DNA of 64,000 nucleotides, taken from Podarcis muralis. Lineage: Eukaryota. The notes beneath the pieces are model-generated. The model was not told the DNA's origin and made no database searches. It was given only the letters and a program-made list of their open reading frames with translations. A program made the translations under genes and the position numbers. Shown piece by piece: positions 1 through 64,000 of this stretch (position 1 is its first letter; every line of letters begins with the position of its first letter). The stretch spans positions 63,426,001 to 63,490,000 of the forward strand of contig NC_135658.1 of NCBI RefSeq assembly GCF_964188315.1, in the 5' to 3' direction.

Positions 1-1787
1 AAGGCCCCCTACCAGGGGCGGAGCTCGGTCTCCCGCCCACAACCACTCCCCTCTCTTCCAGGGAGGAGAGTCTCTGTCATAACTCTGAAGATTTTTTAGT
101 AATTGTGTGATTGTAAAATTTGAAGAATAAAACCATACAGAGCAAAGATAAATGTAGCTTTTACTATATCAACTAGACGAATTAACTAATGCAAGGTTTC
201 ATTGACTTTCTTTTCCTTTTCATGAAATGATGGGATGGGATTTAAGATGAGAAATTGGCAAAATATTAATTGTTCTTTACCAGTTCTTCAAACACTTGGC
301 AAATATAGACAATTAAATTACTGAATGCTTAATGTGGGCGTGTTTGTTCCATTCTGTCGTGAGAGCTGGGGCCATTTACCTCTATCTGTTGTCTACCTGG
401 CATGGGTGATTCCACCCCAATTTCAAGCACGATAGCAATCTGTTAACAGATCTGTGCTTCTAGTGAGGAGGCACTTGACTAATCCACTCTCCCCCTGATT
501 CACTAGTCAACTGTGAGATACTGGATGGGAAAGTCTCCTTTCACCATGAAGAGGCTTCCCATCCTTGGGACACGTTGGTCTGCCCCTGGTCTGCCCCTGA
601 CACACATGCTCCAGAAAGTCCACCTTTTTGTTCCCTCTACCATCAGAGCACTGAAAACAGAGCAGCTATAGCACTGGTCCTTGGGGTGATAATGGGGACA
701 GTACTCCTATCTCTGCCTCCAAGAGCACACTCCTCTCTTGACCTTGAAGAGGGACAACCCTCAAATTCCTATGGTCCCTTGGAGACCACAGGACCACACC
801 CTTCCAAAGACCACTGCATTACATCCTCAAATGTTATTTTTTAAGCTTAACATGCTGCCCGTTTTTTTGAAATTGAACTTATAAGGCGGTCAACACGTAA
901 AGGAGGAATAATTTCTAAAACTCACTAACTTTGAATTCGCATTGATTGTATATTACAGAGGACATGAACCTCGATTTGGATTTCTACCACACATTTTCAA
1001 AGGACTAAAAATAATAACTGTCTTGCCAGGGATAACAGAAAGAAGGCGTTTGAATGAGATTTGGTAATGAGGTAGTCATTGGAGAGCCCTGGTGGCACTT
1101 CATAAGAAGGGGCAGCCCCTGAAGCAAAGTTAGCCGTTGATTAGCATGCCAAGTTAGAGTACTTAAAGGGAAGAGCAAGTCAGTCAGAAAGAGGCAAGTG
1201 GGTGGTAAAGGGGACAGACTAATGAAGAGGCCGCTGTTGTGGCAAAATTTAATGCTAATATTTTCTCATTATTTGGAGAGGGAGGATATAGCTGCTTTTT
1301 TAAGAGTGTTACATCATGAATACCAATTAGAAGAAGAAATGCAGGCACTTGGTTGTCACCACGAATATGCAATGCTCTAATGTGCCTGAGGCCTTAGCGC
1401 ATAGTAATTGGGTGGACTGCAAAGGGTGCTGAATGCAAATTAATGCATTCCGAGATGATGGGGGAGGGTTGCAAATCCTTTTCCTTCTTTAAATGAAGAA
1501 CAAGGGAAATGCTAAAGAGTACACTTGGAATCGGGATATACAAACATTCACTCTATGGAGGAGGGACTTGGAATGTAATATTTGTACTGAGGGTGTGTAT
1601 GAATACTTATTTTTGCATACATACTGCAGAGGGAGTGCTTTATGTGAATGTACAACCACAGAGATTGGGTTATCATTTCTTCTCAGCTGAAAAATGACCA
1701 GTTGTTCAGTTGTGTTCCTTATAGAATCAATCAAAATATAAATAACGTTGGCAGCAATTCTTGAACCAGGAATTGTGATAAATTGAA

Positions 1788-2065
1788 TAATAGAATTATA
1801 GAGTTTTAATGGAACCCAGAGGCCATCTAGTCCAACCCCTGCAACACAGGAATCTCAACTAAAACACCCCTGACAAATGACCATCCAAACTCTGCTTAAA
1901 AGCTGTCAACGAAAGAGTCCACCACCCTACATAGGAGTCTGTTCCACTGTTGAACAGCTCTTACCCTTCTGATGTTTACTCAGAAGCTCTTTTCTTGTAA
2001 CTTAAATCCATTGCTTTGGATCCTACTCTCTGCAAAAGGAGAAAACAAGATTTCATCTCCCATAA
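1788..2065 (-). mobile_element. Degenerate CR1 LINE 3' fragment
   Basis: Resembles the younger CR1 3' end at 9878-10294 (ggccatctagtccaacccc, ctctgcttaaa, ttccactgttgaacagctctta) with many substitutions; boundaries approximate. Confidence 0.7.
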
Positions 2066-3440
2066 ATTAACTTCACATTTTTCACCCATTCTTGTAAGCT
2101 GTTTGCATACTATAAAGCTACAGCAAGGCTTTGTTGCATAAATGCATTTCAAACGTTTCAAGTGAGGAGAAACACCCTTATCGTTATTAGTTTTTACAAT
2201 TTTTAATTAGTAAAATACTACTTATTCTTTACTTTGTGATCAGGCCAGTTTATGTGGAAAAAGTCATTCTCTCAGGTAACTTGGTTCTGAGCTGTTTCGG
2301 TCATCAGTGACTGAAATAAATCGATCCATTCATTCATTCATTTAAAAAAACATGTTAAACTTGGCTTGGTTGCTTTTTGGAAGTCAGTAATTTGAGGTTT
2401 GTTATTAATTTTTAAGGAAAGACACTTGAGAGAACATTTCTACACCTCTGTCTCTCCAAACTGCTCTTTTGTGGAAATCACAAGAGGTGTGGACAATTCT
2501 ATCTAGTTTGATACTTTCAAGTTGTTCTAGAAGGGAAGTAGAAGGCCTATATATACCTGGTGAATCTATTAACATAATTAGCATCACATTCTGCCTAGCA
2601 GCTCTCAAGATGGGATGCACTGGGGGGGGGGGGATACACTTGTGATGAACAGTAAAGTAATAGCAGGAAAGTGTATTCATTTTCTTATCTCACAGAATCA
2701 TAGCATCAGTGAGAAATAGGCAAGTGTGTATTTCTGCTGAGCGTTTTAAACACGAGAGTAAAGCAGATTTTTCAGTGGCTGGGAAAGCCACACATTAGAC
2801 ATGAGGAAAATGTACATGAGGGTAATGGAAGGAACGCTAGAGAAGAATGCATGAGAGTGAGTTGCTTGGTAACAGAATGTGTGGGTTGGGAAAGAGGGAT
2901 TGAATATAAATAGTGGCAGGCGCAAGTAGAGTGGCAGGCTCAAATAGCTCCGTACACAGTAAAGCAACAGATAACTGAGATTGCTATTTACCTTGTGGCT
3001 GATGTATGTGCCCGATAAAAATGTTGGATGCTTTAGGTCTGCTTCTGAGATAAGTGTGTGAGAACACACTTTTAGAACACATGAAGTTTCAACACCTAGT
3101 TCCCACTTTAGAGAATCTGAATGCTGCATGCTTCCTTATAGAAATAACCTAGCGGAAGCTCCTAGGTGAGATCCATTATGGCTATATGGTCTGTCATATA
3201 TAAGTTATACCAGTCAACATGCGAGCAATTCTTTGAAACTGGGTGACATTCTAAACCCAAGTTAAACCCAACCCCAACCCCAAAATTTGGACCAAACATT
3301 TTAGCAGACACACACACCCTGTACCACACTTCTGCCCTCAACTCTTGAGGCGGTATAGCGGCTTTCCCAGCCAAATTTCAGAGCCCTTATTTTGCCCCAA
3401 AACAATTTTGGAAAAACCTCCCCCGGGTGGGTAATATAGC

Positions 3441-3925
3441 TGTCCAGGATTGGCAGAGGAGGAATGGTGGAGACCGCCTTCCATCCTGACGCTTCCAGGG
3501 AGGAGGAAGAGGGAAACAGTATAGATTTACAACAGGGGGTTGAGGGAGGGCACAGCTCAGAGGCAGATGAAAGGGAAAGGACAGAAATCATAGGAGAGCC
3601 AGAGCAGATGGCTGACACTTCACTAGAAAGGCATTCCAGACCCACCATCTCCCAGAACCCTGCGGGCCTTAAAAGTAGGAGAGCAAAGAGCTCAAAGACA
3701 GAGGGCACTTAGCAGTACCTGTAGAGGAGGTGATGATGGTGACAAAGGAGGAAGTGGGAGAGGCAGAGGGTGGAGATTCACTCGGGACAATGCCATTATC
3801 CAAGAGGCTGAGTTCTATAGCCTCTCGCTGTAAAGTTTAAAATAAAAAAGGACTGTAAGAAACTTTTTCCTTGTCTTTATACTTTTCTGGGCAACCAGCC
3901 GGGATCCACTGACAGCATCCTGACA
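3441..3925 (+). mobile_element. Solo LTR (485 bp)
   Basis: Starts TGTCCAGGAT and ends ATCCTGACA (inverted termini); identical 5-bp TSD ATAGC at 3436-3440 and 3926-3930; AATAAA at 3841-3846. Confidence 0.8.
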
Positions 3926-4180
3926 ATAGCTTCACATGGCTCTTACTTAGGATGGGAAATGAGTGGGATTGGGGGCATAGCTGTCAACGTTTCCCTTTTT
4001 TTAAAAGGGAAATTCCCGTATTCCGAATAGGATTCCTCACAAGAAAAGGGAAAAGTTGACAGCTCTGACTGGGGGTTCACAAATAAGATCGAGGGAAAGG
4101 CTCTTGGGCTCTGTAGCATTTCTGTTTTTGTCACCAGTGTGACAAAGCCCAACAGTTTAATGAGCTCAGAAAAAGAATTG

Positions 4181-4380
4181 NNNNNNNNNNNNNNNNNNNN
4201 NNNNNNNNNNNNNNNNNNNNNNNNNNNNNNNNNNNNNNNNNNNNNNNNNNNNNNNNNNNNNNNNNNNNNNNNNNNNNNNNNNNNNNNNNNNNNNNNNNNN
4301 NNNNNNNNNNNNNNNNNNNNNNNNNNNNNNNNNNNNNNNNNNNNNNNNNNNNNNNNNNNNNNNNNNNNNNNNNNNNNNNN
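4181..4380. other. Assembly gap (200 N)
   Basis: Run of N; true size and contiguity unknown. Confidence 1.
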
Positions 4381-4396
4381 ACCTAACTAGCTTCTT

Positions 4397-4502
4397 TGTT
4401 TAGGGAAGTTTTTAATGTCTGGTGTTTTATTGTATTTTTAATATTTTGTTGGAACCTGCCCAGAGTGGCTGGGAAAGCCGAGCCAAATGGGCGGGATATA
4501 AA

Positions 4503-4560
<58 letters not shown>
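4397..4560 (+). mobile_element. L2-type LINE 3' end with (ATT)n tail
   Basis: gtttagggaagtttttaatg...gcccagagtggctggg...gggcgggatataaat + (ATT)n; same 3' UTR as the RT-bearing fragment at 50820-51287. Confidence 0.8.
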
Positions 4561-4562
<2 letters not shown>

Positions 4563-7500
4563 ACTCTCCTTGAATTTCTCCTTTCATCTGCTTTCTTGTC
4601 TTCTTGTTGTCAAAGGACATTAAAAAGCTATTATTCTGCATGTTTAATGAAGGAATATCTTAGTGTCCTGTAGTTGCAGAGCAACATGGGAAAGTCTGTA
4701 GATGATTGATGACCATAAGCCATAAATCTTCTTTTAATAAAAATACGGAATGCTATTAAAACTATGCTTTGCTCATATGTTAGTTTTGAAGACAAGCAGT
4801 TGTATGGGCTGGTAAAAGGGGGGAATCCAATTATAGAAGAGTAGCTGTATTATCCGGTACCAGATTGCTGATCAACCTTCTAGCATCCAAAAATGAAGTT
4901 GACTGCTGTCTACTGAAGTACATATTTTAGCAAAGTTAAAATTACTTCTATACAATGCAGCCTGAACTTGTTATGCATCCAGCATTCACAAAGACAGCTC
5001 ATAATTATGAAATCAACATTTCCCCTTCCCTGCCAACTCCATCATAATCTGAGCTCACAACTCAACTGAAGTTTATATCTAGCTCATACCTAACTTGCCA
5101 AGTTGCCACCAGGTAGCCTTTCCTGCTGTTACCACCCTTTCTCAAACAACTTATCTATGAAAACTGGGGTGGAACAGGAAACAGAAAAGGATGTCTGGTG
5201 GTAGTGGATGGCAGCCACCAACAAGCTCTCCCCTCTACTGATTCTCTTGCTTTTTTTGAGAAGCGGGTAGAAGAAGCAAAGAGGTGTTGTGGGGAGGAGG
5301 TAGGTATAGATGGTTCAGTCTACTTTCAATCTGTGCCACTTTCTTGTGGTAAATGATGCGTTCATCCTGTCCCTTTTCCACATGCATCTGTGATTTCTTT
5401 TTTTAGAAAAACTGCACACAAAAATATAGTTTTGACAGCATTTTTCATAAAATACACATTTTTGTATACATTTCCCTTAAAACAGAGGGAAATGTAGAGG
5501 GGAGGCGCTGGGTACACTTGCCTGAGGCTTTGGAAGGCTAAGCCGGCCAGGGGGGTGGGTGCTGGAGACCGTCTGCTTTTTCAGTTGAGTTTATAACTTT
5601 ATTTTAACAAGACTCCTGCCCTGGGCCTGCCTTAAAATATTATTTTTGGTTTTAATTTCATCTGAAATTGCAAATTTTTTGTAATTTCTGTATGCATTTT
5701 GAGAATTGTATCATAAAATTGGGAGACATTTAACGATCTATGTATTTGTCTGGAAAGAGAGAATCAGGTCAATTTGTTTACAGGTTTAGACTGGGATGGG
5801 GGAGGAATACCCAAGCATTTGTAGTGAGATGTTTCCTCAGGTATGACAAAATTCTGAGCCTTCTTGGAAAACTTTTGGTAAAACACTGAGATCTCCAGGA
5901 AAGCTATGAAAAGCCAAGCTAAAAAGGAGATGAATTTTGGAAACCTATGCATCCCTACTTTGAGCCATTCCCAGTCACATACCTGCATATTACCACATGA
6001 CATCACAGGACAAACCTGATGTATGTGCATTCCAGCCCATCAGTTTGGTAGTCATTTCCACAATACTCTTCTCCATTGCTGAATTCACAAGAATTACTGA
6101 TGTGTACCTACTGTTGTATCCATAGAAGGCTGGGACATATGTTATGCCTTCCATATGATTGTATCCCCAGGAATGGTTGTGACAGAGTAAATGAAGGCAT
6201 ATTTTGAGTTCCATTTGTTTATGGTGAATCATGCTTCAGCTCATTTTACGGCTCTTAATTGAGATCTGTAGAGGGTTACCTATTAAATCCTATGCTACCA
6301 TAAACAAATTTGTGTTACCTGATGTCATTTTATTAGGATATTTTCCTTTCTTACTCCCCTTTTCTCATTATCTATGTGTAAAATAAGAATATTTAACAAA
6401 GTAGTTTATGAATATCCAAGATTACTTCTATTTTGTCACTCAATCATTGCCAAGATTAATGAGAACCAGTGCAGTAAATAATTGCTCTGAGCTGTTGAAC
6501 ACATCATCATTCTACTTGCTTATAGGGGAACACATCTTATCATAGTTCTTATACATGATTAATGCTGCTATACTAAATTTTCTTGAGTCTAGCAGAATCT
6601 GCCAGAGGAGTTCTGTTCTCATATTAGTACCATGGCCAAAATAAAGCAGAATCCAGAGTGGACTCACTTTTCTCAGTGGTAATGTTGACAGACATGAGCT
6701 TAAGTAGATCCAATTCACAAAAATCATTTTTGATATCGTTTTAATATCATTTATGAAAGCTATTCTCCTATAGGTATAGTTGTCTTCAAATTTAATGACT
6801 TATCCTTTATAAAAAAAAGAACCAAAATAAGTTATAGAACCTAATCTCCCACAATATGAAAAATTAACATTATGAATTCAGAATGGTTCTATTTGGTTAC
6901 AAAGTACCAGAGGTTTTTAAAATGTCATTTTTAATGGCTCAGAATAATCCTCGCTGAGGAATAAAAACTCATGAGTTTTTTATCATTATTTGCAACAGAA
7001 AGTTCTTTTAGATTTGAATAACATTGCTATTAGAAATAAGGACATCTGACTTTATCCTGGTTGGAAAAATATTTTCCACCAGAGAAAACAGAAGCTATAA
7101 ACTGACATGGAAGAATATTTGTTGATGACCATGTCAGCATCATTTTTTTTGACTAATCTTGTATTTCTCTCTCCCCTACCCCACATTAATATTAGAAACT
7201 GTTATTGTGTAACTTTTTTTGTTTTAGATACATTTGAACAATAATATATGAGTATAATACTGTAACCAAGTTATCACTATACTCTGTATGCAGACACTCC
7301 AATCCAAACAGTAACAATATGGATATGAAGCTGGCTTTTCCATTTGTATGTATGCCTAGCTGGATAGAAAATTGTGCATGCATCACACATGATTTCCCAG
7401 GCAATCCAGCAACTGGGGGCTGCATGTGCATAGCACTTTTGGGTAGGAGTGTGCATCAGAGTCGGATGAACCCCAAATCCTTAGGTGAAGCGCAATGCCT

Positions 7501-8168
7501 TGGGGTGATCTTGGATTATCAGAGGTGAAGTGGGATTTCTATGAAGCAGCACAAGTTGAAACAGGTACCACTGAAGCATTACACGATATAGACATCAAAA
7601 ACTGCACCAGACAAGCATCTGCTGAAAGCGAAAGCAATGCCTCTAAGCTTACAATGAGGCAATAATGCCATAGGGTGGAATAATGGGGAAAGAGAGAGCA
7701 AACCGCAGAGTGGAGAGGGGGCAGAAGGTGACTCACTGATCTAGCTTGTCATCAGACGGAATGAGCTCCTTCATTATAAGATCTTGCTTATAATTAGAGG
7801 AAATGGTACCGGTGCTCTCTAATATCAAAGTTTTGGTTAAGAAATGTTGATGGAGTGCTTAATTGACATCACTGTCAGTGGAGGCTGGGATTGATAGCTG
7901 TTGGGTGTGTGTGTGTGAGAGTGTGATGTCCTCCAGAGGTGAAGCTCAAGTCCTATTTGTTTTCAATTTGGCAGACCTCTCTTGTGTGCTATTTACAGGC
8001 CACTTGCCAAAAACACACACACAAAACCAATGAGGAGACAAATTGATTCTTTTACTCTTCCTAAAACTGTAACTGTTGCTCTTGTGGGAAAACTACTGCT
8101 GCTAACCTTCTGAAATTTGGCAGGACTCATGCCCTCAGAAGGAATTACCTTACCTGCAAATTTCAGCC

Positions 8169-8171
<3 letters not shown>

Positions 8172-8225
<54 letters not shown>

Positions 8226-8226
8226 T
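8172..8226. repeat. Compound (CT)n(GT)n microsatellite
   Basis: Seen directly. Confidence 0.98.
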
Positions 8227-9877
8227 ATGACATGCTTCATCCACTTTTTCCAAAATACCCTGCCTTTTGACCCTCACAAGTATTTGTCTTTTCCCCTTTA
8301 AGATACTGTAAATCTAGGTTCCTACACCTCCAGATTTTGGATACCTGACAGACTACATGGTCGCTCCACTTGTATTAATGCTGTGCTCCTTGGAGTACCT
8401 GGACCATGCAGGGATGGCTGACCCTCAGTTTGGGGGCCTGATCTGCCCCCCCCCCAAGCAAACCTGGAGAATGAGCAGCCTATACCACATGGAGACGTTA
8501 CATTGTCCTTGCTATCCTCTACACACAATGTGAATTGATTTTTCGCAGAGGTAGAATGTCTGAATAGGGCTTAGGAGACTTTCTAAAATCAGCTTCAGAA
8601 CTAGAGAGTGCACATCATGTTGCAGTTTCCAGTTCCTTTCATTAATTAACATATTTCCCTTCCATTACCAATTCACTCTGCTAAAACTGCAGGCAAGGAA
8701 CTCTTGATGTGACATGTATAATAGTGTCATATTCTTTTTATGCTGCATGGGCACATGCACAATCCCATCAAGACTGCTTTTCTGCTGTGCATGTTTGTAT
8801 CAGCAATGCAGAAAGACCCAAATGAATGGAAAGAATGAAAAGGTGTGGGCTTCTGAATGCATGCACAGCCTTCACCATGAGATAGAGGTGGAATCTACAC
8901 ACATATAAAAAAAAGTTCTGAAAATGCTTTTTTTTAAGTGTTTTTAAAAATACATTGAATTTTCCATAAGGCTCACCATCACCATCTTGTGTCACATTGT
9001 ATATTGCACTCAAAACACACTTAAAACATTTTCTTTGCCCCTGTATAGCTGAGTCAGAAACAGGAACAGATTGCGATAGTGTATTGGTTTCACTTTGGAA
9101 ACAAGATTGTGGATAAATGAGGATGGGGTAATTCTGGAAGCATTTCTATTAAAAATCAAATAGGAGCATCCCTCTGAAAGGCTGGGAGAGAAGTCTGTGA
9201 TGGCAACTGAGCTTCCAAGGCTTCAACGACAAGGTAATAACAAAGCCTTTGGGCCTATTTCCCTTCAGTGCTCTCTCTCACAGTGTAATTTCCATTAATG
9301 TCAATAGGGGATTACAGACTTATACGGAAGAGAGTTTATCTTCCAGTGTGTGAAAGTGATTTATTACCATTAGGACTTTGGGAATAAAAAGGAACCTGGA
9401 ACCTAGAAATGTAGGGGCGTTTATCTGCTTTTAATGCAGAAGCAGCTTTATTATATGGGAGCCAAATATTTAACTTAAGCAGTTAACAAGATGTATTAAT
9501 AATATTCTCCATCTTGGGCCTGGGGGTGGGCCCCATACTCCACCTCAGCACACAAGGCTCCAAGGAGGCCTCGGAACATTGCTGCTGCCGCTCTGCTGTG
9601 AGTTTGTGGGGAGGACCGCTCCCCCCTGAAGCCCATTCTCCATCTTGGGCCCGGGGGGCGGGGCCCATACCAACCACCGCCACAACTTTGGGGACACTGG
9701 TGCTGCTGCAGCAAATTTTTAAAATGTTCTTATATATTTTAAAGCGTTGTAAAGGTGTTTTTACTTTTTATTCTGTTGTTCCACCATAAACGGTGGTTCT
9801 ATCCATGTATTTTTATTTTGTTTTGTTTTATTTTGGGTTGGGGTGGGCTGGTTGTTGAGTGGGGTGGGGATTGGTTT

Positions 9878-10294
9878 TCATAGAATCATAGAATCATAGA
9901 ATCATAGAATCATAGAGTTGGAAGAGACCACAAGGGCCATCGAGTCCAACCCCCTGCCAAGCAGGAAACACCATCAGAGCACTCCTGACATATGGTTGTC
10001 AAGCCTCTGCTTAAAGACCTCAAAAGAAGGAGACTCCACCACACTCCTTGGCAGCAAATTCCACTGTCGAACAGCTCTTACTGTCAGGAAGTTCTTCCTA
10101 ATGTTTAGGTGGAATCTTCTTTCTTGTAGTTTGGATCCATTGCTCCGTGTCCGCTTCTCTGGAGCAGCAGAAAACAGCCTTTCTCCCTCCTCTATGTGAC
10201 ATCCTTTTATATATTTGTACATGGCTATCATATCACCCCGTAACCTCCTCTTCTCCAGGCTAAACATGCCCAGCTCCCTTAGCCGTTCCTCATA
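9878..10294 (-). mobile_element. Young 5'-truncated CR1 LINE (ORF2 C-terminus, 3' UTR, (ATTCTATG)n tail)
   Basis: Minus frame reads YEERLRELGMFSLEKRRLRGDMIAMYKY...NFLTVRAVRQWNLLP...FKQRLDNHMSGVL*, typical CR1 ORF2 end; octamer tail TCATAGAA repeats at 9878-9915. Confidence 0.95.
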
Positions 10295-13200
10295 AGTTTT
10301 GTTCTGGTGTAATTGTTTCTGTTTGTTTGCTTTTATATTTTGTAAATGGAGGCGAATATGAGGCTTGGGATTCCTACTGTGGAGGGGCGAGGGAGGTATG
10401 GCGGTGGGGGCAGATGTCATAGGCGAAGGGGATCGAGATACGGATATGCTCGTACCCCTTCCAATCTGCGCCCCATCCCGAGAGACGAGGGTAGGGTGAG
10501 CAAGGATTACTCACCTCCGTCACTGGTGTTGTGCAATGCCAGGTCTATAGGCAACAAAACCGCCACCCTACGAGATTTCTTCATCTCTCAGGGGGTCGAC
10601 CTGGCCTGTGTGACGGAGACCTGGGTGCGCGAAGGGGATACTGTTACCTTACGAGAGATGGCGCCCCCGGGTTTCTCCGTCCTCCACCAGTCGCGGACTG
10701 TGGGCCGGGGGGGAGGGGTGGCATTATTAATCCGGGAAGATTGTTCTTTCAGGGCTCTACCATCGCCATCGATCCCCGGCATTGAATGTGTTGGCCTAGT
10801 GTGGGGCTCCGAGGTGAGCTTGGCTGTCTGGCTGGTGTACCGGCCACCTAGCGCACCAGCAGCCACCCTGTCAGGCCTGCTGGAGGCGGTGGCCGGCTGG
10901 GCCTTGGAGTTCCCTAACCTATTGGTATTGGGGGACTTCAACATCCATGCTGATGCCACTCCCTCCTCACAAGCTCTGGACCTGGTGTCTTCCATGGCGA
11001 CACTAGGGCTCTCCCAGTTTGTTTCGGGCCCCACACATCAAGCAGGCCACACGCTGGATTTGATCTTTGGCGTCGGTATAGATGTGATCATGTTTCCTTC
11101 GATGAAGGTGCCATGGTCTGATCACTACGCTCTGAAAGCCAGGATTGACGTTCCACCCCCACCCTGCTTAGGTGGCGAGCCGATTTGGGCTCGCCCGCGG
11201 AGGCTGATGGACCCTGATAGATTCCGTCAAGCCTTGCGGGACCTTGCTCCCCCTGGCGACTCATTGACTGAGCTTGTTGAGGGCTGGAATACCCAGCTCC
11301 TGGCAGCCATCAATGAGATCGCACCTAAGCGCCCTCTGCGACCCCGCAGAAACCGGGCTCCCTGGTTTACCGAGGAGCTCCGGAAAATGAAGCGGGACCT
11401 CAGACGGCTAGAGCGAGTATGGCGGGGTGCCCGTGACGGAGCTTCAAGAACATCTTATAGGGTTTTTATGAAAACCTATGAGATGGCAGTGAAGGCCGCT
11501 AAGAAGTCCTACTTCTCAGCCTCCATTGCATCCGCCAGCTCTCGCCCGGCGCAATTATTTAGTATAATTCGGTCTTTAACGTCCCTCGAAGGACAGCCAA
11601 ATTTAACACACAATTTGACACACAGCTGTGAGGCATTTGCAAGCTTTTTTGCGGAGAAGGTCCTGTTGCTCCGCCATGACCTCCCCGCCAATTTCGATAC
11701 AATAAAGGAACTGGAGGCCCCTCGACTGTCCTCGGGTCCAGTATTGGACCACTTTGACCGGATATCCCCAGCCGATGTGGACAGACTCCTCCAAGCTGGA
11801 AAGCCCACCACTTGTCCTCTCGACCCGTGCCCGTCCTGGCTGATTAGAGCGTGTCCAGACGAGGTGCGGGCCCCCCTGGGGGATATCATCAATTTGTCCC
11901 TTGGCACCGGGACATTCCCAGGGGAACTGAAGGAGGCAGTGGTGCGCCCGCTTTTAAAGAAAACATCATTAGATCCCTTAGATCTATCCAATTACCGCCC
12001 GGTTTCGAATCTTCCATTCCTGGGTAAGGTGATTGAGAGAGCGGTTGCGGAACAGCTTGGTAGGTTTCTGGATGAAACATCGGCTCTGGGTCCATTCCAG
12101 TCCGGCTTCCGCGCTGGTCATGGGACCGAGACGGCTCTGGTCGCCTTAACAGATGATCTCCGTAGGCAGCTGGATCGAGGCGGGTCGGGGCTGCTGATTC
12201 TTCTAGACCTGTCAGCAGCCTTCGACATGGTCGATCACGAACTCCTGGACCACCGCCTTGCCGACGTGGGGATCCAGGGCACAGCCCTTCAATGGCTGCG
12301 CTCGTTTCTCTCTGGTCGGGGACAGAGGGTGGCGCTTGGGGGGGAATTGTCATCCCGCCACTCCTTGGTGTGTGGAGTGCCTCAGGGTGCGATTCTCTCC
12401 CCGATGCTTTTTAACATCTTTATGCGCCCCCTTGCCCAGCTTGTCCGGAGTTTTGGGCTGGGCTGCCATCAGTATGCTGATGACACCCAACTCTATCTGT
12501 TGATGGATGGCCATCCTGACTCGGCCCCAGACACACTGATCAGATGCTTGGAAGCTGTGGCTGGATGGTTACGTGGGAGCCAGTTGAAGCTAAATCCTTC
12601 GAAGACAGAGGTCCTCTGGCTGGGACGGGACGATATGAGATTGAGGGGGCAACTCCCTTCTCTTGCGGGGGTGCAATTAATGCCAGCACCGTCCGTTAAG
12701 AGTTTGGGTGTAATCTTCGATACCTCCCTCTCCATGGAGGCGCAGATTGCAGCTATAACAAAGGCGGCATTTTTTCATCTCCGCCAGGCTAAGCAGTTGG
12801 CTCCTTACCTCCCTCGCCCTGACCTAGCCACTGTGATCCACGCGACGGTCACCTCCAGACTGAATTATTGTAACTCGCTCTACGTGGGGCTGCCCTTGAG
12901 ACTGACCCAGAAACTCCAGCGGGTGCAGAATGCCGCAGCGAGACTCCTTACGGGGTCTTCGCTGCGAGATCACATTCATCTGGTGCTATACCAGCTGCAC
13001 TGGCTCCCGGTGGAGTACAGGATCAGGTTTAAGGTGCTGGTTTTAACCTTCAAAGCCCTATACGGCCTAGGACCCTCGTACCTACGGGACCGCCTCTCCT
13101 GGTATGCCCCACAGAGGAACTTACGGTCTTCAAATAAAAACATCTTGAAGGTCCCAGGCCACAGAGAGGTTAGGCTGGCCTCAACTAGAGCCAGAGCTTT

Positions 13201-13487
13201 TTCGGCTGCGGCTCCAACCTGGTGGAACGCCCTGTCGCAAGAGACAAGGGCCCTGCAGGACTTGACATCTTTTCGCAGGGCCTGTAAGACAGAGCTGTTC
13301 CACCAGGCCTTTGGTCAGGGTGCAGCCTGACTCCCTCCTTTGGCAATCTCTACAAAGCTTTAGTCTATGGTTGCAATCAATTTGTATTTTAATTAATTTT
13401 TAGAATGTATTTATGATGTTGTACTGTTTTAGTGTTGTTAGCCGCCCTGAGCCCGGCTTCGGCTGGGGAGGGCGGGATATAAATAAA

Positions 13488-13538
<51 letters not shown>
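10295..13538 (+). mobile_element. L2-clade LINE, apparently complete single-ORF copy
   Basis: About 50 bp leader, 994-aa ORF, about 160 bp 3' UTR and (ATT)n tail at 13491-13538; no TSD found. Confidence 0.93.
10346..13330 (+). CDS. L2-clade LINE polyprotein: APE endonuclease + reverse transcriptase
   Basis: APE motifs LCNARS, CVTETW, YRPP, GDFN, GHTLDL, SDH; RT motifs YRPVSNLPFLGKVIER, QSGFR, LLDLSAAFD, GVPQG..LSP.LF, YADD, LNPSKTE; C-terminal LHWLPV typical of L2-like elements. No stop or frameshift. Confidence 0.95.
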   Translation: MEANMRLGIPTVEGRGRYGGGGRCHRRRGSRYGYARTPSNLRPIPRDEGRVSKDYSPPSLVLCNARSIGNKTATLRDFFISQGVDLACVTETWVREGDTVTLREMAPPGFSVLHQSRTVGRGGGVALLIREDCSFRALPSPSIPGIECVGLVWGSEVSLAVWLVYRPPSAPAATLSGLLEAVAGWALEFPNLLVLGDFNIHADATPSSQALDLVSSMATLGLSQFVSGPTHQAGHTLDLIFGVGIDVIMFPSMKVPWSDHYALKARIDVPPPPCLGGEPIWARPRRLMDPDRFRQALRDLAPPGDSLTELVEGWNTQLLAAINEIAPKRPLRPRRNRAPWFTEELRKMKRDLRRLERVWRGARDGASRTSYRVFMKTYEMAVKAAKKSYFSASIASASSRPAQLFSIIRSLTSLEGQPNLTHNLTHSCEAFASFFAEKVLLLRHDLPANFDTIKELEAPRLSSGPVLDHFDRISPADVDRLLQAGKPTTCPLDPCPSWLIRACPDEVRAPLGDIINLSLGTGTFPGELKEAVVRPLLKKTSLDPLDLSNYRPVSNLPFLGKVIERAVAEQLGRFLDETSALGPFQSGFRAGHGTETALVALTDDLRRQLDRGGSGLLILLDLSAAFDMVDHELLDHRLADVGIQGTALQWLRSFLSGRGQRVALGGELSSRHSLVCGVPQGAILSPMLFNIFMRPLAQLVRSFGLGCHQYADDTQLYLLMDGHPDSAPDTLIRCLEAVAGWLRGSQLKLNPSKTEVLWLGRDDMRLRGQLPSLAGVQLMPAPSVKSLGVIFDTSLSMEAQIAAITKAAFFHLRQAKQLAPYLPRPDLATVIHATVTSRLNYCNSLYVGLPLRLTQKLQRVQNAAARLLTGSSLRDHIHLVLYQLHWLPVEYRIRFKVLVLTFKALYGLGPSYLRDRLSWYAPQRNLRSSNKNILKVPGHREVRLASTRARAFSAAAPTWWNALSQETRALQDLTSFRRACKTELFHQAFGQGAA

Positions 13539-14901
13539 GTGGTATGATGGTTCCTGATGCATCCTTACACTGGCAGAACTTAATAGGTCAAGGGACATTC
13601 ATGGTAAATCCTGTTAATGTATGGAAATGACAAGGCTATTTCTCCAAGGTCTTGATTTTTATAGACTGAGCATTTTGCATTTCCAAAAGATCCAGGATCA
13701 TTTGTCTCTGAATGGTAAATGATCTAAAATTCCCAGTGCATAACATGCTGTGAGCACAGCCATAAATTAATTATATGTGTTTTTATGCTTGAAATGTTTT
13801 ATCAGTGGAATAATTCTACAGCTGAGAAAAAAGAACAACAGGCCTGATTTTGACCTCTGCTGCAACATTTCATTGCCATTACTACAGACAAAAGACTCTA
13901 AAAAATAGATGAAAGCTCACAACTTAATGTGTATTCTTGAGTCAAAATCCACATCCAAATTTACCACTAGTAATATGAGAATGTGTTCCTGTGATGAGAT
14001 CCCTTACTGTTCTGATAAGCATCTGGACAAAAATGTTCAGACATGGTGGGTTCTCCTTAGGTATGGACATCTGGCTATTTCCATACCATTTCATATGTTT
14101 ATACACATGATTCTGCTCCAATTCAGCATTAATTTGTGGTTATTTAAAAAATGAAACTTCCCAAAATATGTATTTAAATATGCATTCTCTCTCAAGGTAC
14201 ATATTTAAAGGTGTATTTTGATACATTTAAACGGCCAAAAAGTGTATCACAATATATGAAGGAATGGGAAAGAAGAAAGGAAAGGTGGGAGAGAATAATG
14301 AGGAGAAGGATGTCCTGCTTTTCCTTCCAAAGGAGCCAAGTGCAGCAAACACACTACTAATAAAACATCTAAAAACCATTCCAGTATAGATGCAGCTTGG
14401 GAAAGATCTCTACTTAAAAGGTTTCTTGGAAGAACAGTGATAGCCAACAGTGATAGTACCTGCCTAATATTTAATAGGAGGGAATTATAAATGGTAGCTT
14501 CTTTTAATCTTCAGGTGCTTATTTTCAGTTATTACTCTTCAGTTTGATATTACAGGTTTCTAGATTAGCTGGTAAACGCTTGGCTTCTTTCAAGATATTT
14601 CACTTCAGTTCCTTAACTTAGTTGCATGGGATGTCGCAATGTTGCTCGCACATTGCCTCTGAACTCAGCCCTCCAGTTAACGCCTGTCTGAATACTCTCA
14701 CAAGACACTAAACACTGTCCTTCTATCTAAGCTCAGAGAATCCTTTCTCTAGCTGTTGATATTTTCCTCAGGGTGGATGTTATACACACAGATCAGAACC
14801 AACGTTCAACTCCTTCCAGCTCTCTCTGAAACCATCTCTGCAACTATCTGAACATTCTCTTAGAAACTGCTCCTTTTATTTTTCCTCCCAAAGTGCTGTC
14901 T

Positions 14902-14902
<1 letters not shown>

Positions 14903-14932
<30 letters not shown>
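14903..14932. repeat. (CA)n microsatellite
   Basis: Seen directly. Confidence 0.98.
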
Positions 14933-14935
<3 letters not shown>

Positions 14936-16134
14936 AACTAGCGGTCTTGGTAGTCAATCAGAGAGAGGCTCCAGCACTAGCGGAGCTGTCCGTCACAGCC
15001 TCCTATCAGAGATACTGTGGTAGTGCCTCAGCAGGGGGTTGGACTAGGGGAACTTTAATTATCCTTCCAGTGTCATAATTCTACATGTATCTAGAGTGGT
15101 GTGGAAGCAACTGCGGAGTCAAAGTCTATCAACACTACCACAAGGAAAGGTAAAAGGGGTGTATAGTCAACAGGCATGTATGCAGCAATCTAAACGTAGT
15201 CAAGCACTCTGATCACTTATCAGTCTGCCTCACTATTAAATTGTCATATACATAAGAGTAAACCAATACTATAGTCTTCTAATCATCCACAGAGCCATTA
15301 AAGCAAATGAGAATTGCTAAAATGAATTGTTAACATGAATCTTTAATAATGAACGTGTCCCCTTTTCCTCTAGTTGCGTGTCATATCATGTCAGTACCAG
15401 ATGATAAATATATATTTTTAATCAGATGTAATTTCTAAAAATAAAATGTGGCAATGGCTGAAAGAGGAATGGCCCATTATGAGCTGGAGAGAAAATGCTA
15501 ATAAAAAAAAATGCTGTATATTCTAACAAAAGTGATACTGGCAACTTGATAATTAATTTAGTTAATATGGAATGATATCAATTTTTCCTACAATAGTTGT
15601 ATCGTGAACATTAAAATGGGAGAGATTTAAATTTAACACCACCCTGGTTTTATAACGTTTTATTCTAATGTATTTGCTGGTAATTTATTTTCTTGTTTTG
15701 CATAAGATTCAGATGTGAATGTATTATATAAAGAGAAATCTATATTTTATTGTTTCAAACAGCATTATAATGTTAATTGCCTTGCCCCAGTGCCAGAAAA
15801 TTAGCCTAAATAACAGTGCCATCTGCTGAAAAGTTGTAGTGACTTGCAGGAGAAGTTTCACAGTTTGCAAGTGGAATGAACTGCAACAGAGTGAAAAGGA
15901 AAAAAGAAACAGGAACAAATTAAAAAGGTATTATTTGTTTAGGTATTTATTTATCTGTAAATCACTAACTTATGTAGAATACCAAGACAGTGTACAATAT
16001 AAACAAAAGCAAAAAAAGCATAACATATGTAAAATACCCTAAATGTAATAATGATGATGCCAATGAAAAGGAAAGTACAAAGGTGCTACTACAATTCAGT
16101 AATCAAAACAGATAGAGAGGCTAACTGAGAGGAG

Positions 16135-16414
16135 CAGTAGGAGACAGCATGGTAGGGTACCACTGCTCACCTGACCTCATGTCACTACTGCTTTCCAGGT
16201 GATGGAGGAGGAAGGGAAAGAGGCAAGGTGGAACAGAGGTTGATGCACTGCAAACGCAGTAGCGGGAACACTGGATAGTCTCAATGAGTGTGTTTGCACC
16301 CTACCAAACTTGCCACTGCCTCACTCCTTCCCATCTACCTCCTGGTAAACACTAGTGATGTGACCAACCAGAGGTCAGGTGAGCAGTGCCACCCTACTAT
16401 GCTGTCTGCTACTG
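16135..16414. repeat. Long inverted repeat (44-bp arms), MITE/foldback-like
   Basis: Left arm 16135-16178 cagtaggagacagcatggtagggtaccactgctcacctgacctc is the reverse complement of 16371-16414 with 4 mismatches. Confidence 0.9.
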
Positions 16415-19400
16415 AACAGTAGCATATTCCATCTGGGAGAATTTAAAATATAGGAAATTAAATTAGGAAACATATGTAATTTGTTTCTATATTTCATACT
16501 GAATTCCTTTGCCTCACATATCCTTCACAGTGATGGATGACCTACATTCTTTGTTTCAGCTTCCTATATTCAAAAGGCTGGTCCAAAATGTGGATTTTTA
16601 TTCAGATTCAGGATCTGAATTAGTTTGGATTGACTCTGAATCAATCTGCACCAAACCAAGGCCCAATCTGAATCACTATTCTGTCCCCAAACAGAATCAG
16701 TGGGGCCTTGCAGAGGCCATTTGTAAGATGTTGCTACCCAGCCTGGTCCCACAATTAGTTTGCTTGGTTAGGGTACAAGTCAGTAATGGGGCTAAAGCTT
16801 CTAAATAGTTTCCAAACAAGTCCTTGTAGACTACTGCATAAAACTTGAGGCTGTGTGCTTTTATTTGGGAAAGGCATAAGTAACTGTTTAAAGATCTAAA
16901 ATATAGATAAGGTGCTGCAGCTCAAGTTGCTACCAAAGTTCATCAAAAGTGATGAAGCAGTTCCTTCTCATAAATGTTATCTGAGGAATTTCAGTGAATT
17001 TAAGAGACTAAAGAGATTTCTTGGGGGAGCAGATATATCTAGTTGCAGCCACCTTGTCATGTTCAGTTGTCAAAAATCTGGTAAATGACCAATTGACAAT
17101 ACATAATAATAAATATTCTTGTTATAGAATACATGGAATGTACTTTACTCTCAGTATTCCATTAATATCTCACATTTCTTCTACAGTGGAATTCATAGCA
17201 GGGTAAATAGGGTTCTTGGGCAGTTTCCATCCTGCATTGACAAGACTCAGACTTGTGTAGCTTCTGTGCCAAAAGTGCCATGTAGTTCAGTATACATTGG
17301 CTGACATAGTTATAGCTGAATGACATGATTTAGTCCATTGATTTCAAGGGGACATGCATTCAACCAACCCTATTTACCTGGGAGTAAGACCCATGAATTT
17401 AATAGGACTTACTGCAGAGTAGACATGATTAAGCTTCCACTGTCACTCTGACTCCAAATCATAATGGATATCCCCCCAAAAAGGCACTTGGCAGGTGTAT
17501 GAACATGCAACCATTCTCTCATTTGCCATGAGAAATGCAATAATCTTTCCTATGTACTTTGCAATGCTATTTAATTTCTAGCTACCTCCCTGACTTCCCT
17601 CCCCTGGTAACAGTTCAGCACTTACTGTTTGGAGATCTGAATGAAAATGGCTGCTGTGATCTTAATGAAAGGCTTAATGCATTCAATTTTATGAATCAAA
17701 CAATGTGGCATGTAGCTTTTTACTTCTTTGGAAGACGAATAATAGAGATCCCTCTGATTATTAAGAGATTGGAAGGGAAAGATTTTCTATTTTATCACTC
17801 TTTTGCACATTTTTACAACCAATTTATTTCCTGGTGATTTAAAGATGGAGCATATTGTCTGAACATAAATAATGTTTTTGAACATTTGTGAGATGCTAAA
17901 CATTATCTCTATTATTCCTGTGAACATATCAGATCTAACAGCTATTTTATTTTTATTTTGTAGGTATTGTGCTGTATTGCAGAGAAGAAAGCATCATTGA
18001 GGAAGATTATTTTGAATGGTGTTTATTTAATTGCTACTGCTGTTTTTGTAACAATTGTGCATGAAGATTTATATTCAGAATGAAATTGGAATAAGGCATA
18101 GAATTATTATACTAAGGAACAAAATGTTCATCTCTGCCCCCAGGTAACAATAGCACAGTACTTTTCTACGTCTTATTAAGGCTTGTTTTACCATTTAGGC
18201 AATAAAAAAGCTAGCTGTCACCATGCAAAAATTCTTTGTGATGCCTAACACTCAAAATGCTTTTATTCAGAATGGACTGGGTAGCTACAAGCAGATCATG
18301 CCCTTCAGTAAACAGATATCCATTCATTGTTGTTTCTCTTTCAAACATGGCTTGTTCATCCCCAGAAGATGCTACACTACTAGTTATTTGGCAAGTAATT
18401 GATTGTCCTCCTTCTCATTGGCTGATTGTTCATTGCTACATTCAGTATGTATTTGTGTGTTTTCTTAAGATGATGTGTTATTGCTTAACTGTCCGTTTTC
18501 CTTGGAGAAATAAGACTGTCAGTTTGTGCACTTGATCTTCACCAGTCCTGGCTGCTCAAATCATGGAGGTCAGCCTAATAAGTAATACATGTTTTCCTTA
18601 CAGAAAACTCAGTACCTTTGGTACTGAAAGAGGCAATGATATGGCTCTTTTAGATTAGGGGGAATAGTCTCTGGACCCTTATGTTTTGAACACCCAGTGT
18701 CTAACACCCTTTTTGTGGGCAATGTGTGTGAACAAGCTGGGCTAGTGCCGTTCCCAAGGTTTATGAGTAAAACTGATTAACTGATTCTCTGTAGTTCAGC
18801 TTTCAGCTTGGTATTGGCACTCCGAAACTGCCTTGGTTTCCTTAGCTGATTATGTATACCAAGAGCTAAGATAGGAGGAATGTGATCCTGCTGGTTCTCC
18901 TAGCAACCTTAGTGGAGCTTATGGCTTCTTGTTCTTCCTTTTGGCTGGTGACCTATGGCTTCCCATAAGTTTTCAAGCTGACTTCTATGCTGCATGAAAC
19001 CAACAGTGTGATTGGTATAATAAAGGTGTCACATGGTCAAACCACCTTCCTCCCATCAGGACTTTGGATATTGCCTTTGGAACCAGCTGGAATTTCAAGC
19101 CCTCTTTAAAGGCAGGCCCACAAAGAGCATGGTGCAGTACTCAAGCCTGTACATGATTAAACATGGGTTACTATGACTAGAGATAAGTATTTAAAAATGT
19201 ATTTTCTCTCAAAAGAGGCATTTTAAAACACATTTTCAACTGAGAACTCAAGTACTTTTAGAATTTATGTAATCTTAATTTTATTCTGTTGTATATACTT
19301 TTCCATAGTTTTAAAATTATATCACTTCTGCACAAATTCCATTTAAAAAAACAATAAACCAGCAAAAAATAAAACAAGACATAAAAGTATAAATAAAAAT

Positions 19401-21680
19401 GCACTGTAGTTTAAGGAAATCTGGAATTGCTCACAAATATTAGGACTGGTATCCCCAAAAATGTGTCACCCTTCAAAAATCCTATCTTTCCTCTAAATGA
19501 AGAAAAATATTGTAGTTTTTATATGTGTGCATTTTTTGTTTCATTATAAGGAAATTATTCTTTTAAAAATATATTATTTATCCATGCATAAATACAAATG
19601 AACTTGATGATATCTCATTTAGCAATTAGAGAAATAAGATACTGTTGAAGATATTACAGCTACCTTATCAGCTGTTTGAGTTCATTTCAAATATTCATGT
19701 AAGAACTTCATACAGATCTCACTGAACCAGCATGGGCAAATAAAGGAAGAATAAACTTGAGTACCTGTCAAAAGAACTAACCAATTTAGAATCAGCTGTC
19801 AATGTGTCTAGTACTGCCATATACATACAATTCTGCAAGTGCATAAGCGATGAATGGCCAAGATTCAATCATACTGAATCATTGTTTTAGTTCTGGCCTA
19901 AATTGTGATAATCCATAGAGTGAAGCTCCAGGGCATCAGTTTTTTGTTTTTTAAAATTATTCTATAGAAATGCATTTTCCAGAGGCCTCTCATTCTCCTT
20001 TTAAAGTATTCTCTTTGTAGAGAGGCACTGTTCAAAGAAAGAAAGAACAGTGCTAAAATCATGTGTTTGTTTGTTGTCTTTATGGACAGGATATCAGCCA
20101 ATCTGCTGGATAGCATTTTCAAATGCTTTGTAAACAATTATATGTGAACATTATTTGTTTGAACAAGTCAGAAATGCAAAAAAGTTCTTTCAATACTCAG
20201 TGGTCTAGCATGTTTTCATAAATAATGCAGTGCAAAATGGGAGAGCAGCATTTTTTATTATTTTAAAGAACATGGAGATGCTTCAGTATTCTGTTTGATA
20301 GACAATCGAGAACACACATTGAAAGGCAGCCGTTTCAGATACTGCTGCTTGTTTGCAACAGAAAAAGTGCAAGTAGCTTCTATTTCTCCTCTTTTCTGTA
20401 AAATGTGCACAGCCCAGATTTCCACTCTTCCTCCGCGGAGATATTCACACAAAGCATGTATTGCTGTTGGACAGAGCTTCTTCGCTTTTACACACTACTC
20501 AAACCCTCCATCAGACAATTGTGTGATGGGGACAACAGAGACACACTTTCTGACCTCACCTCTTCCAATGTGTCACTACTGGTCCCACATTCCCCATCAT
20601 TCATATTGTAGCACCCCCGCCCCAATCTCTAAGCTGTTTGAGATTCCAGGGTTTCTGAGCACTTACTTTGGGTTCAGTTTCCTTGGCACAAGGGACAGCA
20701 GAGATGTGGAGGTAACGCTCTGCTTGTGCTGAGGCACACCTCGCACCCGGCATGCAACAGTGTGCCCAGGAGCCTTGCGCCCACGCTCCCTGAACTTGTG
20801 CCTCTTGGCTAGCTAACAGGGGTTTTCCCCTGATCGTTTGTCCTCTCACAGATTTGGTTACTATACATAACGCTTGGCTGGAGCATGACCGGGGAAGCAG
20901 ATGTAATCAAGTATCAGGGGACATTTTAGGGAAACACCTGCTAACATGTGTATTCGCTAATGCTGGAACTGGGCTTAGATGGAAATACGTCATATTCAGA
21001 GTGGTTTCACTACAGTTTCCAATTGTTGACTTCTGCTAATAAAAGGAGCCTCTGCAGAACTAGCCAGCAGCTTGCTTGGAGCATGCTTGCCAGCTTGCTC
21101 ATGCACAGCTCACCTACAGCCAACCTCCTGTCATCCTCCGTTATTCCTACACAGAGACTGTGGTGTCTTTATGATATATGGTTGTTTTTTTACACATATA
21201 TGCAACCTGAGCACAAGGTGGAGGGGCTCACAGGAATTAATTCCCCTAGAAGGTCTTGCTTCTCCTATAGTCAAGCACGGCTCTCACTCTCTGGCTTCTG
21301 TCTGCAGCCTACATCTAGGCCCGCTCACACCTATTCCTCTCTGGCTATTGTCCTTCTCTCTACCAGCCAGGTGATGGAGGAGGCACACTCATTTGCCTTC
21401 TGACACAGAACAACTTCATTTGTCAAATTAACAATCATATTTAGGTGGCAACTGTGGTCCTTGCATGGCTAATTGAATAAAGGGGGGAAAACCTCCCCTA
21501 TTACATTTTTAACTCTAACTGGATCCAGGAGCCCAATAATTGCAAGGGATTCATGCAGACTAACCTGCAAACAGAACATGTCAATGACTGTGTTATAAAT
21601 TCACAGTCCATAGAGTGATATGTGCGTGTCAGCTGAATCGGTAGGTCGGCTGCTGGTTGGGTACTTATAATACAAGCACT

Positions 21681-21931
21681 CGAATTGGAGAATAGCCTCT
21701 ACCACAGGCGTCATGGACTTTGAAGAAGCATTAACTCAGGAAGAAAGGGATAAATGAGCTAAGAGGAAGGCATGTTTGGCAAATCCTCACCGTGACCAAC
21801 TCCCACCCAGAAACCTACGACCCCAATGTGGAAGGACGTGTGGATCCAGAACTGGCCTCCACAGTCACTTACGGACACATGTTAAGACCATATTCATGGA
21901 AGACCATCTTATTTGGCTACAAGTGATCGCA
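21681..21931 (+). mobile_element. RTE-clade LINE 3' fragment (not Bov-B)
   Basis: Encodes ...PQCGRTCGSRTGLHSHLRTH, the C2H2-like C-terminus of RTE ORFs (first Cys decayed); upstream frame interrupted by stops. Confidence 0.75.
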
Positions 21932-22320
21932 TGTAGAATGATAGGTTCAGTTGCATAGACTCATATCCGGGACTTACGTCCACTTCTCTGCCACCAACAG
22001 CCATCCAGCTCAAAGACTGCAGTGAAATTGTAACTGACCACAGGATAAGATATCACACCATACCAACATTACCTGAATAATATGTCTTTTAAGGCCCTTA
22101 ACAGCTATACTTTCCTAGCATTTTGTAGCGTGAGTAAATACGGAAAGCCCTTAATGCAACATGTTAAAACAAAAGATTTTTTGTAGTTGTAGTTGTTGTT
22201 GTTAATCAAATTCTTTATAATTAGCTCAGTCAGTTTCTTTCTTGGGGTTACCACAAAACATGGCACCCTCCCTGTGGAACACCCTCCCATCAGATGTCAA
22301 GAAGATAAAGAACTACACTG

Positions 22321-22656
22321 CTTTTAGAAGACATCTGAAGGCAGCCCTGTATCAGTAAGTTTTTGATGTTTGATATTTTATTATATTTTTGTATTTTGCT
22401 GGGAGAAGAAGAAGAAGAAGAGTTTGGATTTGATATCCCGCTTTATCACTACCCGAAGGAGTCTCAAAGCGGCTAACATTCTCCTTTCCCTTCCTCCCCC
22501 ACAACAAACACTCTGTGAGGTGAGTGGGGCTGAGAGACTTCACAGAAGTGTGACTGGCCAAAGGTCACCCAGCAGCTGCATGTGGAGGAGCAGAGACGCG
22601 AACCCAGTTCACCAGATTACGAGACTACCGCTCTTAACCAACCAGATGGGTGGTAG

Positions 22657-22701
<45 letters not shown>

Positions 22702-22702
22702 T
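22321..22702 (+). mobile_element. L2-type 3' end interrupted by a SINE
   Basis: tttagaagacatctgaaggcagccctg...gctgg [SINE] accagatgggtgg + (ATT)n; matches L2 tails at 4397, 27978 and 50820. Confidence 0.8.
22404..22640 (-). mobile_element. tRNA-derived SINE (Squam3-like), head slightly truncated
   Basis: Nearly identical to 47310-47564; (TTC)n tail; lacks the first approx. 15 bp of the head. Confidence 0.85.
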
Positions 22703-24022
22703 ACAGTGGTGTGCTGGCTGAGTGTGAGGCCCACATTGAAGTAGCTGGCAGTCAGCATAGGTTAACCTTTTCTTGCAGCTGTCATGCCCTGAAATGGTCA
22801 TATGAAATGATCCTGGGTCAACCAGGGCAGATCACTGTTTGATGAAGGATCGTCTATATGCTGTCTTTTGCCCTGTACTAGGGCAGGTGAACTTTGCTGT
22901 CTTGCTTGGCCTTCTTCTTTATTGATCGAGACAGTTACAAGAAGAATATATTACATAGTGAAAACCTGTTATTAGTTTCGCACTGAGTTTGCTTTACTGC
23001 TACTGTTATTTCTATTGTTATTATTACTATTTAGACTATTACTCTCAAATTTATTCAAATGTTAGTGGTCCTCCTGGGCTTTGATGCCTGAAACCTATGT
23101 TTTTAAGGTCCACTCTGTTGCCGTGATTATAATTTGTTTTAACTATTTTTAATACTGAATTTTAAATTGCTTCAACCCAGCCTATGAGCTACTGGTGAAG
23201 GGCATGCAATAAATTTAACAATGATGATATAATAATTGTTTCCTTATTCATTAGGCCACACAGAACAAGCCAAGGCATGTGTAGAGAACTTTCCAAAGCA
23301 GCCTCACTGTTTTATACACTGAGGATGTGCATTGACAGTTAAGAACATAAGCCTGTCTTCCCCCTTCACACAATGGACAATCTTTGGATTGGGAGAGAGC
23401 GGATTTCCAGTGCAGAATGTAATTGGATAGTTCATATCACAGACATCCACTAGCTGAAACAACTGAAAACATTTTTTTCCCCCCAACAATCTTGTCCAGC
23501 AGGGGGGAAAGGTTGCTGCCGTAGATGTCATGTATTGTTTTTTAACAATTTTTTGTACTGTTTTAAACATTATGTTTAGTTGTTTACATATGTTCCTAAA
23601 TCACCTTGACATGCATGTAAAAGGTGATCCATAAATTTAATAATAGAAATAATAATATCAGGACTTTTTCTGGATTTCCCATGTCAACCAATGGGACTAC
23701 TTCTTCAGCCTCACCTCATTCAGAAAGGAGTCTTCAAGCCTTCAATTTAGAAACAGTGCAGCCTTGATGAGAATTGCAAAACCAGCCTCTTCCTTACTCA
23801 TTTTTATTTAGAAGTGCTAACTTCCTGTCAATACCACATACCTCAGAAGATGTGACTGACATTTGAATAAATGAAATGATTTCTCCGATAATGGATAGCT
23901 GATGTGTTGGTGCATGCCGAGATCCAATCCAATCCATATCAAATATAGTTTATTTCAGAATGCAGCTGAAGTGAATTGCTGATCCATGCTAGAAATATTA
24001 ATTGCATTTCTCCCTTTCTTAG

Positions 24023-24023
<1 letters not shown>

Positions 24024-24070
<47 letters not shown>
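24024..24070. repeat. (GT)n microsatellite
   Basis: Seen directly. Confidence 0.98.
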
Positions 24071-24072
<2 letters not shown>

Positions 24073-25254
24073 CTGCTTGCTCACAATGCTATGCCAAGGC
24101 TGGCTTTTACAAGTAAGATTTGGCATTTCAAGACAGTTTTTCATTATCTTGTATCATGCCGGCATGTCAGGAGCTTTATGGACAACAACCAGTACATTTT
24201 CTTCAAAATCATTTCCCAAGATTAGCAAAAGAAGCCATTCTACATTGAGCAGACAATTCATGTATGCGGGGGGGGGGGTTAAAACTGTTAGTCTAAGCCT
24301 TTATTTAGTTCATTTACTGAAAAATATTGCCACATGTACAACTCTAGGTGCTGAATGTAATCACTCTATGCTGCAACTTTTGCACCCACAAACCGTATCC
24401 AGCCATATTAGCACTGGCTAGATTATTTCTGCACACATTGTTGACATTGGACTGGGAGCGATGAGACTGGGAGAATATTCAACAGAATTGCTTGCTGATC
24501 ATTTCCCCCCAAGACGCATCACCCAGAACAGGAACAACTTGCCTGCTGGTGGCAGAGCTGCAGTAATAGCCTCTTGACACGGCAACCCCTACCACTTATT
24601 GGTAGTGGGAGGCTCAAAGGATCTGTGAAGTCAGGGTTGCATGGATGGACCCGTGGAGCCAATCCTGTTTTGCTGCCAGTGTACCTGCACAGCACCAACT
24701 CACCACTGCTTTTGCCCTGACCATGGGGATCTACAAGCAGCAAGGGGGCAACTTTCTGCACCATGAACCATAATCTCAGGACTCTCAGATTTCATTTAAA
24801 TAAACAAACAGTAAGTTTCTAGCATCTGTAGAACCTGAGATATGAAAAAAAAAATGAACAGGCACTATTTTTCTAAATTTTTGTAATAAAGTAGCTTGTT
24901 CCCCACTGTCAATATTTTTCTTTGCCAACCCCTAGAAAAATTCTGATGGATGTTCACGCCCTTCCTGAGAAGCAGTAGCAGCAACACCACCACCCAGAGG
25001 CTATTAATACAGGTACACCCCACCAGAGAATATCCTCGGCAAATTAGATAGAGTCACCCAGCCTACCCTGAGCTGTTGTTGGACTACAATTCCCATCATA
25101 CTCGATCATTGGCCATGTGAACTAGGACTGACCGTAGGGCCAAAGGTTGGCCATGTCCGGCCTTTCCACCCAGTTCAACCCACAAGGTGGGTCAAAGGAA
25201 TATAACGCAACACAAGACCAAACAAATCCTCAAAGCAGAAAATTTTTTATAATA

Positions 25255-25484
25255 TAGGTTTGCCATACATCAGGAAAATCCCTGACATATCCTGGTTTTC
25301 TGGTGTAAAAATGGCGTCAGGGGGGAATTTAGCTGATTCGGCAAAATGTCAGGGGAAACCCAGGTGTATGACAATGCGATAGAAAAAGCAGCATAAAATC
25401 ACTAATTTGGGGGGAGGCTTTCCCAAAAAAGCGCAACAATTTTTGTGGTTTCAGGAATTCAACTTTTGAATTATGGCAACCCTA
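25255..25484. mobile_element. Non-autonomous DNA transposon (hAT-like MITE), 7-bp TSD
   Basis: TIRs TAGGTTTGCCATA / TATGGCAACCCTA; TATAATA at 25248-25254 and 25485-25491. Confidence 0.8.
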
Positions 25485-27977
25485 TATAATAGCAAGCTAA
25501 TTCCCCCAAACGGTACAGAGATCAGTATCCATGAGTGGAATTTATACCACCAGAGTTACAGTGCCTTTGCTTCTTCTCTAAAAACTTCTAGAGCTGAGCC
25601 AGCAGACCTCATGGGAAGATAATTCCATTTCCTATCAGCTTAACAGCTATGTTGCAATCAAGCCACTAAGGTTTCTCATATGTTTATGGTCAGGTGTCAG
25701 GATTAGAGCATTATGAGATCCGGCCAAATTTCCCCATTCTAAAGCCTGTTTGTCTTCTGGGGGCGGTGGGGACAATGGAATTCAAAAGCCTGCTTCAAGT
25801 GAAGATTTATTTGAGTTTTCCGGATCAGCTAGCTCTAACCAAAAACCATCAGCATTCAGTGGAAATTTAGCTCGAGAGTCATCCGCTGGGATATCTTTTA
25901 ATTTGATCATTAATCCTAATTGCACAAGTCACTGGCTTCCAGGCTAAAATAAATAAGAGAAAAGAAAAGGGCAGCAGCCTTCTTTTCAGCTTTGGCATCT
26001 ATACCTACCTCAATATTTAAATAGCAAATTAAGTCATTAACACACACAAAAATCCAGGAAAAGCAAAATATGAAAATTTGTTCTATTAACTCATATAAAA
26101 CTTTAATGTGGAATGAAAATGATTCATTTGTTTGATGGCTTGTATTTTCAGCTTCTAAAGACTTTCAAGTGTAACTGTTAATGGTCCAGTCTTGAAGAAC
26201 ACATCTTTGCCTCTCGAACGTGGACTTTATTTCACTTCCAGTGCCCCCAGTTAACTAGGCCAAATCCTGACTACTACATGATTAAAAAAAATGACATTTT
26301 GCTTTCATTGATTATGTAGCATGATTCCTTTCTTATTGAAAAAAGAATGAGGGAAAGCAAGTCAGTTTTTCCAAGTACAGTGAAACAATACGTTAATGTT
26401 AAACAAATGAAAATGGGCTTGTCTTTACTGTCTATATACTAGAACTGTGCAGTTGTTATGCATGTGTCTGTATGCATAGCATTTGGAATCTGCTTGATTT
26501 GTTTCAGATCTGCTCTGTGTTCTTCCAGTCCAATTCATTATGTAAGTGCAAATCTCATCTATTAAATCCAAAGCTGCTTCACCTCATTAACTATAACAGG
26601 GAATCTAAAAACAGTATAACTTTTCACATAAGTGGATAAAATTTGCAGCCATTACAGGCATGGTCACCCCTTCAAAGTGAATGAAGCCTGGTAAATTTCA
26701 AAAAGGATTGCTGCAGTTCTTTCTCAAGGGCAGAGAACCACATTCTCTCAAGTAGTCCTTTTCTTTTTTCTTTTTTTTTTTGGTGGGGGGAGGCCAATCA
26801 GATTGAGGGAGGCATGCCAGGTAAAATTACTGTCAAAGTTCAGACAGATCCTGTAGGTCCAGGAGCCATCATGCTACATGGTTTTACCATAATTATATAA
26901 GTAAATAAATGGAGAAATTATCACCATGAGAAGAGGGAGAAAAGGGAAAGTGAACATGCTATGTTTTTAAATTGTTTGTTAAGAAAAAGAATGATTGAGA
27001 AAGAAACAAGCCACTCCACCACTTACACCCTGCTCTTACAGCCAAAACCACCAACACGCTGTGATTGGAATGCTCTGTGAAAATAATTCACTATGATTAA
27101 AAGCTGGGCCTGTCCCTCCCCACTGCCCTCGCCCACATTCCTAATCATCTCAACTCAAGCTTGATTCCATTTATGGGGGGGAAATAGGGCAGTAGGGAAA
27201 GCTTTGTTTCTGAAAGGACGCAACAAACCTACTCAAGGATGCAACAAACCTACTCTCAGCTCTGCCTCCACCTGACTTTGGAGCATGAGATCATTACCCA
27301 AATCACCCCAGATCACGCCATTATTTAGGGTACACATGGAGTCAATGCATACTCCTTATCCATATTCTTGCAAATTGATTCCCAAAATACTGTCAACTGA
27401 AATGTGCACTAACACACCAGGGCTTAGGTGGTTGCCACATTGTGCCATGAGAAAAAAGGCATACTGAAAGCTTCACATATCAGTGTGGAGTATGGAAGGA
27501 GAGCAGGGTCAACCCCTCCCCCCAAGTTTCATTTCATTTTTACCAATTTATCATAAGCAGGAGCCAACCATTCCAAGCTGGGAACTAACAGTCAGAACAG
27601 CTGACACATTCTGGAGAAGGTCAGGACCAAGGCACCTTTATATTGCTTTACAGTCAGAGACTCTTGTTCTGCTTCCAGCTGCTCATCTCTGGTATATTTA
27701 AATTGTGTGTGAGCCCTTCCTGTGCAGACCTTCTGTGCAGTTTGCTGTCCATGAAGTTATTTTGGGTTTTTTTCTAAGTGTTTGTGTAACTAATGAATCA
27801 GGAGCAGTCTGTGGGGCAGGGCAACACTGCTTATTTGACCCTTCATCACCATTGCTCTGACTTATTGAAAAGAATGGGGGGAGGTGGTCATGTCAGTGCA
27901 GTGGAAACGCACCAGTGGATCCAATTCAGCATTCCTACTGCTGCATTTCCACCATGCAGGTGTAACTGCCTCCCTTT

Positions 27978-28095
27978 CTGAAAGCAGCCCTGTATCGGGA
28001 GGTGTTTAGTGCTTGATGTTTTTATTATGTTTTTAGATATGCTGTAAGCCACCCAAGGTAGCTGGGGAAAGCCAGCCTGATGGGCGGGGTATAAA

Positions 28096-28135
<40 letters not shown>

Positions 28136-28136
28136 A
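27978..28136 (+). mobile_element. L2-type 3' end with (GTT)n tail
   Basis: ctgaaagcagccctgtatcgggaggtg...agccacccaaggtagctggggaa...gggcggggtataaat + (GTT)n. Confidence 0.8.
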
Positions 28137-28624
28137 TTTCTTGGTAAGCCACAGTGATGGCAGTAATGGTCACAGGGCAGGTATCCAGCAGCACCATACC
28201 GGCCACTACTCTAACGGGTTTTTTGTTATATCATTATTTTATTATTTATTTAATTTATATACTGCTCTATACCTGGAGGTCTCAGGATGCTTCACAGAAC
28301 AAAATCAAAATTTAAACAATCTTCATCAAGTCTTGCTTTGAGTCGTTCTTGGACATCGGCATCTGTGTCTTGTTCCAGACACCTCTCTGTTGACTGAACA
28401 TAACAGGGCCACTGGGGAACTTGCATGGGCTAGTAATCAATGAACTTGTTTTGTTTGGCTGTAGTAAATTTACATGTCCAAGGAGGTTCATATACCCTCA
28501 TATATCAGCTCCAACAATGATAAAGCACTGGAATTGATGGAAGGTGCCTTTCTTGGATTTACAGAAATTATTATTGTTATTTGATTTGTATGCTGCCCAT
28601 CTGACTGGATTCAGCTAGTGTTTC

Positions 28625-28918
28625 TGTTATGTACTGAAGTTCTCACCCTGGGCCAGCAGGGGGATACTGTAGATAGTTATGCAAATGAAGGATCGAAAGT
28701 GACGTTCAGTGATTGGATAGTTTGTATGCAAATGAAGGATCAAAAGTGACATTCAGTGATTGGATAGTTTTAGAAAGTTGCTACAGTTACGTTGTTCTGG
28801 AGCTCTATATAAGCAGGCTGATTGAGCTCCTCAGTTCAGTTCTGTTCTGGCCTCTGAATAAATAAGAGCTGTTTGAAGAATCGCTGTGTCGTCTGATATG
28901 TTCGCCCACAACTTAACA
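28625..28918 (+). mobile_element. Solo LTR (294 bp)
   Basis: TGTTA...TAACA termini; 5-bp TSD GTTTC at 28620-28624 and 28919-28923; TATATAA at 28806; AATAAA at 28857; internal 47-bp tandem duplication. Confidence 0.9.
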
Positions 28919-31709
28919 GTTTCATCATCTCCACCTCTCAAGTTACCACTTAACTGGAGACTCCAGTTAATTTTATTAGTTAATAGTTAAATTACTGTTC
29001 AAATTTACTATTAAAAATTAGTTATTAAAAGTTTTGGAAGACTTTCCAAATTTGTTTCCTAATATGCAGTACCAACAACTGTTTCTTTCATGTTGCTGTT
29101 TTACTTGTTGATTCATTCTCCAGATTAAATCTGGTGATGCTTGAAAAATGTTAATTTCCAAACCAATGAAGAGTATATTTTGATGCTCATTTTGCTATAG
29201 CAACATGTGCTGGTTTTTTATTCCCTCATAAACTTGTGTGTCAAGAATATGGACACTGGATTAATTACAATTCACTAATTTATGTCCATTACTGCCTTTG
29301 TTTTACAGACAGAAAGTTATTTAACTCAACAGATGGGAAGATGTCTGCAGGTCATAAACCTAATACTATTCTAGTAAAAGTCAACATAAGGTTCTTGCTT
29401 CTTGAAGTGTAAAGCTACTTTATGCAAATGAAATTTCACAATAAAATTACTTAGTACTTACTGCAAAGTCCCACAACACATATCAAACCATTCAAGATAA
29501 AAGGATTTCCTCTTATTGGAACACATAAGACCTCCATAATATTTTGTGTCCCTCTTGTGATTGACTATATAGTTTAGCCCACATGTTTGAAAAAGAAAGT
29601 GTATCATAGCACAGTAAAATGTTGCTCAAGAAACTACTTCTTTTCACAAAATGCTTATCTGGAATTCATGAGATCCGGGATAAATTTCAGGCAGTGTTGT
29701 AGAGGTTCCATGTGAATCCCTAAAACACAGGTAAAGTTAACTCCTTGGACCAGTTAATCTGATTTAACACCAATTTATATGCAATTTATGGAGAAAGACT
29801 ATTTTCCCTGGAATGGCGGCTGAGCGACTTCAGGATCCATGGCCTCTTTTTTTGCAGATGGATAGGGAGAACCACAGATGACAGGCAGATGCAGAAAGGT
29901 ACAGGGCCACTGCTCTTCTGCTGGTGGTGCTCAATGGACAAAACTGGGATAAGAGGCTGATTATGATTCTTGTACACATGAATCTTTTGGTTTTATCTCA
30001 GAATGCAGGATTCTACTTTCTTGCCAAGCAGTTTGATCAGTAAGGGTAGGAGATGTTCAAGGCTTTTCTATCCCCCACCAAATGGCCCAGCAGAAAATTA
30101 GCAAGAGGGGAATCTGGGGTGATGTCTTCAGGTCACCACAAACCCCTTGCTGCTCAACTTCAGACCTTTGAAAGAGGCAAACCCGGAAGGAGGGAAACTG
30201 ATACATGGTTCAAACTCACCCATGGAGCTAAGAGCCACTACCTCCCCACTCCTGTTATTCCCCCTGGTCAGTAACAGTGACCCACCTGCAGGCAAGAGAA
30301 CATAGTGGTTCTGCTACATCCAGCGAACACTTCTGCCTGAAACATGCTCAAAACAGAATTTGTAATTTATGAAACTACACTCAAGAAAATGCAGTGCATA
30401 GCACTGTCTACGTGTATCATTTCAACAGAAACTTGAAAGTAAGTTATATTAATGTTACCCCCTCCCATTCTAACTTCCTTTCTATCAAAGCAATAGTTGG
30501 TCCCTCCATAGCATATAGTTTATTAAAATTGAAATTAGTGATTGAAATTATATCTCCAGGAAGCTGTCATGATTCCCATTACAATGAGAATGTAATTACA
30601 GTTTAATTTATAACAAGTGTATTTCAATTATTTTTCTCAGAAATGAGAAACTTATTATTAGCAACTAATTTCAAGAATGCCAAGGTTTTGTCTGCAGATG
30701 ATTCATTTATTTGCTGCCAAATAAAAACAAGAGACAAGACTTTATGCTGAAGAGGGTACGTATGAAAAAGTTTAGAATAAACTATGGTGCAAGTATAATC
30801 TGTTGGAGGCACATGTGATTCTCTCTGCACCTTTATTATAAGTAAATGTGATTATCTCTGTCTTGGAAAGAGTGACAGTTAAGTGTTGGAAGGGGGGAGA
30901 ATTATTCTCAAGGACACTTCTTAAAAATGAATTTAGAAGCATGCTGCTTAATAAATAATGCAGCCGACCAGTCCTTGATGCTTTACTTTCAGGACTAGGA
31001 CTCCCTGCAAATTGCCAAGAGCATTTAATGTTACAGAAATGGTAATAATTTGTGCAATTCAATGCACAAGAGTTCAAAGATTCAAACGTCTAAGCATTTT
31101 TGTAATATCCAGGCATTATTGCTTTACCAATTCCACATCGAAGTATCACAGTCTGGTAGGCATGTTTGCGCATCACATTGCAATGAATGAAATATGCCAA
31201 AGAGCCTGAATTTGCACAAACCTTATTGTCTTCAATGGATCTTGAATTAAAGAGGTCCTTGAAGGACTGTGCTCAGTGTCCAATGAGTGAATGTGAACAG
31301 ACTTACGCCAACAAAATGCATCACTTCTAGGTAGGGATGGACATATCTGTTGATTTCAGTTTCGCTCAATTTTGCATTCTTTCAATTTTAAGTTTGGTTC
31401 ACTCCATTTATGCATCTGTTTGGAGTATTTAAAAAAATGGCAAGAAAGCCAGTATTTTAGTGTTTATGCCTCCCATTATACACATTTTGATGCCATTTTG
31501 CCTAATATGCGCATTTTTACAAGCATTTTCCTAACACATTTTACATGTTAGTTCAGTAATATATGCATTTTAATGCACTTACCCCTAAAATAGGCATTTT
31601 ATTATACATTTTTGATCAAAGAACTGCACTGCCAGACTTGGAAAAGTGTAGATTTCAAAGGCTGGCTGCGTTTGGCTTTGCGCATTGTTTCAGGAAGCTT
31701 GGAGGCAAT

Positions 31710-31868
31710 GTGCTTCTGGTTGCTGGAAACTGCAGACGGGGAGAGTGCCCTCATACTTGGGTTCTCCTTGTGGGCTTCCCATAGGCATCTGGTTGGCCAC
31801 TTCAATAACAGAATGCTGGACTAGATAGGTCATTGATCTGATTCTACAGGTTCTTCTTATGTTCTTAC
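31710..31868 (+). mobile_element. Older CR1-type 3' UTR with TCTTATGT tail
   Basis: tgctggaaactgcag...gcatctggttggccac...gactagatagg...ttcttatgttctta; a related copy lies at 61040-61540. Confidence 0.6.
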
Positions 31869-34800
31869 ATTCGATAGGGATATTTTTGTCCCATCCCTAC
31901 TTCTAGATGCTATTTCAATGAGAAAAGAAAAGGACTTGTTAATTGTCCCATTAAAAAGAATTGGATTTAAAAGTGTTGAACTTTGGCTGGACCTTGTCCA
32001 ATATATTTTTGATGACATTGCATCTTACATAAAAACTAGCATATGGCAAATGGTGGGGTGTCTTTAATATTAATATTTTAGTAAAATCCTGAGATACGTT
32101 TGGATATCTAAAGTGGGTATTTTAAGATGAAGAAAATCAAATGCTCTGAATAAGTATATATAGAGATAATTATTTCAAACTACAAGAAAAACAACTTCTT
32201 TTATCTCTGCAAGACCACTGAGCCAAAAATATAGCAGCAATTTTAAGGTTTGTTTAAGAAAAAAAGATGTTAAGTTCAGCAATCCAAAAATGGGTCTTTT
32301 CAAGAAAGCATTTCCTGCAGCTGTGAGATCTTATGACATCTTAAGTTTAGAACTTGTAACTAAAACGAGTTACCCATTGTGTTTACAGAAGTTCTATTCA
32401 TGGCAGGCTGCCTTTGCTAACCAGCTGAAATCTGGAAGTATTTATAAACAACAAAATACACTGGGAAGCCTGATTTTAAAAATCAGCCAGGTTGTTTAGG
32501 AATTTATCCCTCCACCTTTATACAAATTATTATTATTATTACTACTACTACTACTACTACTACTATTATCATCTTCTCACTTATTGAAGATGGTGGGGGG
32601 CAATCTAACAATCTGTTAGGTGAAAAGGTGGGCATAATTAAAAATCTAGCACCAGTGGTACAGCACATTATGGTTGGCATGTAAAAAGTTTTCTGGGTTT
32701 ATCCACACATCTCCAAGTAGAGCTGGGAAGTCAGAAAAGCCTCTGCCAGTCAGTGTGGACAATATGAACTAGATTGTACCATGTAAGGCAACTTCCTGTT
32801 TCAATCAGCTCTTAGTTTATTCAGAACCTGAGGGCTAGAAAATTGAGAAAGGGCTGTAGTTCAGTGGTAGAGCAATGTAAGGCAGGTCTCTATGTTCCAA
32901 TGTAAAGTTCACCATTACCTTCTGTGTGACAAGAAATGCTCTTTTTACATGAACATAGATCATTTATCATGTGGCATTCTGCATGTGCACCAGAGCCGAT
33001 TTGGACAAAAAAACCAAGACATGCTGAACCAAATAGGCCACCCAATCCTATGACCCAGCTAAGATGTTCAGTGTCATCACAGAGACAGAGGATCAACACA
33101 TGATACTTCTACCTTCTGAATAAGCAAGAATGTCAGTAAAAAGCTTCCCCTTGTGCATGCTCATCTACTCTAAGACTCAATATGAATGAAACTAAACAGG
33201 TAATAAAAAGTCTTGAGTCTGTGAAATTCATGCAAAATAATTAACAATCAGTAGGGCCTGATCCTGAATCACTAAAAGCAATCATTTGCTCTTCAGTTAC
33301 TGTCAGTAAGATTGACCACCCTGATTCTACATTACTTCAAACATTTCTCTGTAGGCAATGGGATCAAAGACATAAAAATGTGGAAGATATAGGAGGACCT
33401 CCTGTTAAACACACCAGTAAGATAGGCAGGTGGAAGGAAATGTAATAAATGTTTTTGTTTTTGTTTTTCGCAGATAGCCTTGCCTTGCATGCTTTTGCAA
33501 ACTTTCACTAGTTTAAGTGGCATCTGCTGTTGGGCAAGTCCAATATCCAAAACCTCTTTGGATTATTAACTTTCTTTCCAGCTTAGAATGTGCAGAAAAA
33601 TCAATTCTCTACTGCAACTGGCTTGTGCATGGCTCAGCAGAGAATGAAAACTGCCAGCTACAGCTCTTTGATTCACTGCCTGGCCCTAATTCTGAGTACC
33701 CTTCTCAACAGCCTTAGGGATTTTTGAATATGCATGTTGGTCTCCTAGGTGTTATAAGGCAGTTGATCATAGTCAACATATACATTTGCCAAAGCACACC
33801 CCTCTCCTCTAGAATATTTATCTTCCTCACTAGCATACTCCGTTTTGGAGGAATAGCATAGGACAGGCCTATGCCAGATCGACCACATAGTATTGACCTC
33901 CCTGTGCCAATGAAACAAGCACTCAAGGGATAATCTCTGCCTCATTTGCAGCATTTCAGTTTTATAGTCTTTATGGCCAGAAGGGGCATGGGATAATTTA
34001 GCCGCGCCTCTGCAATTTATTCCACTTGGATTCAAGAAAGCTTTTTAAAAAATGATCCCCCATCTGGATCTAAATGCTCTAAACAACTGTGGTTTTTGTA
34101 TTCCCTTTGACATACAGTTTCTGTGTTTTATTAAATTTGATGCTGGAAACAGCTCCTTATTTGAAGTCGGAATCTGCATAACTACAGCACCCACTCTTTG
34201 GACCTTCCTTTGCAGAAGGGCCTTCTGGGCTCATATTATTTTCACAGAAGAACTGTAGTTATATACAGTTCTAACCCAAAATGGTACACTCTTCCATTGT
34301 CTCCCCAAACAGAAGGATGCTAACCAACATCCCTTCTGATCAGCCAACTTGGTGCCATTATTCCTGCACCAAATGATCAGCCAAGTATGTCCACCAACGA
34401 AGACGTCCTTATAGGAATAACAAGATACACATTACATTTTTGTCTCTATAATTCATGCTGCTCAGTATCAAGACAAACAAAGAGAAAAGGGGCTGATTAA
34501 GCAGCTTATCAAGTGCTGAACGGCACCTGACAAATATAAAACCAGGCACCTGTGTTCCAGATGTACATGAATCTATGTAGATCATTGAAGATCATACCCT
34601 GTAAGTACACATATTATTTAATGAACTAGAACTGAAATAAATTCAAAATTTATCAGCAATTTGAAGGCAAATTGTCTGTTCCACTCAGCATAGGATATTG
34701 TGGCAAGGCTGTATCTGACCTAATCTGCAATTAGTACGCAATCTCAGCTGATGAAGGATGCCTTTTTGAATACTATCATAAACTCACCCCATGCTCCAAC

Positions 34801-36353
34801 TTACAGGTACATACAAGTTCAAAAAAGGTTTTATCTGAATCACTGAACTCATGCAAAGCCAGTTAGGAGGGACAGGACGATGGACCTGCCCTTCCGGAAG
34901 CAATATCACCACTATATGCTGTGTCTGGCATGGGGCAGGGCGGTGGTGATGTCAGGCAGGTTTGGCTGTACTGGTGAGAGCTCAAATTGGCTTTGCTGGT
35001 GCTCCTCGGCTGTTCTATCCTCATACCTTCCCAATCCACTAAAGTGATGCTGCTGCCAGGAGACCAGGTTCACAGTGCCACCCACCCACCCACCAGCCCT
35101 CTAGCAGCTCTTGACTGAACTGCCTACAAAAAGTCCTTCAGTCTTAACCCTTAACAGATTGGGCAATGGGCCTTCATCTATCCAGTTATTGATTCCAAGC
35201 ACCTGTTCAACATAGCCCATGCCACACTAGTTATGATATAAAGGAGAAATAGAGCCAAGCATCATTTGCATAGTGCTAACAACTCAGTCCAGATCTGCAG
35301 ACTACCCAGCAGTTTCATGCAGCTCTTAATAGCATGGGACACAAGAAGTGCAGGAATAACAGTGCTGAACTATAGTTTCTCAGCAATAGTGTGCAGTCAG
35401 AAGGCTCTTTTGTCAATTTGACAAAGGCACTTTGTAAAAGTTCCTCCTTCCACCACCACCTCCTTTTTTTAAGCAAACTATTCACCACACTGAGCCTCTG
35501 GACTAGCAGTGTAAAAATGAATAAATCATCAGATCAGGGATCTAGCAATAGTAGAATGTGCTGATGATTGTGGGGAGAATGAGATTCTTGGGAGCCCTCC
35601 AGGTTATGATTCCTGATCTCCCTTGCTTAATCTGAAAATCAAGTACAAAAGGCACCATCTATCATGAGCTCCAGATTTTTATTTATGCAAAAAGTTAACC
35701 AATTTAAGCCTTTTCTTCCATAAAGGAAAGTAAATAAGATGTTACTCCTGAATTCACCATGTTTCTTTTTTCACTTTTCATTTTTCATGTTACATAAATT
35801 TAACATTGACAATCCTACCTACCTACCTAATTCAAATCATATAGTCTGTACATTGCTAAATTCATTACCTACTTCATTTGATTCCTACTGGTAATCCATT
35901 TCCCAATTCTGAAGGACTTGCTTTACTATTCTTTCTTTCTAAGATGAAGACAATTAGCTCTTGGTAGCTGACATATATTCAGCCTTGAATGAGTTCCAAT
36001 AATTACTGATCTGTGTTTGCTTGTGCCAGATCCATTGTAGGCTTTGACTTCCCTAAAACTCATTGAAATCAGCTACATAGAAACCAGCCTAACACTTAAC
36101 AAAAATCCTCCCAAGCCTAATCACATGTTTCCATTACCTGACTGCAAAAGAATATGAGACAAGCTGTCTTCTAAAGTCTGTTTGGGGAGCAAAGACAAGC
36201 AGATATTGGTCAGCTGACTGGTCTGCTGTTTGGGGCATTGCCCACTCCGGGTTGGAAACAGGAGAGAGATTATTGAATGCTCACTTGAAGTACATTGTTA
36301 GCTTCTAGCTCAGGGAATCTTTGGCACCGTTCACATTACAAAAACTACTATAG

Positions 36354-36606
36354 CAGCGGTCAGCAAACATTTTCAGCAGGGGGCCGGTCCACTGTCCCTC
36401 AGACCTTGTGGTGGGGCAGACTATATTTTGAAAATTTTAAAAAATGAACAAATTTCTATGCCCTGCAAATAACCCAGAGATGCATTTTAAATAAAAGCAC
36501 ACATTCTACTCATGTAAAAACACGCTCATTCTGGACCGTCCGTGGGCCAGATTTTGAAGGCGATTGGGCCAAATCCAGCCCCCAGCCCCTAGTTTGCCTA
36601 CTCATG
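36354..36606. mobile_element. hAT (Charlie-like) MITE
   Basis: Homologous to 61187-61510; decayed TIRs; 8-bp TSD TACTATAG/GACTATAG. Confidence 0.85.
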
Positions 36607-39600
36607 GACTATAGAGATATATAGAGTAGTGGGTCCATGGCTTGGCTTTTGAAAACAGGGGGTCTGCAGTACTTAGCGAATCAAGAAGTACTATTCTAGC
36701 TAACCTATTTGCAGATCTTGTTAAGCAAATAAAACTGCTGTCTATTTACCCCAGATAATGTGTCATGTCTTCATTTCTGGTGGGGAAATGAAAGATTGTT
36801 CTTCTTCTCAGAGTTTAATGGCATAGCAAGACCCTAAAACCACCACCAACTGGCAACAATGCAATAACATTTCAGTCCCAACCTGTTGTAGAGCCTCATA
36901 TCCTTCACAAACTGCCATAAACCCTCCAGCACTGAACTCCAGGGAGTCTTGTCCCAGAGATAAGGACCCACGGAGCAATTTGAGCACTCAAATCACAAAA
37001 ACTGTGAAGGAGAAGTCCTCTGTCTTTCATATCCCGCAAACAGACCCATAGATAATGATAAACTGTTTTCTCCACTCACAAACCTCACAGTATTCCAAGT
37101 CTGTCCTCCCTGCCCTGTACAAACCACTCTGAAGAGCATAATACTCATCAAAACTCTCAAGAGACAAATTTGTATCTGCCACTCTTTCAGTGTAAAAGTG
37201 TGAAAATCATTCATTGATGGACAAAATAAGACCTTCCTTCCTGTAGAACCCACCTTATTCTACATTTGCATCTAAGAGAATACATTTAAAAAAACAGCTT
37301 TTAGCTTCCAAAAATGACACTGGCACCACAAAATAAGTGTCCTTCTGTTCTAAAACCTTCCTAGCCACTTTATTCTCAACAATCACCACCTGTGTTGGAA
37401 CAACAAAATTCAGCCAAAAGTCACACACAGAGTTGAATTCAACGAAGTCCAGAGTGCGACTTCTACTTGTGCAATGTAACTTCCCTTCCCTCTCTTCCTC
37501 TTGCAGACCCCCTGGAGCAGGTTGGGGAGTTGTTGGGGCATTACAGGGGAAACTCACACAGTGGCTTGTTGGATACATTTGTGTCCTATACACACAATGA
37601 CCTTTGTTTGATGAATACGGGCTATTGCAATAATGTTGAGACGGCGTGGGTCTTATCTATCATGGTAGAAGAGAAACAGTATAACTTGCTAATCTGTACT
37701 GTTTATTTACCAAGAGGGAGAAATTGCTGATATTTTTGTAACTACAAATATTGAAACCATGCTGTTAATGGTGCATATTGGGTAGGATAATTAGAGCTGG
37801 TAATTGGAGACAACAAAGATGGAAAGTAATTGGACTTTGGGAATTATTATATGATCATTAGGAGTGGAAAACAAGAGCAGAATGTAAATAAAGGGTGTGA
37901 AAAGGGCACAGTACAGGGAGAGTTATGCAAAGTTACCTCACATGGGGCAAAATTTGTGAGCAGACATTTTTTATTCTATTGCTTTTCTCTTTGGGCTTCA
38001 TTGTATTGGAAACTGTTTTTAAAATTACTTTAATTCTCAAGTTGGCTAGGACACACTGAAATATTCATCAATCGCTTAGAGAATTTCCTGCAATTGATAG
38101 GAGATTTTGCCATCAAGTTTTGAAATAATTTTAATTTTCAATGAATGTAAATTAAGAACACTGGTATCTGGTTATCAAATAGCCTATAAAAAGGAGAACC
38201 TAACTAAATTCTATAAAATGTTTCCATGGTGCTACATTTTAAAATGTTACACTTAGAGATGGATTTATTTAAGTATCAGCAAATCAATTATATTGAGAGA
38301 TTACATTTGAATGCCTGTCTTAATATGGATATCTGCGTCCCACAATTAGTATTCTAATGTATGTAACATTCCATGTAATGCTGACATTTTATAACACCTT
38401 TTAAATCTGTATAATTGGTACATGGGGAATTCCACTACAGTGGTGTGCTGTATATTTCCTCACTTTAATATTAAGAGGCTTTCCAAGCCTATATATACAG
38501 AGGAAAACTAGAACAAGAGTGTAGATGTATTGGCTAAATATCATAAATATCATAAAGACAGAAAAGCAGAATGATCTAGAAAATAATTTTTTTGATGGCA
38601 ATCAAAACAACCACCAAACAGCCTATTTGCATCCAAAGGAACTTTCAGCATTTTTTTTTATTTGAACTACAACCCACAGTATATGCCCTATCTCTTTTGA
38701 ACCTGATAGGATTGTCTAAGGTAGTTTTCTATACAGCATACAGGGCTGCGGCTCAAAGAAAATAAGTAATAAATATCATCAGGTATGCGAAGCCATTAAG
38801 CAAGTCACCGACTACCTCAGGATATTTTGTCATCCTGGGTGAGGTAACATTTTCTGTACTGATGTCCATGTAAAGATACACAGGACTGGATTGTTTATAT
38901 TTCTTTGTATGATTCTGTATCGCTATCTTCATTTCCTACATTTCAATCACTATCATTTGTTCTTTACTACAAATTTGTTCTTTACTACGACTTTTATTTT
39001 TCTTGGCCACTGGAATAATTGTCCTCCATGATAGTGTCTTAATTCAAACTGTAATAAATGGATTGGTGGGTTCTGTTTTGCACATATTTTAAAGGCTGCA
39101 CTTTTAAATGATTGTATTTCCACGTACATTCTAATACATGTAAGACAGTGGATTCAACTGGATTTACTCTCAGGTAAGTAAATACAGGATTGCACTCTAA
39201 AATATTCATTTATTGAGAAAATAATAGTACTAATTATGTTTTACTTAAAAGAGAAAACCACTTTAATGTTTCTACTATAATATTTAATATTTTAAAGAGG
39301 TTTCTTCCCTCTCACATGAATAAAATGTAAAAGCCAGACTTCCTTCTACACACTGATAAAATGTGTAATAGTCGGAAGCAGGATTTCCTTGCTTGCTGCT
39401 AAGTGATCTAGTTTATAGGGGGTTGGAAATGCAAAATAAAAAGTTAACACCTTAAATTTCTGACATCTCAAAGTCACCCATGGACTTTACCAGAAGACCA
39501 GATGCAACACCGGTGGAACACAATGTGCCTTGCTCAGTTCCATGTTACTTTAGTTTACCAGTTTTGTAATTTTCAAGCCTTTATTGTGAAGTTAAAATAA

Positions 39601-41773
39601 CAATCCAGTAAGAAATGTGAAATAAAATTAATGAAAAAGAAGAAGGGGGGGGGGACTGTACAAAAAGCAATTCTGTGAACACAGCTATTACTTCATAAGG
39701 TAAGATTCATTCTCAAGGGACTACAGAGTGAATTAGATGTTACCACAAAAATGACAAATGTTATGAATATCAGATGAAGCCATATTTCATGGAGACTAGC
39801 CATCACAGTGATTGGTCTGTCACATAAGTAACAAATGGTAATAAAATTGAGGCAAAAAACAAAAGTTTAGCGGCTCCCCCATAATGTCCTTAATTTATAA
39901 GTCAATTTTGCATAAGTGAAAATTGAACCAAATAATTAAAGAAAAAACCAAAGCCCTGTGATACAGTCAAACAAGCAACTACTAATAGAAAAAATTATAG
40001 GTGGTTTACATATTAAGTCCATATTCAACCAGGCGGCCAAGTGGAGACTTGAACCCTGGTCTCCCAGGTCCTAATGCAATGCTCCAACCACTATACCACA
40101 GTGATAGAAACCAGGAGCAGCCAATGGGAACAGCTGCACCACAGACTTGGCGTCCCTGCAATGACATCACTACCATGCAATGAGATGGTACAGGGCAGGT
40201 AGGTTTGGATGTACCTGAACCACCCTGACTTCACCCAGACCACTTTAACCCCCAGCTTGTCCTAGTAAAGGGCAGCAGTGCTGCTGCCAGGCCAGGCCTG
40301 TGGTCCCTCCTGATGGGAAATGGCAGCTCACATTATGATGCATCTCAAAAGTGAAATGCCATCTTGGGTCACCTGTGACTGCATGCCATCTGAGAAGTGG
40401 AAAGCAATTGGGGCAGGGTACTGGGATGCAGTTGGTGGGTCCTTCAGCCATCTTGAGTTAGCATTCAAAATCCTGGGTAAGCACACAAAAAATTAAACTT
40501 TCTACCAGACTGCTAGAAAAATCTAGCTAGGCCCCTTTCATTCACCAGAACTTCAAAAATAGCTGCCATGTACTACCTTCACTTAGCTGTCACAAACAGT
40601 TATTGAATTGAGCCAAAAAAGCCCATTTATAATTCATCAATTAAAAATAGTGATTCTTGTACAGATTTTGTCTTTTAACATATCACAAAATCCTGACATT
40701 TTTGCTGAAAGTCTGTCACAGGGAGTAATTTGTTTCTAATGATCTGACTTATTATAAAAAACAAATGAAATGAAATTCAGTTTATTTGTCATGCACATAA
40801 CACACTAGAATGACTAACATTTTGTGCTGTCTTTTAGAATAATGTTTTTCATCTTCAGTGGGATCTATTATATTGTACCTAATAAAGAAAAGTGAGAAAT
40901 ATTAAGTCAGAGAATCTATACATATATTTAAAAGCAAACCTATTCTAATTTCATGAGCTGATCTCACAGTTTTTGCTGGCTTTAATAGGGTCTACACGGA
41001 TGTTACAAAGCGATGCCTCTCAAAGTATGAGGCAAGCTTCTCCAAAGAGACACAAGTAGCTAGCTGTTAGGGAGATATAAAAGGAAATGGCAAACTAATT
41101 TTCAAATTGGAAAACTGCTATATTTCATCTGTATGAAGTATATGGAGCCCTGGCAGATAAAAGTGTGTGTGTGACTGCTCAGTTCTAAGAATTCTGCTTA
41201 TGTTGCACATACCGTTCATATTTGCTCCGTAGGTGGCAATAAATTCTGACTCAAGTCTTTTATAAAACATGTTAGTGGAATGTGCTTCGAAAACACAGAG
41301 ATTGAGCAATGCCTAGAATGAAGACACAAGACGTATATTTGATTCCAAAGCTCACAACCTTATTAATTACTCCACAGAGGATCTGTAGTGATCAATTCAA
41401 ACTCAACATGACTACCTGCAGACAACTTACTATACACCTGAGGAGATACAGGGGAAATCCCCGTATCTCCTCAAGTGAGCAATGCCACCCTGGTTGAAGT
41501 TGCCACACCTGTATCATGCCTGAGGTGGGTCTCACACTGCCATCGTGTCCTAAAGGTGAGCAGAGGGGGCTACTGTAAATCATCTCCACCCTATTGGTCA
41601 GCATCCAAGACCCAAGAGCACGATGTGAAGTTGGTTGCTCATGGGCACTTTACCACAAGGTGTCTCCAAGTGCTCATCAGATCTATGGTGTCATCTGCCC
41701 TGAGTTGTGACAATAAAGCAAATTGGCCAAATTAAAATCACCCAGACTGAAATAACAGGAGTATGGACTAGAC

Positions 41774-41959
41774 CAGGGGTAGCCACCCTTTTAATACCTA
41801 CCTCCCACTAATGCATCTTTCTTGATGGTAAAAATTCCTTACTGCCCACCAGTGCTCGATGGAAGAAGCATTCAGCTTCTACTGTAGAACCCCCTACTGC
41901 CCACCTAGAATCCTGAAACACTCACTAGTGGGCGGTAGAGACCAGGTTGTCAACCCCTG
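41774..41959. mobile_element. hAT (Charlie-like) MITE
   Basis: CAGGGGT...ACCCCTG termini; 8-bp TSD GACTAGAC/GTCTAGAC, matching the NTCTAGAN target preference of Charlie elements. Confidence 0.85.
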
Positions 41960-42128
41960 GTCTAGACAAAATAGGATGACCCAAAACCAATTGTGGGACA
42001 CCTATTCACCTGCTCCACCTAAAATGGGCAACCAGTTAATTCCATATTATAAATGGGAGAGGCCTTCCACGCTGAAATAAAGAGACCAACTTAAAGAGGG
42101 CTGTGTAGGCCCCCAATCTGATTAAATA

Positions 42129-42389
42129 CGGTCATACCTTGGGTTACAGATGCTTCAGGTTGCGTTTCTTCGGGTTATGGACGTGCTGAAACCCAGAAGT
42201 ACCGGAACGGGTTACTTCCAGGTTTCGGCAGTCATGAATGCACAGAAGCACTAAATCACACTTTGTGCATGCGCAGAAGCACCAAATCGCAACCCATGCG
42301 TGTGCAGATGCAACGCTGCAGGTTGCGAAAGCTGCAGGTTGCGAATGTGCCTCCCGCACGGATCACATTCACAACCCGAGCGTCCACTG
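42129..42389. mobile_element. Tc1/mariner (pogo/Tigger-like) MITE
   Basis: TA on both flanks; imperfect TIRs related to 49506-49745; internal gcttcaggttg / ctgcaggttgcgaa subrepeats. Confidence 0.7.
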
Positions 42390-43410
42390 TAATCCCCCAC
42401 AACAATTCAAAATACAATTTAGAGAGATGTAAAATATACAGAGCCACTTTATTTTTTATTTTTAAAAAAAACCCTTAAAATAGCCAGCACATAAGCAACG
42501 ATCAGCCAGGCATAATGTTAGACACACTAGAAGCAAAATAAAAATAGCAGCACTATTTTCATAAGTGCTTTATGTAGTCCTACCAAATATAACTATATAA
42601 AAATGATTTGCTAAATCAATGATTTGTACATCTACCAAATACCATCCATAAAATTATGCAGGATATAAGCAGCTGGTAAAAATGTATGGCAGGAACAGAA
42701 TGATAAGCTGGCCTAGGAGTTCATGATAAATTTGCTGTTTTATATATAGCACAGTAACCGTCCTCTTTATCTCCACAGTGAACAAAGACATATGTAAAAG
42801 TGGCTTCACTGCAGCTACAGTTTACAATTCCATCTTGTTGCTTATTAAACTTACTACCTTAGTGACTGCCTTCTAGGTGACAATGTTTGGGAATTCATAA
42901 CTCTCAGGGGTCACAGAGGGTCTCAAATGGGTTTAAATGTGTAATAACTGAGAAGCAAGTGTTGTGTGTTGCTAAAAGGATGATTATTCCTGGTTGGATG
43001 CAGTATAAAAAGGATGCAGTTTTGTTGGTTGGTAGATTTCCCTACCTGTCCAATGTATGTTTAGTTCCTAATTTTCTTTTTGTTCTGTGAACTGCCCTGA
43101 GACCCTTGGGTATAGGGCGGAATATAATATAATTTAAATAAATAAATAAATAAAATAATGTCAGCGCTACCTATTTGTCTCTGAATTAGATACTGGAGCC
43201 CAATGTCTTGACCCACTGCCATGATGTGTGTTGATTGGCTCACTTACCTGAGTCATGTACACTGAGTCATGTCACTGAGCTATTTCTCAAGGCACCTTGA
43301 TGCAGCTTGGTGCCTGTGGTTGCCACCTTTTGTCTGCCAAGGCTCCTCCACTGATGCATAACAGACAAAGCTTCAAAGGGGCTGAGATGAAACATTAAGA
43401 AACACTTCTC

Positions 43411-43520
43411 TTTATCTCAGAGTCATGGGTTCAAGTCCCACATGGAGCAAAAGATTTCTGCATTGCAGGGGGTTGGATTAGATGACCCTCCTTTCCATCT
43501 CTACAATTCTATGATTCTAT
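43411..43520 (+). mobile_element. Truncated tRNA-head SINE with CR1-derived tail (Squam2-like)
   Basis: B-box-like gggttcaagtccc followed by ctgcattgcagggggttggattagatgaccc...attctatgattcta. Confidence 0.7.
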
Positions 43521-44233
43521 CAGTACCCTTCCCAGTGCTTCAAAAATGGAACAGATTGCTTTGGAAGGTGGCAGACTTCACTTTGATTGGTGCATTAATA
43601 TGAAGCATAAAGATGTTTCTGTTTGCAATGAACTGCTGGTTTTCAATAGCTGGGCAATGGTTACTATTTGCTTCTGCCTTGCTGAAAGCTATGCTCCTTT
43701 ATCACCTAATAGATGGCTATATTTCTCTGGGATATTTTCTACAAAGCTGTGAATATTAGCTTCTTCAACTTGTCCCCTCAGAACCTCCTTTGCCCCCTTT
43801 CCTTGATCCAAATATGGGTGTTTTTTCTGGTGCTGCCACTGATGACACATTGTATTAACAACCCTCAAATTGCAGAAAATTTCTAATGTCCTCTTTACAC
43901 CATCACAGTAAGCCATATTCTAAAATAAAATATTGTTTATTGTGAATGAACAACATGCTGGAACAAGCTGCTGAATTGTGCCTGCTTTGCGCCTCCCCTT
44001 CCTAAGCCAGAAAACAGACCACGGAGAGGCTGTCTTAGTGTGACATGTGAACCAGCACTTGTGGTTTGTTTTTGGAATCAGTTCATGGTTTATTTAGAAA
44101 GTAACAAACCAGAAGTGCTGATTCACACAAGTGCTGACTAGTGTCAAGCCAGCAGCTCTGCGGTTTGTTGCCTATCATATGAGGAGGGGTGCAAAGCAGA
44201 AGTAATTGACCACAGGAAAATATAGTCTTACTG

Positions 44234-44444
44234 TAGGGTTGCCAGATTTGAGCTTTTTTAAAGGAAACCACCAAAATTGTTGAGCTTCTTTTTAGGAAAC
44301 CCCCAAAATTGTTGCACCAAAAAAACCCTGACTTGCCTAAGATCCAGGACAAAGTGCCACTTTTCAGAAATTCACCCCAGACATCAATTCCACCTTTTAA
44401 ATCCTAGTAATATCTGGAAAAAAATCAGACATATTGCAGCCCTA
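44234..44444. mobile_element. Non-autonomous DNA transposon (hAT-like MITE), 7-bp TSD
   Basis: TAGGGTTGCCAGAT left end, decayed ATATTGCAGCCCTA right end; CTTACTG at 44227-44233 and 44445-44451. Confidence 0.75.
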
Positions 44445-45984
44445 CTTACTGTGACATGTAACATGAGCGTCTTCATCCCCATCATTCAGCCCGGACACTG
44501 AGGGCCAGGTTTCAAAATCCTTCTGGCCTTCAGTTCCTTTTACCTGAGTGATCTGTTACTCTAATGCAAACTTTGTATCAGTTACTACTCTAGCAACTGG
44601 GTAGAATCTCCACATGTATACTGCACCCAGAAACTGGATTAAGGCAGGCATCCTACTAGCTTCCACTGGGCCTGCCCAGACACAGACTCTCCACACAGTT
44701 CCTCACTCACTTTGCAAGGCCTATAATTATATTCATGGTTTCCAGGTTCTATCCTCCTATGAACATTAGGAATCTCATCTTTTTTCATGAAATCCATAGC
44801 ATTTATTGACAGCTGAGGAGTCAGGAAAGTGACAGGTTCCCAAGGTTGGGATTTTCAAAAGGCTTCCTTTCCCTCAGCTTTCATGGTATTTTAATTTTTC
44901 ATGGCTATTGAGTAGTAAGTGCTTTGTTGGTTAGGTATGTTTGCTCTCCGCTTATACAAAAGGAAAATATCAACACCAGAGTCTGTCACAATGTGTAGAT
45001 TAGAACATTGTACTTTCCACCCTTCCCCAGTGGAGCTGTAAGCTCATCTGTAATTCACTATGCGGATCCTACTTAATGTCTAGCTTGTTTACTTTCCCGA
45101 TATCTTCCCCCACATGAATTGCTTTGCTTTATTCTAAGCTGAATATCATTTTATTCTTGCCTTCAACAAAACTCCAGTTTGTAGCTCCCCTGTTTCTTTC
45201 TAGAGTATGCTTTCTTGATTTATTCACATGTGTGGATTTGACAAATGTTATTCACATTCTGAGAATCACTGAGCTGCTGGTAAAGTCTTTGGAAAGATAC
45301 AAGAGATACAAAATGGATAATGTGGCATCTTTTACTTGGATGTAAGGCTACATAAGCTTGGAGGCTACTCCTGCAGGAAGAGAGGGAAAGGAAGGGAAAA
45401 TTCCAGCTATATAAAACATGGGTAGAAAGTAAAAATACTAATGGAATTTTACATTGCTGACCTAATCACCAGTGCTGTGACTCTTCAACGTGAACTAAAA
45501 ATACTACAAGAATTTTTTCTGCCATCATTAGGCTTGTTACAGTAATCCTCATTCTTATTCAAGCTGCGCTCATAAAGACAGCAAGATTTGTACCCCAATC
45601 TGTTTCCGAAAGCATGTTGTTCAATCAATGAGCCAAGCAATAATGTCTTGGTAAATACAGTACATATAACAAAATTCTAATGACTTCAGACCCTGTACAC
45701 ATAGATATAGACTTGGCTCTAGACTTAAGTCATGATTATGTTAATGATGACTAACAAGTCTCATTCATTTCAGTGGGTGTATTCCAAGCATGACTGAGTC
45801 TGGCTCCAAACTATAGATGTTTATATCCTGTCCTACTCTGCATGTTCCAGACAGGTTATAACGCACATGCTCAGTGTGTTTAGACTTTATGAATAGCAGC
45901 ATGGGTAAGGCTTGCCTTTATAATCATGCTTTTCTTGCATGCACTGAGACTACACACATTTTTAACATAAGTACAGAACTAATT

Positions 45985-46340
45985 GGACGCGGGTGGCGCT
46001 GTGGGTTAAACCACAGAGCCTAGGACTTGCCGATCAGAAGGTTGGCGGTTTGAATCCCCACAATGGGGTGAGCTCCCGTTGCACGGTCCCTGCTCCTGCC
46101 AACCTAGCAGTTCGAAAGCATGTCCAAGTGCAAGTAGATAAATAGGTACCGCTCCAGCGGGAAGGTAAACGGCGTTTCCGTGCACTGCTCTGGTTCGCCA
46201 GAAGCGGCTTAGTCATGCTGGCCACGTGACCCGGAAGCTGTACGCCGGCTCCCTCGGCCAGTAAAGCGAGATGAGCACCGCAACCCCAGAGTCGGTCACG
46301 ACTGGACCTAATGGTCAGGGGTCCCTTTACCTTTACCTTT
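45985..46340 (+). mobile_element. Full-length Sauria SINE
   Basis: tRNA-like head (ggtggcgctgtgggttaaa...ggtttgaatccc), body, Bov-B-like 3' end, (ACCTTT)n tail; TSD TACAGAAC(T/C)AAT at 45972-45983 and 46342-46353. Confidence 0.92.
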
Positions 46341-47129
46341 TTACAGAACCAATGTAAAAAGAGAACCAGTAAATAGAGAATAAGTAAACTGTTCAGTTTT
46401 CATATTATAACAAAATAGAACACATCTATACAGACATGAAGGAATAACCCACTTCCCTCCACTCATGAAAATAAGATTCAAAGGGTAAGTAAATATACCC
46501 CACAGCGGTTGGTCGTGTGAATCTGTGGATGCATATAGAATCATTTTCAGATACTGTACATGGGTTATAACCCAACACATTTCCATGGAGTCATTTTTCC
46601 TTTGCATTTTCCCTTTCCATTTAGTGCTTTGAGTTGTCTGGTTAGCTTTTCCATAACAGCCCTTGGCCAAACCTTCTGTTTCCAAACAGTCGATTGTAAA
46701 TTATCCAAACCTTTCAAGTTTTGAGCAATCAATTGTTGAGCTGGGATATGATCAATTCTTTGTGGGAAAGGTTCCTGTGTGCATCCTTGAAGATCATTAA
46801 TGAAGCCAGTGTGGAATACATTTACAGTCTGTTTTGTGATCAGACATATTTCCTGAAATACTGCTGCCTACATATGTTTTCATGTATTCAAATGAACACA
46901 CTGCAATGCAGAATCAATCCAGAATGAGCTTTTATTTTCCGGATGAAACTAAAAACTCAAAAAGTGCATTTCAGAAGCAAAAAATAAATAAATGCAAATC
47001 TAGATTGTGTGTGGACTAAGTAGAAAAAGCAAGTACTCAGTCACCATTGATTTTATAATAACATGTGTGCATGTAGCTTTTACCTCAGATAATCATGACA
47101 CATTAGGAAAAACTTTCTCATACTAAAAG

Positions 47130-47695
47130 CTGTTTGACCACCTTGGAAGGTGGTGGAATCTCCTTCATTGGAGATTTTAAAGCAGAGGTTGGGTGACCAT
47201 CTGTTAGGAATTGTTTAGTTGTGATTTCTGCATTGCAGGGGGGTGAACTAGATTACCCTTCACCAAAGGCAGATTTAGGAGAGCTCAGCTGGTTCGCCTA
47301 CACTTAGAAGAAGAAGAAGAAGAAGAGTTTGGATTTGATATCCTGCCTTTCACTCCCTTTTAAGGAGTCTCAAAGCGGCTAACATTCTCCTTTCCCTTCC
47401 TCCCCCACAACAAACACTCTGTGAGGTGAGTGGGGCTGAGAGACTTCAACGAAGTGTGACTGGCCCAAGGTCACCCAGCAGCTGCATGTGGAGGAGCAGA
47501 GACGCGAACCCGGTTCCCCAGATTACGAGACTACCGCTCTTAACCACTACACCATACTGGCTTCCTTAGAAAGGAAGGAGAGTGGCAGGGCGCACCAAAT
47601 GTTGGTGTTGCACAGGGCGCCACTGAAATTTGAAAGTCCGAAGTCTGCCACTGCCTTAGGGTCCATTCCAGCTCTACAATTCTATGATTCTATTA
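47130..47695 (+). mobile_element. CR1 3' end split by a nested MITE that itself holds a SINE
   Basis: CR1 3' UTR stops at ...gattaccctt (47260) and resumes at agggtcc...attctatgattcta (47657-47695). Confidence 0.75.
47310..47564 (-). mobile_element. Full-length tRNA-derived SINE (Squam3-like)
   Basis: Minus-strand head gccagtatggtgtagtggttaagagcgg (A-box) and gggttcgcgtct (B-box-like); (TTC)n tail; TSD CTTAGAA at 47303-47309 and 47565-47571. Confidence 0.9.
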
Positions 47696-47927
47696 TTCAA
47701 AGAGTGCCAGATGCCTAATACCTAACATAGTTTCAGGGTTTCTTCTTCCTCTGTTCTTTTTTCCCATCTACTGTTACAAATACCTATACCTATATCTATA
47801 TATCTCCTACACTTCAGACATTTTTATGCCACTTTCTTGGCAGGACTTCTTGATATAATGTGAACCATGAGTTAAATTACACAGTGCTTGGTCTCATGTC
47901 TTGAGGAGCACATGCCCCATGTCTGGG

Positions 47928-48345
47928 TGTTGTAAGATGCACTGGGTACCACAGCAACAGAGCAGAGGTTGAGTGTATGCTGAGTCATTCACCCTCCCAT
48001 TGGTTCAGGAATGTAGAGATGGGTACGTGTCCTGTCCTGTCCTGTTTGCTGTCAGGGTCTGACTCTGAATCTGTGAGAGTCAGCGGAAGGGGCTGTGGGT
48101 TTTAGACAGCAGTGTTAGCTGGCATGGTGATAGTGTCGGTGGATCTGTACATATGTATGTTTGCTTCAGGGACCAGAAGACCTGTATATAGACTTGTAAT
48201 GGCATAAGGCAGGATCAGTATAGTAAATGTGGTGGGGCATAAGGGGCCTGGGCGAAGGATTAACTATGGCATGTCCTAAGCTCAGGTTGGGGCCTCTGCC
48301 TGGATGGTATCTCTCACCCTGGTCACCCTGGCCTGCATCACAACA
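47928..48345 (-). mobile_element. Probable solo LTR
   Basis: Termini TGTTGT(AA)GATGCA inverted at both ends; TATATA on the minus strand near 48187; no clean TSD, so uncertain. Confidence 0.5.
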
Positions 48346-49505
48346 GGGATCAGTGCTGAACAGCTCCCAAGGAGGGGGCTGTGGTGTTTCCCAATACAGC
48401 AAAGAGCCATTCCACCAGCAAGGGCTGGGTGGAATGATAAACGGATCCTTTTCCTACTGCTGTGCCAACCCCACCTGCCTCTAAGATTTGGCCTGTTTTC
48501 CATCCAACACCTGTTGTTCTGTGTCAGTTATTCCACCACTCATATGCCACTCTTTCCCTGGGCAAAGGGATTTCATGGCTAGCCCCTATTTTTATATTTG
48601 GGAAACTCCTAAAAATCTACCTCCAAAGTTGACATTTTCTTCCATTAGGTTTCTAGGCAAGGTGGGATTTTCTGGGAAGTTTCAATGAGATTCCTGTTGC
48701 CATTTAAACATTTCTCCAGTATGACATAAATAAATTTCTTCAGCATTTGAGAAAGAAGTGTCAGGGTTGCATTTTTCATCTGGATAGCTATTGAGAAAAC
48801 CTTGAGGCACTGATATCTCAAATGTAGCATGGAAACAATTCAGAGGAAGCAGATGCTCACTGCCTACAATTGAATATTGACATGCCTGATTTGTGTGCTC
48901 ATCGGAAGGAAGATCAAGCTCCAAATGTATATTGGTTATACACCAGTTTAACTGCCATGGCTTCCCAAAAAGAATCCTGCTAATTGTAATTTGAGGAAAA
49001 GGCTGAGACCTTTTTGTTGGTGATCCAACATTCCCTGGGGACAAAGTGTGACTTTTAAGCCACTTGGGCTGCATTGAACTCAACAGGACTTACTTCTGAG
49101 TAGACAGATACAGGAATGTGTACTGTCACAGTGCAATGCAATCCAGAAGTAAGCTTCATTTAGTTCAAAGAGACTTATTCCCAGGTAAGTATATATGGGA
49201 CTTGTAGCCATAAATAGTGCCATAGTTGCATTGCTGCTTAAATCCTTCTCCTGCTTCTCATAAAATGTAAGGTTCTTGTATACTAATAAAATGCACTGGT
49301 GTTTCTGCCAACCTCTTTACATAATTGGAAAGAGGAAAGTGTTATTATATTGGGACATGAGTTCACCTTCCTTAGTAATTGTAGCTCAACTACAGACCCA
49401 TGTTCCTTGTAACATTTTCCTTTCGTTTAAAGTTAAATCCTGGGATAACTGGTTGCACTCCCTTTCTTTTAAAAATTACCTTTCAGTCTGGCAAACAAAG
49501 GAATA

Positions 49506-49745
49506 CAGTGGTACCTCGGGTTACATACGCTTCAGGTTACATATGCTTCAGGTTACATACTCTGCTAACCCAGAAACCTCGGGTTAAGAACTTTGCTTCA
49601 GGATGAGAACAGAAATCGTGCAGTGGCGGTGGTGTGGCAGCAGCGGGAGGCCCCATTAGCTAAAGTGGTGCTTCAGGTTAAGAACAGTTTCAGGTTAAGA
49701 ACAGACCTCCGGAATGAATTACATACTTAACCCAAGGTACCACTG
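49506..49745. mobile_element. Tc1/mariner (pogo/Tigger-like) MITE, complete
   Basis: TIRs CAGTGGTACCTCGGGTTA / TAACCCAAGGTACCACTG; TA TSD at 49504-49505 and 49746-49747. Confidence 0.92.
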
Positions 49746-50819
49746 TACTGCCTAAAAAGGGATCATGTGCCAGGTCAAACTTTCAACTCCCCAAGCTTGC
49801 AGCCATGTAAAATAATGGTGGGAATGCCCTTTGGCATGCAAATTTTGGACTAATGTTTTTGAAAGAAATATCAAACAAATTTAAACAACCCATTCAAGCT
49901 ACCCCAAAGTAACTTCTGGTGTGGATGCTGGATGCAGTGAGAGGTTCTTTGACCCAGAAACAGAAGACACTGCAGGATTCAAACCTATCATATCTGGACT
50001 CTGTCTACTGCAAAGAAAACAACTTATAAATTATGTGTTTCTAAGAGTAAAAAAAGACACAGAACATTTCTGTGCTATTTGGTGGGATTTCAGTTCTTAC
50101 AAAACTCTTTTCCTGTCATAAATTGTGAAATTTGTCTTCCTGATGTCTTTTGCTACTTTTATTTTCCTACGTTATCTGCTGTCTCTTCATTTGGAAAATA
50201 TATATATAACCTTTATACTGCTCCTGTGTTTTGTTACTTTGATTATGTTTTCTTTTTTTTTTTTTTTGCTTGTCTGTACTTATGATTTTATATTAATACA
50301 AAATGCAATTAAAAATGCAAATAATACTGTAATAATGGGGTATGGCTTTTTCACTTGTAAGACTGTCAAAATCCCAGAAGGATAAATAAAAGACGATCCT
50401 GCTGTTCCATTTGCTAAAAGCACATACTGTCACTTTTATCTCATGTATTTCTTGTGTTCTTGCTGCATCGTTTGAGTTTATTAAATATCCTAGGGATAAT
50501 ACTCTTAGTACAGCTGTTACCAAGAACTAAAGAGAGATTTAACCAAAACAAAAACTAAGGGGAGAGATTATAAAAAAAACTGCTAGGCTTGTAACTTAGA
50601 AGTCAATAGATGAGGCCACAGCTTCCTCTATAAAAATAGCAGGGCTGCATAGCTTGAACATAACTGGTCTGAAGCATGGTCAAAAAAGTGCCCCATTTCC
50701 CTCAGTACATTCCATGCATATAATGAGGCCATTTTCCAACAATGGGAAAATATGGAACAGCCTGTGGTTTTGTGAATCTCTCATTTCATCTTTGCCTGTT
50801 CCATGCCCTGCAGATCTTT

Positions 50820-51287
50820 TTCTGGTGACTGGGAGAGGCCGCCTAGACCACATAACACCAGTCTTGAAAGACCTACATTGGCTCCCAGTATGTTTCCGGG
50901 CACAATTCAAAGTGTTGGTGCTGACCTTTAAAGCTCTAAATGGCCTTGGTCCAGTAAACCTGTAGGAGCATCTCCACCCTCATTGCTCAGCCTGGATACT
51001 GAGGTCCAGCTCCAAGGGCCTTCTGGTGGTTCCCTCACTGCAAGAAGCCAAGTTACAGGGAACCAGGCAGAGGGCCTTCTCGGTAGTAGCGCACGCCCTG
51101 TGGAACGCCCTCCCGCCAGATGTCAAAGAGATAAACAACTATCTGACGTTTAGAAGACATATGAAGGCAGTCCTGTTTAGGGAAGTTTTTAATGACTGAT
51201 GTTTTGATGTATTTTTAATCTCATGTTGGAAGCCGCCCAGAGTGGCTGGGGAAACCCAGTAAGATGGGTGGGGTATAAGTAATAAAT
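50820..51287 (+). mobile_element. 5'-truncated L2-type LINE (ORF C-terminus + 3' UTR)
   Basis: Encodes LDHITPVLKDLHWLPVCFRAQFKVLVLTFKALNGLGP, homologous to the C-terminus of the 10346-13330 ORF but a different subfamily. Confidence 0.9.
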
Positions 51288-51845
51288 TTCCACCTGACTT
51301 GGTGGGGTGGGGCCCTAACTGACTCCAGCTACGAAAGCTTAAGACTGCTGAAGAGGCCAGAAATTATCTTGGCTGTTTCTTAGCGCAAACCCAGGTCATC
51401 AAGCCTGAGTACCTCCAGCCATCACCCACCATGAACCACCATTGGCAGGATTGGCAGCAATAGCAGCAGATAAGCTCTATACTTTTACATGTGCATTTTA
51501 TATATTTAACTTCCTTTAGTAATATTTTATTTTGCAATGTCTAAGGAAAAAGTATTTTGTTAACTTTGTTTATGACAAGTAATCATAAACATGAAATACA
51601 ACATTAAAAATACACAACCAATTTTCACATCATTCTCAACAAGATCAGGGGTTGGACTAGATGACCCTCGTGGTCCTTTCCAACTTCTATGGTTGCATGA
51701 TAATAAAGATGCAAAAAACCAAACAGCCACAAAACAACCCAAATGACACCTCAACACAAAATTGTTGGTTCAGTGCTATTCTGTATTGTTTCCACATTGT
51801 TTTACGTCTGATAGATTGTGTACACGGCTTCTACATCCTTTATAT

Positions 51846-51913
51846 CAGTGTTTCCCAACCTTTTTTGGGCAAAGGCACACTTGTTTCATGAAAAAAATCT
51901 CGAGGCACACCAC
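51846..51913. mobile_element. hAT-type MITE left end (no right end seen)
   Basis: CAGTGTTTCCCAACC terminal motif typical of hAT MITEs. Confidence 0.6.
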
Positions 51914-52415
51914 AGCCCCGTGACATCAGCGCGCAGCGTCACGCCGGGAGGGACGCACGAAAGTGTAAGTTTCAATTCCCCCCCCCTTGCCTTCCTTCTG
52001 TGCCAACCGCCAAAAAGCCAAGAATCGCGGGACCGCCGGCGGAGGGGGGGAGGGCGAGCGGAGGCAGCGGCGAGCCCCGTTCCTCCCCATCCGCCCCATC
52101 CCGTGCAAGGAGCGCGAACAGGTATGAGAAGGGGGTCAAACCTGCGGGCCGGCGCCGGGGAACCTCCAAGCTTTGGGGGTGGGGGGGGAGGAGGCAGCAA
52201 AGCGAGGCAGGAAGGAGAGCGCGGCTTGGCTGGGTGAGCTTTGGCAGGGGCAGGGAATGAGAGCTGCGAGGCGGGCGCTGCGGACGGAGGCGCTGCCCGC
52301 CGAGCTCGCAGGCAGCCAGGCAGGCAGACGGCGAGAGCCCCGTGCTGGGCGGCCTCTCCTGGGAAGTTTCAAAGCTGTAGTTAACTTTTTTAGATTATTA
52401 TAAAAAAAAATGAAT

Positions 52416-52526
52416 GCTGGAGCACGATTTCTGTTCTCATTCTGAAGCAAAGTTCTTAACCCAATGTAATATTTCTGGGTTAGTGGAGTCTGTAACCTGA
52501 AGCCTCAGTTACCCGAGGTACGACTG
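52416..52526 (-). mobile_element. Half of a Tc1/mariner MITE
   Basis: Reverse complement aligns to the first approx. 115 bp of 49506-49745, then breaks off. Confidence 0.85.
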
Positions 52527-53205
52527 TCCCATGTAATGTAGTTTTGTGTTTTTGTGTTGTGAGCCTTGGATGTTAAACAGCCACCACCACCGCAGGCCCT
52601 TAAAAACAAGGTACTTTCATATTCATCTTTACTTGGAGGCAAGCCTCCCTCTTCCCAAGGGGGCCACTTCCCAATTCAGAGTGCTTGGCATCCTAAGGAG
52701 GGGAGCAGCGCTGGATTTGGGACGCTGCTGGTGGCAGAGGGGCGCAAATAACAACACTGAACAGATCCGTTGGAAAAAGCAGCTGTACCAAAATGAATTA
52801 TTGCGAAAATGAGGGATATTTGAGGGAGGGGCCGTCAAATGTTGTCCTCGCCCAGGACGCCACTTGAAGGAAGCAGCGGGGGCGGACGCGGGTTGGAATC
52901 CTCTCAGCCCGGCCTCCCTCACAGGGTTGTTGTGGGGGGTAAATGGCGGGGAGCCCCCCCGCCCCCCCCCCACCGAAACTCCTGGGAGGGAGAAAACGGA
53001 ATCCGAAAGCACTAATAATAAAAGCCAATTTATATATGTGGAGAGAGGGAGGGAACCCTGAGGCCGCGTCAGGCCCACAAAGGCGGGAAGGGGCCCCTCA
53101 GCCGCGCAGGAGGCGTCTGTCCCGCAAGAGGCCGGCAAAGGTCACCTCTGATGCCCTTGCGCCTCCCTCCCTCCATTGCGCGTGCAGCGGGGGGGCGTCG
53201 CTCAC

Positions 53206-53319
53206 CATCCTCTGTGGCTGTGCGTGGCGGCTGCAGGTCGGCTGGCCCCTCTAGCGCGCGTGGACGGCGACGCCCCTGGCGCAACTCAGGCGCTGGAGGG
53301 AGCGGAGTGAGCGGTACAT
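53206..53319 (-). CDS. FH: Fumarate hydratase exon 1 coding part (mitochondrial presequence) with in-frame TAG; may be an orphan or pseudogenised copy
   Basis: Translation MYRSLRSLQRLSCARGVAVHAR*RGQPTCSRHAQPQRM; Kozak CCGCCATG; ends in ...R-M then a GTGAGC donor (53205-53200). Vertebrate FH begins MYR(A/S)xR(L/S)L and its exon 1 ends on the second Met in phase 0. TAG at 53253-53251. Confidence 0.78.
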
Positions 53320-53400
53320 GGCGGAGGCTGAGGAGCGAGGCGCCGCGGGCGGGCGAGGGGGAGGAGGACGGAGTGGGCGGAGTCGCAGCCAATGGGGTGG
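53315..53400 (-). promoter_or_regulatory. TATA-less housekeeping promoter motifs
   Basis: GC boxes GGGCGG at 53347-53352 and 53375-53380, CCAAT at 53389-53393, YY1-like ACATGGCGG overlapping the start codon. Confidence 0.6.
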
Positions 53401-53505
53401 AAGAAACCCACGTTTCCTTTTTGAAAGAGAAACTTTTAAACGAGCGCGTGGTTGAAGAAGGCGCTTGCCCAGCTCCCCTCTGCGCCTCGGAGGGCGGGTT
53501 TGAGC

Positions 53506-53680
53506 ACGGCATTTCCATGCGCTGCTCTGGTTCGCCAGAAGCGGCTTAGTCATGCTGGCCACATGACCCAGAAGCTGTACACCGGCTCCCTCGGCCAATA
53601 AAGCAAGATGAGCACCGCAACCCCAGAGTCAGTCACGACTGGACCTAATAGTCAGGGGTCCCTTTACCCTTTACCTTTAC
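53506..53680 (+). mobile_element. 5'-truncated Sauria SINE at the upstream edge of the CpG island
   Basis: Aligns to the 3' half of 45985-46340 including the (ACCTTT)n-like tail; no TSD. Confidence 0.92.
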
Positions 53681-54966
53681 TGTTTTGTTTTGTGTTCTGA
53701 CTATTTATTTGTATTTTTATCTTGCGAACCACCTTGAGATCTTGAAAGGCAGCTTATAAATTTAATAATAAACAAACAACATTCCAGTTGCAGCCTTTCC
53801 TCTTTGGAACAGTTGGCTTGTGGTGAGAAAGTCTGAAGAACAGGACTTCTGAAGAAGTTTCTCATGGAGAAAATTTTGACTTGTACATATCTTTGAAGTG
53901 AACCAATTGGTCTTTGACTGACTCTAATATGCCTTTTATCACTAGAAGCCTGGCAGTCTCGTTGGCAGTGATTCACTTTATTGTTAATCCCAAGGGTTCC
54001 TCCAGTAAGTGAACACCTTGGATTTGACCTTTTGTTTCTTGCACTGTACTTATTGCAGCTAAGCTCTAATTACAGCACTTTTCCCTTTTAGAATGTAATC
54101 TCAGGTAATAGCATCTCTTGAAGTTCTTGGCTCTTGGCTCTGAGTCAAGATATTTGACAGCTAAGCTCCCAGTAAATTTCAGCCAGAAATAAGAAAAGTA
54201 TCCATTTTTGACAATAGCACTATTCAGTCACAGCTACAACTGACAAATTTGGTGCTAACAAGTTTGTTTTGAAGCATCTACAGATATCGTTGTTTCTTGG
54301 AGCTATTGAATATTATGTGTATGTCTGGGGAAATACTCCAGAAGAAAAACTAAGAAATTTATACCATGTTTCACTAGATCTATTATATTTATTCCTTATA
54401 TCTCAACTCTTGCCAAACTCAATAATAGTGATATGGGGCTAAATTAGCATTTCACTAAAAGGGTTAATCACTTCTCTTCTGGAAGCAGCTGTGCAGTTCC
54501 CAGCTGGTTTGCTTAGGTCCCTCAGTCATGAATTCCCTGGGAAGAGGATTGGTTATAAACCACTCTGGGAACTGTGGCTCTATGAGGGAACATGGGGTGT
54601 CACTTCAACTCTCAGCACCCCTAAGAAATGAAAGTTCCCAGGATTCTTTGGGTGAAGCAATGACTGTTGGTATAATGGTGCTTTAAATGTATAGTGTGGA
54701 TGTAGCTAAAGTTTATTGCACATTTGTGCCAACTTCCAAAGAGGCCTTTGTAACAGGCTTCCATGAAACATGATTTACAATATCTGGGGTCAAATGCCCT
54801 GATCTCACAAGATAAGTGAACTGGGAATATTCCTCTTCTGGTTATTTTGCTTTTAATGAGCAATCACCTTAGCTTAATCGACTCACTTAAAAGTCCAGGA
54901 GGAAAATAATGCACACACCCACACACCCAAAAAAATATCCCTGCCATTTACAGTAATCGGGTTGTT

Positions 54967-55013
54967 CCTTTCCCTTTCCCTTTCCCTTTCCCTTTCCCTT
55001 TCCCTTTCCTTTC
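54967..55013. repeat. (CTTTCC)n hexanucleotide repeat
   Basis: Seen directly. Confidence 0.95.
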
Positions 55014-56757
55014 TTCTGCTGTTTCTCCATTCCAAAGGAGCACACTTTTAGCATCCCATTTGTCCTATTCAGCCTAGCTAATAGACTTCATCTGTTGGGA
55101 CTAATTAACACACAGAATGACATTAAAATACAGTAAAGCTCAGTGACAATGTTACACAATAAAACACCATAACAATGGCAATACTGCAGCATAGACAAAC
55201 AGTAAACCTTGCATTCACACTGCATTTTCCCAGTAAGCGCAGTATCAGTATCCCTACAGGATCCATGTGGTAGAGCTTCTTCTAGAGAAGAAACCGCAAA
55301 CTGCAGTGAAACTAGAGCCACCATTAAATCTCTCAGTGCTCTCTAGAAAGTTATATTTTAAGGCATATTTGTAGGTTCCTGCTTGGGCAAAATATCTGAG
55401 GAATTCAAAGGAAGACCAGGGACTTTCAATAAGGCTGTCAAAAGTATTTGGAGTGGTTTTGCTGGAGACAAACAGTCAGGTTTTGCATTGATAGCAGTGA
55501 CCAGAGGAGAGCAGAGAGAAGAAACGCCATGGTGCATCTGCAGCAGCACAACTTGACACCTTCATCTGACCCAGCTGCAACAAAGCATGTCTCTCCCATC
55601 TCTACATCTACAGCAGGCACTGTAATCTTCCAACACTTTGGCTTCACCCCCAAAGCTACATTCCTTCATTGTCTCCCAAGACAGACAGATGCCAACAACA
55701 ACTGGTTTTGCATAGCTGGAGTTTACCAGTGAATTTTACCTGAGGCAAATTTGCATTAGAATGGCAATAAACACTAAATTTGTCTCAACAGTTACACCTT
55801 TTGTTGTTTGGTCTACACAACCTCTTGTGTTAAAATCTATTCTTATTCCTTATTTTTATTCATCCAGGTCTTTAATGAAAGCGGACATATTATAAAGGGT
55901 GATACCCAATGAAAGATATGCACATATTACTTAGTCTGCATCCAGTGTGTTCCAACTGCTAGTTGGCATTTACATGTTAGCCACAACCCATATTGATCCT
56001 CTAGTTTCAGTAAAAATACTGCTGTTTTTCCTCAAACCAGTTTCAATCCAACTACGAAACCTCGGCTGCATGCACTTTGTACTTATGAAAGGTCTGTACA
56101 GTTGAGACAGCCATCACACATCCACAGATGAGCAGACATGCAAATATAACGGCTTTGTGAACAGGATTTGGCAGGGGGGGCGAGTGGAGCAGGAAAAGGG
56201 AAACTGAAAGGGTTGTGCATGTCAGTTGAGGGAATCCGTACCCCTTCTTTAAGGGGTACAGCACTATGAAAATGTAGCTTGAAGCACAGCAGAAGTAATG
56301 ACCTCCCTGAGTTTCAAGACACTAATGTGAACATATCCTAAGTTATATACAGAGTAGACCCAGTGAAGTTAATGTACGTCAAAGGATAGGAGAGTAATTG
56401 TGAACTTGTGCAAGAGTTGCTAACTTGTGCCTGATTTGAAGAGGAAGGCTTCAGGTATATGCTCTGTGGAAAATATTTGGATTAATCACGGTACACTTTC
56501 ATTACTGTTATGACTCACCCCAGCCTGGCATCACCAGTTCCAGGATATTTGTGATCAACAAAAAAGGGAGAGGCAGATTAACGTCTACCTTGGCATGTAG
56601 CAGACTGGAGAGTGAGGGCATGTTTGTTTGTATTTGTCAATATTTGTGACATTAAGTAGATTTATAACACCAATTTATACCATTTCATTTGGTGTCATTT
56701 GGATATCCAGATCCCTGTTCATTTGCATTCATCTCCCATAAAACATATCCACCAACT

Positions 56758-58270
56758 TGTTGTTGTTGTTTAGTCGTTTAGTCGTGTCCGACTCTTCGTG
56801 ACCCCATGGACCAGAGCACGCCAGGCACTCCTGTCTTCCACTGCCTCCCGCAGTTTGGTCAGGCTCATGTTTGTAGCTTCGAGAACACTATCCAACCATC
56901 TCATCCTCTGTCGTCCCCTTCTCCTAGTGCCCTCCATCTTTCCCAACATCAGGGTCTTTTCCAGGGAGTCTTCTCTTCTCATGAGGTGGCCAAAGTATTG
57001 GAGCCTCAACTTCACGATCTGTCCTTCCAGTGAGCACTCAGGTCTGATTTCCTTAAGAATGGATGCGTTTGATCTTCTTGCAGTCCATGGGACTCTCAAC
57101 AGTCTCCTCCAGCACCATAATTCAAAAGCATCAATTCTTCGGCGATCAGCCTTCTTTATGGTCCAGCTCTCACTTCCATACATCACTACTGGGAAAACCA
57201 TGGCTTTAACTATACGGACCTTTGTTGGTAAGGTGATGTCTCTACTTTTTAAGATGTTGTCTAGATTTGCCATCGCCTTTCTCCCAAGGAGCAGGCGTCT
57301 TTTAATTTCGTGACTGCTGTCACCATCTGCAGTGATCATGGAGCCCAAGAAAATAAAATCTCTCACTGCCTCCATTTCTTCCCCTTCTATTTGCCAGGAG
57401 GTGATGGGACCAGTGGCCATGATCTTCGTTTTTTTGATGTTGAGCTTCAGACCATATTTTGCGCTCTCCTCTTTCACCCTCATTAAAAGGTTCTTTAATT
57501 CCTCCTCACTTTCTGCCATCAAGGTTGTGTCATCTGCATATCTGAGGTTGTTGATATTTCTTCCGGCGATCTTAATTCCGGCTTGGGATTCATCCAGCCC
57601 AGCCTTTCGCATGATGAATTCTGCATATAAGTTAAATAAGCAGGGGGACAATATACAGCCTTGTCGTACTCCTTTCCCAATTTTGAACCAATCAGTTGTT
57701 CCATATCCAGTTCTAACTGTAGCTTCTTGTCCCACATAGAGATTTCTCAGGAGACAGATGAGGTGATCAGGCACTCCCATTTCTTTAAGAACTTGCCATA
57801 GTTTGCTGTGGTCGACACAGTCAAAGGCTTTTGCATAGTCAATGAAGCAGAAGTAGATGTCTTTCTGGAACTCTCTAGCTTTCTCCATAATCCAGCGCAT
57901 GTTTGCAATTTGGTCTCTGGTTCCTCTGCCTCTTCTAAATCCAGCTTGCACTTCTGGGAGTTCTCGGTCCACATACTGCTTAAGCCTGCCTTGTAGAATT
58001 TTAAGCATAACCTTGCTAGCGTGTGAAATAAGTGCAATTGTGCGGTAGTTGGAGCATTCTTTGGCACTTCCCTTCTTTGGGATTGGGATGTAGACTGATC
58101 TTCTCCAATCTTCTGGCCACTGCTGAGTTTTCCAAATTTGCTGGCATATTGAGTGTAGCACCTTAACAGCATCATCTTTTAAAATTTTAAATAATTCAGC
58201 TGGAATATCATCACTTCCACTGGCCTTGTTATTAGCGATGCTTTCTAAGGCCCATTTGACTTCACTTTCA
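56758..58270 (-). mobile_element. 5'-truncated Bov-B (RTE) LINE
   Basis: (CAA)n tail at 56758-56771; 11-bp TSD ATCCACCAACT at 56747-56757 and 58275-58285. Confidence 0.95.
56770..58266 (-). CDS. Bov-B reverse transcriptase (partial, open frame with no start codon)
   Basis: The frame stays open upstream of the track ORF (SEVKWALESIANNKASGSDDIPAELF...); RT motifs NYRTIALISH, QAGFR, FIDYAKAFD, GVRQGCILSP.LF, YADD, LNIKKTK; ends KSRTRLND*. Confidence 0.93.
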   Translation of the reverse strand, partial: SEVKWALESIANNKASGSDDIPAELFKILKDDAVKVLHSICQQIWKTQQWPEDWRRSVYIPIPKKGSAKECSNYRTIALISHASKVMLKILQGRLKQYVDRELPEVQAGFRRGRGTRDQIANMRWIMEKAREFQKDIYFCFIDYAKAFDCVDHSKLWQVLKEMGVPDHLICLLRNLYVGQEATVRTGYGTTDWFKIGKGVRQGCILSPCLFNLYAEFIMRKAGLDESQAGIKIAGRNINNLRYADDTTLMAESEEELKNLLMRVKEESAKYGLKLNIKKTKIMATGPITSWQIEGEEMEAVRDFIFLGSMITADGDSSHEIKRRLLLGRKAMANLDNILKSRDITLPTKVRIVKAMVFPVVMYGSESWTIKKADRRRIDAFELWCWRRLLRVPWTARRSNASILKEIRPECSLEGQIVKLRLQYFGHLMRREDSLEKTLMLGKMEGTRRRGRQRMRWLDSVLEATNMSLTKLREAVEDRSAWRALVHGVTKSRTRLND

Positions 58271-59345
58271 ACTAATCCACCAACTACTCTTGGCTAAAGG
58301 CTAAATGGAAAAATTAACTTTGAAAACATATTTGAGGGCAGAAAATGAAAAGTCCTTACAGCTGTGGCATGAAATTGAGTTCCAAGAGCAAGGCTGAGGC
58401 TACAATCCAAAGCATGGTTACCAGAGAGTAAACCACACTGGACACAATCAGAATTCCTTCTGAATAAACATGTGCTTAGGAATGCAGCGCAGTGGGTCAG
58501 GGATATGGCCAGGAGTTAAGTATTTGAGCTTGTGTTGTTCTCTTTCACCTATATGAATGCAGTTGTTTCAGGAGATTCTACGAACCTTTTCATTTTTAAG
58601 AGTAACAAGGTATCTGTGTAGTAAAAGGTAAGAAAACCAAGACAGGTTATCTGAAATGTCCTATTCTGCATAATTACTGTGCAAGTAGCAGGCAAAATTG
58701 AAGAAGGAATTAAAATTATGTTCCACTCAACCATGTTCTTCAGTATGAGAGACATTATATCGTGTACTTAAATCCAATAGCTTAATCCAATTAAGACAAC
58801 TGTATAATTTGAATTTAATTATTAGACAAGCTAGATGATGGAAATCATGTATGCATATCAAACATGAAGCTATGCACATTTTACTGTTCTACCTGATGTC
58901 ATTATGTATGTCACTAATTAATGTGTATTCATATATGAGTTTTGTCTAAAGGTCACTTAAATTGTAGGCTGATTACTTTGGCTTTTCCTCAACACACTTT
59001 GAATATTATTTAGCTCCAGTACTGAAAATATGCAGTATTTCCACTGAGTAAGGTTAACCAGCAAGGCTGGATATGAAGCACAATAAGGATTATACACAAA
59101 CAGAACACTTGGCAACACACAACTACATTGTGTGACATTGCGCAAGGTGGGTTACAATGACTGTTTCAATGAAACCTTCTTTTGAAAAGGGAAAGGAAGA
59201 AGGGAAACATGACTGGGAGGGGGAGAGAAAGAGTGAGGAGTGTGAACAAGTTATACATTAAAATTATAAGAGTCCTGTGTTTCAGTTTGGGTTAAAAGTG
59301 GTTTCTGAGTCTCATAAGATTGAATGCACCAATCCGTTGAGTTAT

Positions 59346-59381
<36 letters not shown>

Positions 59382-59384
59382 TGC

Positions 59385-59545
59385 ATTTCTATATGCAGTG
59401 CATAGTCAAAGTTTGGAAATTGCTACCCCAGGAGGCAGTGATGGCCACCAACTTGGATGGCTTTAAAAGAGGATTAGACAAATTCATGGAGGAGAGAGGT
59501 GTCAATGGCTACTAACCAAGATGGCTGTACTCTACCTTCTGTGGA
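59385..59545 (+). mobile_element. Old CR1-type ORF2 C-terminal fragment
   Basis: IVKVWKLLPQEAVMATNLDGFKRGLDKFMEERGVNGY*, a CR1-like terminus. Confidence 0.7.
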
Positions 59546-59689
59546 GATGACATTAGAGAAAGGGAATTGCAGCCTAGAGATGACAAGCAGGGAGGAAGGA
59601 GTAGGAAGTATTCAAACCATAAGTTTCCAGCCATTGTAACTTATCCCAACAATATCAAAATAAGCTCCAATAAACAAGAGGGGAAGACT

Positions 59690-60288
59690 TGAAAACAACA
59701 GAAGCAGACCTCAGAACACTTGAAGCAGCCTTTGGAAGGCACAGCCCATAGAATGATTCCTGCTGCTTCCCAGAGGAGGAGGAGACGAGTGGTGGTGATA
59801 GATGACTCCATGACCTTACTGTGGGTGTCTGCCATAGACTGCCAAACCAGACTGAAGACTTGGATGATGCCTTACCAGAGCAGATTACCAAACATTCAAA
59901 AGGGAAAGAAACAGTAATCATGGGGGGGGGGCTGCAATTTCCCCAATATCTGTTGAGACTCAAACTCTGCCAAGCGTGTGAGATCTGCCAAATTCTTCCA
60001 TTGCCTCGCTGACAATTTCATTCCCCAGAAGATGGAAGAACCAACAAAGGGATCATCTGTCTGGGACCTGGTCCTCACCAATAGGGAGCAACTGATTAAT
60101 GGAGTGAAAGTGTTTGGAAACGTGGGAGGAAGTGATCATATTCTCCTGGGTTTCAAGATACAGAAACCCTCGGAGGTTTTTAAACAGAGGTTGGATGGCC
60201 ATTTGTCATGGATTGCTGCATTGCAGGGGGCTGGAGTAGATGACCCTTGAGGACCCTTCCAAGACAAAGATTCTATGATTCTATGATT
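59690..60288 (+). mobile_element. Internally deleted CR1 (ORF1 piece + endonuclease piece + 3' end)
   Basis: RRRRVVVIDDS (ORF1 esterase motif), VGVCHRLPNQTEDLD and DLVLTN...GGSDH (APE), then EVFKQRLDGHLS, 3' UTR and ATTCTATG tail; RT absent. 5' boundary approximate. Confidence 0.85.
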
Positions 60289-61039
60289 ATGAGGAGACCC
60301 TAGGGAAGAGAGATGAAATTACCATTTTCTTCCCTTCTGCTAAAGTTGAGAAAAATAAAAGCAACTCACTCTCTCAGTTATGACATTAAGCATTCTAAAT
60401 ATCTTAATTTCATGTGAGAACAGAAATATGATGGAATAAGAACTTTATATGGATGGTTTCCCACTCAATAGTCCTCAATTAAAATGTTAAATGACTGCTG
60501 AAAACTGCTGTTCATTTCCTTCAGAAAAATAATCAAGGCTGTTCAATCAAAATAAAATCTTGTGCATCCTAAACCTGGGAGCGAGATATTGGCATGGCTT
60601 TGATTAAGCCTCATAACAAAAAGAGGGGTGTCAATAACAATGATGATAATGATGAGGAAGCCAAGAAAATAAGACAGGGAGCGAAGGGCACCGGCATAAC
60701 TCCAAGTGTCAAAACAAAACATATATGGGAATTAAGAATAGGATATTCATGGGATAATCACCATTAACTGCCCCATTAGCTCAGAACAAAAAAGTAGGTT
60801 CTTTGGAAGTAGTTGGCTTTCTCAGAAAAGGCACTTTAAATACAGAAGTTTCACTGTGTTTGCTCTTGAAGCATTTTGCCATTCTCTAACTACTCTTGAT
60901 TCTGGATTTAGAAATTCATTATAGAATGGGACAGTTAATGGTGATTAACTGAGTTAATCCGAGTCCGAGTTCCTTATGAGTCCCATAAAGGCCAATGTTT
61001 AACTCTGAGTTGGTGTTGTTTTGTTTTTTGTTTTGTTTT

Positions 61040-61540
61040 AGGCAGTAATGTTCTGAATACCAGTTGCTGGAAACTGCAAGAGGAGAGAATGTTCTTCTTC
61101 TTGGGTCTTGCTTGTGGATTTTCCACAGGCAATGGCTGATCACTGCGAGAACAGAAAGTCAGACTAGATAGGCCATTGGCCTAATCCAGGGGTCAGTAAC
61201 CTATTTCAGCCATGGGCCGGTCCACCATCCCTCAGACCATGCGGTGAGCCGGACTGTTTTTTTGGGGGGTGGGGAGATGAACGAATTCCTATGTCCCACA
61301 AAGAACCCAGAGATGCATTTTAAATAAAAGCACACATTCCGCTCATGTAAAAACACCAGACAGGCCCCACAAATAACCCAGAGATGCATTTTAAATAAAA
61401 GACACATTCTACTCATGTAAAAACACGCTGATTCCCAGACTGTCTGTGAGCCGGATTGAGAAGGCGATTGGGCCGCATCTGGCCCCCGGGCCTTAGGTTG
61501 CCTACCCCTAGCCTAATCTATCAGGCTTTTATGTTCTTAA
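61040..61540 (+). mobile_element. Older CR1-type 3' UTR interrupted by a hAT MITE
   Basis: Homologous to 31710-31868 on both sides of the MITE. Confidence 0.6.
61187..61510. mobile_element. hAT (Charlie-like) MITE with internal tandem duplication
   Basis: CAGGGGTCAGTAAC / GTTGCCTACCCCTA termini; perfect 8-bp TSD GCCTAATC at 61179-61186 and 61511-61518; the approx. 70-bp unit aacccagagatgcattttaaataaaag...catgtaaaaacac occurs twice. Confidence 0.92.
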
Positions 61541-61699
61541 CCTCTCTCCAGAGGGTGAAAGTTATTTTAAACACTTCCTTTGGATGGAACTTTTTCTCTG
61601 TTATGAAAAGTGATTGCTAATTGTTTGCTAAAGAAGATAACTGGGAAACAAAATTAGAAACACTTTTCTCAGCACTACTCTTTACAAACACTTGGTATG

Positions 61700-62335
61700 G
61701 GATTAAGAGTAGGAATATCATGGGATAATCAACATTAACTGTCCCATTCTCGAATGAATTTCAAATCCAGAATCAAGAGCAGTTTGAGACTTTAAAGAAT
61801 GGCAAAATGCCAGTTTAGAAACTATAAAAATATTATTATAGTACTAGGGAGTTTTGGCATTTGAGGAGGTTACAAGATCTATGGCAGGAAGGAGACCATG
61901 CTGTTTCAATATTTTCAAATTAGAGGTGCAATCGCTTCCTTAATACAGGAATATGGGGCTGTTAGGAAATAAAACAAGTGGAAAACTTTATTTTCCATTT
62001 GGACAAAGGCATAATTGCAATTTTTAATGACCTCTGGCTAGGTTTCGATCAGAAAAATTGCAGAGAGATTTGGGTCAAAGAATAATGAGGAATCAATTGA
62101 AGTCGATTTGGGATAATGTCCTTCTAAAATAATATCAGGAAATTTAAAGTAGAATTGCTTTAAGATTCTGTACCAATGGTACATAACACTACATAACACC
62201 CTATAATTAAACTGAGATCTGGCAAATGCTGGAGATGTGGATTGTGTAAGCAGACTAGATACATGATTTTTGGAATTGTCCTCAAACGCAGACACTTTGG
62301 AAATCTGTACAGATGACATAGAAATCAACTCAACA
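61700..62335 (+). mobile_element. Degenerate L1-clade ORF2 C-terminal fragment
   Basis: Frameshifted pieces NCFKILYQWYIT, KCWRCG and IHDFWNCPQTQTLWKSVQ match the cysteine-rich C-terminal region of L1/Tx1 ORF2. Confidence 0.7.
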
Positions 62336-64000
62336 TGGTCATAGAGAAATGAGTATTTTTGGAAGAAACTGATTTCCCTCTGAATTATGGTGTTTTCTAC
62401 TATCTGTCCCTCAGACCAAGCCCTCTAACACGTTTTGTGTGTGTGTGTTTTTTAAAAAGCTTACATTTATTTAGGGCCACCATGAGAAATACACTAAATA
62501 GACAGATATTTCCAGAAGAAAAAGCATCTAATTGTTTCCCATGGAAAAATCAACTGATCTTGGGTTCCAAGAAAGAAAAATAGAAATAAGCCAACTGTCA
62601 AAACAAGAACTGATAAATACCCTCTGGCTTTTCAAAATTCAGTGCATTTTATAAAAAAAAATCTGCTTGGTGGGAATCAAACAATTATTCACCATGAGAG
62701 GATCACTGCTGGTGAGGAAGAGACCAAGTAGCATAGGGAATAAATTAGTTCCTGATTTTGAAAGCTCTCCTGAACTTGTGTGTGTCACAACTCTGTGCTT
62801 TGACTGACACTCACACCATGAGTCCCCAGAGAAGTATTCAGCCTGGAGGCTGGACCACCAAACACACTTTTTATAATGAGGCATACTAGAAACCTGGGAC
62901 ACACACATGGCTCATTAGCTTCCTGCTACTCCAGAGTGTATTGTGCTTCACTGAGACACATCGCTTTGTTTATGTAGCTTACGAGCAGACACTCTGTTGC
63001 AGCCAGGAGTGCAGTTCACCCCAGTTGTGAATTCTAAGAGAATAATTAAGGAGCATTGGAAAAATCAGTGAAACATTTGAGAAAGTAGAGTCTGGATAAA
63101 ACAGATCTCAGCTACCAGATATAGGTCTTTCAGGCCATTTCTTTGCACGCTGTTTGCAAAGCCTACTGCCAATTGAGCTCCATCAGTTCTGTCCCATTAC
63201 AAACAGAAGAAGAGAGTATTTTCTTTCTGAGCTTTGGCTAAGAAATTTATTTATTGCCATATTTCTGTCCTGCACTCCCAGGTCCCAATAACTGAACCTT
63301 CAACTGACCAAAAAGGTGGAATGAAAGCAAAGCATAATAAGAAAGTACAATGGTAGCACACCCACACAGCCAAAATACCTATTGGCAAGAATGGGAGCAT
63401 AAAATTCAAGTATAGATAAAAATGCACATACTGTGCAATTCAGAAACTAGCCACAGAACCTGGACCAACCAAATGCCTATTGCAAATGAGAAGTTTCGCA
63501 ACAACCTCTCTGAAAATTCAGGATGTAACCATTTTTGCATGTCCTCAGGCAGAATGTTCCAAAACTTAGGAAATACCATGCACACATCACTATTTCAGCA
63601 TTTCTCTACATGTGCACCAGAAAAACCTTGCATGTGCAATTGTATGTTTAGCAAGGAGGACCTAGAATAATGAAAACTTAAAGACTTTAGAATGCAGCCA
63701 TAAATCAACTCTTAGCATGAGCACATATTCACAGAAAACAACCCCCCCCCCCAAAAAAAAAACCCCAGCTGTACATGGAAATATTATAATCTTAATTTTA
63801 ATGCAGCTTGGTTTGAGGCTGTGCTGTAAATTTATTTGTAGGGTGCCTTTGCACTCGGTTGCAGTCTCTGATCTAAAGGAAATTGCATACTGTTCATTGC
63901 AAAATTTATCATAGCACCAACAGCAGCAATTGCAGATCTTGTGAATGAAAATTTAGCAGTAAATGAAGAGTGATTCTCAGCGATGACACACATTTCAAAT

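What the first reader, a model, noticed from the sequence alone, without database searches (positions are those of the whole stretch)
4381..53205. FH exon 1 appears orphaned: no exons 2-10 in about 49 kb of contiguous downstream sequence
Seen: I searched both strands by eye for FH core peptides (FRIEYDTFGELKVP..KYYGAQT, LKRAAAEVN, VWQTGSGTQTNMN, SSNDTFPTAMH, GGTAVGTGLN, PENEPGSSIMP, GKVNPTQ, YDKAA) and found none, neither before the gap nor between the gap and 53205. Established: human FH spans roughly 20-25 kb with a first intron of a few kb. Inference: together with the TAG, this suggests a duplicated or translocated FH promoter plus exon 1 (promoter capture), a gene broken by rearrangement, a hugely expanded intron 1, or a mis-join. 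A visual search can miss short diverged exons.
Basis: partly seen in the sequence, partly recalled or inferred. Interest (0 to 1): 0.75.

Follow-up and report, generated by a model that had tools for sequence, protein, structure and literature searches.

The report
Decayed stray copy of FH first exon
The lone "fumarate hydratase exon 1" in this wall-lizard window is not the FH gene but one silent, mutated copy of a roughly 1-kb promoter-plus-first-exon fragment that occurs about 20 times in the genome, next to a hAT transposon end.

Summary
No fumarase core exon exists anywhere in the 64 kb on either strand: the best tblastn E-values are 2.3 and 8.2, whereas nine planted exon-sized pieces of a 57%-identical fumarase were all found.

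The exon is orphaned because this is not the FH locus.
- In a whole-genome DNA run, contigs over 52477-53434 (116 nt promoter, exon 1, about 690 nt of intron 1) have depth 170-233. Unique flanks have depth 8-13, so the fragment has about 20 copies.
- Stranded RNA reads cover the exon at 31-37x and stop at its splice donor. Every read (40-64 of 40-64) differs from the window at six exon positions, and one of these changes the TAG to CAG.

So the window copy is diverged by about 2%, partly through CpG decay, and is silent in the two RNA runs laid.

On the intron side lies a CpG-rich hAT end. Its inverted-repeat terminus CAGTGTTTCCCAACCT starts at 51846 and its left flank CTTTATAT fits the hAT target consensus. 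No right terminus or second target-site copy survives.

The scan already found a sibling copy, a 2-kb hAT in a CARMIL2 intron.

A giant intron 1 and a mis-join are not supported. I could not retrieve the true FH locus, and the FH identity of the exon rests on resemblance.

The parts
53206..53319 (-). FH-like exon 1 copy (38 codons). It translates to MYRSLRSLQRLSCARGVAVHAR, then a stop, then RGQPTCSRHAQPQRM. GT donor at 53205-53204.
   Evidence: All RNA reads and the multi-copy DNA contigs differ at 53213, 53221, 53243, 53253, 53270 and 53308. The 53253 difference turns TAG into CAG.
53320..53435 (-). 116 nt of 5' UTR and core promoter belonging to the repeated fragment. It holds an inverted CCAAT (ATTGG) and a CCGCCC box. 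CpG o/e is 1.09.
   Evidence: X15 contig covers 53224-53434 at depth 44.6. A homology break at 53434/53435 is seen in X1 and X15. Composition; sequence.
52517..53205 (-). About 690 nt matching the start of the intron that follows exon 1. It is part of the repeated fragment.
   Evidence: X1 contigs cover 52477-52803 (depth 233, 2 differences) and 52928-53174 (depth 170, 10 differences). Unique flanks have depth 8-13. RNA depth here is about 0.
52422..52516 (.). Fragment of a very abundant SINE-like repeat lying between the hAT part and the FH fragment.
   Evidence: Summed depth is above 1 million, with loose ends at 52419/52425 and 52502/52503. It is 83% identical to 49621-49532.
51846..52421 (+). 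Left end of a CpG-rich non-autonomous hAT element. The inverted-repeat terminus CAGTGTTTCCCAACCT lies at 51846-51861.
   Evidence: The terminus matches 15 of 16 bases of Anolis hAT-N3_AC (PMC3014272). Summed depth is 5,000-93,000, so this is a very large family. GC is 0.62 and CpG o/e 0.80.
51838..51845 (+). Eight bases (CTTTATAT) flanking the terminus. This is a candidate target-site duplication half.
   Evidence: It fits the hAT target consensus NTNTANAN listed in PMC3014272. No second copy next to a right terminus was found.
53436..53505 (.). 70 nt of CpG-rich sequence (GC 0.64, CpG o/e 0.98) of unknown affiliation, beyond the point where other copies diverge.
   Evidence: In other copies 53435 is followed instead by AAG, then T, then the hAT terminus (table 5c).
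53506..53678 (-). Squamate SINE copy, truncated at 53506.
   Evidence: It is 94% identical to 46169-46340. Depth is above 1 million, and the loose-end consensus of other copies runs on past 53506.
4381..51837 (.). 47 kb of AT-rich, CpG-poor, repeat-laden DNA without any fumarase exon or other recognisable coding exon. It includes an intact LINE ORF2.

Best explanation
The window does not hold the FH gene. It holds one member of a dispersed family of about 20 copies in Podarcis muralis. The cargo is about 0.95 kb copied from the 5' end of a housekeeping gene, most likely FH: about 116 nt of CpG-island promoter and 5' UTR, the 38-codon mitochondrial-presequence exon with its GT donor, and about 690 nt of intron 1.

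The intron side of the cargo is joined, through a SINE scrap, to the left end of an abundant CpG-rich non-autonomous hAT transposon. The family was therefore most likely spread by hAT transposase as a Pack-hAT (transduplication). The intron sequence excludes a retrocopy.

This copy has drifted about 2% from the family sequence, with many changes at CpGs. It has acquired a stop at codon 23 plus three amino-acid changes. It has lost or never had the right end of the element. It gives no detectable RNA in the two runs laid. The spliced exon-1 reads in those runs come from the real FH gene or from intact copies elsewhere.

Shown: absence of fumarase exons, multi-copy depth, read mismatches, and the hAT terminus.
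Inferred: FH as the source gene, hAT as the mobilising agent for this copy, and silencing by methylation.
For: 1. No fumarase exon in 64 kb, with a working positive control.
2. One search, run X1. Its contigs total 1.33 Gb and unique flanks sit evenly at depth 8.3-13, so I take it to be whole-genome DNA. Contigs on 52477-52803, 52928-53174 and about 53188-53303 have depths 233, 170 and 189. That is about 18-25 copies, equal over intron and exon, so it reflects DNA copy number and not expression. X15 shows the same pattern: 29.8-44.6 against 3 or less.
3. One search, stranded RNA runs X23 and X24. Depth is 31-37 on 53200-53399, all in one orientation, and 0-0.8 on 53000-53199, so the reads end at the donor. 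At 53213, 53221, 53243, 53253, 53270 and 53308 every read (40-64 of 40-64) carries the non-window letter, the same letter as the multi-copy DNA contigs. 53253 A>G makes the TAG a CAG.
4. Eight of 14 window-versus-family differences fall on CpGs of the family sequence, and six of those are TpG/CpA in the window.
5. The terminus CAGTGTTTCCCAACCT at 51846 matches 15 of 16 bases of hAT-N3_AC. The flank CTTTATAT fits NTNTANAN. In other copies the promoter-side end is followed by ACTTAAGT plus the same terminus, which fits NYYTARRN.
6. An earlier follow-up of this scan, on another piece of the same genome, reports a complete 2-kb hAT in a CARMIL2 intron carrying the same kind of cargo (946 letters) with an intact exon. 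I treated this as a lead. It agrees with what I measured here.
Against: - No right terminus and no second target-site copy exist in the window. Transposition of this particular copy is therefore not demonstrated.
- The 70 CpG-rich bases at 53436-53505 lie beyond the family boundary and are unexplained.
- Copy number comes from k-mer depth of Logan contigs, which is only a proxy.
- No contig was shown bridging the junctions at 51845/51846 or 53435/53436.
- The FH identity rests on MYRxLR at the start, an Arg-rich peptide of about 40 residues and a terminal R-M codon pair before GT. I compared these with mammalian FH from memory. I could not retrieve a lizard FH protein or the true FH locus.
- Only two RNA runs from one study were laid, so silence in other tissues is not shown.
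Confidence: 0.7

Rival explanations
1. This is the native FH locus with a giant first intron of more than 53 kb filled with transposons. Exons 2-10 would lie beyond the window start.
For: Exon 1 has a good promoter, ATG and donor. The 49 kb downstream is repeat-rich and looks like intron.
Against: - None of about 50 RNA reads per site match the window at six diagnostic exon positions.
- The presequence of an essential gene carries an in-frame stop.
- The fragment has about 20 copies.
Confidence: 0.03
2. This is an assembly artefact: a repeat copy placed or joined here by mistake.
For: The stretch 50.8-53.7 kb is a mosaic of high-copy repeats. No independent contig was shown crossing its outer junctions.
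Against: - The nearest gap is 47 kb away.
- The copy carries about 20 private substitutions and several indels relative to the family sequence. A mis-placed consensus copy would not have these.
- Unique sequence on both sides is confirmed at single-copy depth in another individual.
Confidence: 0.05
3. The fragment was multiplied by some route other than hAT transposition, such as a tandem or segmental block, or filler DNA copied during break repair. The hAT end at 51846 would then be only a neighbour or part of the duplicated unit.
For: - The window copy has one terminus only and no target-site duplication.
- In X1 a 'goes back' joint links 53435 through AAG to 51845 at depth 67. This is what head-to-tail units would give (table 5c).
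- Tan et al. 2021 find that most animal Pack-TIRs arise without transposition.
Against: - Both flanks of the terminus, here and in the other copies, fit hAT target consensus.
- An earlier follow-up describes a complete 2-kb hAT copy in another gene's intron.
- Two copies fall in the roughly 47 Mb scanned so far (729 windows of 64 kb), on different pieces, which suggests dispersal.
Confidence: 0.17
4. The exon is not derived from FH. It would be the first exon of another gene, or an element-borne exon that merely resembles the FH presequence.
For: The identity rests on a short, poorly conserved peptide. Searches with it found no fumarase.
Against: - MYRxLR at the start, the length, the Arg-rich composition and a terminal Met codon directly before the donor are the pattern of vertebrate FH exon 1. 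This is established knowledge recalled by me and was not tested here.
- The consensus form is expressed and spliced at housekeeping-like depth.
- Two independent readers reached the same name.
Confidence: 0.1

Closest known systems
Pack-TIR / Pack-hAT transduplicates of animals (Tan et al. 2021, Nat Commun, PMC8277862)
   Same: A non-autonomous hAT carries a fragment of a host gene. The cargo is GC-rich and from the 5' end, like the frog hAT-N8_XT case that carries the CAPSL 5' UTR. It is multi-copy on different chromosomes.
   Different: That survey found only 4 multicopy cases among 370 (3 in frog, 1 in alligator), a median cargo of 224 bp, and three insertions in the case it illustrates. 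Here the cargo is about 950 bp with a whole promoter, first coding exon and splice donor, in about 20 copies. The window copy itself lacks one terminus.
Sibling copy found earlier by this scan (s1-181793: 2-kb hAT in a CARMIL2 intron, same genome)
   Same: Same kind of cargo: FH-like promoter, exon 1 and intron-1 start, 946 letters against about 920-960 here. Same genome, same carrier type.
   Different: That copy is reported complete with an intact exon. The window copy has a stop codon, three amino-acid changes and no right end.
Anolis hAT-N3_AC and related non-autonomous hAT families (Novick et al. 2010, PMC3014272)
   Same: The terminus CAGTGGTTCCCAACCT compares with CAGTGTTTCCCAACCT here. 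Both have 8-bp palindromic target preferences (NYYTARRN or NTNTANAN).
   Different: These are different species and internal sequences. That paper reports filler capture for hobo elements and Helitrons, not promoter-plus-exon cargo in this hAT group.
Pack-MULEs of rice and Helitron promoter/first-exon capture in bats (recalled from the literature, not read here)
   Same: Transposons that pick up and spread GC-rich 5' gene fragments, some of which drive chimeric transcripts.
   Different: These are different superfamilies and mechanisms. No 5'-TC or CTRR-3' Helitron ends are present here, and the terminus is of hAT type.

Membership tests
Native FH (class II fumarase) gene locus | Core exons encoding the lyase fold (including the GSSxMPxKxN loop) downstream of exon 1 on the same strand | tested here: not met
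   Best tblastn E is 2.3 and 8.2 over the whole window. All 9 planted control exons were found.
Native FH (class II fumarase) gene locus | Open first exon encoding the mitochondrial presequence | tested here: not met
   TAG at codon 23 (53253-53251).
Native FH (class II fumarase) gene locus | Transcripts carry the locus's own sequence | tested here: not met
   No read matches the window at six exon sites in two RNA runs.
Native FH (class II fumarase) gene locus | Exon 1 peptide matches the species' FH protein | tested here: inconclusive
   It resembles mammalian FH exon 1 (MYRxLR at the start, RM before GT) from memory. Three routes to a lizard FH protein failed.
Native FH (class II fumarase) gene locus | RGS7-FH-KMO neighbourhood | not testable with these tools
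   No vertebrate query proteins were available. No Pfam domain other than LINE parts was found in 17 long open frames, apart from one weak GPDPase_memb match far below Pfam's cut-off. An unchecked note puts IL1RAPL1 0.82 Mb away.
Pack-hAT (transduplicating non-autonomous hAT) | hAT-type terminal inverted repeats at both ends | tested here: inconclusive
   The left terminus is present at 51846-51861, matching 15 of 16 bases of hAT-N3_AC. No right terminus was found within 3 mismatches anywhere nearby.
Pack-hAT (transduplicating non-autonomous hAT) | 8-bp target-site duplication | tested here: not met
   The left flank CTTTATAT fits NTNTANAN, but no matching copy sits beside an element end.
Pack-hAT (transduplicating non-autonomous hAT) | Cargo copied from genomic DNA of a host gene (with intron, so not a retrocopy) | tested here: met
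   Promoter, exon, GT donor and about 690 nt of intron are contiguous. RNA reads stop at the donor.
Pack-hAT (transduplicating non-autonomous hAT) | Several copies at different sites | tested here: met
   Contig depth is 170-233 against 8-13 in a whole-genome run. A second copy on another piece is reported. Separate sites for all copies were not shown.
Pack-hAT (transduplicating non-autonomous hAT) | Identifiable parental gene copy not linked to the element | not testable with these tools
   The true FH locus could not be fetched.
Helitron gene capture | 5'-TC and CTRR-3' ends with a 3' hairpin, inserted between A and T | tested here: not met
   Read by eye at both boundaries. The junction ...AACTTAAG|TCAGTG lacks CTRR, and the terminus is of hAT type.

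The most novel reading that the evidence does not exclude
Podarcis muralis may carry a recently active hAT lineage that repeatedly picks up whole CpG-island promoter plus first-exon cassettes and scatters tens of copies of each. Earlier notes name FH here, PPAT, and several others. Each copy is a ready-made start site with a splice donor. For FH it also carries a mitochondrial targeting peptide that can be spliced onto host genes.

The window copy lacks the second hAT terminus that follows 53435 in about seven other copies, and instead has 70 further CpG-rich bases. It might be a relic of the pre-mobilisation or intermediate form. If so, it would show that capture happened by two hAT insertions bracketing the FH promoter.
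Probability: 0.2. Interest if true: 0.75.

Novelty: new member of a known kind. Interest (0 to 1): 0.45.

Why it matters
For annotation, this stretch should be masked as a transposon-associated gene fragment. It should not be called as FH or as an FH pseudogene locus. The stop-codon or uORF reading of the same exon does not apply either, because the expressed sequence has CAG.

For biology, multi-copy gene-fragment capture by cut-and-paste transposons is well documented in plants but rare in vertebrates: 4 of 370 cases in the one broad survey (PMC8277862). A family of about 20 copies carrying a complete promoter, coding first exon and donor would be among the largest vertebrate examples. It offers a direct way to ask how often such cassettes create new start sites or chimeric, mitochondrially targeted proteins. 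This window adds an old, decayed and truncated member, which helps to date the family and shows the fate of copies that are not used.

Tried and rejected
1. Right terminus and target-site copy. Pattern searches with up to 3 mismatches, a local alignment of the reverse-complemented left end, and a scan for the 8-mer all found nothing.

2. Other copies through the protein collection. The 115-aa frame over exon 1 hit only SINE-derived ORFs.

3. Retrieving a lizard FH protein, which would have led to the true locus through the look-up of encoding contigs.
- (a) A profile of E. coli FumC aligned to a long LINE frame, meant to exclude bacterial-length proteins, was swamped by LINE proteins.
- (b) The two exon pieces were kept apart as separate rows and aligned to a homologue-free shadow frame of a Roseomonas plasmid. 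Another (A4) scored badly in a local test and was not searched. A5 scored 60 bits in the local test, but none of the 8000 scored candidates reached E of 1 or better.
- (c) A full HMMER scan of 1.84 billion representatives with the 30-residue N-terminal piece gave one spurious repeat protein.
- The local test target was a synthetic join, kept in scratch only, of the read-supported presequence and E. coli FumC.

4. Locating the window in the public assembly. The LINE ORF2 is not on record as a gene. A related LINE gene gave a locus of GCA_964188315.1 without any copy of the hAT or the FH fragment.

5. Other genes in the window. Pfam on 17 long open frames gave only LINE domains and one sub-threshold GPDPase_memb match. 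Rfam gave nothing.

6. A Helitron reading of the boundaries was rejected.


Full report
**What is in the sequence**

The window is lizard DNA.
- A squamate SINE lies at 53506-53678.
- A LINE ORF2 at 10346-13330 is 96% identical to a Podarcis muralis protein.

The claimed exon is on the minus strand.
- ATG is at 53319-53317, followed by 22 codons (MYRSLRSLQRLSCARGVAVHAR).
- TAG is at 53253-53251, followed by 15 codons (RGQPTCSRHAQPQRM).
- The last ATG is at 53208-53206 and runs directly into GTGAGC.

The only gap is 4181-4380. I did not try to fill it.

**Checking the observation**

I had no vertebrate FH sequence from a tool, so I used E. coli FumC from the annotated K-12 record. tblastn against all six frames of the window gave nothing better than E = 2.3. 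A second fumarase, from a Roseomonas plasmid and 57% identical to the E. coli protein, gave E = 8.2.

To show that this test can see exon-sized pieces at that distance, I ran a control.
- I cut the Roseomonas gene into nine pieces of 111-204 nt, sized like FH exons.
- I wrote them into a copy of the window.
- The E. coli query found all nine, with E from 1.8e-24 to 7.9e-5.

**What the reads say (window:50200-56199)**

*DNA run X1.* This is a run of the same organism label as most holders. Its contigs total 1.33 Gb. Unique parts of the stretch sit on contigs of depth 8.3-13, which fits a whole-genome run.
- Contigs over the exon and its surroundings are far deeper: 233 for 52477-52803, 170 for 52928-53174, and 189 for a short contig over about 53188-53303.
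- Intron and exon are equally deep, so this is DNA copy number, about 18-25 copies.
- A second, low-coverage data set (X15) shows the same contrast: 29.8-44.6 against 3 or less.

*RNA runs X23 and X24 (stranded).*
- Depth is 31-37 on 53200-53399, all in one orientation, and 0-0.8 on 53000-53199. The reads end at the donor, as spliced mRNA would.
- At 53213, 53221, 53243, 53253, 53270 and 53308, every read (40-64 of 40-64 per site and run) carries a letter different from the window. It is the same letter as in the multi-copy DNA contigs.

*What the six differences mean.* Translated by script, the expressed form is MYRSLRSLQRLSCARGAAVHARQRGPPTCSRHAQPRRM. The window copy therefore has V17, stop 23, Q26 and Q36, plus two silent changes.

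Of the 14 differences listed over 52732-53308, eight fall on CpGs of the family sequence. In six of those the window has TpG or CpA. That is the usual decay of methylated DNA. Overall the copy differs by about 2% plus a few indels.

*Conclusion from the reads.* The transcripts do not come from this locus. This locus is one diverged copy of a repeated fragment, and it is silent in these two runs.

**The neighbourhood of the fragment**

Everything from 50.8 to 53.7 kb is repeat.
- On the intron side, after a 95-nt SINE scrap (52422-52516), comes 576 nt of CpG-rich sequence that ends at 51846.
- It ends with CAGTGTTTCCCAACCT when read inward from 51846.
- This matches 15 of 16 bases of the terminus of Anolis hAT-N3_AC. 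The eight bases outside it, CTTTATAT, fit the hAT target consensus NTNTANAN tabulated in the same paper (PMC3014272).
- Summed depth there is 5,000-93,000, so the carrier belongs to a very large family.

On the promoter side, homology to the other copies stops at 53434/53435.
- In X1, a joint at depth 67 continues from 53435 through AAG into T plus the same hAT terminus. This gives ACTTAAGT before the terminus, which fits NYYTARRN.
- In the window, 53435 is followed instead by 70 CpG-rich bases and then a SINE truncated at 53506.
- I found no right terminus and no second copy of the 8-mer.

The hAT association is therefore well supported for the family. For this copy it is only half demonstrated: the copy is truncated, or it differs in structure from the others.

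**Earlier notes of this scan**

I used these as leads. The scan has met this family before on other DNA. A follow-up on another piece of the same genome describes a complete 2-kb hAT in a CARMIL2 intron with a foreign CpG-island promoter and an intact FH-like first exon, with 946 letters of cargo.

Other notes report:
- a PPAT-carrying hAT in 10-20 copies;
- several more promoter-plus-first-exon hAT elements;
- one 0.82 Mb upstream of this window, in what its reader called IL1RAPL1 intron 3.

I could not test the IL1RAPL1 note. If it is right, the window is far from the RGS7-FH-KMO neighbourhood.

The companion note on this window reads the TAG as creating a uORF. The reads contradict it: the expressed sequence has CAG.

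**Mechanism**

Most likely (0.7), the 5' end of FH was incorporated into a non-autonomous hAT. This could have happened by repair or template switching, or by two hAT insertions bracketing the promoter. The second route would explain the direct hAT terminus after 53435 in other copies.

The composite was then moved by transposase to about 20 sites. hAT elements favour 5' ends of genes and multicopy Pack-TIRs favour GC-rich cargo (PMC8277862). This makes promoter-plus-first-exon capture plausible.

The window copy then lost its right end, became methylated and decayed.

Rivals:
- non-hAT duplication of a unit that merely contains a hAT end (0.17);
- mistaken gene identity (0.1);
- mis-assembly (0.05);
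- giant intron (0.03).

**What I could not do**

I could not fetch a lizard FH protein or the true FH locus. Three protein searches and one representative scan failed.
- In those attempts the two exon pieces were always searched apart, as separate rows.
- No protein read through the stop was handed to a tool.
- A joined test sequence (read-supported presequence plus E. coli FumC) was used only inside a local script, to calibrate a profile.

**Comparison and verdict**

This is a Pack-TIR (Pack-hAT) type transduplicate, a known kind. Tan et al. found 370 in 100 animal genomes. Only four were multicopy, and the median cargo was 224 bp.

The Podarcis FH family is larger in cargo and in copy number, and I found no paper describing it. 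The window contributes a degenerate member.

The finding is correct as an observation and ordinary in its consequence for FH, because the real gene is elsewhere. It is of moderate interest as part of a lizard-wide pattern.

Noticed in passing
window 10346-13330 (+), CpG-rich block about 9.9-13.5 kb: An uninterrupted 994-aa LINE ORF2 with endonuclease and reverse-transcriptase domains. It is 96% identical to an annotated P. muralis protein that stands for 101 member sequences. It looks like a young, possibly still active LINE copy.
   Followed up: partly
window 51972-52181: RNA reads and contigs from other copies of the CpG-rich hAT family skip about 180-208 nt here and carry 16-19 other letters instead. 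The window's hAT part therefore holds an extra GC-rich insert relative to most transcribed copies. The family as a whole is transcribed on both strands (depth 70-130).
   Followed up: no
window 53436-53505: Seventy CpG-rich bases (CpG o/e 0.98) sit between the end of the repeated FH fragment and a truncated SINE. They belong to no family I could identify. They might be further FH upstream sequence that the other copies lack.
   Followed up: partly
window 55596-55667: RNA reads (30 per run, one orientation) and one contig replace 70 nt with a different 28-nt stretch. This is a variant of another transcribed repeat at 55.4-55.8 kb.
   Followed up: no
window 56770-58161 (-): A 463-aa open frame with a reverse-transcriptase domain only. 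This is a second, truncated LINE copy upstream of the FH fragment.
   Followed up: partly
tool behaviour: With an alignment as query, the search for homologous proteins listed hits of 303-1432 aa for an 856-aa first row, so the stated length window is not applied to the first row alone. The tool's MAFFT alignment A4 also differed from a local 'mafft --auto' run on the same input.
   Followed up: no

What the first reader, a model, noticed from the sequence alone, without database searches (positions are those of the whole stretch)
53206..53319. In-frame stop codon inside the FH mitochondrial presequence turns it into a uORF
Seen: ATG (53319) with a strong Kozak, 22 sense codons, TAG (53253-53251), then 14 more in-frame codons to a second ATG (53208-53206) at the splice donor. 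Established: vertebrate FH makes mitochondrial and cytosolic fumarase from one gene, and the cytosolic form starts at this exon-terminal Met. Inference: if the base is real, this copy cannot make the mitochondrial form. It has instead a 22-codon uORF ending 42 nt before the second ATG (A at -3), an arrangement suited to re-initiation or leaky scanning. Options: cytosol-only paralogue, dead duplicate, readthrough, rare allele or consensus error.
Basis: partly seen in the sequence, partly recalled or inferred. Interest (0 to 1): 0.8.

Follow-up and report, generated by a model that had tools for sequence, protein, structure and literature searches.

The report
Dead transposon-borne copy of FH exon 1
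The stop codon is in the assembly, but it lies in a decayed, orphan copy of a roughly 20-copy repeat that carries an FH-like promoter and first exon, not in the lizard's working fumarate hydratase gene, so it is ordinary pseudogene-type decay.

Summary
The letters are as described: on the minus strand, ATG (53319), 22 codons, TAG (53253-53251), 14 codons, then ATG (53208-53206) at a GT donor.

- **No FH body.** The window holds no fumarase exon: motif scans and tblastn with E. coli FumC found nothing, although FumC matches human FH at E=2e-182.
- **Multicopy.** Contigs over 52477-53508 have word depth 232-327 in a DNA run of the same species and 135-152 in a sister species. Flanking unique DNA has 12-14. 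That gives about 20 and about 10 copies.
- **CAG elsewhere.** Those contigs and all 55 RNA reads over the codon read CAG (Gln), giving an intact 38-codon exon. No read carried the window's letters.
- **Decay.** The window differs from the majority at 15 places; 13 are G/C to A/T and 8 are at CpG.
- **Transposon setting.** A hAT-like terminal repeat starts at 51846, exactly where unique contigs stop. The other end is missing, and a 5'-truncated SINE abuts it at 53506.

This scan had already found an intact FH-like exon 1 inside a 2-kb hAT transposon elsewhere in this genome (s1-181793). This copy is best read as a truncated, mutated, unexpressed member of that family. Not shown: that the exon derives from FH, and independent reads confirming the T at this locus.

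The parts
53206..53319 (-). FH-like first-exon copy of 38 codons, with a private stop (TAG 53253-53251) at codon 23. It has five further private substitutions: 53308, 53270, 53243, 53221 and 53213.
   Evidence: The majority version in the reads is an intact ORF with CAG at codon 23.
53320..53505 (-). Promoter and 5'UTR part of the copied CpG island, with an inverted CCAAT box (ATTGG) and GC boxes. It is cut off at about 53506-53508.
   Evidence: One search gives the sequence. In one search, RNA contig record 18 fits 53224-53508 and then runs on 68 nt unlike the window. RNA depth here is 16-20, from other copies.
52528..53205 (-). Copied start of intron 1, beginning at the GTGAGC donor. It belongs to the same roughly 20-copy unit.
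   Evidence: contigs over 52477-53252 have depth 232-327 (X4), 135-152 (X2) and 53 (X5). RNA read depth is only about 1, which fits an intron.
52419..52527 (.). Very high-copy short repeat inside the unit. All contigs break here.
   Evidence: summed depth is about 2.5 million, with loose ends at 52419/52425 and 52503/52527; a second copy lies at 49532-49621 (83% identity).
51846..52400 (+). hAT-like terminal arm. The terminal repeat starts CAGTGTTTCCCAACC at 51846 and is followed by a CpG-rich block (GC 0.64).
   Evidence: In one search, unique flank contigs of both DNA runs stop at 51845. Summed depth is about 200,000 over the terminus. Over the block it is 6,000-24,000 in X4 against 144-816 in X2.
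53506..53690 (+). 5'-truncated SINE that abuts the cut-off end of the unit. Single-copy DNA starts at about 53710.
   Evidence: 93.6% identity to 46169-46340, part of a longer SINE copy at about 46037-46399. SINE-type loose ends at 53506, and the single-copy contig starts at 53710.

Best explanation
This is not the fumarate hydratase gene. It is one degenerate copy of a dispersed repeat that carries a CpG-island promoter, an FH-like first exon and the start of intron 1. The repeat has about 20 copies in this species and about 10 in a sister species.

The carrier is most likely a non-autonomous hAT transposon, the 'Pack-hAT' type this scan has already described elsewhere in this genome. This copy keeps one transposon end, at 51846. 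It has lost the other end, where a 5'-truncated SINE now abuts it at 53506. It has since drifted by ordinary G/C to A/T decay, and one of those changes turned codon 23 from CAG to TAG.

The '22-codon uORF plus second ATG' therefore has no fumarase ORF behind it and no detectable transcript.

- **Shown:** absence of an FH body, multicopy depth, CAG in all other copies and in RNA, the direction of the substitutions, and the one hAT-like end.
- **Inferred:** that the exon derives from FH, that hAT transposition spread it, and that the T at this locus is a real base.
For: **No fumarase coding sequence in the window.**
- Twenty-nine class II fumarase motifs gave no fumarase-like match in any of the six frames; the only three were short patterns in unrelated contexts.
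- tblastn with E. coli FumC gave no hit at E<=10.
- As a control, FumC matches human mitochondrial FH chains at E=2e-182.

**Multicopy.**
- Single contigs over 52477-53252 have word depth 232-327 in X4 and 135-152 in X2.
- Unique flank contigs over 53710-54668 have 12.4-14.4.

**Sense codon everywhere else.** At 53253 all runs read G on the plus strand: 55 of 55 RNA reads from 31 start sites, plus contigs of X5, X4 and X2. The majority exon translates as an intact 38-codon ORF.

**Not expressed.** 0 of 40-55 RNA reads carry the window's letter at any of the six exon differences. RNA coverage is strand-specific and confined to the exon: depth 37 on the exon against about 1 in the intron.

**Decay signature.** 13 of 15 differences are majority G/C to window A/T, and 8 lie at majority CpG sites (binomial p=0.002 for direction).

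**Transposon setting.**
- CAGTGTTTCCCAACC starts at 51846, exactly where unique contigs of both DNA runs end.
- In organism B the block 52066-52176 has the same depth (145) as the FH-like part (136-152).
- Earlier finding s1-181793 describes an intact FH-like exon inside a 2-kb hAT element elsewhere in this genome. That is a lead, not independent proof.
Against: - Only one terminal repeat is present, with no inverted partner and no target-site duplication in the window. hAT carriage of this particular copy is therefore inferred.
- Contigs break at the 52419-52527 repeat, so no single record physically links the hAT arm to the FH-like part.
- FH origin is not statistically supported. phmmer of the 22-residue piece against PDB gave no hit at E<=10, although PDB holds a 510-residue full-length FH chain. 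Protein searches found only SINE-derived ORFs.
- Logan contigs drop rare variants, so the window's own letters, including the T of TAG, were never seen in independent data.
- Depth ratios give only a rough copy number.
Confidence: 0.8

Rival explanations
1. One reading: this is the lizard's FH gene, or a working paralogue. The stop has turned its mitochondrial presequence into a 22-codon uORF, and a cytosol-only fumarase is made from the second ATG by leaky scanning or re-initiation.
For: The codon layout is exactly as described. The second ATG has A at -3. Dual targeting of fumarase from one gene through two in-frame starts or two transcript classes is established in rat and human (PMC6068284, read).
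Against: No fumarase exon lies anywhere in the 64-kb window. The segment is about 20-copy. 0 of 55 RNA reads carry the TAG or the other private letters. A transposon end lies 1.36 kb downstream, within what would be intron 1.
Confidence: 0.02
2. It is a dead orphan duplicate of the FH 5' end, but it was spread by something other than hAT transposition, such as segmental duplication or repair-mediated copying. On this reading the hAT-like end at 51846 is an unrelated neighbouring MITE.
For: Only one terminal repeat and no target-site duplication are present. The terminal 110 nt belong to a family of roughly 10,000-plus copies by depth, so a chance neighbour is possible. No contig links the two parts.
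Against: About 20 dispersed, near-identical copies are hard to obtain by segmental duplication. In organism B the depth of 52066-52176 equals that of the FH-like part. At roughly 16,000 copies in a genome of about 1.3-1.5 Gb, a chance MITE end within 1.4 kb has about a 3% expectation (my estimate). An intact copy with hAT ends was reported at another locus (s1-181793; not rechecked here).
Confidence: 0.1
3. The TAG and the other private letters are consensus errors made while assembling a multicopy, GC-rich repeat. On this reading the real copy at this locus has CAG.
For: No independent run shows the window's letters. The best DNA holders carry only 0.54-0.57 of the words of 53000-53600.
Against: All 15 differences are substitutions with a strong G/C to A/T and CpG bias, which is the mark of real mutational decay. 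Long-read errors are mostly insertions and deletions, and short-read polishing pulls a copy towards the family majority, not away from it (both points from general knowledge). Contigs drop low-depth variants of a repeat by design, so absence there is expected.
Confidence: 0.08

Closest known systems
Pack-TIR elements of animals: TIR DNA transposons carrying captured host gene fragments (Tan et al. 2021, Nat Commun, PMC8277862). Plant Pack-MULE and Pack-TYPE elements are the better-known counterparts.
   Same: The unit is non-autonomous and its interior is host-like DNA, here a promoter, a first exon and an intron start. It is multicopy, which that paper attributes to transposition after capture. 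Transcripts of the captured part exist.
   Different: This copy has only one terminal repeat and no detectable target-site duplication, so it is a truncated relic. The copy number, about 20, is high for an animal Pack-TIR. The source gene is assigned by resemblance only.
Earlier finding of this scan, s1-181793: a 2-kb hAT transposon in a CARMIL2 intron carrying a CpG-island promoter and an intact FH-like exon 1, in the same genome.
   Same: Same genome, same kind of cargo, and a compatible size: at least 1.73 kb is accounted for here, counting the 68 nt by which the majority copy runs on.
   Different: The copy in this window is broken by a stop at codon 23 and five other exon substitutions, has lost one end, and is not detectably transcribed. 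The two sequences could not be aligned because that one was not available to me.
Dual-targeted vertebrate fumarase (FH): mitochondrial and cytosolic forms from one gene through two in-frame AUGs in rat or two transcript classes in human (PMC6068284).
   Same: The exon layout resembles FH exon 1. It has an N-terminal basic, Ser/Arg/Leu-rich presequence beginning MYRxLRxL, and an in-frame Met as the last codon before a phase-0 donor. The human sequence and its exon boundary are from my memory.
   Different: No catalytic exons follow, the locus is not single-copy, and it is not expressed. It cannot work as an FH gene in any form.
Unitary decay of a non-functional gene fragment, of pseudogene type.
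   Same: It shows a premature stop, G/C to A/T and CpG-biased substitutions, and no transcripts.
   Different: The fragment was never a whole gene. It is only a promoter plus the first exon.

Membership tests
Functional vertebrate FH gene (class II fumarase locus) | Exons encoding the class II fumarase/lyase fold lie downstream of exon 1 | tested here: not met
   No fumarase-like motif match in six frames. tblastn with E. coli FumC found nothing at E<=10. As a control, FumC matches human FH at E=2e-182.
Functional vertebrate FH gene (class II fumarase locus) | Exon 1 encodes the FH mitochondrial presequence and ends with the alternative Met | tested here: inconclusive
   The layout fits: MYRSLRSL... 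and ...RM followed by GT. However, phmmer against PDB gave no hit, although PDB includes a 510-residue FH chain. The resemblance to human MYRALRLL... is from memory.
Functional vertebrate FH gene (class II fumarase locus) | Single-copy locus whose letters match the transcripts | tested here: not met
   Contig depth is 232-327 against 12-14 for unique DNA, and 0 of 55 RNA reads carry the window's letters.
uORF-controlled mRNA (leaky scanning or re-initiation) | A transcribed short ORF lies upstream of a main protein-coding ORF on the same mRNA | tested here: not met
   No main ORF exists: the second ATG is the last codon before the donor and no fumarase exon is present. No RNA read carried the TAG.
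Pack-TIR / Pack-hAT transposon | Terminal inverted repeats at both ends | tested here: not met
   A left end, CAGTGTTTCCCAACC, sits at 51846. No inverted partner was found in 40000-60000. This copy is therefore at best a truncated member.
Pack-TIR / Pack-hAT transposon | 8-bp target-site duplication flanking the element | tested here: inconclusive
   The left flank CTTTATAT (51838-45) has no second copy in 51000-58000. That is expected if the right end is lost.
Pack-TIR / Pack-hAT transposon | The interior is captured host gene DNA rather than a transposase gene | tested here: inconclusive
   The interior is a CpG island with a first-exon-like ORF and a splice donor. PDB searches of four reading frames of the 51.8-52.4 kb arm found no transposase; the FH-like part was covered only by the two protein searches, and no Pfam scan was made. 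The source gene was not proven.
Pack-TIR / Pack-hAT transposon | The loaded unit is present in several dispersed copies | tested here: met
   Depth ratios give about 20 copies in organism A and about 10 in organism B, with the same majority sequence in two DNA runs and two RNA runs. That the copies are dispersed is inferred.

The most novel reading that the evidence does not exclude
The intact sister copies, about 20 in this species, each carry an active CpG-island promoter, a mitochondrial-presequence exon and a good splice donor. They could act as scattered 'promoter plus targeting-peptide traps' that splice into exons of the genes they land in. That would occasionally send host proteins to mitochondria or create new transcripts. 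The copy in this window would then be a dead member showing how such traps are disarmed. The exon-confined, strand-specific RNA coverage does not tell the real FH mRNA apart from such chimeras.
Probability: 0.08. Interest if true: 0.6.

Novelty: new member of a known kind. Interest (0 to 1): 0.12.

Why it matters
As stated, a vertebrate FH that had lost its mitochondrial form would have been remarkable. It is not what is here, so the main value is negative: it removes a false lead. It also shows that in this lizard genome a first exon resembling a known gene may be transposon cargo, so the rest of the gene should be checked before a gene is called.

A secondary value is added data on the FH-like loaded transposon family this scan had already met:
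- rough copy numbers in two species;
- evidence that the intact version is transcribed;
- an example of a truncated, mutated copy.

Tried and rejected
1. **Right terminal repeat and target-site duplication.** Inverted-repeat search, pattern search and local alignment found none.
2. **FH identity by sequence.**
   - phmmer of the 22-residue piece against PDB gave no hit.
   - Paper searches for the human presequence string found none.
   - A protein search with the 125-residue stop-free frame returned only SINE-derived ORFs. Restricting it to the non-SINE part gave nothing.
   - Full-length lizard FH proteins were out of reach because of the length filter on candidates.
3. **Is the CpG-rich block 51889-52394 the RANBP9 cargo reported elsewhere in this genome?** PDB searches of four frames gave only chance hits, and no RANBP9-like ORF is visible. 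Not supported; the source is unknown.
4. **A run holding the TAG-bearing words.** None was listed, but only 2 words were sampled.
5. **Notes of this scan near this place or by sequence.** All blank.
6. **Rejected: a very long FH intron 1.** It is incompatible with the multicopy depth and with the RNA letters.

Full report
**1. Observation.**
ATG is at 53319-53317 in the context gccgccATGt. Twenty-two sense codons follow, then TAG at 53253-53251, then 14 more in-frame codons. A second ATG is at 53208-53206 (A at -3), directly followed by GTGAGC. The peptide reads MYRSLRSLQRLSCARGVAVHAR, stop, RGQPTCSRHAQPQRM. The stretch lies in a CpG-rich block.

**2. Is it the FH gene?**
- An FH exon 1 on the minus strand at 53.2 kb leaves 53 kb of window downstream.
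- Twenty-nine conserved class II fumarase motifs were scanned in all six frames. There was no fumarase-like match; the only three matches were short patterns (GRTH, MPGK, FE.NV) in unrelated contexts.
- tblastn with E. coli FumC, taken from an annotated record, found nothing at E<=10.
- As a control for sensitivity, the same protein matches human mitochondrial FH chains at E=2e-182.
- Stop-free frames across the window show LINE and SINE debris and no evident host exon.
- So the second ATG has no fumarase reading frame behind it.

**3. What public reads say.**
I laid one raw RNA run (X23), one RNA contig set (X5), one DNA contig set of the same species (X4) and one of another species (X2) on 51400-54700.
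- *The codon.* At 53253 every run reads G on the plus strand, which is CAG (Gln) on the coding strand. This holds for 55 of 55 RNA reads from 31 start sites and for the contigs of X5, X4 and X2.
- *Other private letters.* The window differs from this majority at five more exon places (53213, 53221, 53243, 53270, 53308). With the majority letters the exon is an intact 38-codon ORF.
- *Copy number.* The contigs that carry the majority are not single-copy. Over 52477-53252 their word depth is 232-327 in X4 and 135-152 in X2. Unique contigs over 53710-54668 have 12.4 and 14.4. That gives about 20 copies in organism A and about 10 in organism B.
- *Expression.* RNA coverage is confined to the exon and upstream part (depth 37, 20 and 16) and is about 1 in the intron. 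Over the exon it comes from one read direction only, the one expected for a minus-strand transcript in a standard stranded library. No RNA read carries the window's own letters.

**4. Direction of change.**
Of the 15 places in 52540-53507 where the contigs of the runs agree against the window, 13 are majority G/C to window A/T, and 8 lie in majority CpG sites. The window copy is therefore the derived, decaying one. CAG to TAG is one of these transitions.

**5. Setting.**
- Unique flank contigs of both DNA runs stop at 51845.
- At 51846 the sequence begins CAGTGTTTCCCAACC. From my own knowledge this looks like a hAT-Charlie-type terminal repeat, and it has very high depth.
- A CpG-rich block follows (51955-52398). 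Its depth is far higher in organism A than in organism B. A common derivative lacks 51978-52156.
- Next comes a very abundant short repeat (52419-52527), then the FH-like intron, exon and promoter in antisense.
- At 53506-53508 the unit is cut off. An RNA contig of the majority runs on 68 nt unlike the window, while the window continues with a 5'-truncated SINE (93.6% identical to 46169-46340). Unique DNA starts at 53710.
- No inverted partner of the terminal repeat and no target-site duplication exist in the window.

**6. Earlier findings of this scan.**
Notes on the same genome, which they name as Podarcis muralis, describe many hAT elements loaded with a promoter and first exon of host genes. 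One is a 2-kb element with an intact FH-like exon 1 in a CARMIL2 intron (s1-181793). That lead made me test copy number and look for transposon ends, and both tests came out as it predicts. I could not align the two copies.

**7. Best explanation (0.8).**
This is a right-truncated, mutated, silent copy of that loaded transposon family, and the stop is a private substitution.

Rivals:
- A working FH with a uORF (0.02).
- An orphan duplicate spread by some other mechanism (0.1).
- A consensus error at the private letters (0.08).

The FH origin of the exon is separate from these and remains an inference, at about 0.8. It rests on the MYRxLRxL start and on the terminal Met at a phase-0 donor, as in human FH exon 1 (from memory). 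Background on dual targeting comes from PMC6068284. Sequence searches could not support the FH origin.

**8. Comparison and novelty.**
Gene-fragment-carrying TIR transposons are known in animals: 370 Pack-TIRs in 100 genomes, with multicopy ones spread by transposition and some transcribed (PMC8277862). This is one more, broken, member of a family the scan has already reported. The uORF reading is not a real feature of FH. Interest is low.

Noticed in passing
window 51955-52398: A CpG-rich block next to the hAT-like end has summed contig depth 6,000-24,000 in the DNA run of organism A but only 144-816 in organism B. This suggests a species-specific burst of a short derivative. A form lacking 51978-52156 is abundant in RNA contigs (depth 663), and RNA reads cover both strands. 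The source of the block is unknown.
   Followed up: partly
window 51656-51845: Single-copy left-flank contigs (639 nt in X2, 329 nt in X4) fit only up to 51845. They then run on for 449 and 150 nt of sequence unlike the window. This could be an empty-site allele or a different element at this site in other individuals and species.
   Followed up: no
window 53435 / 51845: A DNA contig (depth 59) joins 53435 to 51845 with AAG between them. In some copies, then, a left transposon end follows the FH-like promoter in the same orientation. That could mean nested or tandem elements.
   Followed up: no
window 10346-13327 (+): An uninterrupted 994-codon ORF has endonuclease and reverse-transcriptase domains (Pfam Exo_endo_phos and RVT_1). 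It looks like an intact, possibly active LINE ORF2.
   Followed up: partly
window 56773-58293 (-): A 507-codon stop-free reverse-transcriptase frame (RVT_1, E=1.5e-40). By eye it looks like an RTE/BovB-type LINE fragment.
   Followed up: partly
window 52419-52527 and 49532-49621: A repeat of about 100 nt has enormous summed depth, about 2.5 million in the DNA runs, and thousands of RNA reads. It is one of the most abundant short repeats of this genome.
   Followed up: no
window 4181-4380: A run of 200 N, an assembly gap. It was left untouched.
   Followed up: no
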